A DNA stretch of 64,000 nt from Blastocystis sp. Blastoise (GCA_039096225.1 JBBPEB010000025.1:806001-870000), one strand, 5' to 3'. Positions 1 through 64,000 are shown, counted from the stretch's first letter. Notes: generated by a model not told the origin, from the sequence alone. A program made the numbers and translations.

Positions 1-1697
1 TAGAGAAATTGTTTCCTCTTGTTTCATTGTTTGAGTCAATTAGAACCAAAAAAGGAAGAAATGTTTTCCCGTGAATACTAATTATTTATATTCAACAATA
101 CACTACTTCGATAAATAGATATATTTACAAATAATATATAAACAAAAAATCAATCGTTAACAAAATAATAATAAAAGTACAATGAGACTTTATTGTGTGT
201 TTGAGTATCCAACTCAAAGAAAATGTGAAAAATAACCAATCATTTTGATCCGTATAACAGCTGCCTATATTTTTGTCATTTAGAATTCCCAAAAAATAAA
301 GTGTATATCCAAATATTTGTACATTCCATTCCACTTTTTTTTTGTATACAACGTATTTTCTTACTTTTTCTATTCATTCGATATATACTTTTTTATATAA
401 TAATCAATATGTCATATCAAAAAACAAAAGCCAAAAAGATCGTTTTCTTTCCTAAACGTGACTTAAAGACAGTTACCATTATTTTGTATAAAAGTCAACA
501 CTTTCTTTTCTATTTTATTAACGGGGATATTTTTTACAAATAAGAATCACGTGCTCTCAAAAAAGATGTATATCTCTGACACAACAAAAAACTTCATAAT
601 TTACTATTCTGAAATAAAGACGCTTTGAATGAGATATTTTAGTTTTTAAATCATTTATATAATGTATTTCATTTTGTGAATATAATAAAACCTTTTAACC
701 TCAAAAATTGAAGAATAAAAACTAATCAAAACTTATTGGAATTAAGTAATGAATTGTTCTATTTTAAAAATCCAGAATATTAGATATTTTAATAAGTTTT
801 TTATAATATAATTGCTACAATATCTTATATACATGTTTTTATGTACTATTCACTAAGTGTTAATAATATATATATAATTACTTTCCATATCACATATTTA
901 TGATAAAATCTTTGTATTCATGGAACTGAAATCTCATTAATATATATATTTTTTTTTGTTTTATATTTTTGGTACTACTGATGTTCATAAATAACACTAC
1001 TATTTTTAAGTTATTAAATATAATTAAATTATTTTGTGATTCAATTTAAACAGGTAAAATATTTGCTACAAGAAGAAATATTTAACAATAATCTATTTTT
1101 TGAATAATCAGAAAAAAGTTACTTAGAACTGATTGTTTTTATAAAGCAGCGAAACATATGCTTATTTTATTGAGCTGTAATATAGACTGACATGTTATCT
1201 TTCATTTAAAAAACAATCAATGAAATGATGAATATCAAAAATGGAGATATTCCTATTAAATCAACAATAAATTTTACAAAAGAAAATTAATTGTATTTCG
1301 ATCTAATTTAATATATTCTTTATTGTATTAAAAAAATCAATTTTTCATATACTACTCATAATAAACTGATTAAATAATCCAATTTTTGTCATCATAATAC
1401 TTTCTGATTCTTTTTGTCGTTCTGAAGATATATTAACTCCAAGAATTGTTTCAAGAATCGTAATTCACATTGAAATGGTAACAGAAATTAGTATAGATAT
1501 GCTTTTGCCAAGTATTAGTAACTATGCAAACTGATATAGAATAGATATATCATACTAAAATGAAACACAAAGCAATTAACATAAGAAACAATAGTTCGAA
1601 AAATTTATGATTATTTTTCTATAACAACGGAAAAAAAGAAATAATCAAGATAATATATAAAAACGACTTTTTATGACTTTTTATCTTGAAAGCCTAG

Positions 1698-2349
1698 ATG
1701 ATGAACAGAATAGTTATAATTTTCATAATAAGTCAGATTATAACATGTTCTGCTTGGTATAATGAAGGTCATATGATTGTTTCTGAGATTGCATACAGTT
1801 TATCAAATGCTCAAACGAAAGTACAACTTATTTATTTTATGCTTTTATATGTATATCATACTTAGCAATCAATTGACAATTATTTGACACTCGATTCTAA
1901 TGAATATCAAGTATATTTTTTTTCCATTTTGTAACTGTTAGCTTTTATATTTTTTAATTTTTATTCTTATTTTTATTGAATATTTAAATTCCACATTTAT
2001 TGAGTGATCCACTATTTAGGGTTATACAAATCATTTCACAGCGGTATGATACTTGAATATTATTTCTATATCTTCCATTATTCAGTCTGTTTGGGCAGAT
2101 GATGTTAAAAAGACTCAATACAACGAAACCAAAAAATGGCATTTTATTCATCTCCCTTATATTCCTGTATATATTGTATTTAGTTTGTACTATTATATTG
2201 ATTATACTATGTATTTTATATCTCTTTATCTTTATATATAGAGTGGTATTGATGTATCCGTGAATCCATATGATGAAGTCAACATTATTCAGCAAGTTCA
2301 AGCACTTTACGATGAATTCCTTAAAACACAAGATGAGTCTATAAGAGTA

Positions 2350-2440
<91 letters not shown>

Positions 2441-3365
2441 GGCAAGAGATCTTCGTTTCTTGATTCATCTTCTTGGAGATCTTCATCATCCACTTCATGT
2501 GTCCTCTCTCTATTCAGATGAATTCCCCAAGGGAGATGACAATGGAGGTTTATATAAGATATACTATCCTTCTCTCTCCAATGAAACGTGTCTTCACTCG
2601 TTTGTCGACTCAATTGCCAATCAATATAATCAGTTCTATCCACTTCCTACAAATAATTCTTATGAAACTATTATTGAAGAAGAAGCAAAACAAATACTCG
2701 ATACCTGTACCTTAGATTATTCTCAGTATCGTTTTAATCCCACTATTTGGGCCAATGAAACGCATTCATTAGCTAATCTATTTTATGTATGTAAATAGGA
2801 ATATATATACTAAAATTCATTTATACATACCCTATTGTTTTTTTAATAGATATAATTTTCTCATAATATTTCTTCTTTGTTACTTTTTCTAATGATACTT
2901 ATAGGATATATATATATATATATATAATATATAATGTATACTATATATATATATAGATCATTCCTCCGCATACTATTCCCACGCTGGAAGCCTCCAAAAA
3001 CATCACTATCCTCTCTCGTCATCAAGTATATCCCTCTATATATCCCTCTATATATCCCTCTATATATCCCTCTATACCTTCTATATATCCCTCTATATAT
3101 CCCTCTATATACCTCTATATCCTTCTATATATCCCTCTATATATCCCTCTAGCTCTGTCTCTCCGGACGACGACTTGCTTTCCTCTTCGAAGAACTTCTC
3201 AATCGATCTATTCCTTCTGATTTCTATTTCATTATCCTTCTAGCCTTAGGTGTACTCAGCAGTATCATTCTCGATGAATATATAAATAGAAAACAATTCA
3301 ATCATAAGAACACACAAACAAACCAAATCAGTGGAATCAAAAATGTTTCTTTTGTTCCTTTATAA
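1698..3365 (+). CDS. S1/P1 nuclease family protein (3'-nucleotidase/nuclease-like) with signal peptide and C-terminal TM helix; 8 exons, ~334 aa
   Basis: Manual splicing at GT-AG sites gives exons 1698-1820, 1866-1910, 2020-2043, 2086-2166, 2242-2346, 2442-2786, 2957-3025 and 3153-3365. The protein reads MMNRIVIIFIISQIITCSA|WYNEGH...WADDVK...WHFI...LIHLLGDLHHPLH...LHSFVDS...WANETH...SGRRLA...FYFIILLALGVLSSIIL...VPL*. These are the canonical S1/P1 Zn-binding and catalytic motifs in the correct order. Boundaries of introns 2 and 6 are the least certain. Confidence 0.9.
2352..2437. repeat. (TA)n microsatellite, ~43 units, filling most of nuclease intron 5 (2347-2441)
   Basis: Uninterrupted TATATA... 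run read directly, between the GTAC donor at 2347 and the AG acceptor ending at 2441. Confidence 0.97.
3027..3151 (+). repeat. 12-bp minisatellite (TATATCCCTCTA)n, ~10 imperfect copies, forming nuclease intron 7 (3026-3152)
   Basis: Direct reading. The repeat runs from the GT donor to the AG acceptor. Confidence 0.92.
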
Positions 3366-4249
3366 ACATACACCACAAACATTCTCGAAGGATAATGAAC
3401 TGTCTCTTTTCCTTCTTTCAATAATCATACTTAAGAAACACTCATTTTTTATTTGTTTGTATTTCTTCCCAAATAGTTGTACATTTGATCAAAACTGCTT
3501 TTGTTTTAAAATCAATGTTAGGTGTCTATATCAACTTCTTTTTACTAATATTGTTTCTAATCATGGAAATATATATATTTTCTATATTAATATTGATAAG
3601 TATCTACAAGAATAAAATTCTTAATTATAAGTATAGTTTTTCTTTTTGATTCTTTATTTCCATTTATGTATTCTATTATGATCTTGAATCATTCTGATTC
3701 ATTTTCACCATCAACTATTTCTTTACAGTGTTTATATCAATCTGTATTTCAAGACAATGTATATTTAGTAAAAAGAAATATATTTAACGAACTCATTCCA
3801 TAACATATATTATTGTTAAATAGCAATAATCTTTTTTGTTTTCCTCTTTATTAAATGATTTAGAGACAAAACCATTTTTAATAAAGTAATATCATGCATT
3901 CAATAATAAACTTTTCAATTTAGTTTTAAATATATATGATAGTATAAATAAAATTTCTTAGAAACACCAACCACATCACTTGAACATAACTCAAAATATC
4001 ACCCGATTTGTTTTATGTAGGTATACTCAAAAATAGCTTTTCCATATAAATTCTGTAATCAACTCGATGGAATATTTTTAAAAAACATGATAACATATAA
4101 TAAGAAATGTATAATATTAAACAATATATGATATATAAAAATAATATAAACATGCATGTATTGATGATAATTCATACTTTTTCTCAATAGAATAACCATA
4201 TTATTTTTAACATCTTAAGAATACTTAGAATATATTATGCAACTGATAG

Positions 4250-4290
4250 CACAACCTTCCCAACATTTTGTGACAGTCATCATGACTATC
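4250..4290 (+). mobile_element. Degenerate relic of the terminus of the 181-bp MITE family
   Basis: CACAACCTTCCCAACATTTTGTGACAGTCATCATGACTA resembles the start of the 11279 MITE, CAGAGCCTTCCATCCCTTTTGTGACAGTTGCCATGACAA. No partner end was found. Confidence 0.4.
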
Positions 4291-5139
4291 CCAAAACTCA
4301 TTTTTTACAAACTTGATTATAACAAATATTTATTTTTTAATACTATTTCACTATCAAAAAATATATCCTATTATTTTGGCTATGACCGTGTTATAAAAAC
4401 CTTTTTAGAAGACATTGCGTGTAAAACTCTTGTTTTATTATGATAATATTATTCAAAAAACATTTGTATCAAGACTTCTCAATTACGAAAAATTCACCAA
4501 GTTTATACAACTATACTCAAAACTACGTCATTTAAATATGAAAATAAAAAACTCATTTATAAGCATAGTAAAACTCAAAAAAAAATATTGTATAATAAGT
4601 AAAACTTATGTGTGTGTTACAAAATCTTGTTCTTCATTATCCTTATACTTCAGAAATATGATTTATAAAAAAAAATTAAACATATTTCTAACATAATAAT
4701 TATTCTTTATCACTGAATATATTTATTGTAGAATAAAAATGTTAATCGAATAATTAATTTGAATAACAAAGAAATATTTTAAAAAACTGTCTACTTCGAT
4801 TTTTGTTTTTTATTTTAGAATTTTTAATCTATTATTTTGCTTCTCTGAGTTTTAATTAAATGAGATTTCAAAAACTACTTTTAGTAAGAAATTCATTAAT
4901 ATTTTTAATCACATGAAAACTCATAATTATATTTTCATACATCATATTCACTAATAACAAAAGAGACTCGAATTAGTATAATAAAAATAATTGAATCAAT
5001 ATAAAAAAATTGAGCTAAAATTTTAAAAAGAAACAAAAAAATATTCACAAATTTTTCATGGTAATTATTATCAAATGAATACAAAATGGAATTACTTTGA
5101 TATATATTCGTAATGAATTAGTATTAGAGCCGTTCAAAA

Positions 5140-5225
5140 GTTGAGACAAAAGTTGCGACAAAGTTGCGACAAAGTTGCGACAAAGTTGCGACAAGTTGCG
5201 ACAAGTTGCGACGAGTGGTGACACT
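5140..5225 (+). repeat. Subterminal tandem (A)AGTTGCGACA 10-12-bp repeats, probable transposase-binding sites; same motif at 5494-5611, 5926-5967, 6915-7098, 8586-8770 and 9716-9781
   Basis: Direct reading. The motif always sits next to a TAGAGCGGTTC TIR. Subterminal repeat arrays are established features of hAT elements such as Ac and Hermes. Confidence 0.85.
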
Positions 5226-5479
5226 TTTTTTTAATTGTTTTTATAAACAAAACGAATTTTTAATAAAGAAAACATAAATAAAGCATATAAAATATAAATT
5301 ATGAATTAATTAAGAAAAATATTAATCAAGATTGATTTCTGAAACATTACTAAAAGTAGATAAATTATCAAAAGAAATTGATAAAATATCATCAAGAGAA
5401 TCAGATAAGAGACTATTTGAATTGAAATTTGTATTTTTTTCTTCATTTTCAGGTTCATTTGATAATATTTCATTATCAT

Positions 5480-7112
5480 TAGAGCGGTTCAAAAGTTGCG
5501 ACAAAAGTTGCGACAAGTTGCGACAAAAGTTGCGACAAGTTGCGACAAAAGTTGCGAAAAAGTTGTGACAAGTTGCGACAAAGTTGCGACAAGTTGCGAC
5601 AAGTTGCGACACTTTTTATATCTCATTTGTAAGTTATATATTCATTATATAATAAATTTATATATATAATTATAGAGAGATTTACATGATGATTACATAA
5701 ATAATTTTTAAATGAATTAAAAATAAGTTTAATACTCTTAATAAGCGTTTTAAACACTAAAAATTGAACTTTTAAAGTCACATTTATTCTATAAATATCG
5801 TTATTTTAATCATTTTAATAATCTTTTAACGATTTTTAAAATATTATATTATTTTTATATTATAAGAATAATGTTATTAAATTTAAAAAGTGAAAAATTG
5901 AATGTCATAGATAGAGCGGTTCAAAAGTTGCGACAAAGTTGCGACAAAAGTTAAGACAGTTGCGACATTTTTTATATCTCATTTGTAAGTCATATATTTA
6001 TTATAAAATATATTTAAATATATAATTATAAAGATATTTTCATGATGATTACATAAATAATTTTTAAATAAATTAATAATAAGTTTAATACCTAAAATAA
6101 GCGTTTTAAACACTAAAAATTGAAATTTTTGAAATTCATAAGAAAAATTCATTAGATAAATATACTTATTTTAATCATTTTAACAATCTTTTAACGATTT
6201 TAAAAAAATTATATTATTTTTATATTATAAGAATAATGTTATTAAATATTAAAATCGAAGAATTGAATGTCATAAAAGCTTCATTGAAGATAAAATGAGC
6301 TCATTAAGTATAAAAAGTATTTTAAAATGATTCATTTCTTCATAATGAGCTAATAATGAGCTATTGATAACATATATATTCAAATAATTTCATTTCATCA
6401 AAATTCAATTTTTAACATTCTTCATTAAACATCATATATTGAATCATTATGATTTAAATATGTATCTATATGATAAATAAGAGCTAATTGTAATTCTATT
6501 ATTCTTAATTAGATGATAAAATGAGTTGATAAAAAATAAATCATTTCAAAAAGATCTAAAATCAATGTATTAATGAAATCATTCACATTATCAAATACTA
6601 TAAATAATACAAACTATGATTTCAATTGAAAATGGATAAATAATGCAAAGAAAATAAAATTGAAATTCATTTGAATTGTCATTAAAAAATATGATTTCAA
6701 AAATGAGTCAAAAATGGTTTTATCCCGTAAATAAATCAAATTTTTGACTGGAAAAAAAATGTTCAAAATATTTTGAATTCTTTCTTTAATTCATTTCATA
6801 TGATCTTTTCATTTTCATAAAATGAAATTTGGTATATATATTCATCACTACTTAGTTCATATAATGAAATATTCTATTATATAAAATATTAATTAAATAA
6901 ATGTTTAAATGAAAAGTTGTGACAAAGTTGTGACAAATTGCGACACTGAATTCATTCTTTAAACAAGTCTTTTTTAGTTGCCAAATTAATAAAATAATCA
7001 CGGGACTCTCGCCATTATTCATGGTTAAAAAAGTTGCGACAAATGGCGACAAGTTGCGACAAGTTGTGAAATTTGTCGCAACTCTATTTGTCGCAACTTT
7101 TGAACCGCTCTA
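5480..7112 (+). mobile_element. Non-autonomous hAT element (1633 bp) with a duplicated left end (second TIR at 5912) and perfect 8-bp TSD ATTATCAT
   Basis: TIR TAGAGCGGTTCAAAAGTTGCGACAAA at 5480 and its reverse complement ending at 7112. ATTATCAT lies at both 5472-5479 and 7113-7120. 5480-5911 is a direct repeat of 5912-~6273. Confidence 0.92.
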
Positions 7113-7180
7113 ATTATCATCTACAATTGTTATTGAAGAATCATTTTGTAGTATCTATTTCATCTTCAATAATCATTGAA

Positions 7181-8571
7181 TCATTTTGAATTGAAATAGT
7201 ATCTATTTGTGGATTCATATAAAAAAAATAAATCTCTAAACAAATTTTCATCAGAATAACCAAATTTCTTCTTTGTAAATAAAATATTCATAAAAGAGAA
7301 AGATCTTTCTACACTAACAGTAGTAGAAGGTAATTGAAGAATGAAAGGAATTATTTTAGAAATAGAAGGAATTTGTTTAAGAAGAGGAAAATAAAATTTT
7401 ATCATTTGTTCTTTACTTATCATATTGTGAGGGAAACATTCATTTTCTTTCTTCTCATTATCAATAAAATCTTTCATTTTTGAAACACATAATAAATAAT
7501 TTTTCTTTTCTATATCTAAAAATTCAGATAAAGTGAAAGAAGGAAATGAAGAAGACATTAAAAAATGATTTTCATTATAAAATATCATTTGTTTCTTATT
7601 CATTGTTTTGATTTCTTTCAATTTTAATAATGTATTCGTAAAACCTATAAAATATAAATTAATAACAATAAATATACTTTTCTTATATTCTTGAATAAAT
7701 GAAGATTGAACATTTGATAAATTATTTTCTTCACATATTTCATTCACTATCATAATTATATTATCTTTTGAATTCTTCAATTCTTCTTCAATTTCATCTA
7801 TCAAACTAGAAACATTACAACATTGAAAATTATCATTGGATAATAATTTTAATATTTCTTCAAACATTATTCCACTCTTCAAGAGAATCAACATTTCGAT
7901 TTGTAAAGAAGAAGATAATTGATTATCTTGAAGAATATTCAATATTTCTTTATCTTTATCACTTAACATATCCAATGTTTCTAAATATTCATAGAATGAT
8001 TTCAAATATTTAAAATGTTTCAAAATATATCTTAATGATTTATACCAAGATATCCATCGTGTTTCGACATAAGAAAAGAAAGAAGAAGAAGGAAGATTAT
8101 TTATCTTTAAAAAGGATAACCATAAATCATTTTTCTTTCTAAAGAAACGAAATGATGAATTAATGAGATTAATAAATGATTTTGTATTAATAAAACCATC
8201 TTTTAGTTTTTCAGCTACTAGATTAATCATATGCATAAAACATCCACAATAAATTCCATCACAAAAAATCGATTCATAATTATTACCAGCATTTCGCATA
8301 GTATTACAGTTATCAGTGTGAAACGATTTGAATTGTTTTCTTTTAATATTCCATTCTTCTAATGTATCTTGAATGATAGAAAGATAATTATTCGATTTTT
8401 GATTTTCCATTCTTTTCAAGTTTATTAAGTAGAAAGGTTCATTCAAATTGAAAGTATTCAATCTTCTTACGATTATTGATAAATAATTAGAACCAGCATC
8501 TGAGGTAGAAGAATCACATAGAACAGTTAGAGGACATTTTTCTAAATTCATTTTTACATATTGAATACGTT
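7181..8571 (-). pseudogene. hAT-family DDE transposase core, N-terminally truncated (no BED finger); likely 33-nt intron at 7645-7677
   Basis: Motifs in order: LCDSST (first D), HTDNCNTM (second D), CFMHMINL (CxxH), VETRWISW (TRW) and PSTTVSVERSFS (catalytic E, hAT dimerisation region). The ORF start MSQLYLSQLLNRS comes from the adjacent MITE TIR. A frameshifted acidic tail appears to continue at 7113-7180 and, past the nested insertion, at 5322-5471. Confidence 0.88.
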
Positions 8572-9794
8572 TAGAGCGGTTCAAAAGTTGCGACAAATAG
8601 AGTTGCGACAAATTTCACAACTTGTCGCAACTTGTCGCCATTTGTCGCAACTTTTTTTACCATTAATAATGGCGAGAGTACCGTGATTATTTTATTAATT
8701 TGGCAATTAAAAAAGACTTGTTTAAAAAATAAATTCAGTGTCGCAATTTGTCACAACTTTGTCACAACTTTTCCATTAAACATAAATTGAATTAATGTTT
8801 TATATAAGAGAATATTTCATTATAAGAATTAAGTATCGGCAAATATATATACCAAATTTCATTTTATAAAAATGAAAAGATCATATGAAATGAATTAAAG
8901 AAAGAATTCAAAATATTTTGAACAATTTTTTTCCAGTCAAAAATTTGATTTATTTACGGGATAAATCCATTTTTGACTCATTTTTGAAGTTAATTTTCTA
9001 ATCAAAATTCAAATGAATTTCAATTTTATTTTCTACTAATTATTTAATTATATTCAATTAAAATTATTATGTTTATCATTCATAGTATTTAATAATGTGA
9101 ATGATTTCATGAATTGATTGATTTTAAACCATTTTGAAATGATTTATTTTTTATCAGCTCATTTATATCATCTAATTAAGCATAATATATTTATAATTGA
9201 CTATTAATTATCATATAGATACATATTTACATCATAATAATTCATTATATGATGTTTAATGAAGAATGTTAAAAATTGAATTTTGATGAAATGAAATTAT
9301 TTGAATATATATGTTATCAATAGCTCACTATTAGCTCATTATGAAGAAATGAATCATTTTAAAATATTTTTATACTTAATGAGCTCATTTTGTCTTCAAT
9401 GAAGCTTTTATGACATTCAATTTTTCACTTTTTATATTTAATAACATTATTCTTATAATATAAAAATAATATAATTTTTTTAAAATCGTTAAAAGATTGT
9501 TAAAATGATTAAAATAACGATATTTATCTAATGTATTTCACTTATGAATTTCAAAAATTTCAAATTTTAGTGTTTAAAACGCTTATTTTGTGTATTAAAC
9601 TTATTATTAATTTATTTAAAAATTATTTATGTAATCATCATGAAAATATCTTTATAATTATATATTTGAATATATTATATAATAAATATATGGCTTACAA
9701 ATGAGATATAAAAAGTGTCGCAACTTTTTCGCAACTTTTGTCGCAACTTGTCGCAACTTGTCGCAACTTTTGTCGCAACTTTTGAAGCGCTCTA
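8572..9794 (-). mobile_element. Non-autonomous hAT element (~1.22 kb), a diverged inverted copy of 5912-7112
   Basis: TIR TAGAGCGGTTCAAAAGTTGCGACA at 8572 and TGTCGCAACTTTTGAAGCGCTCTA ending at 9794. The internal sequence is the reverse complement of 5912-7112 with scattered substitutions. Its own flanks (AATACGTT / AATAGAAT) are not a clean TSD. Confidence 0.9.
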
Positions 9795-11278
9795 AATAGA
9801 ATATAATGTGTATTAAATATATGTACAAAAAATCGATTTAACACCATTGCATCTTATCAATACTTGAACTCTTCTACCAAGAATGGTAGTATTATTATTT
9901 AAAAAATATAGATATCAAAAAATAAATTATAAAATAATTTAGTTTTTAATATATTATATTTAAAAATATATTTAAATAGATATACAAAATTTATAAAAGA
10001 AAACGATTTATAATAATTAATAATTAATAATACAGTTATGGTGTATTAAATATGGGATATATATAAATATTAAAAGATTATGCAGCATTCACAATTTGTG
10101 TTGCATTTTATTGTATTTTTGGTAATTATTTGAAAAAAATATGTTTTTATGAGAATTAATAGTATTTTTCGCAGCTTTCATGATACATCATATTATAATA
10201 ATGTCAATAATATGTTGCCGCTTTTAAACAGCTCCATTTTAGTTTAGCTAAAAAAGAAAAATGGTTATTGTTGAAATGTTTTTATGTAACATTAAATATT
10301 TATTTATGAAAGAGTCCAAGATTTGGCATATTTTCAAAAAGTATCATAATTTTAATATTGTAATATATTTTCTACTGTATTCAGAATTATATAGTAATAA
10401 CTTTTTTTTCAACATTATATTTTTATAAAATAATGATTCTGGATGTAAAATAAAAAAACAACGCAAATATATATTAAACAGAAAAATACCTAAGCAAAAA
10501 TATAAAAATTGTTAAATATACAAGAATTATTACAGTTTAAAAAGAAAATATTATGAATAGACTGTTTGTTTTTAAGTTTAATGTTTTCATAATATTTATA
10601 ATGATTTTTATTGTCAGATTATGGGACATTATTTACAGGTTTTTTATCATTTTAAAAACTCTAATTGATTTTTGTAAGTGGAACGATAAATGTTGCCAAC
10701 TACTTTGTGAATATAAGATATTCTACGGTGAATGCTTAATAATTATTGACCAATACCTAAGATAGTATAAGGTATACAAAATGCCATTATTGTCTAAAAT
10801 CTAACTATGAATAGCTAGAGCTCGATGCCTATTATGCAATTGTGTGGAGTAGAAGTACTATAAATTATACATTTTTCATATTTGCCATGAATAAAAAAGA
10901 TTTGAAGAATAGTTAGATGAATTAATAATAACAATCCTTTCTAATGTCAATGGACAGAATTGTTATATGACAATTGTTGACAATATTGTGATACTTGCAA
11001 CACTTTTTTTTGGCAGTGTAATTTCTATTGTTTTATTGATCCACATCAATTTTTTCTGAAGAAACAATAAATTATTGTCATGACAGAGAACTCGTTAGAA
11101 TTGTCAATCTTGTCAATTATTCTAATGGATTGTCTATTGGACGACTTCAATGAATCAATATATATCATTATTTATTTATTCTCGTTTTTTTATAGAGTAT
11201 TAAAATACTAAAAGAAGACTCTATTGTATTATTTAATTATTTAGACTCATTCTCAATATTATAACTGTATTCAATTGG

Positions 11279-11459
11279 CAGAGCCTTCCATCCCTTTTGT
11301 GACAGTTGCCATGACAATAGCTGACTGTCACTTTCAACCTGACTTAAATTGACTTAGTCATAAAAATTTAAAATTACACTGTCAAAAATAAATATTTTGT
11401 CACAAATTTTGGTGACAATTGCCATATGGCAAAAAAAAAGGGCCTCAGGGAAGGGGCTG
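11279..11459 (+). mobile_element. 181-bp hAT-type MITE, copy 1, TSD TCAATTGG
   Basis: Imperfect TIRs CAGAGCCTTCC ... GGGAAGGGGCTG. TCAATTGG lies at 11271-11278 and 11460-11467. Confidence 0.9.
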
Positions 11460-11705
11460 TCAATTGGTTTATGCTAAATATAACACATCACATACTTCTA
11501 GAGTAATATATAAACATTAAATATAATATGTTTGACACATTTTTATACATATTAGAATTATTCTTTTCATTATAATGCTTTTTAATTACATGATTCTTAT
11601 TCTTTTATAATTAATAATTTTTCTATGGGTTATATAAGTCTTATGAAGATAATATATTTTGCAATAGATTATCATGATTAGTTTTAAACATAATTCGATT
11701 GAAAT

Positions 11706-11886
11706 CAGCCCCTTCCCTGAGGCCCTTTTTTTTTGCCATATGGCAATTGTCACCAAAATTTGTGATAAAATATTTATTTTTGACAGTGTAATTTTAAATT
11801 TTTATGACTAAGTCAATTTAAGTCAGGTTGAAAGTGACAGTCAGCTATTGTCATGGCAACTGTCACAAAAGGGAGGGAAGCCTCTG
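11706..11886 (-). mobile_element. 181-bp hAT-type MITE, copy 2 (inverted), TSD ATTGAAAT
   Basis: Near-identical reverse complement of 11279-11459. ATTGAAAT lies at 11698-11705 and 11887-11894. Confidence 0.9.
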
Positions 11887-12419
11887 ATTGAAATAGTTGT
11901 TATTAATGTATGAAAACAATACATTGATTAATAAATATTAGTAAGGATACTTTTCATATATATGATTCTGATATTTTTTATTATGTATTGCTAAGACTTT
12001 ATTAGAAGTCACTATTTGACTTAAGAATGATTTTGGTATTATATACTTTGTATTAGTATATATAAAAAAAAAAAACAATAGATTTAAAAAATTCATATTA
12101 GATATATTAGAAAATAATTGTTAGATACTAATCCTAATTGTGTATTTAACTAAAAAAAGAAATAAACTAGAAATTTAAAAAACTTCATACAACTTTATTA
12201 TATATTTAACATTAATGGTTGTGCTATATATTATGCTTGCATTTCATCAAACTATACTTCATTTTATAGGATAGAAATATAAACCAATAGAATTATTATT
12301 GTAATATTGAAGATATAGATAAAATAGTGTATAATACTTTTCAATACCATAAGTTGATTAAAAATATATATATATGAAATAAGAGAATAATAGAATGAAC
12401 AAGCTAATAATACATGATG

Positions 12420-12627
12420 CAGGTTGCCCAATAGAAAAATTCTAATGATAGAATTGACATAATTGATGACTCTAGTAAATTCTCTGTCATGAGAACTATC
12501 AGATAGTGTTCTTGTAATTACCAAGAACATGATGTGAAAACTCATTTAATAGTAGATGCTTAGAAATGGAGACAGCAGTTGCTAAATGTGTCACATACTG
12601 ATTGGTTGCAACTTTTGAACCGCTCAA
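12420..12627 (-). mobile_element. Degenerate hAT element end (TIR ...GCAACTTTTGAACCGCTCAA), with a diverged inverted homologue at ~11040-11150
   Basis: 12605-12627 matches the family TIR. The reverse complement of 12420-12540 shares blocks (CATGACAGAGAA, TGTCAATT, CTATTGG) with 11040-11150. Confidence 0.55.
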
Positions 12628-13461
12628 TTTAATTACAAAAATCGATAGATTGGTGAAATAATATATGCAATATATATATATAAAATTTTACATATTTTTA
12701 ATATTTCTTTTTGCAAACAATATATTAAAGGTATAACTCGTTTTATTGTGATATATAAAAATATATTTAAACAAATAAATTATAAAAAAATGACATTTAC
12801 AATAAAACATCTTGATGTTTACACCAATCAATTAAATAAAGACCTGGAAACGTCTAATCAAATAGTAAAAAAAAAGTGTCTCACGATTATACGTTGATAG
12901 AAACATAGTCTTTAAGAAATTTATATTTTTGTTGTAGAAGTAATATTGTCGAACATCATTTATTGATATAGAGGCACATCGCAAAAGAAATAATAACAGT
13001 AAGAATTGTTGAGAAATGTGTAAATGTAATGAAAAGTAATCATAAATATATTTATAAGCGTCTTTGAATCTGAACAAAACAGAGTTAGCAGTTATAATGA
13101 TGGATAAATGATAAAGAAGCTAATTGCTTTGAGAATGAGCATCTCGTTGCCATGAGAATTGTCTTTTTATATAAAAATTCAGAAATCTCTTTAACATATT
13201 TAGCTCTATTGAAAATAATATAATACTTTTTAATTAGATAAAATAGAAAAAAATTAAGAATCATTTCCAAAAGTCACATGTTAAGAAATCAAAGAAAAGA
13301 TTTGATTGGAGAGAAATTAATTAAGTTTCAAATTTTTATTTTTCTTATGTAGTTGTAGCTAGTTGATTAATTATTTCCTATCTATTTCCCGATATAGTGT
13401 ATATAAATAGAGTTATACATGCATCTAATACTATATTAACATATAGGAAAAAAAAATCAAA

Positions 13462-16400
13462 ATGCAAAATTTCAAAACGGCCATCTTTTTGTTATGGCTA
13501 TTCTTTATTCCAGGCTTTTGCAATGAATTAAATAGCACCAAATCTGTTATTTACAAAAATAAAAATATAAACACGTTTCTTGTTGTTGAACCAGATAATG
13601 AGTACTGTCCACCAGGTATATTTTTATTAAAATTATTCTAATGAAGTTAGGCTCTTATTATGATGGATCTTTATGTATACAATGTCATGATGGTAACTAA
13701 TTACTTAAATATTATTTATTAATTTAGGTTTTTATTCGTCGGAGAGTGTTCCAATGAGCGACGAATACATATCTGACAATTGTCCAGAGTTATGTCCAGA
13801 GTTTTATTATTGTCCAGATGGTATAGTTTATATTTGTTAATTTCTTATAATTTTAGGTACTTCATCGCTTGAATCCGCAATAGAATGTTCAAATGAAGGC
13901 TATTACTGTCCTATAGGATCAAGTAATATCACTGCTGTATATATTTATTGTTTAAACTATAATATTTAGGTTCCAAATGGATATTATGCAAATACAATAT
14001 CAGACGGTATAAAAACGTTATACGGAGATATATCAATATGCAAAAGAGGTATATTTGTAAAGAATATAATATTTATATAAATATAGGACATTATTGTTCA
14101 TCAGGTATACTTAATAAGTGTCCAAAAGGAACATTTAGAACAATTACAGGAGGAAAAACAATAAATGATTGTGAGAAATGTGCAGCCGGCACATATAGTA
14201 CCACTTTAGGAAGATCTACAAAATGTACGTTGAAATGTTTAGAAGGTTATTATTGTTTAGAAGGATCTATATCATCAATTGAAAATGAATGTGGTAATGC
14301 AAATGTATATTGTCCTTTAGGTTCTTCTTCTCCTATTAATGTTCCTTTAGGTTCTTATTCTATTCCTCTTGATGTTAATTCTACAATTCGTTCTAATTTT
14401 GTTATTTGTGAAGAAGGTAATTATTGTATAGAAGGTATTAAATATTCTTGTCCATCTGGTTCTTATGGTAATGAAACTGGTCTTTATAATAATAATTGTA
14501 GTGGTAAATGTTTAGAAGGTTATTATTGTTTAGAAGGATCTATATCATCAATTGAAAATGAATGTGGTAATGCAAATGTATATTGTCCTTTAGGTTCTTC
14601 TTCTCCTATTAATGTTCCTTTAGGTTCTTATTCTATTCCTCTTGATGTTAATTCTACAATTCGTTCTAATTTTGTTATTTGTGAAGAAGGTAATTATTGT
14701 ATAGAAGGTATTAAATATTCTTGTCCATCTGGTTCTTATGGTAATGAAACTGGTCTTTATAATAATAATTGTAGTGGTAAATGTTTAGAAGGTTATTATT
14801 GTTTAGAAGGATCTATATCATCAATTGAAAATGAATGTGGTAATGCAAATGTATATTGTCCTTTAGGTTCTTCTTCTCCTATTAATGTTCCTTTAGGTTC
14901 TTATTCTATTCCTCTTGATGTTAATTCTACAATTCGTTCTAATTTTGTTATTTGTGAAGAAGGTAATTATTGTATAGAAGGTATTAAATATTCTTGTCCA
15001 TCTGGTTCTTATGGTAATGAAACTGGTCTTTATAATAATAATTGTAGTGGTAAATGTTTAGAAGGTTATTATTGTTTAGAAGGATCTATATCATCAATTG
15101 AAAATGAATGTGGTAATGCAAATGTATATTGTCCTTTAGGTTCTTCTTCTCCTATTAATGTTCCTTTAGGTTCTTATTCTATTCCTCTTGATGTTAATTC
15201 TACAATTCGTTCTAATTTTGTTATTTGTGAAGAAGGTAATTATTGTATAGAAGGTATTAAATATTCTTGTCCATCTGGTTCTTATGGTAATGAAACTGGT
15301 CTTTATAATAATAATTGTAGTGGTAAATGTTTAGAAGGTTATTATTGTTTAGAAGGATCTATATCATCAATTGAAAATGAATGTGGTAATGCAAATGTAT
15401 ATTGTCCTTTAGGTTCTTCTTCTCCTATTAATGTTCCTTTAGGTTCTTATTCTATTCCTCTTGATGTTAATTCTACAATTCGTTCTAATTTTGTTATTTG
15501 TGAAGAAGGTAATTATTGTATAGAAGGTATTAAATATTCTTGTCCATCTGGTTCTTATGGTAATGAAACTGGTCTTTATAATAATAATTGTAGTGGTAAA
15601 TGTTTAGAAGGTTATTATTGTTTAGAAGGATCTATATCATCAATTGAAAATGAATGTGGTAATGCAAATGTATATTGTCCTTTAGGTTCTTCTTCTCCTA
15701 TTAATGTTCCTTTAGGTTCTTATTCTATTCCTCTTGATGTTAATTCTACAATTCGTTCTAATTTTGTTATTTGTGAAGAAGGTAATTATTGTATAGAAGG
15801 TATTAAATATTCTTGTCCATCTGGTTCTTATGGTAATGAAACTGGTCTTTATAATAATAATTGTAGTGGTAAATGTTTAGAAGGTTATTATTGTTTAGAA
15901 GGATCTATATCATCAATTGAAAATGAATGTGGTAATGCAAATGTATATTGTCCTTTAGGTTCTTCTTCTCCTATTAATGTTCCTTTAGGTTCTTATTCTA
16001 TTCCTCTTGATGTTAATTCTACAATTCGTTCTAATTTTGTTATTTGTGAAGAAGGTAATTATTGTATAGAAGGTATTAAATATTCTTGTCCATCTGGTTC
16101 TTATGGTAATGAAACTGGTCTTTATAATAATAATTGTAGTGGTAAATGTTTAGAAGGTTATTATTGTTTAGAAGGATCTATATCATCAATTGAAAATGAA
16201 TGTGGTAATGCAAATGTATATTGTCCTTTAGGTTCTTCTTCTCCTATTAATGTTCCTTTAGGTTCTTATTCTATTCCTCTTGATGTTAATTCTACAATTC
16301 GTTCTAATTTTGTTATTTGTGAAGAAGGTAATTATTGTATAGAAGGTATTAAATATTCTTGTCCATCTGGTTCTTATGGTAATGAAACTGGTCTTTATAA

Positions 16401-19400
16401 TAATAATTGTAGTGGTAAATGTTTAGAAGGTTATTATTGTTTAGAAGGATCTATATCATCAATTGAAAATGAATGTGGTAATGCAAATGTATATTGTCCT
16501 TTAGGTTCTTCTTCTCCTATTAATGTTCCTTTAGGTTCTTATTCTATTCCTCTTGATGTTAATTCTACAATTCGTTCTAATTTTGTTATTTGTGAAGAAG
16601 GTAATTATTGTATAGAAGGTATTAAATATTCTTGTCCATCTGGTTCTTATGGTAATGAAACTGGTCTTTATAATAATAATTGTAGTGGTAAATGTTTAGA
16701 AGGTTATTATTGTTTAGAAGGATCTATATCATCAATTGAAAATGAATGTGGTAATGCAAATGTATATTGTCCTTTAGGTTCTTCTTCTCCTATTAATGTT
16801 CCTTTAGGTTCTTATTCTATTCCTCTTGATGTTAATTCTACAATTCGTTCTAATTTTGTTATTTGTGAAGAAGGTAATTATTGTATAGAAGGTATTAAAT
16901 ATTCTTGTCCATCTGGTTCTTATGGTAATGAAACTGGTCTTTATAATAATAATTGTAGTGGTAAATGTTTAGAAGGTTATTATTGTTTAGAAGGATCTAT
17001 ATCATCAATTGAAAATGAATGTGGTAATGCAAATGTATATTGTCCTTTAGGTTCTTCTTCTCCTATTAATGTTCCTTTAGGTTCTTATTCTATTCCTCTT
17101 GATGTTAATTCTACAATTCGTTCTAATTTTGTTATTTGTGAAGAAGGTAATTATTGTATAGAAGGTATTAAATATTCTTGTCCATCTGGTTCTTATGGTA
17201 ATGAAACTGGTCTTTATAATAATAATTGTAGTGGTAAATGTTTAGAAGGTTATTATTGTTTAGAAGGATCTATATCATCAATTGAAAATGAATGTGGTAA
17301 TGCAAATGTATATTGTCCTTTAGGTTCTTCTTCTCCTATTAATGTTCCTTTAGGTTCTTATTCTATTCCTCTTGATGTTAATTCTACAATTCGTTCTAAT
17401 TTTGTTATTTGTGAAGAAGGTAATTATTGTATAGAAGGTATTAAATATTCTTGTCCATCTGGTTCTTATGGTAATGAAACTGGTCTTTATAATAATAATT
17501 GTAGTGGTAAATGTTTAGAAGGTTATTATTGTTTAGAAGGATCTATATCATCAATTGAAAATGAATGTGGTAATGCAAATGTATATTGTCCTTTAGGTTC
17601 TTCTTCTCCTATTAATGTTCCTTTAGGTTCTTATTCTATTCCTCTTGATGTTAATTCTACAATTCGTTCTAATTTTGTTATTTGTGAAGAAGGTAATTAT
17701 TGTATAGAAGGTATTAAATATTCTTGTCCATCTGGTTCTTATGGTAATGAAACTGGTCTTTATAATAATAATTGTAGTGGTAAATGTTTAGAAGGTTATT
17801 ATTGTTTAGAAGGATCTATATCATCAATTGAAAATGAATGTGGTAATGCAAATGTATATTGTCCTTTAGGTTCTTCTTCTCCTATTAATGTTCCTTTAGG
17901 TTCTTATTCTATTCCTCTTGATGTTAATTCTACAATTCGTTCTAATTTTGTTATTTGTGAAGAAGGTAATTATTGTATAGAAGGTATTAAATATTCTTGT
18001 CCATCTGGTTCTTATGGTAATGAAACTGGTCTTTATAATAATAATTGTAGTGGTAAATGTTTAGAAGGTTATTATTGTTTAGAAGGATCTATATCATCAA
18101 TTGAAAATGAATGTGGTAATGCAAATGTATATTGTCCTTTAGGTTCTTCTTCTCCTATTAATGTTCCTTTAGGTTCTTATTCTATTCCTCTTGATGTTAA
18201 TTCTACAATTCGTTCTAGTTTTGTTATTTGTGAAGAAGGTAATTATTGTATAGAAGGTATTAAATATTCTTGTCCATCTGGTTCTTATGGTAATGAAACT
18301 GGTCTTTATAATAATAATTGTAGTGGTAAATGTTTAGAAGGTTATTATTGTTTAGAAGGATCTATATCATCAATTGAAAATGAATGTGGTAATGCAAATG
18401 TATATTGTCCTTTAGGTTCTTCTTCTCCTATTAATGTTCCTTTAGGTTCTTATTCTATTCCTCTTGATGTTAATTCTACAATTCGTTCTAATTTTGTTAT
18501 TTGTGAAGAAGGTAATTATTGTATAGAAGGTATTAAATATTCTTGTCCATCTGGTTCTTATGGTAATGAAACTGGTCTTTATAATAATAATTGTAGTGGT
18601 AAATGTTTAGAAGGTTATTATTGTTTAGAAGGATCTATATCATCAATTGAAAATGAATGTGGTAATGCAAATGTATATTGTCCTTTAGGTTCTTCTTCTC
18701 CTATTAATGTTCCTTTAGGTTCTTATTCTATTCCTCTTGATGTTAATTCTACAATTCGTTCTAATTTTGTTATTTGTGAAGAAGGTAATTATTGTATAGA
18801 AGGTATTAAATATTCTTGTCCATCTGGTTCTTATGGTAATGAAACTGGTCTTTATAATAATAATTGTAGTGGTAAATGTTTAGAAGGTTATTATTGTTTA
18901 GAAGGATCTATATCATCAATTGAAAATGAATGTGGTAATGCAAATGTATATTGTCCTTTAGGTTCTTCTTCTCCTATTAATGTTCCTTTAGGTTCTTATT
19001 CTATTCCTCTTGATGTTAATTCTACAATTCGTTCTAATTTTGTTATTTGTGAAGAAGGTAATTATTGTATAGAAGGTATTAAATATTCTTGTCCATCTGG
19101 TTCTTATGGTAATGAAACTGGTCTTTATAATAATAATTGTAGTGGTAAATGTTTAGAAGGTTATTATTGTTTAGAAGGATCTATATCATCAATTGAAAAT
19201 GAATGTGGTAATGCAAATGTATATTGTCCTTTAGGTTCTTCTTCTCCTATTAATGTTCCTTTAGGTTCTTATTCTATTCCTCTTGATGTTAATTCTACAA
19301 TTCGTTCTAATTTTGTTATTTGTGAAGAAGGTAATTATTGTATAGAAGGTATTAAATATTCTTGTCCATCTGGTTCTTATGGTAATGAAACTGGTCTTTA

Positions 19401-22400
19401 TAATAATAATTGTAGTGGTAAATGTTTAGAAGGTTATTATTGTTTAGAAGGATCTATATCATCAATTGAAAATGAATGTGGTAATGCAAATGTATATTGT
19501 CCTTTAGGTTCTTCTTCTCCTATTAATGTTCCTTTAGGTTCTTATTCTATTCCTCTTGATGTTAATTCTACAATTCGTTCTAATTTTGTTATTTGTGAAG
19601 AAGGTAATTATTGTATAGAAGGTATTAAATATTCTTGTCCATCTGGTTCTTATGGTAATGAAACTGGTCTTTATAATAATAATTGTAGTGGTAAATGTTT
19701 AGAAGGTTATTATTGTTTAGAAGGATCTATATCATCAATTGAAAATGAATGTGGTAATGCAAATGTATATTGTCCTTTAGGTTCTTCTTCTCCTATTAAT
19801 GTTCCTTTAGGTTCTTATTCTATTCCTCTTGATGTTAATTCTACAATTCGTTCTAATTTTGTTATTTGTGAAGAAGGTAATTATTGTATAGAAGGTATTA
19901 AATATTCTTGTCCATCTGGTTCTTATGGTAATGAAACTGGTCTTTATAATAATAATTGTAGTGGTAAATGTTTAGAAGGTTATTATTGTTTAGAAGGATC
20001 TATATCATCAATTGAAAATGAATGTGGTAATGCAAATGTATATTGTCCTTTAGGTTCTTCTTCTCCTATTAATGTTCCTTTAGGTTCTTATTCTATTCCT
20101 CTTGATGTTAATTCTACAATTCGTTCTAATTTTGTTATTTGTGAAGAAGGTAATTATTGTATAGAAGGTATTAAATATTCTTGTCCATCTGGTTCTTATG
20201 GTAATGAAACTGGTCTTTATAATAATAATTGTAGTGGTAAATGTTTAGAAGGTTATTATTGTTTAGAAGGATCTATATCATCAATTGAAAATGAATGTGG
20301 TAATGCAAATGTATATTGTCCTTTAGGTTCTTCTTCTCCTATTAATGTTCCTTTAGGTTCTTATTCTATTCCTCTTGATGTTAATTCTACAATTCGTTCT
20401 AATTTTGTTATTTGTGAAGAAGGTAATTATTGTATAGAAGGTATTAAATATTCTTGTCCATCTGGTTCTTATGGTAATGAAACTGGTCTTTATAATAATA
20501 ATTGTAGTGGTAAATGTTTAGAAGGTTATTATTGTTTAGAAGGATCTATATCATCAATTGAAAATGAATGTGGTAATGCAAATGTATATTGTCCTTTAGG
20601 TTCTTCTTCTCCTATTAATGTTCCTTTAGGTTCTTATTCTATTCCTCTTGATGTTAATTCTACAATTCGTTCTAATTTTGTTATTTGTGAAGAAGGTAAT
20701 TATTGTATAGAAGGTATTAAATATTCTTGTCCATCTGGTTCTTATGGTAATGAAACTGGTCTTTATAATAATAATTGTAGTGGTAAATGTTTAGAAGGTT
20801 ATTATTGTTTAGAAGGATCTATATCATCAATTGAAAATGAATGTGGTAATGCAAATGTATATTGTCCTTTAGGTTCTTCTTCTCCTATTAATGTTCCTTT
20901 AGGTTCTTATTCTATTCCTCTTGATGTTAATTCTACAATTCGTTCTAATTTTGTTATTTGTGAAGAAGGTAATTATTGTATAGAAGGTATTAAATATTCT
21001 TGTCCATCTGGTTCTTATGGTAATGAAACTGGTCTTTATAATAATAATTGTAGTGGTAAATGTTTAGAAGGTTATTATTGTTTAGAAGGATCTATATCAT
21101 CAATTGAAAATGAATGTGGTAATGCAAATGTATATTGTCCTTTAGGTTCTTCTTCTCCTATTAATGTTCCTTTAGGTTCTTATTCTATTCCTCTTGATGT
21201 TAATTCTACAATTCGTTCTAATTTTGTTATTTGTGAAGAAGGTAATTATTGTATAGAAGGTATTAAATATTCTTGTCCATCTGGTTCTTATGGTAATGAA
21301 ACTGGTCTTTATAATAATAATTGTAGTGGTAAATGTTTAGAAGGTTATTATTGTTTAGAAGGATCTATATCATCAATTGAAAATGAATGTGGTAATGCAA
21401 ATGTATATTGTCCTTTAGGTTCTTCTTCTCCTATTAATGTTCCTTTAGGTTCTTATTCTATTCCTCTTGATGTTAATTCTACAATTCGTTCTAATTTTGT
21501 TATTTGTGAAGAAGGTAATTATTGTATAGAAGGTATTAAATATTCTTGTCCATCTGGTTCTTATGGTAATGAAACTGGTCTTTATAATAATAATTGTAGT
21601 GGTAAATGTTTAGAAGGTTATTATTGTTTAGAAGGATCTATATCATCAATTGAAAATGAATGTGGTAATGCAAATGTATATTGTCCTTTAGGTTCTTCTT
21701 CTCCTATTAATGTTCCTTTAGGTTCTTATTCTATTCCTCTTGATGTTAATTCTACAATTCGTTCTAATTTTGTTATTTGTGAAGAAGGTAATTATTGTAT
21801 AGAAGGTATTAAATATTCTTGTCCATCTGGTTCTTATGGTAATGAAACTGGTCTTTATAATAATAATTGTAGTGGTAAATGTTTAGAAGGTTATTATTGT
21901 TTAGAAGGATCTATATCATCAATTGAAAATGAATGTGGTAATGCAAATGTATATTGTCCTTTAGGTTCTTCTTCTCCTATTAATGTTCCTTTAGGTTCTT
22001 ATTCTATTCCTCTTGATGTTAATTCTACAATTCGTTCTAATTTTGTTATTTGTGAAGAAGGTAATTATTGTATAGAAGGTATTAAATATTCTTGTCCATC
22101 TGGTTCTTATGGTAATGAAACTGGTCTTTATAATAATAATTGTAGTGGTAAATGTTTAGAAGGTTATTATTGTTTAGAAGGATCTATATCATCAATTGAA
22201 AATGAATGTGGTAATGCAAATGTATATTGTCCTTTAGGTTCTTCTTCTCCTATTAATGTTCCTTTAGGTTCTTATTCTATTCCTCTTGATGTTAATTCTA
22301 CAATTCGTTCTAATTTTGTTATTTGTGAAGAAGGTAATTATTGTATAGAAGGTATTAAATATTCTTGTCCATCTGGTTCTTATGGTAATGAAACTGGTCT

Positions 22401-25400
22401 TTATAATAATAATTGTAGTGGTAAATGTTTAGAAGGTTATTATTGTTTAGAAGGATCTATATCATCAATTGAAAATGAATGTGGTAATGCAAATGTATAT
22501 TGTCCTTTAGGTTCTTCTTCTCCTATTAATGTTCCTTTAGGTTCTTATTCTATTCCTCTTGATGTTAATTCTACAATTCGTTCTAATTTTGTTATTTGTG
22601 AAGAAGGTAATTATTGTATAGAAGGTATTAAATATTCTTGTCCATCTGGTTCTTATGGTAATGAAACTGGTCTTTATAATAATAATTGTAGTGGTAAATG
22701 TTTAGAAGGTTATTATTGTTTAGAAGGATCTATATCATCAATTGAAAATGAATGTGGTAATGCAAATGTATATTGTCCTTTAGGTTCTTCTTCTCCTATT
22801 AATGTTCCTTTAGGTTCTTATTCTATTCCTCTTGATGTTAATTCTACAATTCGTTCTAATTTTGTTATTTGTGAAGAAGGTAATTATTGTATAGAAGGTA
22901 TTAAATATTCTTGTCCATCTGGTTCTTATGGTAATGAAACTGGTCTTTATAATAATAATTGTAGTGGTAAATGTTTAGAAGGTTATTATTGTTTAGAAGG
23001 ATCTATATCATCAATTGAAAATGAATGTGGTAATGCAAATGTATATTGTCCTTTAGGTTCTTCTTCTCCTATTAATGTTCCTTTAGGTTCTTATTCTATT
23101 CCTCTTGATGTTAATTCTACAATTCGTTCTAATTTTGTTATTTGTGAAGAAGGTAATTATTGTATAGAAGGTATTAAATATTCTTGTCCATCTGGTTCTT
23201 ATGGTAATGAAACTGGTCTTTATAATAATAATTGTAGTGGTAAATGTTTAGAAGGTTATTATTGTTTAGAAGGATCTATATCATCAATTGAAAATGAATG
23301 TGGTAATGCAAATGTATATTGTCCTTTAGGTTCTTCTTCTCCTATTAATGTTCCTTTAGGTTCTTATTCTATTCCTCTTGATGTTAATTCTACAATTCGT
23401 TCTAATTTTGTTATTTGTGAAGAAGGTAATTATTGTATAGAAGGTATTAAATATTCTTGTCCATCTGGTTCTTATGGTAATGAAACTGGTCTTTATAATA
23501 ATAATTGTAGTGGTAAATGTTTAGAAGGTTATTATTGTTTAGAAGGATCTATATCATCAATTGAAAATGAATGTGGTAATGCAAATGTATATTGTCCTTT
23601 AGGTTCTTCTTCTCCTATTAATGTTCCTTTAGGTTCTTATTCTATTCCTCTTGATGTTAATTCTACAATTCGTTCTAATTTTGTTATTTGTGAAGAAGGT
23701 AATTATTGTATAGAAGGTATTAAATATTCTTGTCCATCTGGTTCTTATGGTAATGAAACTGGTCTTTATAATAATAATTGTAGTGGTAAATGTTTAGAAG
23801 GTTATTATTGTTTAGAAGGATCTATATCATCAATTGAAAATGAATGTGGTAATGCAAATGTATATTGTCCTTTAGGTTCTTCTTCTCCTATTAATGTTCC
23901 TTTAGGTTCTTATTCTATTCCTCTTGATGTTAATTCTACAATTCGTTCTAATTTTGTTATTTGTGAAGAAGGTAATTATTGTATAGAAGGTATTAAATAT
24001 TCTTGTCCATCTGGTTCTTATGGTAATGAAACTGGTCTTTATAATAATAATTGTAGTGGTAAATGTTTAGAAGGTTATTATTGTTTAGAAGGATCTATAT
24101 CATCAATTGAAAATGAATGTGGTAATGCAAATGTATATTGTCCTTTAGGTTCTTCTTCTCCTATTAATGTTCCTTTAGGTTCTTATTCTATTCCTCTTGA
24201 TGTTAATTCTACAATTCGTTCTAATTTTGTTATTTGTGAAGAAGGTAATTATTGTATAGAAGGTATTAAATATTCTTGTCCATCTGGTTCTTATGGTAAT
24301 GAAACTGGTCTTTATAATAATAATTGTAGTGGTAAATGTTTAGAAGGTTATTATTGTTTAGAAGGATCTATATCATCAATTGAAAATGAATGTGGTAATG
24401 CAAATGTATATTGTCCTTTAGGTTCTTCTTCTCCTATTAATGTTCCTTTAGGTTCTTATTCTATTCCTCTTGATGTTAATTCTACAATTCGTTCTAATTT
24501 TGTTATTTGTGAAGAAGGTAATTATTGTATAGAAGGTATTAAATATTCTTGTCCATCTGGTTCTTATGGTAATGAAACTGGTCTTTATAATAATAATTGT
24601 AGTGGTAAATGTTTAGAAGGTTATTATTGTTTAGAAGGATCTATATCATCAATTGAAAATGAATGTGGTAATGCAAATGTATATTGTCCTTTAGGTTCTT
24701 CTTCTCCTATTAATGTTCCTTTAGGTTCTTATTCTATTCCTCTTGATGTTAATTCTACAATTCGTTCTAATTTTGTTATTTGTGAAGAAGGTAATTATTG
24801 TATAGAAGGTATTAAATATTCTTGTCCATCTGGTTCTTATGGTAATGAAACTGGTCTTTATAATAATAATTGTAGTGGTAAATGTTTAGAAGGTTATTAT
24901 TGTTTAGAAGGATCTATATCATCAATTGAAAATGAATGTGGTAATGCAAATGTATATTGTCCTTTAGGTTCTTCTTCTCCTATTAATGTTCCTTTAGGTT
25001 CTTATTCTATTCCTCTTGATGTTAATTCTACAATTCGTTCTAATTTTGTTATTTGTGAAGAAGGTAATTATTGTATAGAAGGTATTAAATATTCTTGTCC
25101 ATCTGGTTCTTATGGTAATGAAACTGGTCTTTATAATAATAATTGTAGTGGTAAATGTTTAGAAGGTTATTATTGTTTAGAAGGATCTATATCATCAATT
25201 GAAAATGAATGTGGTAATGCAAATGTATATTGTCCTTTAGGTTCTTCTTCTCCTATTAATGTTCCTTTAGGTTCTTATTCTATTCCTCTTGATGTTAATT
25301 CTACAATTCGTTCTAATTTTGTTATTTGTGAAGAAGGTAATTATTGTATAGAAGGTATTAAATATTCTTGTCCATCTGGTTCTTATGGTAATGAAACTGG

Positions 25401-28400
25401 TCTTTATAATAATAATTGTAGTGGTAAATGTTTAGAAGGTTATTATTGTTTAGAAGGATCTATATCATCAATTGAAAATGAATGTGGTAATGCAAATGTA
25501 TATTGTCCTTTAGGTTCTTCTTCTCCTATTAATGTTCCTTTAGGTTCTTATTCTATTCCTCTTGATGTTAATTCTACAATTCGTTCTAATTTTGTTATTT
25601 GTGAAGAAGGTAATTATTGTATAGAAGGTATTAAATATTCTTGTCCATCTGGTTCTTATGGTAATGAAACTGGTCTTTATAATAATAATTGTAGTGGTAA
25701 ATGTTTAGAAGGTTATTATTGTTTAGAAGGATCTATATCATCAATTGAAAATGAATGTGGTAATGCAAATGTATATTGTCCTTTAGGTTCTTCTTCTCCT
25801 ATTAATGTTCCTTTAGGTTCTTATTCTATTCCTCTTGATGTTAATTCTACAATTCGTTCTAATTTTGTTATTTGTGAAGAAGGTAATTATTGTATAGAAG
25901 GTATTAAATATTCTTGTCCATCTGGTTCTTATGGTAATGAAACTGGTCTTTATAATAATAATTGTAGTGGTAAATGTTTAGAAGGTTATTATTGTTTAGA
26001 AGGATCTATATCATCAATTGAAAATGAATGTGGTAATGCAAATGTATATTGTCCTTTAGGTTCTTCTTCTCCTATTAATGTTCCTTTAGGTTCTTATTCT
26101 ATTCCTCTTGATGTTAATTCTACAATTCGTTCTAATTTTGTTATTTGTGAAGAAGGTAATTATTGTATAGAAGGTATTAAATATTCTTGTCCATCTGGTT
26201 CTTATGGTAATGAAACTGGTCTTTATAATAATAATTGTAGTGGTAAATGTTTAGAAGGTTATTATTGTTTAGAAGGATCTATATCATCAATTGAAAATGA
26301 ATGTGGTAATGCAAATGTATATTGTCCTTTAGGTTCTTCTTCTCCTATTAATGTTCCTTTAGGTTCTTATTCTATTCCTCTTGATGTTAATTCTACAATT
26401 CGTTCTAATTTTGTTATTTGTGAAGAAGGTAATTATTGTATAGAAGGTATTAAATATTCTTGTCCATCTGGTTCTTATGGTAATGAAACTGGTCTTTATA
26501 ATAATAATTGTAGTGGTAAATGTTTAGAAGGTTATTATTGTTTAGAAGGATCTATATCATCAATTGAAAATGAATGTGGTAATGCAAATGTATATTGTCC
26601 TTTAGGTTCTTCTTCTCCTATTAATGTTCCTTTAGGTTCTTATTCTATTCCTCTTGATGTTAATTCTACAATTCGTTCTAATTTTGTTATTTGTGAAGAA
26701 GGTAATTATTGTATAGAAGGTATTAAATATTCTTGTCCATCTGGTTCTTATGGTAATGAAACTGGTCTTTATAATAATAATTGTAGTGGTAAATGTTTAG
26801 AAGGTTATTATTGTTTAGAAGGATCTATATCATCAATTGAAAATGAATGTGGTAATGCAAATGTATATTGTCCTTTAGGTTCTTCTTCTCCTATTAATGT
26901 TCCTTTAGGTTCTTATTCTATTCCTCTTGATGTTAATTCTACAATTCGTTCTAATTTTGTTATTTGTGAAGAAGGTAATTATTGTATAGAAGGTATTAAA
27001 TATTCTTGTCCATCTGGTTCTTATGGTAATGAAACTGGTCTTTATAATAATAATTGTAGTGGTAAATGTTTAGAAGGTTATTATTGTTTAGAAGGATCTA
27101 TATCATCAATTGAAAATGAATGTGGTAATGCAAATGTATATTGTCCTTTAGGTTCTTCTTCTCCTATTAATGTTCCTTTAGGTTCTTATTCTATTCCTCT
27201 TGATGTTAATTCTACAATTCGTTCTAATTTTGTTATTTGTGAAGAAGGTAATTATTGTATAGAAGGTATTAAATATTCTTGTCCATCTGGTTCTTATGGT
27301 AATGAAACTGGTCTTTATAATAATAATTGTAGTGGTAAATGTTTAGAAGGTTATTATTGTTTAGAAGGATCTATATCATCAATTGAAAATGAATGTGGTA
27401 ATGCAAATGTATATTGTCCTTTAGGTTCTTCTTCTCCTATTAATGTTCCTTTAGGTTCTTATTCTATTCCTCTTGATGTTAATTCTACAATTCGTTCTAA
27501 TTTTGTTATTTGTGAAGAAGGTAATTATTGTATAGAAGGTATTAAATATTCTTGTCCATCTGGTTCTTATGGTAATGAAACTGGTCTTTATAATAATAAT
27601 TGTAGTGGTAAATGTTTAGAAGGTTATTATTGTTTAGAAGGATCTATATCATCAATTGAAAATGAATGTGGTAATGCAAATGTATATTGTCCTTTAGGTT
27701 CTTCTTCTCCTATTAATGTTCCTTTAGGTTCTTATTCTATTCCTCTTGATGTTAATTCTACAATTCGTTCTAATTTTGTTATTTGTGAAGAAGGTAATTA
27801 TTGTATAGAAGGTATTAAATATTCTTGTCCATCTGGTTCTTATGGTAATGAAACTGGTCTTTATAATAATAATTGTAGTGGTAAATGTTTAGAAGGTTAT
27901 TATTGTTTAGAAGGATCTATATCATCAATTGAAAATGAATGTGGTAATGCAAATGTATATTGTCCTTTAGGTTCTTCTTCTCCTATTAATGTTCCTTTAG
28001 GTTCTTATTCTATTCCTCTTGATGTTAATTCTACAATTCGTTCTAATTTTGTTATTTGTGAAGAAGGTAATTATTGTATAGAAGGTATTAAATATTCTTG
28101 TCCATCTGGTTCTTATGGTAATGAAACTGGTCTTTATAATAATAATTGTAGTGGTAAATGTTTAGAAGGTTATTATTGTTTAGAAGGATCTATATCATCA
28201 ATTGAAAATGAATGTGGTAATGCAAATGTATATTGTCCTTTAGGTTCTTCTTCTCCTATTAATGTTCCTTTAGGTTCTTATTCTATTCCTCTTGATGTTA
28301 ATTCTACAATTCGTTCTAATTTTGTTATTTGTGAAGAAGGTAATTATTGTATAGAAGGTATTAAATATTCTTGTCCATCTGGTTCTTATGGTAATGAAAC

Positions 28401-31400
28401 TGGTCTTTATAATAATAATTGTAGTGGTAAATGTTTAGAAGGTTATTATTGTTTAGAAGGATCTATATCATCAATTGAAAATGAATGTGGTAATGCAAAT
28501 GTATATTGTCCTTTAGGTTCTTCTTCTCCTATTAATGTTCCTTTAGGTTCTTATTCTATTCCTCTTGATGTTAATTCTACAATTCGTTCTAATTTTGTTA
28601 TTTGTGAAGAAGGTAATTATTGTATAGAAGGTATTAAATATTCTTGTCCATCTGGTTCTTATGGTAATGAAACTGGTCTTTATAATAATAATTGTAGTGG
28701 TAAATGTTTAGAAGGTTATTATTGTTTAGAAGGATCTATATCATCAATTGAAAATGAATGTGGTAATGCAAATGTATATTGTCCTTTAGGTTCTTCTTCT
28801 CCTATTAATGTTCCTTTAGGTTCTTATTCTATTCCTCTTGATGTTAATTCTACAATTCGTTCTAATTTTGTTATTTGTGAAGAAGGTAATTATTGTATAG
28901 AAGGTATTAAATATTCTTGTCCATCTGGTTCTTATGGTAATGAAACTGGTCTTTATAATAATAATTGTAGTGGTAAATGTTTAGAAGGTTATTATTGTTT
29001 AGAAGGATCTATATCATCAATTGAAAATGAATGTGGTAATGCAAATGTATATTGTCCTTTAGGTTCTTCTTCTCCTATTAATGTTCCTTTAGGTTCTTAT
29101 TCTATTCCTCTTGATGTTAATTCTACAATTCGTTCTAATTTTGTTATTTGTGAAGAAGGTAATTATTGTATAGAAGGTATTAAATATTCTTGTCCATCTG
29201 GTTCTTATGGTAATGAAACTGGTCTTTATAATAATAATTGTAGTGGTAAATGTTTAGAAGGTTATTATTGTTTAGAAGGATCTATATCATCAATTGAAAA
29301 TGAATGTGGTAATGCAAATGTATATTGTCCTTTAGGTTCTTCTTCTCCTATTAATGTTCCTTTAGGTTCTTATTCTATTCCTCTTGATGTTAATTCTACA
29401 ATTCGTTCTAATTTTGTTATTTGTGAAGAAGGTAATTATTGTATAGAAGGTATTAAATATTCTTGTCCATCTGGTTCTTATGGTAATGAAACTGGTCTTT
29501 ATAATAATAATTGTAGTGGTAAATGTTTAGAAGGTTATTATTGTTTAGAAGGATCTATATCATCAATTGAAAATGAATGTGGTAATGCAAATGTATATTG
29601 TCCTTTAGGTTCTTCTTCTCCTATTAATGTTCCTTTAGGTTCTTATTCTATTCCTCTTGATGTTAATTCTACAATTCGTTCTAATTTTGTTATTTGTGAA
29701 GAAGGTAATTATTGTATAGAAGGTATTAAATATTCTTGTCCATCTGGTTCTTATGGTAATGAAACTGGTCTTTATAATAATAATTGTAGTGGTAAATGTT
29801 TAGAAGGTTATTATTGTTTAGAAGGATCTATATCATCAATTGAAAATGAATGTGGTAATGCAAATGTATATTGTCCTTTAGGTTCTTCTTCTCCTATTAA
29901 TGTTCCTTTAGGTTCTTATTCTATTCCTCTTGATGTTAATTCTACAATTCGTTCTAATTTTGTTATTTGTGAAGAAGGTAATTATTGTATAGAAGGTATT
30001 AAATATTCTTGTCCATCTGGTTCTTATGGTAATGAAACTGGTCTTTATAATAATAATTGTAGTGGTAAATGTTTAGAAGGTTATTATTGTTTAGAAGGAT
30101 CTATATCATCAATTGAAAATGAATGTGGTAATGCAAATGTATATTGTCCTTTAGGTTCTTCTTCTCCTATTAATGTTCCTTTAGGTTCTTATTCTATTCC
30201 TCTTGATGTTAATTCTACAATTCGTTCTAATTTTGTTATTTGTGAAGAAGGTAATTATTGTATAGAAGGTATTAAATATTCTTGTCCATCTGGTTCTTAT
30301 GGTAATGAAACTGGTCTTTATAATAATAATTGTAGTGGTAAATGTTTAGAAGGTTATTATTGTTTAGAAGGATCTATATCATCAATTGAAAATGAATGTG
30401 GTAATGCAAATGTATATTGTCCTTTAGGTTCTTCTTCTCCTATTAATGTTCCTTTAGGTTCTTATTCTATTCCTCTTGATGTTAATTCTACAATTCGTTC
30501 TAATTTTGTTATTTGTGAAGAAGGTAATTATTGTATAGAAGGTATTAAATATTCTTGTCCATCTGGTTCTTATGGTAATGAAACTGGTCTTTATAATAAT
30601 AATTGTAGTGGTAAATGTTTAGAAGGTTATTATTGTTTAGAAGGATCTATATCATCAATTGAAAATGAATGTGGTAATGCAAATGTATATTGTCCTTTAG
30701 GTTCTTCTTCTCCTATTAATGTTCCTTTAGGTTCTTATTCTATTCCTCTTGATGTTAATTCTACAATTCGTTCTAATTTTGTTATTTGTGAAGAAGGTAA
30801 TTATTGTATAGAAGGTATTAAATATTCTTGTCCATCTGGTTCTTATGGTAATGAAACTGGTCTTTATAATAATAATTGTAGTGGTAAATGTTTAGAAGGT
30901 TATTATTGTTTAGAAGGATCTATATCATCAATTGAAAATGAATGTGGTAATGCAAATGTATATTGTCCTTTAGGTTCTTCTTCTCCTATTAATGTTCCTT
31001 TAGGTTCTTATTCTATTCCTCTTGATGTTAATTCTACAATTCGTTCTAATTTTGTTATTTGTGAAGAAGGTAATTATTGTATAGAAGGTATTAAATATTC
31101 TTGTCCATCTGGTTCTTATGGTAATGAAACTGGTCTTTATAATAATAATTGTAGTGGTAAATGTTTAGAAGGTTATTATTGTTTAGAAGGATCTATATCA
31201 TCAATTGAAAATGAATGTGGTAATGCAAATGTATATTGTCCTTTAGGTTCTTCTTCTCCTATTAATGTTCCTTTAGGTTCTTATTCTATTCCTCTTGATG
31301 TTAATTCTACAATTCGTTCTAATTTTGTTATTTGTGAAGAAGGTAATTATTGTATAGAAGGTATTAAATATTCTTGTCCATCTGGTTCTTATGGTAATGA

Positions 31401-34400
31401 AACTGGTCTTTATAATAATAATTGTAGTGGTAAATGTTTAGAAGGTTATTATTGTTTAGAAGGATCTATATCATCAATTGAAAATGAATGTGGTAATGCA
31501 AATGTATATTGTCCTTTAGGTTCTTCTTCTCCTATTAATGTTCCTTTAGGTTCTTATTCTATTCCTCTTGATGTTAATTCTACAATTCGTTCTAATTTTG
31601 TTATTTGTGAAGAAGGTAATTATTGTATAGAAGGTATTAAATATTCTTGTCCATCTGGTTCTTATGGTAATGAAACTGGTCTTTATAATAATAATTGTAG
31701 TGGTAAATGTTTAGAAGGTTATTATTGTTTAGAAGGATCTATATCATCAATTGAAAATGAATGTGGTAATGCAAATGTATATTGTCCTTTAGGTTCTTCT
31801 TCTCCTATTAATGTTCCTTTAGGTTCTTATTCTATTCCTCTTGATGTTAATTCTACAATTCGTTCTAATTTTGTTATTTGTGAAGAAGGTAATTATTGTA
31901 TAGAAGGTATTAAATATTCTTGTCCATCTGGTTCTTATGGTAATGAAACTGGTCTTTATAATAATAATTGTAGTGGTAAATGTTTAGAAGGTTATTATTG
32001 TTTAGAAGGATCTATATCATCAATTGAAAATGAATGTGGTAATGCAAATGTATATTGTCCTTTAGGTTCTTCTTCTCCTATTAATGTTCCTTTAGGTTCT
32101 TATTCTATTCCTCTTGATGTTAATTCTACAATTCGTTCTAATTTTGTTATTTGTGAAGAAGGTAATTATTGTATAGAAGGTATTAAATATTCTTGTCCAT
32201 CTGGTTCTTATGGTAATGAAACTGGTCTTTATAATAATAATTGTAGTGGTAAATGTTTAGAAGGTTATTATTGTTTAGAAGGATCTATATCATCAATTGA
32301 AAATGAATGTGGTAATGCAAATGTATATTGTCCTTTAGGTTCTTCTTCTCCTATTAATGTTCCTTTAGGTTCTTATTCTATTCCTCTTGATGTTAATTCT
32401 ACAATTCGTTCTAATTTTGTTATTTGTGAAGAAGGTAATTATTGTATAGAAGGTATTAAATATTCTTGTCCATCTGGTTCTTATGGTAATGAAACTGGTC
32501 TTTATAATAATAATTGTAGTGGTAAATGTTTAGAAGGTTATTATTGTTTAGAAGGATCTATATCATCAATTGAAAATGAATGTGGTAATGCAAATGTATA
32601 TTGTCCTTTAGGTTCTTCTTCTCCTATTAATGTTCCTTTAGGTTCTTATTCTATTCCTCTTGATGTTAATTCTACAATTCGTTCTAATTTTGTTATTTGT
32701 GAAGAAGGTAATTATTGTATAGAAGGTATTAAATATTCTTGTCCATCTGGTTCTTATGGTAATGAAACTGGTCTTTATAATAATAATTGTAGTGGTAAAT
32801 GTTTAGAAGGTTATTATTGTTTAGAAGGATCTATATCATCAATTGAAAATGAATGTGGTAATGCAAATGTATATTGTCCTTTAGGTTCTTCTTCTCCTAT
32901 TAATGTTCCTTTAGGTTCTTATTCTATTCCTCTTGATGTTAATTCTACAATTCGTTCTAATTTTGTTATTTGTGAAGAAGGTAATTATTGTATAGAAGGT
33001 ATTAAATATTCTTGTCCATCTGGTTCTTATGGTAATGAAACTGGTCTTTATAATAATAATTGTAGTGGTAAATGTTTAGAAGGTTATTATTGTTTAGAAG
33101 GATCTATATCATCAATTGAAAATGAATGTGGTAATGCAAATGTATATTGTCCTTTAGGTTCTTCTTCTCCTATTAATGTTCCTTTAGGTTCTTATTCTAT
33201 TCCTCTTGATGTTAATTCTACAATTCGTTCTAATTTTGTTATTTGTGAAGAAGGTAATTATTGTATAGAAGGTATTAAATATTCTTGTCCATCTGGTTCT
33301 TATGGTAATGAAACTGGTCTTTATAATAATAATTGTAGTGGTAAATGTTTAGAAGGTTATTATTGTTTAGAAGGATCTATATCATCAATTGAAAATGAAT
33401 GTGGTAATGCAAATGTATATTGTCCTTTAGGTTCTTCTTCTCCTATTAATGTTCCTTTAGGTTCTTATTCTATTCCTCTTGATGTTAATTCTACAATTCG
33501 TTCTAATTTTGTTATTTGTGAAGAAGGTAATTATTGTATAGAAGGTATTAAATATTCTTGTCCATCTGGTTCTTATGGTAATGAAACTGGTCTTTATAAT
33601 AATAATTGTAGTGGTAAATGTTTAGAAGGTTATTATTGTTTAGAAGGATCTATATCATCAATTGAAAATGAATGTGGTAATGCAAATGTATATTGTCCTT
33701 TAGGTTCTTCTTCTCCTATTAATGTTCCTTTAGGTTCTTATTCTATTCCTCTTGATGTTAATTCTACAATTCGTTCTAATTTTGTTATTTGTGAAGAAGG
33801 TAATTATTGTATAGAAGGTATTAAATATTCTTGTCCATCTGGTTCTTATGGTAATGAAACTGGTCTTTATAATAATAATTGTAGTGGTAAATGTTTAGAA
33901 GGTTATTATTGTTTAGAAGGATCTATATCATCAATTGAAAATGAATGTGGTAATGCAAATGTATATTGTCCTTTAGGTTCTTCTTCTCCTATTAATGTTC
34001 CTTTAGGTTCTTATTCTATTCCTCTTGATGTTAATTCTACAATTCGTTCTAATTTTGTTATTTGTGAAGAAGGTAATTATTGTATAGAAGGTATTAAATA
34101 TTCTTGTCCATCTGGTTCTTATGGTAATGAAACTGGTCTTTATAATAATAATTGTAGTGGTAAATGTTTAGAAGGTTATTATTGTTTAGAAGGATCTATA
34201 TCATCAATTGAAAATGAATGTGGTAATGCAAATGTATATTGTCCTTTAGGTTCTTCTTCTCCTATTAATGTTCCTTTAGGTTCTTATTCTATTCCTCTTG
34301 ATGTTAATTCTACAATTCGTTCTAATTTTGTTATTTGTGAAGAAGGTAATTATTGTATAGAAGGTATTAAATATTCTTGTCCATCTGGTTCTTATGGTAA

Positions 34401-37400
34401 TGAAACTGGTCTTTATAATAATAATTGTAGTGGTAAATGTTTAGAAGGTTATTATTGTTTAGAAGGATCTATATCATCAATTGAAAATGAATGTGGTAAT
34501 GCAAATGTATATTGTCCTTTAGGTTCTTCTTCTCCTATTAATGTTCCTTTAGGTTCTTATTCTATTCCTCTTGATGTTAATTCTACAATTCGTTCTAATT
34601 TTGTTATTTGTGAAGAAGGTAATTATTGTATAGAAGGTATTAAATATTCTTGTCCATCTGGTTCTTATGGTAATGAAACTGGTCTTTATAATAATAATTG
34701 TAGTGGTAAATGTTTAGAAGGTTATTATTGTTTAGAAGGATCTATATCATCAATTGAAAATGAATGTGGTAATGCAAATGTATATTGTCCTTTAGGTTCT
34801 TCTTCTCCTATTAATGTTCCTTTAGGTTCTTATTCTATTCCTCTTGATGTTAATTCTACAATTCGTTCTAATTTTGTTATTTGTGAAGAAGGTAATTATT
34901 GTATAGAAGGTATTAAATATTCTTGTCCATCTGGTTCTTATGGTAATGAAACTGGTCTTTATAATAATAATTGTAGTGGTAAATGTTTAGAAGGTTATTA
35001 TTGTTTAGAAGGATCTATATCATCAATTGAAAATGAATGTGGTAATGCAAATGTATATTGTCCTTTAGGTTCTTCTTCTCCTATTAATGTTCCTTTAGGT
35101 TCTTATTCTATTCCTCTTGATGTTAATTCTACAATTCGTTCTAATTTTGTTATTTGTGAAGAAGGTAATTATTGTATAGAAGGTATTAAATATTCTTGTC
35201 CATCTGGTTCTTATGGTAATGAAACTGGTCTTTATAATAATAATTGTAGTGGTAAATGTTTAGAAGGTTATTATTGTTTAGAAGGATCTATATCATCAAT
35301 TGAAAATGAATGTGGTAATGCAAATGTATATTGTCCTTTAGGTTCTTCTTCTCCTATTAATGTTCCTTTAGGTTCTTATTCTATTCCTCTTGATGTTAAT
35401 TCTACAATTCGTTCTAATTTTGTTATTTGTGAAGAAGGTAATTATTGTATAGAAGGTATTAAATATTCTTGTCCATCTGGTTCTTATGGTAATGAAACTG
35501 GTCTTTATAATAATAATTGTAGTGGTAAATGTTTAGAAGGTTATTATTGTTTAGAAGGATCTATATCATCAATTGAAAATGAATGTGGTAATGCAAATGT
35601 ATATTGTCCTTTAGGTTCTTCTTCTCCTATTAATGTTCCTTTAGGTTCTTATTCTATTCCTCTTGATGTTAATTCTACAATTCGTTCTAATTTTGTTATT
35701 TGTGAAGAAGGTAATTATTGTATAGAAGGTATTAAATATTCTTGTCCATCTGGTTCTTATGGTAATGAAACTGGTCTTTATAATAATAATTGTAGTGGTA
35801 AATGTTTAGAAGGTTATTATTGTTTAGAAGGATCTATATCATCAATTGAAAATGAATGTGGTAATGCAAATGTATATTGTCCTTTAGGTTCTTCTTCTCC
35901 TATTAATGTTCCTTTAGGTTCTTATTCTATTCCTCTTGATGTTAATTCTACAATTCGTTCTAATTTTGTTATTTGTGAAGAAGGTAATTATTGTATAGAA
36001 GGTATTAAATATTCTTGTCCATCTGGTTCTTATGGTAATGAAACTGGTCTTTATAATAATAATTGTAGTGGTAAATGTTTAGAAGGTTATTATTGTTTAG
36101 AAGGATCTATATCATCAATTGAAAATGAATGTGGTAATGCAAATGTATATTGTCCTTTAGGTTCTTCTTCTCCTATTAATGTTCCTTTAGGTTCTTATTC
36201 TATTCCTCTTGATGTTAATTCTACAATTCGTTCTAATTTTGTTATTTGTGAAGAAGGTAATTATTGTATAGAAGGTATTAAATATTCTTGTCCATCTGGT
36301 TCTTATGGTAATGAAACTGGTCTTTATAATAATAATTGTAGTGGTAAATGTTTAGAAGGTTATTATTGTTTAGAAGGATCTATATCATCAATTGAAAATG
36401 AATGTGGTAATGCAAATGTATATTGTCCTTTAGGTTCTTCTTCTCCTATTAATGTTCCTTTAGGTTCTTATTCTATTCCTCTTGATGTTAATTCTACAAT
36501 TCGTTCTAATTTTGTTATTTGTGAAGAAGGTAATTATTGTATAGAAGGTATTAAATATTCTTGTCCATCTGGTTCTTATGGTAATGAAACTGGTCTTTAT
36601 AATAATAATTGTAGTGGTAAATGTTTAGAAGGTTATTATTGTTTAGAAGGATCTATATCATCAATTGAAAATGAATGTGGTAATGCAAATGTATATTGTC
36701 CTTTAGGTTCTTCTTCTCCTATTAATGTTCCTTTAGGTTCTTATTCTATTCCTCTTGATGTTAATTCTACAATTCGTTCTAATTTTGTTATTTGTGAAGA
36801 AGGTAATTATTGTATAGAAGGTATTAAATATTCTTGTCCATCTGGTTCTTATGGTAATGAAACTGGTCTTTATAATAATAATTGTAGTGGTAAATGTTTA
36901 GAAGGTTATTATTGTTTAGAAGGATCTATATCATCAATTGAAAATGAATGTGGTAATGCAAATGTATATTGTCCTTTAGGTTCTTCTTCTCCTATTAATG
37001 TTCCTTTAGGTTCTTATTCTATTCCTCTTGATGTTAATTCTACAATTCGTTCTAATTTTGTTATTTGTGAAGAAGGTAATTATTGTATAGAAGGTATTAA
37101 ATATTCTTGTCCATCTGGTTCTTATGGTAATGAAACTGGTCTTTATAATAATAATTGTAGTGGTAAATGTTTAGAAGGTTATTATTGTTTAGAAGGATCT
37201 ATATCATCAATTGAAAATGAATGTGGTAATGCAAATGTATATTGTCCTTTAGGTTCTTCTTCTCCTATTAATGTTCCTTTAGGTTCTTATTCTATTCCTC
37301 TTGATGTTAATTCTACAATTCGTTCTAATTTTGTTATTTGTGAAGAAGGTAATTATTGTATAGAAGGTATTAAATATTCTTGTCCATCTGGTTCTTATGG

Positions 37401-40400
37401 TAATGAAACTGGTCTTTATAATAATAATTGTAGTGGTAAATGTTTAGAAGGTTATTATTGTTTAGAAGGATCTATATCATCAATTGAAAATGAATGTGGT
37501 AATGCAAATGTATATTGTCCTTTAGGTTCTTCTTCTCCTATTAATGTTCCTTTAGGTTCTTATTCTATTCCTCTTGATGTTAATTCTACAATTCGTTCTA
37601 ATTTTGTTATTTGTGAAGAAGGTAATTATTGTATAGAAGGTATTAAATATTCTTGTCCATCTGGTTCTTATGGTAATGAAACTGGTCTTTATAATAATAA
37701 TTGTAGTGGTAAATGTTTAGAAGGTTATTATTGTTTAGAAGGATCTATATCATCAATTGAAAATGAATGTGGTAATGCAAATGTATATTGTCCTTTAGGT
37801 TCTTCTTCTCCTATTAATGTTCCTTTAGGTTCTTATTCTATTCCTCTTGATGTTAATTCTACAATTCGTTCTAATTTTGTTATTTGTGAAGAAGGTAATT
37901 ATTGTATAGAAGGTATTAAATATTCTTGTCCATCTGGTTCTTATGGTAATGAAACTGGTCTTTATAATAATAATTGTAGTGGTAAATGTTTAGAAGGTTA
38001 TTATTGTTTAGAAGGATCTATATCATCAATTGAAAATGAATGTGGTAATGCAAATGTATATTGTCCTTTAGGTTCTTCTTCTCCTATTAATGTTCCTTTA
38101 GGTTCTTATTCTATTCCTCTTGATGTTAATTCTACAATTCGTTCTAATTTTGTTATTTGTGAAGAAGGTAATTATTGTATAGAAGGTATTAAATATTCTT
38201 GTCCATCTGGTTCTTATGGTAATGAAACTGGTCTTTATAATAATAATTGTAGTGGTAAATGTTTAGAAGGTTATTATTGTTTAGAAGGATCTATATCATC
38301 AATTGAAAATGAATGTGGTAATGCAAATGTATATTGTCCTTTAGGTTCTTCTTCTCCTATTAATGTTCCTTTAGGTTCTTATTCTATTCCTCTTGATGTT
38401 AATTCTACAATTCGTTCTAATTTTGTTATTTGTGAAGAAGGTAATTATTGTATAGAAGGTATTAAATATTCTTGTCCATCTGGTTCTTATGGTAATGAAA
38501 CTGGTCTTTATAATAATAATTGTAGTGGTAAATGTTTAGAAGGTTATTATTGTTTAGAAGGATCTATATCATCAATTGAAAATGAATGTGGTAATGCAAA
38601 TGTATATTGTCCTTTAGGTTCTTCTTCTCCTATTAATGTTCCTTTAGGTTCTTATTCTATTCCTCTTGATGTTAATTCTACAATTCGTTCTAATTTTGTT
38701 ATTTGTGAAGAAGGTAATTATTGTATAGAAGGTATTAAATATTCTTGTCCATCTGGTTCTTATGGTAATGAAACTGGTCTTTATAATAATAATTGTAGTG
38801 GTAAATGTTTAGAAGGTTATTATTGTTTAGAAGGATCTATATCATCAATTGAAAATGAATGTGGTAATGCAAATGTATATTGTCCTTTAGGTTCTTCTTC
38901 TCCTATTAATGTTCCTTTAGGTTCTTATTCTATTCCTCTTGATGTTAATTCTACAATTCGTTCTAATTTTGTTATTTGTGAAGAAGGTAATTATTGTATA
39001 GAAGGTATTAAATATTCTTGTCCATCTGGTTCTTATGGTAATGAAACTGGTCTTTATAATAATAATTGTAGTGGTAAATGTTTAGAAGGTTATTATTGTT
39101 TAGAAGGATCTATATCATCAATTGAAAATGAATGTGGTAATGCAAATGTATATTGTCCTTTAGGTTCTTCTTCTCCTATTAATGTTCCTTTAGGTTCTTA
39201 TTCTATTCCTCTTGATGTTAATTCTACAATTCGTTCTAATTTTGTTATTTGTGAAGAAGGTAATTATTGTATAGAAGGTATTAAATATTCTTGTCCATCT
39301 GGTTCTTATGGTAATGAAACTGGTCTTTATAATAATAATTGTAGTGGTAAATGTTTAGAAGGTTATTATTGTTTAGAAGGATCTATATCATCAATTGAAA
39401 ATGAATGTGGTAATGCAAATGTATATTGTCCTTTAGGTTCTTCTTCTCCTATTAATGTTCCTTTAGGTTCTTATTCTATTCCTCTTGATGTTAATTCTAC
39501 AATTCGTTCTAATTTTGTTATTTGTGAAGAAGGTAATTATTGTATAGAAGGTATTAAATATTCTTGTCCATCTGGTTCTTATGGTAATGAAACTGGTCTT
39601 TATAATAATAATTGTAGTGGTAAATGTTTAGAAGGTTATTATTGTTTAGAAGGATCTATATCATCAATTGAAAATGAATGTGGTAATGCAAATGTATATT
39701 GTCCTTTAGGTTCTTCTTCTCCTATTAATGTTCCTTTAGGTTCTTATTCTATTCCTCTTGATGTTAATTCTACAATTCGTTCTAATTTTGTTATTTGTGA
39801 AGAAGGTAATTATTGTATAGAAGGTATTAAATATTCTTGTCCATCTGGTTCTTATGGTAATGAAACTGGTCTTTATAATAATAATTGTAGTGGTAAATGT
39901 TTAGAAGGTTATTATTGTTTAGAAGGATCTATATCATCAATTGAAAATGAATGTGGTAATGCAAATGTATATTGTCCTTTAGGTTCTTCTTCTCCTATTA
40001 ATGTTCCTTTAGGTTCTTATTCTATTCCTCTTGATGTTAATTCTACAATTCGTTCTAATTTTGTTATTTGTGAAGAAGGTAATTATTGTATAGAAGGTAT
40101 TAAATATTCTTGTCCATCTGGTTCTTATGGTAATGAAACTGGTCTTTATAATAATAATTGTAGTGGTAAATGTTTAGAAGGTTATTATTGTTTAGAAGGA
40201 TCTATATCATCAATTGAAAATGAATGTGGTAATGCAAATGTATATTGTCCTTTAGGTTCTTCTTCTCCTATTAATGTTCCTTTAGGTTCTTATTCTATTC
40301 CTCTTGATGTTAATTCTACAATTCGTTCTAATTTTGTTATTTGTGAAGAAGGTAATTATTGTATAGAAGGTATTAAATATTCTTGTCCATCTGGTTCTTA

Positions 40401-43400
40401 TGGTAATGAAACTGGTCTTTATAATAATAATTGTAGTGGTAAATGTTTAGAAGGTTATTATTGTTTAGAAGGATCTATATCATCAATTGAAAATGAATGT
40501 GGTAATGCAAATGTATATTGTCCTTTAGGTTCTTCTTCTCCTATTAATGTTCCTTTAGGTTCTTATTCTATTCCTCTTGATGTTAATTCTACAATTCGTT
40601 CTAATTTTGTTATTTGTGAAGAAGGTAATTATTGTATAGAAGGTATTAAATATTCTTGTCCATCTGGTTCTTATGGTAATGAAACTGGTCTTTATAATAA
40701 TAATTGTAGTGGTAAATGTTTAGAAGGTTATTATTGTTTAGAAGGATCTATATCATCAATTGAAAATGAATGTGGTAATGCAAATGTATATTGTCCTTTA
40801 GGTTCTTCTTCTCCTATTAATGTTCCTTTAGGTTCTTATTCTATTCCTCTTGATGTTAATTCTACAATTCGTTCTAATTTTGTTATTTGTGAAGAAGGTA
40901 ATTATTGTATAGAAGGTATTAAATATTCTTGTCCATCTGGTTCTTATGGTAATGAAACTGGTCTTTATAATAATAATTGTAGTGGTAAATGTTTAGAAGG
41001 TTATTATTGTTTAGAAGGATCTATATCATCAATTGAAAATGAATGTGGTAATGCAAATGTATATTGTCCTTTAGGTTCTTCTTCTCCTATTAATGTTCCT
41101 TTAGGTTCTTATTCTATTCCTCTTGATGTTAATTCTACAATTCGTTCTAATTTTGTTATTTGTGAAGAAGGTAATTATTGTATAGAAGGTATTAAATATT
41201 CTTGTCCATCTGGTTCTTATGGTAATGAAACTGGTCTTTATAATAATAATTGTAGTGGTAAATGTTTAGAAGGTTATTATTGTTTAGAAGGATCTATATC
41301 ATCAATTGAAAATGAATGTGGTAATGCAAATGTATATTGTCCTTTAGGTTCTTCTTCTCCTATTAATGTTCCTTTAGGTTCTTATTCTATTCCTCTTGAT
41401 GTTAATTCTACAATTCGTTCTAATTTTGTTATTTGTGAAGAAGGTAATTATTGTATAGAAGGTATTAAATATTCTTGTCCATCTGGTTCTTATGGTAATG
41501 AAACTGGTCTTTATAATAATAATTGTAGTGGTAAATGTTTAGAAGGTTATTATTGTTTAGAAGGATCTATATCATCAATTGAAAATGAATGTGGTAATGC
41601 AAATGTATATTGTCCTTTAGGTTCTTCTTCTCCTATTAATGTTCCTTTAGGTTCTTATTCTATTCCTCTTGATGTTAATTCTACAATTCGTTCTAATTTT
41701 GTTATTTGTGAAGAAGGTAATTATTGTATAGAAGGTATTAAATATTCTTGTCCATCTGGTTCTTATGGTAATGAAACTGGTCTTTATAATAATAATTGTA
41801 GTGGTAAATGTTTAGAAGGTTATTATTGTTTAGAAGGATCTATATCATCAATTGAAAATGAATGTGGTAATGCAAATGTATATTGTCCTTTAGGTTCTTC
41901 TTCTCCTATTAATGTTCCTTTAGGTTCTTATTCTATTCCTCTTGATGTTAATTCTACAATTCGTTCTAATTTTGTTATTTGTGAAGAAGGTAATTATTGT
42001 ATAGAAGGTATTAAATATTCTTGTCCATCTGGTTCTTATGGTAATGAAACTGGTCTTTATAATAATAATTGTAGTGGTAAATGTTTAGAAGGTTATTATT
42101 GTTTAGAAGGATCTATATCATCAATTGAAAATGAATGTGGTAATGCAAATGTATATTGTCCTTTAGGTTCTTCTTCTCCTATTAATGTTCCTTTAGGTTC
42201 TTATTCTATTCCTCTTGATGTTAATTCTACAATTCGTTCTAATTTTGTTATTTGTGAAGAAGGTAATTATTGTATAGAAGGTATTAAATATTCTTGTCCA
42301 TCTGGTTCTTATGGTAATGAAACTGGTCTTTATAATAATAATTGTAGTGGTAAATGTTTAGAAGGTTATTATTGTTTAGAAGGATCTATATCATCAATTG
42401 AAAATGAATGTGGTAATGCAAATGTATATTGTCCTTTAGGTTCTTCTTCTCCTATTAATGTTCCTTTAGGTTCTTATTCTATTCCTCTTGATGTTAATTC
42501 TACAATTCGTTCTAATTTTGTTATTTGTGAAGAAGGTAATTATTGTATAGAAGGTATTAAATATTCTTGTCCATCTGGTTCTTATGGTAATGAAACTGGT
42601 CTTTATAATAATAATTGTAGTGGTAAATGTTTAGAAGGTTATTATTGTTTAGAAGGATCTATATCATCAATTGAAAATGAATGTGGTAATGCAAATGTAT
42701 ATTGTCCTTTAGGTTCTTCTTCTCCTATTAATGTTCCTTTAGGTTCTTATTCTATTCCTCTTGATGTTAATTCTACAATTCGTTCTAATTTTGTTATTTG
42801 TGAAGAAGGTAATTATTGTATAGAAGGTATTAAATATTCTTGTCCATCTGGTTCTTATGGTAATGAAACTGGTCTTTATAATAATAATTGTAGTGGTAAA
42901 TGTTTAGAAGGTTATTATTGTTTAGAAGGATCTATATCATCAATTGAAAATGAATGTGGTAATGCAAATGTATATTGTCCTTTAGGTTCTTCTTCTCCTA
43001 TTAATGTTCCTTTAGGTTCTTATTCTATTCCTCTTGATGTTAATTCTACAATTCGTTCTAATTTTGTTATTTGTGAAGAAGGTAATTATTGTATAGAAGG
43101 TATTAAATATTCTTGTCCATCTGGTTCTTATGGTAATGAAACTGGTCTTTATAATAATAATTGTAGTGGTAAATGTTTAGAAGGTTATTATTGTTTAGAA
43201 GGATCTATATCATCAATTGAAAATGAATGTGGTAATGCAAATGTATATTGTCCTTTAGGTTCTTCTTCTCCTATTAATGTTCCTTTAGGTTCTTATTCTA
43301 TTCCTCTTGATGTTAATTCTACAATTCGTTCTAATTTTGTTATTTGTGAAGAAGGTAATTATTGTATAGAAGGTATTAAATATTCTTGTCCATCTGGTTC

Positions 43401-46400
43401 TTATGGTAATGAAACTGGTCTTTATAATAATAATTGTAGTGGTAAATGTTTAGAAGGTTATTATTGTTTAGAAGGATCTATATCATCAATTGAAAATGAA
43501 TGTGGTAATGCAAATGTATATTGTCCTTTAGGTTCTTCTTCTCCTATTAATGTTCCTTTAGGTTCTTATTCTATTCCTCTTGATGTTAATTCTACAATTC
43601 GTTCTAATTTTGTTATTTGTGAAGAAGGTAATTATTGTATAGAAGGTATTAAATATTCTTGTCCATCTGGTTCTTATGGTAATGAAACTGGTCTTTATAA
43701 TAATAATTGTAGTGGTAAATGTTTAGAAGGTTATTATTGTTTAGAAGGATCTATATCATCAATTGAAAATGAATGTGGTAATGCAAATGTATATTGTCCT
43801 TTAGGTTCTTCTTCTCCTATTAATGTTCCTTTAGGTTCTTATTCTATTCCTCTTGATGTTAATTCTACAATTCGTTCTAATTTTGTTATTTGTGAAGAAG
43901 GTAATTATTGTATAGAAGGTATTAAATATTCTTGTCCATCTGGTTCTTATGGTAATGAAACTGGTCTTTATAATAATAATTGTAGTGGTAAATGTTTAGA
44001 AGGTTATTATTGTTTAGAAGGATCTATATCATCAATTGAAAATGAATGTGGTAATGCAAATGTATATTGTCCTTTAGGTTCTTCTTCTCCTATTAATGTT
44101 CCTTTAGGTTCTTATTCTATTCCTCTTGATGTTAATTCTACAATTCGTTCTAATTTTGTTATTTGTGAAGAAGGTAATTATTGTATAGAAGGTATTAAAT
44201 ATTCTTGTCCATCTGGTTCTTATGGTAATGAAACTGGTCTTTATAATAATAATTGTAGTGGTAAATGTTTAGAAGGTTATTATTGTTTAGAAGGATCTAT
44301 ATCATCAATTGAAAATGAATGTGGTAATGCAAATGTATATTGTCCTTTAGGTTCTTCTTCTCCTATTAATGTTCCTTTAGGTTCTTATTCTATTCCTCTT
44401 GATGTTAATTCTACAATTCGTTCTAATTTTGTTATTTGTGAAGAAGGTAATTATTGTATAGAAGGTATTAAATATTCTTGTCCATCTGGTTCTTATGGTA
44501 ATGAAACTGGTCTTTATAATAATAATTGTAGTGGTAAATGTTTAGAAGGTTATTATTGTTTAGAAGGATCTATATCATCAATTGAAAATGAATGTGGTAA
44601 TGCAAATGTATATTGTCCTTTAGGTTCTTCTTCTCCTATTAATGTTCCTTTAGGTTCTTATTCTATTCCTCTTGATGTTAATTCTACAATTCGTTCTAAT
44701 TTTGTTATTTGTGAAGAAGGTAATTATTGTATAGAAGGTATTAAATATTCTTGTCCATCTGGTTCTTATGGTAATGAAACTGGTCTTTATAATAATAATT
44801 GTAGTGGTAAATGTTTAGAAGGTTATTATTGTTTAGAAGGATCTATATCATCAATTGAAAATGAATGTGGTAATGCAAATGTATATTGTCCTTTAGGTTC
44901 TTCTTCTCCTATTAATGTTCCTTTAGGTTCTTATTCTATTCCTCTTGATGTTAATTCTACAATTCGTTCTAATTTTGTTATTTGTGAAGAAGGTAATTAT
45001 TGTATAGAAGGTATTAAATATTCTTGTCCATCTGGTTCTTATGGTAATGAAACTGGTCTTTATAATAATAATTGTAGTGGTAAATGTTTAGAAGGTTATT
45101 ATTGTTTAGAAGGATCTATATCATCAATTGAAAATGAATGTGGTAATGCAAATGTATATTGTCCTTTAGGTTCTTCTTCTCCTATTAATGTTCCTTTAGG
45201 TTCTTATTCTATTCCTCTTGATGTTAATTCTACAATTCGTTCTAATTTTGTTATTTGTGAAGAAGGTAATTATTGTATAGAAGGTATTAAATATTCTTGT
45301 CCATCTGGTTCTTATGGTAATGAAACTGGTCTTTATAATAATAATTGTAGTGGTAAATGTTTAGAAGGTTATTATTGTTTAGAAGGATCTATATCATCAA
45401 TTGAAAATGAATGTGGTAATGCAAATGTATATTGTCCTTTAGGTTCTTCTTCTCCTATTAATGTTCCTTTAGGTTCTTATTCTATTCCTCTTGATGTTAA
45501 TTCTACAATTCGTTCTAATTTTGTTATTTGTGAAGAAGGTAATTATTGTATAGAAGGTATTAAATATTCTTGTCCATCTGGTTCTTATGGTAATGAAACT
45601 GGTCTTTATAATAATAATTGTAGTGGTAAATGTTTAGAAGGTTATTATTGTTTAGAAGGATCTATATCATCAATTGAAAATGAATGTGGTAATGCAAATG
45701 TATATTGTCCTTTAGGTTCTTCTTCTCCTATTAATGTTCCTTTAGGTTCTTATTCTATTCCTCTTGATGTTAATTCTACAATTCGTTCTAATTTTGTTAT
45801 TTGTGAAGAAGGTAATTATTGTATAGAAGGTATTAAATATTCTTGTCCATCTGGTTCTTATGGTAATGAAACTGGTCTTTATAATAATAATTGTAGTGGT
45901 AAATGTTTAGAAGGTTATTATTGTTTAGAAGGATCTATATCATCAATTGAAAATGAATGTGGTAATGCAAATGTATATTGTCCTTTAGGTTCTTCTTCTC
46001 CTATTAATGTTCCTTTAGGTTCTTATTCTATTCCTCTTGATGTTAATTCTACAATTCGTTCTAATTTTGTTATTTGTGAAGAAGGTAATTATTGTATAGA
46101 AGGTATTAAATATTCTTGTCCATCTGGTTCTTATGGTAATGAAACTGGTCTTTATAATAATAATTGTAGTGGTAAATGTTTAGAAGGTTATTATTGTTTA
46201 GAAGGATCTATATCATCAATTGAAAATGAATGTGGTAATGCAAATGTATATTGTCCTTTAGGTTCTTCTTCTCCTATTAATGTTCCTTTAGGTTCTTATT
46301 CTATTCCTCTTGATGTTAATTCTACAATTCGTTCTAATTTTGTTATTTGTGAAGAAGGTAATTATTGTATAGAAGGTATTAAATATTCTTGTCCATCTGG

Positions 46401-49400
46401 TTCTTATGGTAATGAAACTGGTCTTTATAATAATAATTGTAGTGGTAAATGTTTAGAAGGTTATTATTGTTTAGAAGGATCTATATCATCAATTGAAAAT
46501 GAATGTGGTAATGCAAATGTATATTGTCCTTTAGGTTCTTCTTCTCCTATTAATGTTCCTTTAGGTTCTTATTCTATTCCTCTTGATGTTAATTCTACAA
46601 TTCGTTCTAATTTTGTTATTTGTGAAGAAGGTAATTATTGTATAGAAGGTATTAAATATTCTTGTCCATCTGGTTCTTATGGTAATGAAACTGGTCTTTA
46701 TAATAATAATTGTAGTGGTAAATGTTTAGAAGGTTATTATTGTTTAGAAGGATCTATATCATCAATTGAAAATGAATGTGGTAATGCAAATGTATATTGT
46801 CCTTTAGGTTCTTCTTCTCCTATTAATGTTCCTTTAGGTTCTTATTCTATTCCTCTTGATGTTAATTCTACAATTCGTTCTAATTTTGTTATTTGTGAAG
46901 AAGGTAATTATTGTATAGAAGGTATTAAATATTCTTGTCCATCTGGTTCTTATGGTAATGAAACTGGTCTTTATAATAATAATTGTAGTGGTAAATGTTT
47001 AGAAGGTTATTATTGTTTAGAAGGATCTATATCATCAATTGAAAATGAATGTGGTAATGCAAATGTATATTGTCCTTTAGGTTCTTCTTCTCCTATTAAT
47101 GTTCCTTTAGGTTCTTATTCTATTCCTCTTGATGTTAATTCTACAATTCGTTCTAATTTTGTTATTTGTGAAGAAGGTAATTATTGTATAGAAGGTATTA
47201 AATATTCTTGTCCATCTGGTTCTTATGGTAATGAAACTGGTCTTTATAATAATAATTGTAGTGGTAAATGTTTAGAAGGTTATTATTGTTTAGAAGGATC
47301 TATATCATCAATTGAAAATGAATGTGGTAATGCAAATGTATATTGTCCTTTAGGTTCTTCTTCTCCTATTAATGTTCCTTTAGGTTCTTATTCTATTCCT
47401 CTTGATGTTAATTCTACAATTCGTTCTAATTTTGTTATTTGTGAAGAAGGTAATTATTGTATAGAAGGTATTAAATATTCTTGTCCATCTGGTTCTTATG
47501 GTAATGAAACTGGTCTTTATAATAATAATTGTAGTGGTAAATGTTTAGAAGGTTATTATTGTTTAGAAGGATCTATATCATCAATTGAAAATGAATGTGG
47601 TAATGCAAATGTATATTGTCCTTTAGGTTCTTCTTCTCCTATTAATGTTCCTTTAGGTTCTTATTCTATTCCTCTTGATGTTAATTCTACAATTCGTTCT
47701 AATTTTGTTATTTGTGAAGAAGGTAATTATTGTATAGAAGGTATTAAATATTCTTGTCCATCTGGTTCTTATGGTAATGAAACTGGTCTTTATAATAATA
47801 ATTGTAGTGGTAAATGTTTAGAAGGTTATTATTGTTTAGAAGGATCTATATCATCAATTGAAAATGAATGTGGTAATGCAAATGTATATTGTCCTTTAGG
47901 TTCTTCTTCTCCTATTAATGTTCCTTTAGGTTCTTATTCTATTCCTCTTGATGTTAATTCTACAATTCGTTCTAATTTTGTTATTTGTGAAGAAGGTAAT
48001 TATTGTATAGAAGGTATTAAATATTCTTGTCCATCTGGTTCTTATGGTAATGAAACTGGTCTTTATAATAATAATTGTAGTGGTAAATGTTTAGAAGGTT
48101 ATTATTGTTTAGAAGGATCTATATCATCAATTGAAAATGAATGTGGTAATGCAAATGTATATTGTCCTTTAGGTTCTTCTTCTCCTATTAATGTTCCTTT
48201 AGGTTCTTATTCTATTCCTCTTGATGTTAATTCTACAATTCGTTCTAATTTTGTTATTTGTGAAGAAGGTAATTATTGTATAGAAGGTATTAAATATTCT
48301 TGTCCATCTGGTTCTTATGGTAATGAAACTGGTCTTTATAATAATAATTGTAGTGGTAAATGTTTAGAAGGTTATTATTGTTTAGAAGGATCTATATCAT
48401 CAATTGAAAATGAATGTGGTAATGCAAATGTATATTGTCCTTTAGGTTCTTCTTCTCCTATTAATGTTCCTTTAGGTTCTTATTCTATTCCTCTTGATGT
48501 TAATTCTACAATTCGTTCTAATTTTGTTATTTGTGAAGAAGGTAATTATTGTATAGAAGGTATTAAATATTCTTGTCCATCTGGTTCTTATGGTAATGAA
48601 ACTGGTCTTTATAATAATAATTGTAGTGGTAAATGTTTAGAAGGTTATTATTGTTTAGAAGGATCTATATCATCAATTGAAAATGAATGTGGTAATGCAA
48701 ATGTATATTGTCCTTTAGGTTCTTCTTCTCCTATTAATGTTCCTTTAGGTTCTTATTCTATTCCTCTTGATGTTAATTCTACAATTCGTTCTAATTTTGT
48801 TATTTGTGAAGAAGGTAATTATTGTATAGAAGGTATTAAATATTCTTGTCCATCTGGTTCTTATGGTAATGAAACTGGTCTTTATAATAATAATTGTAGT
48901 GGTAAATGTTTAGAAGGTTATTATTGTTTAGAAGGATCTATATCATCAATTGAAAATGAATGTGGTAATGCAAATGTATATTGTCCTTTAGGTTCTTCTT
49001 CTCCTATTAATGTTCCTTTAGGTTCTTATTCTATTCCTCTTGATGTTAATTCTACAATTCGTTCTAATTTTGTTATTTGTGAAGAAGGTAATTATTGTAT
49101 AGAAGGTATTAAATATTCTTGTCCATCTGGTTCTTATGGTAATGAAACTGGTCTTTATAATAATAATTGTAGTGGTAAATGTTTAGAAGGTTATTATTGT
49201 TTAGAAGGATCTATATCATCAATTGAAAATGAATGTGGTAATGCAAATGTATATTGTCCTTTAGGTTCTTCTTCTCCTATTAATGTTCCTTTAGGTTCTT
49301 ATTCTATTCCTCTTGATGTTAATTCTACAATTCGTTCTAATTTTGTTATTTGTGAAGAAGGTAATTATTGTATAGAAGGTATTAAATATTCTTGTCCATC

Positions 49401-52400
49401 TGGTTCTTATGGTAATGAAACTGGTCTTTATAATAATAATTGTAGTGGTAAATGTTTAGAAGGTTATTATTGTTTAGAAGGATCTATATCATCAATTGAA
49501 AATGAATGTGGTAATGCAAATGTATATTGTCCTTTAGGTTCTTCTTCTCCTATTAATGTTCCTTTAGGTTCTTATTCTATTCCTCTTGATGTTAATTCTA
49601 CAATTCGTTCTAATTTTGTTATTTGTGAAGAAGGTAATTATTGTATAGAAGGTATTAAATATTCTTGTCCATCTGGTTCTTATGGTAATGAAACTGGTCT
49701 TTATAATAATAATTGTAGTGGTAAATGTTTAGAAGGTTATTATTGTTTAGAAGGATCTATATCATCAATTGAAAATGAATGTGGTAATGCAAATGTATAT
49801 TGTCCTTTAGGTTCTTCTTCTCCTATTAATGTTCCTTTAGGTTCTTATTCTATTCCTCTTGATGTTAATTCTACAATTCGTTCTAATTTTGTTATTTGTG
49901 AAGAAGGTAATTATTGTATAGAAGGTATTAAATATTCTTGTCCATCTGGTTCTTATGGTAATGAAACTGGTCTTTATAATAATAATTGTAGTGGTAAATG
50001 TTTAGAAGGTTATTATTGTTTAGAAGGATCTATATCATCAATTGAAAATGAATGTGGTAATGCAAATGTATATTGTCCTTTAGGTTCTTCTTCTCCTATT
50101 AATGTTCCTTTAGGTTCTTATTCTATTCCTCTTGATGTTAATTCTACAATTCGTTCTAATTTTGTTATTTGTGAAGAAGGTAATTATTGTATAGAAGGTA
50201 TTAAATATTCTTGTCCATCTGGTTCTTATGGTAATGAAACTGGTCTTTATAATAATAATTGTAGTGGTAAATGTTTAGAAGGTTATTATTGTTTAGAAGG
50301 ATCTATATCATCAATTGAAAATGAATGTGGTAATGCAAATGTATATTGTCCTTTAGGTTCTTCTTCTCCTATTAATGTTCCTTTAGGTTCTTATTCTATT
50401 CCTCTTGATGTTAATTCTACAATTCGTTCTAATTTTGTTATTTGTGAAGAAGGTAATTATTGTATAGAAGGTATTAAATATTCTTGTCCATCTGGTTCTT
50501 ATGGTAATGAAACTGGTCTTTATAATAATAATTGTAGTGGTAAATGTTTAGAAGGTTATTATTGTTTAGAAGGATCTATATCATCAATTGAAAATGAATG
50601 TGGTAATGCAAATGTATATTGTCCTTTAGGTTCTTCTTCTCCTATTAATGTTCCTTTAGGTTCTTATTCTATTCCTCTTGATGTTAATTCTACAATTCGT
50701 TCTAATTTTGTTATTTGTGAAGAAGGTAATTATTGTATAGAAGGTATTAAATATTCTTGTCCATCTGGTTCTTATGGTAATGAAACTGGTCTTTATAATA
50801 ATAATTGTAGTGGTAAATGTTTAGAAGGTTATTATTGTTTAGAAGGATCTATATCATCAATTGAAAATGAATGTGGTAATGCAAATGTATATTGTCCTTT
50901 AGGTTCTTCTTCTCCTATTAATGTTCCTTTAGGTTCTTATTCTATTCCTCTTGATGTTAATTCTACAATTCGTTCTAATTTTGTTATTTGTGAAGAAGGT
51001 AATTATTGTATAGAAGGTATTAAATATTCTTGTCCATCTGGTTCTTATGGTAATGAAACTGGTCTTTATAATAATAATTGTAGTGGTAAATGTTTAGAAG
51101 GTTATTATTGTTTAGAAGGATCTATATCATCAATTGAAAATGAATGTGGTAATGCAAATGTATATTGTCCTTTAGGTTCTTCTTCTCCTATTAATGTTCC
51201 TTTAGGTTCTTATTCTATTCCTCTTGATGTTAATTCTACAATTCGTTCTAATTTTGTTATTTGTGAAGAAGGTAATTATTGTATAGAAGGTATTAAATAT
51301 TCTTGTCCATCTGGTTCTTATGGTAATGAAACTGGTCTTTATAATAATAATTGTAGTGGTAAATGTTTAGAAGGTTATTATTGTTTAGAAGGATCTATAT
51401 CATCAATTGAAAATGAATGTGGTAATGCAAATGTATATTGTCCTTTAGGTTCTTCTTCTCCTATTAATGTTCCTTTAGGTTCTTATTCTATTCCTCTTGA
51501 TGTTAATTCTACAATTCGTTCTAATTTTGTTATTTGTGAAGAAGGTAATTATTGTATAGAAGGTATTAAATATTCTTGTCCATCTGGTTCTTATGGTAAT
51601 GAAACTGGTCTTTATAATAATAATTGTAGTGGTAAATGTTTAGAAGGTTATTATTGTTTAGAAGGATCTATATCATCAATTGAAAATGAATGTGGTAATG
51701 CAAATGTATATTGTCCTTTAGGTTCTTCTTCTCCTATTAATGTTCCTTTAGGTTCTTATTCTATTCCTCTTGATGTTAATTCTACAATTCGTTCTAATTT
51801 TGTTATTTGTGAAGAAGGTAATTATTGTATAGAAGGTATTAAATATTCTTGTCCATCTGGTTCTTATGGTAATGAAACTGGTCTTTATAATAATAATTGT
51901 AGTGGTAAATGTTTAGAAGGTTATTATTGTTTAGAAGGATCTATATCATCAATTGAAAATGAATGTGGTAATGCAAATGTATATTGTCCTTTAGGTTCTT
52001 CTTCTCCTATTAATGTTCCTTTAGGTTCTTATTCTATTCCTCTTGATGTTAATTCTACAATTCGTTCTAATTTTGTTATTTGTGAAGAAGGTAATTATTG
52101 TATAGAAGGTATTAAATATTCTTGTCCATCTGGTTCTTATGGTAATGAAACTGGTCTTTATAATAATAATTGTAGTGGTAAATGTTTAGAAGGTTATTAT
52201 TGTTTAGAAGGATCTATATCATCAATTGAAAATGAATGTGGTAATGCAAATGTATATTGTCCTTTAGGTTCTTCTTCTCCTATTAATGTTCCTTTAGGTT
52301 CTTATTCTATTCCTCTTGATGTTAATTCTACAATTCGTTCTAATTTTGTTATTTGTGAAGAAGGTAATTATTGTATAGAAGGTATTAAATATTCTTGTCC

Positions 52401-55400
52401 ATCTGGTTCTTATGGTAATGAAACTGGTCTTTATAATAATAATTGTAGTGGTAAATGTTTAGAAGGTTATTATTGTTTAGAAGGATCTATATCATCAATT
52501 GAAAATGAATGTGGTAATGCAAATGTATATTGTCCTTTAGGTTCTTCTTCTCCTATTAATGTTCCTTTAGGTTCTTATTCTATTCCTCTTGATGTTAATT
52601 CTACAATTCGTTCTAATTTTGTTATTTGTGAAGAAGGTAATTATTGTATAGAAGGTATTAAATATTCTTGTCCATCTGGTTCTTATGGTAATGAAACTGG
52701 TCTTTATAATAATAATTGTAGTGGTAAATGTTTAGAAGGTTATTATTGTTTAGAAGGATCTATATCATCAATTGAAAATGAATGTGGTAATGCAAATGTA
52801 TATTGTCCTTTAGGTTCTTCTTCTCCTATTAATGTTCCTTTAGGTTCTTATTCTATTCCTCTTGATGTTAATTCTACAATTCGTTCTAATTTTGTTATTT
52901 GTGAGATCGGTAGTTATTGTATAGAAGGTATTAAATATTCTTGTCCATCTGGTTCTTATGGTAATGAAACTGGTCTTTATAATAATAATTGTAGTGGTAA
53001 ATGTTTAGAAGGTTATTATTGTTTAGAAGGATCTATATCATCAATTGAAAATGAATGTGGTAATGCAAATGTATATTGTCCTTTAGGTTCTTCTTCTCCT
53101 ATTAATGTTCCTTTAGGTTCTTATTCTATTCCTCTTGATGTTAATTCTACAATTCGTTCTAATTTTGTTATTTGTGAAGAAGGTAATTATTGTATAGAAG
53201 GTATTAAATATTCTTGTCCATCTGGTTCTTATGGTAATGAAACTGGTCTTTATAATAATAATTGTAGTGGTAAATGTTTAGAAGGTTATTATTGTTTAGA
53301 AGGATCTATATCATCAATTGAAAATGAATGTGGTAATGCAAATGTATATTGTCCTTTAGGTTCTTCTTCTCCTATTAATGTTCCTTTAGGTTCTTATTCT
53401 ATTCCTCTTGATGTTAATTCTACAATTCGTTCTAATTTTGTTATTTGTGAAGAAGGTAATTATTGTATAGAAGGTATTAAATATTCTTGTCCATCTGGTT
53501 CTTATGGTAATGAAACTGGTCTTTATAATAATAATTGTAGTGGTAAATGTTTAGAAGGTTATTATTGTTTAGAAGGATCTATATCATCAATTGAAAATGA
53601 ATGTGGTAATGCAAATGTATATTGTCCTTTAGGTTCTTCTTCTCCTATTAATGTTCCTTTAGGTTCTTATTCTATTCCTCTTGATGTTAATTCTACAATT
53701 CGTTCTAATTTTGTTATTTGTGAAGAAGGTAATTATTGTATAGAAGGTATTAAATATTCTTGTCCATCTGGTTCTTATGGTAATGAAACTGGTCTTTTAT
53801 AATAATAATTGTAGTGGTAAATGTTTAGAAGGTTATTATTGTTTAGAAGGATCTATATCATCAATTGAAAATGAATGTGGTAATGCAAATGTATATTGTC
53901 CTTTAGGTTCTTCTTCTCCTATTAATGTTCCTTTAGGTTCTTATTCTATTCCTCTTGATGTTAATTCTACAATTCGTTCTAATTTTGTTATTTGTGAAGA
54001 AGGTAATTATTGTATAGAAGGTATTAAATATTCTTGTCCATCTGGTTCTTATGGTAATGAAACTGGTCTTTATAATAATAATTGTAGTGGTAAATGTTTA
54101 GAAGGTTATTATTGTTTAGAAGGATCTATATCATCAATTGAAAATGAATGTGGTAATGCAAATGTATATTGTCCTTTAGGTTCTTCTTCTCCTATTAATG
54201 TTCCTTTAGGTTCTTATTCTATTCCTCTTGATGTTAATTCTACAATTCGTTCTAATTTTGTTATTTGTGAAGAAGGTAATTATTGTATAGAAGGTATTAA
54301 ATATTCTTGTCCATCTGGTTCTTATGGTAATGAAACTGGTCTTTATAATAATAATTGTAGTGGTAAATGTTTAGAAGGTTATTATTGTTTAGAAGGATCT
54401 ATATCATCAATTGAAAATGAATGTGGTAATGCAAATGTATATTGTCCTTTAGGTTCTTCTTCTCCTATTAATGTTCCTTTAGGTTCTTATTCTATTCCTC
54501 TTGATGTTAATTCTACAATTCGTTCTAATTTTGTTATTTGTGAAGAAGGTAATTATTGTATAGAAGGTATTAAATATTCTTGTCCATCTGGTTCTTATGG
54601 TAATGAAACTGGTCTTTATAATAATAATTGTAGTGGTAAATGTTTAGAAGGTTATTATTGTTTAGAAGGATCTATATCATCAATTGAAAATGAATGTGGT
54701 AATGCAAATGTATATTGTCCTTTAGGTTCTTCTTCTCCTATTAATGTTCCTTTAGGTTCTTATTCTATTCCTCTTGATGTTAATTCTACAATTCGTTCTA
54801 ATTTTGTTATTTGTGAAGAAGGTAATTATTGTATAGAAGGTATTAAATATTCTTGTCCATCTGGTTCTTATGGTAATGAAACTGGTCTTTATAATAATAA
54901 TTGTAGTGGTAAATGTTTAGAAGGTTATTATTGTTTAGAAGGATCTATATCATCAATTGAAAATGAATGTGGTAATGCAAATGTATATTGTCCTTTAGGT
55001 TCTTCTTCTCCTATTAATGTTCCTTTAGGTTCTTATTCTATTCCTCTTGATGTTAATTCTACAATTCGTTCTAATTTTGTTATTTGTGAAGAAGGTAATT
55101 ATTGTATAGAAGGTATTAAATATTCTTGTCCATCTGGTTCTTATGGTAATGAAACTGGTCTTTATAATAATAATTGTAGTGGTAAATGTTTAGAAGGTTA
55201 TTATTGTTTAGAAGGATCTATATCATCAATTGAAAATGAATGTGGTAATGCAAATGTATATTGTCCTTTAGGTTCTTCTTCTCCTATTAATGTTCCTTTA
55301 GGTTCTTATTCTATTCCTCTTGATGTTAATTCTACAATTCGTTCTAATTTTGTTATTTGTGAAGAAGGTAATTATTGTATAGAAGGTATTAAATATTCTT

Positions 55401-58400
55401 GTCCATCTGGTTCTTATGGTAATGAAACTGGTCTTTATAATAATAATTGTAGTGGTAAATGTTTAGAAGGTTATTATTGTTTAGAAGGATCTATATCATC
55501 AATTGAAAATGAATGTGGTAATGCAAATGTATATTGTCCTTTAGGTTCTTCTTCTCCTATTAATGTTCCTTTAGGTTCTTATTCTATTCCTCTTGATGTT
55601 AATTCTACAATTCGTTCTAATTTTGTTATTTGTGAAGAAGGTAATTATTGTATAGAAGGTATTAAATATTCTTGTCCATCTGGTTCTTATGGTAATGAAA
55701 CTGGTCTTTATAATAATAATTGTAGTGGTAAATGTTTAGAAGGTTATTATTGTTTAGAAGGATCTATATCATCAATTGAAAATGAATGTGGTAATGCAAA
55801 TGTATATTGTCCTTTAGGTTCTTCTTCTCCTATTAATGTTCCTTTAGGTTCTTATTCTATTCCTCTTGATGTTAATTCTACAATTCGTTCTAATTTTGTT
55901 ATTTGTGAAGAAGGTAATTATTGTATAGAAGGTATTAAATATTCTTGTCCATCTGGTTCTTATGGTAATGAAACTGGTCTTTATAATAATAATTGTAGTG
56001 GTAAATGTTTAGAAGGTTATTATTGTTTAGAAGGATCTATATCATCAATTGAAAATGAATGTGGTAATGCAAATGTATATTGTCCTTTAGGTTCTTCTTC
56101 TCCTATTAATGTTCCTTTAGGTTCTTATTCTATTCCTCTTGATGTTAATTCTACAATTCGTTCTAATTTTGTTATTTGTGAAGAAGGTAATTATTGTATA
56201 GAAGGTATTAAATATTCTTGTCCATCTGGTTCTTATGGTAATGAAACTGGTCTTTATAATAATAATTGTAGTGGTAAATGTTTAGAAGGTTATTATTGTT
56301 TAGAAGGATCTATATCATCAATTGAAAATGAATGTGGTAATGCAAATGTATATTGTCCTTTAGGTTCTTCTTCTCCTATTAATGTTCCTTTAGGTTCTTA
56401 TTCTATTCCTCTTGATGTTAATTCTACAATTCGTTCTAATTTTGTTATTTGTGAAGAAGGTAATTATTGTATAGAAGGTATTAAATATTCTTGTCCATCT
56501 GGTTCTTATGGTAATGAAACTGGTCTTTATAATAATAATTGTAGTGGTAAATGTTTAGAAGGTTATTATTGTTTAGAAGGATCTATATCATCAATTGAAA
56601 ATGAATGTGGTAATGCAAATGTATATTGTCCTTTAGGTTCTTCTTCTCCTATTAATGTTCCTTTAGGTTCTTATTCTATTCCTCTTGATGTTAATTCTAC
56701 AATTCGTTCTAATTTTGTTATTTGTGAAGAAGGTAATTATTGTATAGAAGGTATTAAATATTCTTGTCCATCTGGTTCTTATGGTAATGAAACTGGTCTT
56801 TATAATAATAATTGTAGTGGTAAATGTTTAGAAGGTTATTATTGTTTAGAAGGATCTATATCATCAATTGAAAATGAATGTGGTAATGCAAATGTATATT
56901 GTCCTTTAGGTTCTTCTTCTCCTATTAATGTTCCTTTAGGTTCTTATTCTATTCCTCTTGATGTTAATTCTACAATTCGTTCTAATTTTGTTATTTGTGA
57001 AGAAGGTAATTATTGTATAGAAGGTATTAAATATTCTTGTCCATCTGGTTCTTATGGTAATGAAACTGGTCTTTATAATAATAATTGTAGTGGTAAATGT
57101 TTAGAAGGTTATTATTGTTTAGAAGGATCTATATCATCAATTGAAAATGAATGTGGTAATGCAAATGTATATTGTCCTTTAGGTTCTTCTTCTCCTATTA
57201 ATGTTCCTTTAGGTTCTTATTCTATTCCTCTTGATGTTAATTCTACAATTCGTTCTAATTTTGTTATTTGTGAAGAAGGTAATTATTGTATAGAAGGTAT
57301 TAAATATTCTTGTCCATCTGGTTCTTATGGTAATGAAACTGGTCTTTATAATAATAATTGTAGTGGTAAATGTTTAGAAGGTTATTATTGTTTAGAAGGA
57401 TCTATATCATCAATTGAAAAATGAATGTGGTAATGCAAATGTATATTGTCCTTTAGGTTCTTCTTCTCCTATTAATGTTCCTTTAGGTTCTTATTCTATT
57501 CCTCTTGATGTTAATTCTACAATTCGTTCTAATTTTGTTATTTGTGAAGAAGGTAATTATTGTATAGAAGGTATTAAATATTCTTGTCCATCTGGTTCTT
57601 ATGGTAATGAAACTGGTCTTTATAATAATAATTGTAGTGGTAAATGTTTAGAAGGTTATTATTGTTTAGAAGGATCTATATCATCAATTGAAAATGAATG
57701 TGGTAATGCAAATGTATATTGTCCTTTAGGTTCTTCTTCTCCTATTAATGTTCCTTTAGGTTCTTATTCTATTCCTCTTGATGTTAATTCTACAATTCGT
57801 TCTAATTTTGTTATTTGTGAAGAAGGTAATTATTGTATAGAAGGTATTAAATATTCTTGTCCATCTGGTTCTTATGGTAATGAAACTGGTCTTTATAATA
57901 ATAATTGTAGTGGTAAATGTTTAGAAGGTTATTATTGTTTAGAAGGATCTATATCATCAATTGAAAATGAATGTGGTAATGCAAATGTATATTGTCCTTT
58001 AGGTTCTTCTTCTCCTATTAATGTTCCTTTAGGTTCTTATTCTATTCCTCTTGATGTTAATTCTACAATTCGTTCTAATTTTGTTATTTGTGAAGAAGGT
58101 AATTATTGTATAGAAGGTATTAAATATTCTTGTCCATCTGGTTCTTATGGTAATGAAACTGGTCTTTATAATAATAATTGTAGTGGTAAATGTTTAGAAG
58201 GTTATTATTGTTTAGAAGGATCTATATCATCAATTGAAAATGAATGTGGTAATGCAAATGTATATTGTCCTTTAGGTTCTTCTTCTCCTATTAATGTTCC
58301 TTTAGGTTCTTATTCTATTCCTCTTGATGTTAATTCTACAATTCGTTCTAATTTTGTTATTTGTGAAGAAGGTAATTATTGTATAGAAGGTATTAAATAT

Positions 58401-61400
58401 TCTTGTCCATCTGGTTCTTATGGTAATGAAACTGGTCTTTATAATAATAATTGTAGTGGTAAATGTTTAGAAGGTTATTATTGTTTAGAAGGATCTATAT
58501 CATCAATTGAAAATGAATGTGGTAATGCAAATGTATATTGTCCTTTAGGTTCTTCTTCTCCTATTAATGTTCCTTTAGGTTCTTATTCTATTCCTCTTGA
58601 TGTTAATTCTACAATTCGTTCTAATTTTGTTATTTGTGAAGAAGGTAATTATTGTATAGAAGGTATTAAATATTCTTGTCCATCTGGTTCTTATGGTAAT
58701 GAAACTGGTCTTTATAATAATAATTGTAGTGGTAAATGTTTAGAAGGTTATTATTGTTTAGAAGGATCTATATCATCAATTGAAAATGAATGTGGTAATG
58801 CAAATGTATATTGTCCTTTAGGTTCTTCTTCTCCTATTAATGTTCCTTTAGGTTCTTATTCTATTCCTCTTGATGTTAATTCTACAATTCGTTCTAATTT
58901 TGTTATTTGTGAAGAAGGTAATTATTGTATAGAAGGTATTAAATATTCTTGTCCATCTGGTTCTTATGGTAATGAAACTGGTCTTTATAATAATAATTGT
59001 AGTGGTAAATGTTTAGAAGGTTATTATTGTTTAGAAGGATCTATATCATCAATTGAAAATGAATGTGGTAATGCAAATGTATATTGTCCTTTAGGTTCTT
59101 CTTCTCCTATTAATGTTCCTTTAGGTTCTTATTCTATTCCTCTTGATGTTAATTCTACAATTCGTTCTAATTTTGTTATTTGTGAAGAAGGTAATTATTG
59201 TATAGAAGGTATTAAATATTCTTGTCCATCTGGTTCTTATGGTAATGAAACTGGTCTTTATAATAATAATTGTAGTGGTAAATGTTTAGAAGGTTATTAT
59301 TGTTTAGAAGGATCTATATCATCAATTGAAAATGAATGTGGTAATGCAAATGTATATTGTCCTTTAGGTTCTTCTTCTCCTATTAATGTTCCTTTAGGTT
59401 CTTATTCTATTCCTCTTGATGTTAATTCTACAATTCGTTCTAATTTTGTTATTTGTGAAGAAGGTAATTATTGTATAGAAGGTATTAAATATTCTTGTCC
59501 ATCTGGTTCTTATGGTAATGAAACTGGTCTTTATAATAATAATTGTAGTGGTAAATGTTTAGAAGGTTATTATTGTTTAGAAGGATCTATATCATCAATT
59601 GAAAATGAATGTGGTAATGCAAATGTATATTGTCCTTTAGGTTCTTCTTCTCCTATTAATGTTCCTTTAGGTTCTTATTCTATTCCTCTTGATGTTAATT
59701 CTACAATTCGTTCTAATTTTGTTATTTGTGAAGAAGGTAATTATTGTATAGAAGGTATTAAATATTCTTGTCCATCTGGTTCTTATGGTAATGAAACTGG
59801 TCTTTATAATAATAATTGTAGTGGTAAATGTTTAGAAGGTTATTATTGTTTAGAAGGATCTATATCATCAATTGAAAATGAATGTGGTAATGCAAATGTA
59901 TATTGTCCTTTAGGTTCTTCTTCTCCTATTAATGTTCCTTTAGGTTCTTATTCTATTCCTCTTGATGTTAATTCTACAATTCGTTCTAATTTTGTTATTT
60001 GTGAAGAAGGTAATTATTGTATAGAAGGTATTAAATATTCTTGTCCATCTGGTTCTTATGGTAATGAAACTGGTCTTTATAATAATAATTGTAGTGGTAA
60101 ATGTTTAGAAGGTTATTATTGTTTAGAAGGATCTATATCATCAATTGAAAATGAATGTGGTAATGCAAATGTATATTGTCCTTTAGGTTCTTCTTCTCCT
60201 ATTAATGTTCCTTTAGGTTCTTATTCTATTCCTCTTGATGTTAATTCTACAATTCGTTCTAATTTTGTTATTTGTGAAGAAGGTAATTATTGTATAGAAG
60301 GTATTAAATATTCTTGTCCATCTGGTTCTTATGGTAATGAAACTGGTCTTTATAATAATAATTGTAGTGGTAAATGTTTAGAAGGTTATTATTGTTTAGA
60401 AGGATCTATATCATCAATTGAAAATGAATGTGGTAATGCAAATGTATATTGTCCTTTAGGTTCTTCTTCTCCTATTAATGTTCCTTTAGGTTCTTATTCT
60501 ATTCCTCTTGATGTTAATTCTACAATTCGTTCTAATTTTGTTATTTGTGAAGAAGGTAATTATTGTATAGAAGGTATTAAATATTCTTGTCCATCTGGTT
60601 CTTATGGTAATGAAACTGGTCTTTATAATAATAATTGTAGTGGTAAATGTTTAGAAGGTTATTATTGTTTAGAAGGATCTATATCATCAATTGAAAATGA
60701 ATGTGGTAATGCAAATGTATATTGTCCTTTAGGTTCTTCTTCTCCTATTAATGTTCCTTTAGGTTCTTATTCTATTCCTCTTGATGTTAATTCTACAATT
60801 CGTTCTAATTTTGTTATTTGTGAAGAAGGTAATTATTGTATAGAAGGTATTAAATATTCTTGTCCATCTGGTTCTTATGGTAATGAAACTGGTCTTTATA
60901 ATAATAATTGTAGTGGTAAATGTTTAGAAGGTTATTATTGTTTAGAAGGATCTATATCATCAATTGAAAATGAATGTGGTAATGCAAATGTATATTGTCC
61001 TTTAGGTTCTTCTTCTCCTATTAATGTTCCTTTAGGTTCTTATTCTATTCCTCTTGATGTTAATTCTACAATTCGTTCTAATTTTGTTATTTGTGAAGAA
61101 GGTAATTATTGTATAGAAGGTATTAAATATTCTTGTCCATCTGGTTCTTATGGTAATGAAACTGGTCTTTATAATAATAATTGTAGTGGTAAATGTTTAG
61201 AAGGTTATTATTGTTTAGAAGGATCTATATCATCAATTGAAAATGAATGTGGTAATGCAAATGTATATTGTCCTTTAGGTTCTTCTTCTCCTATTAATGT
61301 TCCTTTAGGTTCTTATTCTATTCCTCTTGATGTTAATTCTACAATTCGTTCTAATTTTGTTATTTGTGAAGAAGGTAATTATTGTATAGAAGGTATTAAA

Positions 61401-64000
61401 TATTCTTGTCCATCTGGTTCTTATGGTAATGAAACTGGTCTTTATAATAATAATTGTAGTGGTAAATGTTTAGAAGGTTATTATTGTTTAGAAGGATCTA
61501 TATCATCAATTGAAAATGAATGTGGTAATGCAAATGTATATTGTCCTTTAGGTTCTTCTTCTCCTATTAATGTTCCTTTAGGTTCTTATTCTATTCCTCT
61601 TGATGTTAATTCTACAATTCGTTCTAATTTTGTTATTTGTGAAGAAGGTAATTATTGTATAGAAGGTATTAAATATTCTTGTCCATCTGGTTCTTATGGT
61701 AATGAAACTGGTCTTTATAATAATAATTGTAGTGGTAAATGTTTAGAAGGTTATTATTGTTTAGAAGGATCTATATCATCAATTGAAAATGAATGTGGTA
61801 ATGCAAATGTATATTGTCCTTTAGGTTCTTCTTCTCCTATTAATGTTCCTTTAGGTTCTTATTCTATTCCTCTTGATGTTAATTCTACAATTCGTTCTAA
61901 TTTTGTTATTTGTGAAGAAGGTAATTATTGTATAGAAGGTATTAAATATTCTTGTCCATCTGGTTCTTATGGTAATGAAACTGGTCTTTATAATAATAAT
62001 TGTAGTGGTAAATGTTTAGAAGGTTATTATTGTTTAGAAGGATCTATATCATCAATTGAAAATGAATGTGGTAATGCAAATGTATATTGTCCTTTAGGTT
62101 CTTCTTCTCCTATTAATGTTCCTTTAGGTTCTTATTCTATTCCTCTTGATGTTAATTCTACAATTCGTTCTAATTTTGTTATTTGTGAAGAAGGTAATTA
62201 TTGTATAGAAGGTATTAAATATTCTTGTCCATCTGGTTCTTATGGTAATGAAACTGGTCTTTATAATAATAATTGTAGTGGTAAATGTTTAGAAGGTTAT
62301 TATTGTTTAGAAGGATCTATATCATCAATTGAAAATGAATGTGGTAATGCAAATGTATATTGTCCTTTAGGTTCTTCTTCTCCTATTAATGTTCCTTTAG
62401 GTTCTTATTCTATTCCTCTTGATGTTAATTCTACAATTCGTTCTAATTTTGTTATTTGTGAAGAAGGTAATTATTGTATAGAAGGTATTAAATATTCTTG
62501 TCCATCTGGTTCTTATGGTAATGAAACTGGTCTTTATAATAATAATTGTAGTGGTAAATGTTTAGAAGGTTATTATTGTTTAGAAGGATCTATATCATCA
62601 ATTGAAAATGAATGTGGTAATGCAAATGTATATTGTCCTTTAGGTTCTTCTTCTCCTATTAATGTTCCTTTAGGTTCTTATTCTATTCCTCTTGATGTTA
62701 ATTCTACAATTCGTTCTAATTTTGTTATTTGTGAAGAAGGTAATTATTGTATAGAAGGTATTAAATATTCTTGTCCATCTGGTTCTTATGGTAATGAAAC
62801 TGGTCTTTATAATAATAATTGTAGTGGTAAATGTTTAGAAGGTTATTATTGTTTAGAAGGATCTATATCATCAATTGAAAATGAATGTGGTAATGCAAAT
62901 GTATATTGTCCTTTAGGTTCTTCTTCTCCTATTAATGTTCCTTTAGGTTCTTATTCTATTCCTCTTGATGTTAATTCTACAATTCGTTCTAATTTTGTTA
63001 TTTGTGAAGAAGGTAATTATTGTATAGAAGGTATTAAATATTCTTGTCCATCTGGTTCTTATGGTAATGAAACTGGTCTTTATAATAATAATTGTAGTGG
63101 TAAATGTTTAGAAGGTTATTATTGTTTAGAAGGATCTATATCATCAATTGAAAATGAATGTGGTAATGCAAATGTATATTGTCCTTTAGGTTCTTCTTCT
63201 CCTATTAATGTTCCTTTAGGTTCTTATTCTATTCCTCTTGATGTTAATTCTACAATTCGTTCTAATTTTGTTATTTGTGAAGAAGGTAATTATTGTATAG
63301 AAGGTATTAAATATTCTTGTCCATCTGGTTCTTATGGTAATGAAACTGGTCTTTATAATAATAATTGTAGTGGTAAATGTTTAGAAGGTTATTATTGTTT
63401 AGAAGGATCTATATCATCAATTGAAAATGAATGTGGTAATGCAAATGTATATTGTCCTTTAGGTTCTTCTTCTCCTATTAATGTTCCTTTAGGTTCTTAT
63501 TCTATTCCTCTTGATGTTAATTCTACAATTCGTTCTAATTTTGTTATTTGTGAAGAAGGTAATTATTGTATAGAAGGTATTAAATATTCTTGTCCATCTG
63601 GTTCTTATGGTAATGAAACTGGTCTTTATAATAATAATTGTAGTGGTAAATGTTTAGAAGGTTATTATTGTTTAGAAGGATCTATATCATCAATTGAAAA
63701 TGAATGTGGTAATGCAAATGTATATTGTCCTTTAGGTTCTTCTTCTCCTATTAATGTTCCTTTAGGTTCTTATTCTATTCCTCTTGATGTTAATTCTACA
63801 ATTCGTTCTAATTTTGTTATTTGTGAAGAAGGTAATTATTGTATAGAAGGTATTAAATATTCTTGTCCATCTGGTTCTTATGGTAATGAAACTGGTCTTT
63901 ATAATAATAATTGTAGTGGTAAATGTTTAGAAGGTTATTATTGTTTAGAAGGATCTATATCATCAATTGAAAATGAATGTGGTAATGCAAATGTATATTG
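13462..64000 (+). CDS. Giant secreted/surface cysteine-rich repeat protein (CxxGxYC, ephrin-receptor-like/GCC2-GCC3-type modules), >=~16,800 aa, 3' end outside the window
   Basis: ATG at 13462 begins a signal-peptide-like MQNFKTAIFLLWLFFIPGFC. Introns at 13616-13650, 13693-13727, 13821-13856, 13937-13969 and 14049-14086 (33-38 nt, GT-AG) splice in frame into the exon starting at 14087, which is the frame of ORF 14038-53802. The frame is broken only by +1 T (53795-53798) and +1 A (57417-57421). After the second break the repeat frame stays open to 64000. Confidence 0.85.
14233..64000 (+). repeat. Coding tandem array, 273-bp/91-aa unit x ~182, near-perfect identity
   Basis: Unit KCLEGYYCLEGSISSIENECGNANVYCPLGSSSPINVPLGSYSIPLDVNSTIRSNFVICEEGNYCIEGIKYSCPSGSYGNETGLYNNNCSG. 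The 60-nt display lines recur every 5460 nt (20 x 273). 49,768/273 = ~182.3 copies. Confidence 0.98.

What the first reader, a model, noticed from the sequence alone, without database searches (positions are those of the whole stretch)
13462..64000. Titin-scale secreted protein built from ~182+ identical 8-cysteine modules
Seen: a signal-peptide exon is spliced through five tiny introns onto a 273-bp unit repeated about 182 times, still open at the window end (>=~16,800 aa, well over 1.5 MDa). Each unit has 8 Cys, three N-glycosylation sequons (NST, NET, NCS), 9 acidic versus 3 basic residues, and no Met, Trp, His or Gln. Established: CxxGxYC modules form disulfide-bonded extracellular rods in ephrin-receptor-like/GCC2-GCC3 repeat proteins and in protist wall and surface proteins, where repeats are normally diverged. 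Inference: this could be an undescribed, very long glycosylated filament for a surface coat or cyst wall, with length set by array copy number.
Basis: partly seen in the sequence, partly recalled or inferred. Interest (0 to 1): 0.9.

Follow-up and report, generated by a model that had tools for sequence, protein, structure and literature searches.

The report
Unresolved giant cysteine-module repeat genes
A very AT-rich gut protist (most likely the tortoise Blastocystis strain Rus-B) has two genes that each run from a secretion signal into more than 50 kb of nearly identical 273-base repeats encoding a disulfide-rich rod module; this could be a micrometre-long surface filament, but both arrays run off the ends of their contigs, so their length, their 3' ends and whether they are expressed are all unknown.

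Summary
The repeat is real in the assembly. It has a 273-bp unit, starts at window 14233, and 178 of its 182 full copies in the window are identical. A signal-peptide exon joins the array in frame through five 33-38-nt introns.

Three points change the picture:
- The frame is not open to the window end. Two 1-bp homopolymer insertions (about 53795 and 57417) close the literal ORF at 53802.
- The contig ends inside the array 3.6 kb past the window. No contig in the 34-contig assembly starts with the array or carries it in reverse, so no 3' end exists.
- A second contig (C34) also ends in the same array (215 copies). It is entered in a different unit phase from a different signal-peptide gene.

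The module belongs to a very large, mostly stramenopile family (3,145 cluster representatives). Pfam misses the unit. Relatives are named ephrin-receptor-like, and a confident AlphaFold model best matches the disulfide-ladder tandem of the Chlamydomonas mastigoneme protein MST1. A human Blastocystis strain has a bounded 23-kb array of the same family.

Verdict: a real, probably coding giant repeat gene pair. It is a new variant of a known kind. Copy number and expression remain untested.

The parts
13462..13615 (+). Exon 1 of gene A: start codon, hydrophobic signal-like N-terminus, first Cys-rich stretch
   Evidence: Frame-consistent splice model with GT..AG borders; sequence read
13616..13650 (+). 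Intron 1 (35 nt, GTATAT..TTAG)
13651..13692 (+). Exon 2
13693..13727 (+). Intron 2 (35 nt)
13728..13820 (+). Exon 3; its end aligns to the unit boundary region of the repeat module
13821..13856 (+). Intron 3 (36 nt)
13857..13936 (+). Exon 4; 55% identical to unit residues 14-33 (diverged module copy)
13937..13969 (+). Intron 4 (33 nt)
13970..14048 (+). Exon 5
14049..14086 (+). Intron 5 (38 nt)
14087..14232 (+). Start of the last exon: diverged half-module (39% identical to unit residues 63-98), unique in the genome, runs in frame into the array
   Evidence: weak NCD3G match
14233..64000 (+). Tandem array of the 273-bp / 91-aa module, 182.3 copies in the window; continues 3,592 bp to the end of contig C18 (195.46 copies in all)
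18218..18218 (+). Single A-to-G change (Asn to Ser) in unit 15
52904..52914 (+). Patch of five changed bases in unit 142 (EEGN to EIGS)
53795..53795 (+). Extra T in a T run (274-bp unit): +1 frameshift; literal ORF stops at 53802
57417..57417 (+). Extra A in an A run (274-bp unit): second +1 frameshift; the same unit position also carries an extra A in the C34 array

Best explanation
SHOWN
- Two non-allelic genes each consist of a signal-peptide exon, a short intron-rich region of diverged cysteine modules, and an intron-less, almost perfectly homogeneous tandem array of one 91-aa module. Gene A lies in this window on contig C18. Gene B lies on contig C34.
- The genome is most likely Blastocystis sp. 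Rus-B from a Russian tortoise.
- The module has eight conserved Cys in a long and a short CxxGxYC half. It belongs to a large, mainly stramenopile branch of the ephrin-receptor-like / TNFR-like cysteine-rich repeats.
- Its predicted fold is a straight stack of disulfide-bonded hairpins, most like the 'Sushi'/CRD tandem of the mastigoneme filament protein MST1.
- Both contigs stop inside the array and nothing in the assembly leaves it.

INFERRED
- The arrays are real and at least about 53 and 59 kb long. A Nanopore/Flye assembly extends a contig into an unbridged repeat only as far as anchored reads reach, so these figures are most simply lower bounds.
- The four 1-bp homopolymer insertions are residual R9 Nanopore errors. 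Each gene then encodes a secreted, acidic, N-glycosylated rod of about 18,000-20,000 aa (about 2 MDa before glycans).
- At about 11 Å per disulfide rung, as in MST1, and four rungs per module, such a rod would be roughly 1 µm long.
- The identity of the arrays within and between loci comes from very recent unequal crossing-over and ectopic exchange between the two loci. The different entry phases mark the crossover points. Consensus polishing of reads that cannot be placed may exaggerate this identity.
- The most likely role is a long extracellular spacer or fibril, for example in the filamentous surface coat, with its length set by copy number.
For: - Array anatomy and identity.
- In-frame splice models with signal-like N-termini for both genes.
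- Only one open frame of six.
- The two arrays carry different error patterns and end in different unit phases, so they were assembled separately.
- An unrelated public run holds two contigs 100% identical to the unit, while the single-copy flanks are uncovered. This fits a high-copy element.
- Family: 3,145 representatives at E<=1e-3, 464 at E<=1e-30, 35-50% identity. The 91-aa period recurs in relatives.
- Fold: pLDDT 98.2; MST1 Z 9.2 with rmsd 2.8 Å over 163 residues; PF07699 clusters at TM 0.64-0.68.
- Blastocystis sp. DL has a bounded 312-bp x 74 array (23 kb) of the same family inside a 1.2-Mb contig, with diverged modules in frame on both sides.
- The assembly method (R9 MinION, Flye --meta, racon, PolyPolish, POLCA) and the matching genome statistics are in PMC12129017.
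- The MST1 disulfide ladder (about 11 Å spacing) and its likeness to the ephrin CRD are in PMC10602792.
- The surface coat is described as loose fibrils and is poorly characterised: PMC6115916.
Against: - No 3' end, stop codon, anchor or terminator is known for either gene.
- The literal sequence is frameshifted. Gene A closes at 53802. Gene B closes in its second unit.
- No RNA or peptide evidence exists. The only public run found is low depth and of unknown type.
- Copy number was not measured independently.
- Perfect identity of about 410 units could be partly a polishing artefact.
- The open frame of identical copies counts as one observation, not 410.
- The unit itself gets no Pfam match and no sequence match in the PDB.
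- The rod length and the coat role rest on analogy only.
Confidence: 0.55

Rival explanations
1. The arrays are real DNA but are no longer translated as giant proteins. A coding module was amplified into a satellite-like block at two loci, perhaps at chromosome ends. The frameshifts are real, so gene A ends at 53802 (about 13,400 aa at most) and gene B after about 300 aa. The rest is non-coding repeat.
For: - Four 1-bp insertions survived three short-read polishing tools (methods).
- Both arrays lie at contig ends with no exit.
- Identical copies give no evidence of purifying selection.
- I retrieved no gene model or protein for it, although own-genome records may be hidden by the tools.
Against: - All insertions are in homopolymer runs, two of them at the same unit position. 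This is typical of R9 error.
- There are only 2 substitution events in 410 units and no stop-creating substitutions.
- Both junctions with the upstream exons are in frame.
- The DL relative keeps diverged coding modules in frame on both sides of its array.
Confidence: 0.2
2. Assembly artefact. The true arrays are much shorter, or there is a single array. Flye extended two contigs into one unresolved repeat edge, or chimeric or misplaced reads inflated it, so the copy numbers (195 and 215) mean nothing.
For: - Both contigs end in the array and no contig leaves it.
- A perfect tandem repeat longer than most reads cannot be sized by assembly.
- Read depth could not be checked.
Against: - The two arrays differ in length, end phase and error positions, so they are not one appended edge.
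- Their entries are distinct, in-frame junctions in two different genes.
- An independent run contains the unit at 100% identity while lacking the flanks.
- A bounded 23-kb array of the family exists in another strain.
- Long-read assemblers usually collapse unbridged tandem arrays and seldom inflate them (general knowledge).
Confidence: 0.12
3. The product is translated but is not a free filament. It would be the enormously extended ectodomain of a membrane protein such as an adhesin, receptor or channel-linked stalk, anchored by a C-terminal transmembrane region missing from the assembly.
For: - Long relatives combine N-terminal modules with C-terminal multi-pass membrane regions: P0002 has about 10 hydrophobic segments; P0005 has five TIG domains plus a weak TRP-like region; P0015, P0025 and P0151 are similar.
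- The Chlamydomonas mastigoneme is itself attached to the PKD2 channel (title and abstract of PMC7265326).
Against: - A search of this genome with the membrane region of P0002 found nothing.
- Only 6 of 150 top relatives have a hydrophobic segment in the last 150 residues.
- The C-terminus of this gene is simply unknown.
Confidence: 0.25

Closest known systems
Stramenopile 91-aa eight-cysteine repeat proteins (for example Saprolegnia parasitica SPRG_08886, which UniRef names 'Tyrosine-protein kinase ephrin type A/B receptor-like domain-containing protein'; also Aphanomyces, Phytophthora, Thalassiosira, Triparma, Mallomonas and MAST transcripts)
   Same: Clear sequence homology: 43% identity over two modules, E down to 1e-139. 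The 91-aa period is the same and all eight Cys are conserved.
   Different: Relatives have about 3-12 diverged modules, often joined to other domains. Here a single module is repeated about 200 times with almost no variation.
Blastocystis sp. DL (ST3) hypothetical protein KAK8815864.1 and its locus
   Same: It is the best database hit (46% identity, 83 matched stretches). It also contains a homogeneous tandem array of the family inside a gene with diverged modules at its edges, and its frame is also interrupted in a Nanopore assembly.
   Different: The unit is 312 bp (two 52-aa sub-repeats). The array has 74 copies in 23 kb with 97% matches, and unique sequence bounds it on both sides within one contig. 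The annotated model starts and ends inside the repeat.
Chlamydomonas reinhardtii mastigoneme protein MST1 (PDB 8wa2, 9b4h, 8tx1), 'Sushi'/CRD tandem SDd-SDf
   Same: It is the best structural match to the two-module model: Z 9.2, rmsd 2.8 Å, 163 aligned residues, MST1 residues about 1595-1813. It is an extracellular, glycosylated, disulfide-ladder rod that builds a filament (PMC10602792).
   Different: Identity is only 20-22%, and the family profile finds no PDB sequence match. MST1 has six such domains plus nine Ig-like domains and a polyproline-II helix, none of which is seen here. Blastocystis has no flagella or hairs (PMC12129017).
Pfam PF07699 Ephrin_rec_like (GCC2_GCC3), ELAPOR1, and NCD3G / TNFR cysteine-rich domains
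   Same: The hairpin-stack fold is similar: ELAPOR1 Z 7.6, CaSR CRD Z 5.5, Eph CRD Z 4.2-4.9. Atlas clusters with PF07699 reach TM 0.64-0.68. Language-model neighbours carry PF07699, DUF8003 and NCD3G.
   Different: The unit gets no PF07699 match at E<=1. Close relatives reach only 16-30 bits against a cut-off of 23.1.
Giant repeat adhesins with near-identical spacer modules, for example the about 1.5-MDa Marinomonas primoryensis ice-binding adhesin with about 120 identical 104-aa repeats (from my own knowledge, not tested here)
   Same: The design principle is the same: about a hundred or more identical copies of a roughly 100-aa rigid extracellular module whose number sets the reach of the protein.
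   Different: It is a bacterial, calcium-stabilised Ig-like fold secreted by a type I system. There is no homology, and the comparison is by analogy only.

Membership tests
Pfam PF07699 Ephrin_rec_like (GCC2_GCC3) | Match to the Pfam profile at or above the gathering score (23.1 bits) | tested here: not met
   Three units scanned with max E 1 gave no PF07699 row. Homologues P0172, P0234, P0249 and P0254 reach 24-30 bits, and P0070 reaches 16 bits.
Pfam PF07699 Ephrin_rec_like (GCC2_GCC3) | Fold of the Eph-receptor cysteine-rich domain (disulfide-bonded beta-hairpin stack) | tested here: met
   AF2 model pLDDT 98.2. EphA2/A4/B2 CRD Z 4.2-4.9 over about 50 residues, and ELAPOR1 Z 7.6 over 83 residues. 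PF07699 Atlas clusters TM 0.64-0.68 over 161-167 residues.
Pfam PF07699 Ephrin_rec_like (GCC2_GCC3) | Secretory or extracellular context | tested here: inconclusive
   In-frame exon 1 has a hydrophobic N-terminus, and there are three N-x-S/T sequons per unit. No signal-peptide predictor was available and there is no experimental evidence.
Stramenopile 91-aa eight-Cys module family (unnamed) | Significant sequence similarity over the whole module, with the eight Cys conserved | tested here: met
   phmmer found 464 representatives at E<=1e-30. In the alignment of 48 two-module stretches, every Cys column is invariant or at least 90% conserved. A 91-residue spacing is seen in P0002 and P0005.
Mastigoneme protein MST1 type | CRD/'Sushi' tandem that superposes on MST1 SDd-SDf | tested here: met
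   8wa2_E Z 9.2, rmsd 2.8 Å, 163 residues. 9b4h_A Z 8.9. 8tx1 Z 7.7.
Mastigoneme protein MST1 type | Nine Ig-like domains, a polyproline-II helix and a C-terminal helix (architecture from PMC10602792) | tested here: not met
   The 198 aa before the array hold only signal and Cys modules. The array is a single module type. The C-terminus is absent from the assembly, so a PPII tail cannot be excluded.
Mastigoneme protein MST1 type | Detectable sequence homology to MST1 | tested here: not met
   A profile of alignment A1 against all PDB chain sequences gave 0 matches at E<=1.
Titin-scale single polypeptide (more than 15,000 aa) | One uninterrupted reading frame with a defined start and stop | tested here: not met
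   The literal ORF closes at 53802 after a +1 insertion. There is no stop or 3' end because contig C18 ends inside the array.
Titin-scale single polypeptide (more than 15,000 aa) | Transcript and protein of that size observed | not testable with these tools
   Only one low-share run kept as contigs was offered.

The most novel reading that the evidence does not exclude
Blastocystis, a stramenopile that lost its flagella and flagellar hairs, builds the loose fibrils of its surface coat from micrometre-long, about 2-MDa disulfide-ladder glycoprotein rods. These rods are structurally akin to the mastigoneme shaft protein. They are encoded by two loci that share one concertedly evolving array, and the array either faces itself (convergent genes) or runs to chromosome ends. 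Coat thickness would then be tuned by gain and loss of repeat copies.
Probability: 0.15. Interest if true: 0.8.

Novelty: new variant of a known kind. Interest (0 to 1): 0.55.

Why it matters
- If the arrays are translated, these would be among the largest known eukaryotic proteins, and an unusually pure case of protein length set by tandem copy number.
- They would give a first molecular candidate for the filamentous surface coat of Blastocystis. That coat varies between strains and is thought to affect interactions with bacteria and hosts, but its proteins are unknown.
- The finding marks two unresolved ends in an otherwise near-complete reference assembly.
- It points to a large, Pfam-invisible branch of ephrin-receptor-like repeats across stramenopiles that now has a confident structural model.
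- If the arrays are untranslated or inflated, the finding is an assembly caveat and a module-derived satellite. That is of modest interest.

Tried and rejected
- Single-sequence AlphaFold of three units gave pLDDT 28 and was unusable. It was replaced by a run with alignment A1.
- A DNA search of the own genome with two units could not be scored because there were too many candidates. A protein search with the unit was flooded by array copies.
- To find the other 215 copies I fetched all 34 contig starts and the ends of contigs C19-C34. The ends of C1-C17 were not fetched, but the pattern search reports 0 reverse-strand copies genome-wide.
- Read evidence was thin. One run was offered (share 0.05, Logan contigs, type guessed). 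It gave two short contigs identical to the unit but no usable depth, strand or RNA information. Copy number and expression remain untested.
- An exact 38-mer of the unit found nothing in the JGI metagenome contigs.
- A search of the own genome for a C-terminal membrane region like that of relative P0002 found nothing.
- The profile of A1 against PDB sequences found nothing.
- I rejected Sushi/CCP as a family. The Pfam Sushi and Hyd_WA hits on P0001 have no individually significant stretch.
- The hAT-like ORF upstream gave no Pfam match.
- An automatic minimal-intron splice search gave wrong models. I replaced it with manually placed GTA..TAG introns checked for frame.
- The spliced exons were joined only inside those two scripts, to check the reading frame.


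Full report
OBSERVATION

Tandem Repeats Finder reports a single array of period 273 from window 14233 to 64000, with 182.3 copies and 99% matches. I re-phased the array on a 25-base anchor. Of the 182 full units, 178 are identical to each other. The four exceptions are:
- an A-to-G change at 18218 (Asn to Ser);
- a patch of five changed bases at 52904-52914 (EEGN to EIGS);
- two 274-bp units with one extra base in a homopolymer, TTT to TTTT at about 53795 and AAAA to AAAAA at about 57417.

The unit translates to 91 residues with 8 Cys, 9 acidic and 3 basic residues. It has no Met, Trp, His or Gln, and it carries three N-x-S/T sequons (NST, NET, NCS). Its predicted pI is 4.1 and its mass 9.7 kDa. 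Only one of the six frames is open; the others carry 5-17 stops per unit. At this base composition, 91 open codons have a chance of about 6.5e-4.

Upstream, I placed five introns of 33-38 nt with GTA..TAG borders. They connect an ATG at 13462 to the array in frame. This gives 198 residues, starting with a hydrophobic signal-like segment and containing 15 Cys. Taken exon by exon, exons 3, 4 and 6 align to parts of the unit at 39-55% identity. They are therefore a diverged, intron-bearing copy of the module.

The statement that the frame is still open at the window end is not literally correct. The first insertion closes the ORF at 53802, so the longest literal ORF is 14038..53802, or 13,254 codons.

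WHERE THE ARRAY ENDS

The window is G000:C18:806001-870000. Contig C18 is 873,592 bp long and ends in the middle of a unit. The array is therefore 53,360 bp, or 195.46 copies, and it has no 3' end.

A 32-base pattern from the unit occurs 411 times in the genome, always on the forward strand and never on the reverse. I fetched the first 1.5 kb of all 34 contigs and the last 1.5 kb of contigs C19-C34. No contig starts with the array. Contig C34 (1,025,233 bp) also ends in it.

The C34 array begins at 966545 and spans 58,689 bp, or 214.98 copies. Of its 214 full units, 212 are identical to the C18 consensus. The other two carry 1-bp insertions, one of them at the same A run as in C18. The array is entered at about unit position 183, from a different gene.
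- That gene has an ATG at C34:965804, a signal-like N-terminus, seven exons and six introns of 36-43 nt.
- It has 169 residues and 13 Cys before the array, and the junction is in frame.
- Apart from the array, the 16 kb upstream in C34 shares nothing with the 14 kb upstream in the window.
- The exon just before the array in the window is unique in the genome.

The assembly therefore contains two entries into the same array and no exit. The two copies were assembled separately, because they differ in length, in end phase and in the positions of their errors.

ORGANISM AND ASSEMBLY

Earlier notes of this scan call the genome a tortoise-gut Blastocystis. I could check this only indirectly:
- G000 has 33,340,088 bp in 34 contigs. 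The window has 22-28% GC and short, variable introns.
- Table 1 of PMC12129017 lists Blastocystis sp. Rus-B (Russian tortoise) with 33 scaffolds, 33.3 Mb and 23.1% GC. It also reports longer, variable introns in the tortoise isolates.
- The best protein hit is a Blastocystis protein.

According to that paper, Rus-B was sequenced on an R9 MinION flow cell. It was assembled with Flye --meta and polished with racon, PolyPolish and POLCA. This explains two features. Homopolymer insertions are the typical residual error of that chemistry. A perfect repeat longer than the reads leaves contigs that stop inside it. It also means that reads inside the array cannot be placed, so polishing pulls every copy toward the consensus. 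The near-perfect identity is therefore not fully trustworthy.

READ EVIDENCE

Only one public run was offered. It holds 5% of the sampled words, is kept as Logan contigs, and its type is a guess. When laid on window 11000-16900, it gave two contigs of 118 and 135 nt. Both are 100% identical to the unit, at k-mer depth 2-3. It gave nothing on the single-copy 5' region apart from pieces resembling dispersed repeats.

This shows the unit exists in an independent data set, and it fits a high-copy element in an organism present at very low coverage. It gives no copy number and no evidence of transcription.

WHAT THE MODULE IS

Pfam finds nothing significant in the unit, and in particular no PF07699 at E<=1. 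An exhaustive phmmer search with two units found 3,145 cluster representatives at E<=1e-3 and 464 at E<=1e-30. They are 35-50% identical and many have numerous matched stretches.
- Named members come from Blastocystis sp. DL, oomycetes (Saprolegnia, Aphanomyces, Phytophthora, Lagenidium, Achlya), diatoms, Triparma, Laminaria, Mallomonas and MAST transcriptomes.
- UniRef names several of them 'Tyrosine-protein kinase ephrin type A/B receptor-like domain-containing protein'. Their own PF07699 matches are marginal, at 16-30 bits against a cut-off of 23.1.
- Two modules align to Saprolegnia SPRG_08886 at 43% identity without large gaps.
- The 91-residue spacing recurs in relatives.
- In an alignment of 48 two-module stretches, every Cys column is invariant or at least 90% conserved.

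With that alignment, AlphaFold2 gives a very confident model with mean pLDDT 98.2 and pTM 0.86. The single-sequence run had failed.
- The best solved matches are the three structures of the Chlamydomonas mastigoneme protein MST1, over residues about 1595-1813. VIA-align gives Z 9.2, rmsd 2.8 Å and 163 aligned residues, covering the whole model.
- Next come ELAPOR1 (Z 7.6), the cysteine-rich domain of the calcium-sensing and sweet receptors (about 5.5), and Eph-receptor CRDs (4.2-4.9).
- Among ESM Atlas models, unnamed oomycete and diatom clusters match best (TM 0.81-0.86). PF07699 clusters follow at TM 0.64-0.68.
- The MST1 paper describes this region as a tandem of 'Sushi' domains highly similar to the ephrin-receptor CRD. 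It forms a ladder of disulfides about 11 Å apart that stiffens an extracellular glycoprotein filament (PMC10602792).

A BOUNDED RELATIVE

The best hit is KAK8815864.1 of Blastocystis sp. DL (ST3). It is 4,710 aa long and has 89 near-full matches at a 52-residue spacing. The model both starts and ends inside the repeat.

Its locus holds a 312-bp array of 73.8 copies (23 kb, 97% matches) inside a 1.2-Mb contig. Diverged modules continue in frame on both sides of the array. As here, the frame is interrupted a few times.

This shows that internal homogeneous arrays of this family occur elsewhere in the genus, and it makes a pure artefact less likely. It also suggests that the Rus-B genes should have a 3' part with diverged modules, which the assembly lacks.

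Other long relatives combine N-terminal modules with TIG domains and C-terminal multi-pass membrane regions. A search of this genome with one such membrane region found nothing.

HOW IT MOST LIKELY WORKS

Shown:
- two signal-peptide genes run in frame into a homogeneous array of a conserved eight-Cys module;
- the module's confident predicted fold is a disulfide-bonded hairpin stack.

Inferred:
- The arrays are real, and their lengths are lower bounds.
- The insertions are errors.
- Each gene then encodes an acidic secreted rod. Gene A would be about 17,984 aa (1.9 MDa) and gene B about 19,731 aa (2.1 MDa), each counted to its contig end. Each would carry about 590-650 N-glycan sites.
- With four disulfide rungs per module at the MST1 spacing, each module adds roughly 4-5 nm, so about 200 modules give roughly 1 µm. 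This is arithmetic by analogy, not a measurement.
- Unequal crossing-over would set the copy number, and ectopic exchange between the two loci would keep the arrays identical. The two different entry phases look like crossover points within homologous modules.

Two arrangements would explain 'two entries, no exit'. The genes may be convergent, with the arrays meeting head to head; the reverse complement has 6-9 stops per unit in every frame. Alternatively, both arrays may run toward chromosome ends whose distal pieces were lost from the assembly. I could not distinguish these.

The surface coat of Blastocystis is described as a filamentous layer of loose fibrils. Its thickness varies between isolates and its proteins are unknown (PMC6115916; PMC5608401). 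That makes it the obvious candidate location, but nothing here tests it.

RIVALS

- The arrays may be real DNA that is no longer translated in full. The frameshifts would then be real, and gene B would stop in its second unit.
- The copy numbers may be assembly artefacts.
- The product may be the stalk of a membrane-anchored protein and not a free fibril.

I weigh these at about 0.2, 0.12 and 0.25. The last overlaps with the main reading because it differs only in the missing C-terminus.

NOVELTY AND VERDICT

The module family, the fold, and the idea of repeat-number-defined giant surface proteins are all known. The source paper does not mention 'cysteine' at all, and it uses 'surface' and 'repeat' only in other contexts. 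I found no description of this family in Blastocystis in the papers searched.

What is unusual is the scale and purity. About 410 copies (112 kb, 0.34% of the genome) lie at two loci, with only two substitution events. I class it as a new variant of a known kind.

Interest is moderate at 0.55. The size claim is striking and would give a concrete candidate for an uncharacterised cell structure. It rests, however, on an unresolved assembly region, with frameshifts, no 3' end and no expression data.

PROCEDURE

Spliced exons were joined only inside scripts to check the frame. All database and fold queries used single exons or array stretches by reference.

Noticed in passing
G000 contig C34:965804-1025233 (loci L052-L054, L056-L059): A second giant gene. 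It has a different signal-peptide N-terminus, seven exons and six introns of 36-43 nt. It then runs into 214.98 copies of the same 273-bp unit up to the contig end, entering at about unit position 183. A 1-bp insertion already in its second full unit breaks the literal frame.
   Followed up: yes
L052:3097-4806, minus strand (C34:963097-964806): A divergently oriented neighbour of gene B encodes at least one module of the same family, followed by other Cys-rich sequence. This is a local paralogue cluster.
   Followed up: partly
L055:10024-33044 (Blastocystis sp. DL, JBBPED010000033.1): A 312-bp x 73.8 tandem array of the same family, next to ORC4 and MCM7 genes. The deposited gene model KAK8815864.1 starts and ends inside the repeat and covers only part of it. 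The frame is interrupted at about 21556, 24181 and 29778.
   Followed up: partly
window 5137-9784: A 476-codon ORF (7181-8611, minus strand) is bracketed by inverted clusters of the 10-11-bp motif AAAGTTGCGAC (5137-7066 forward, 8618-9784 reverse complement). This looks like a DNA transposon with subterminal repeats.
   Followed up: partly
window about 1984-2800: An exon of an S1/P1 nuclease gene (Pfam PF02265, E 1e-9), interrupted by simple TA and 12-bp repeats.
   Followed up: partly
Proteins P0002, P0005, P0015, P0025, P0151 (relatives from metagenomes and Logan assemblies): In long relatives the modules form the N-terminal ectodomain of proteins with 5-10 C-terminal hydrophobic segments. 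P0005 also has five TIG/IPT domains and a weak TRP-channel-like match. This recalls the PKD2-mastigoneme link in Chlamydomonas.
   Followed up: partly
Contig ends (L009, L021, L031, L034, L035, L041, L042, L045, L047; L043): Nine of the 51 contig ends I read carry TTAGGG/CCCTAA telomere repeats; a tenth, the start of C19 (L002), shows only a degenerate trace. The end of C27 (49 kb) carries the start of an SSU rRNA gene. C18 and C34 have no telomere at their other ends.
   Followed up: no
window 16619-16811 (run X1): An unrelated public run from 2023 (97 Mb, type uncertain) contains two short contigs 100% identical to the unit, but nothing from the adjacent single-copy gene start.
   Followed up: partly
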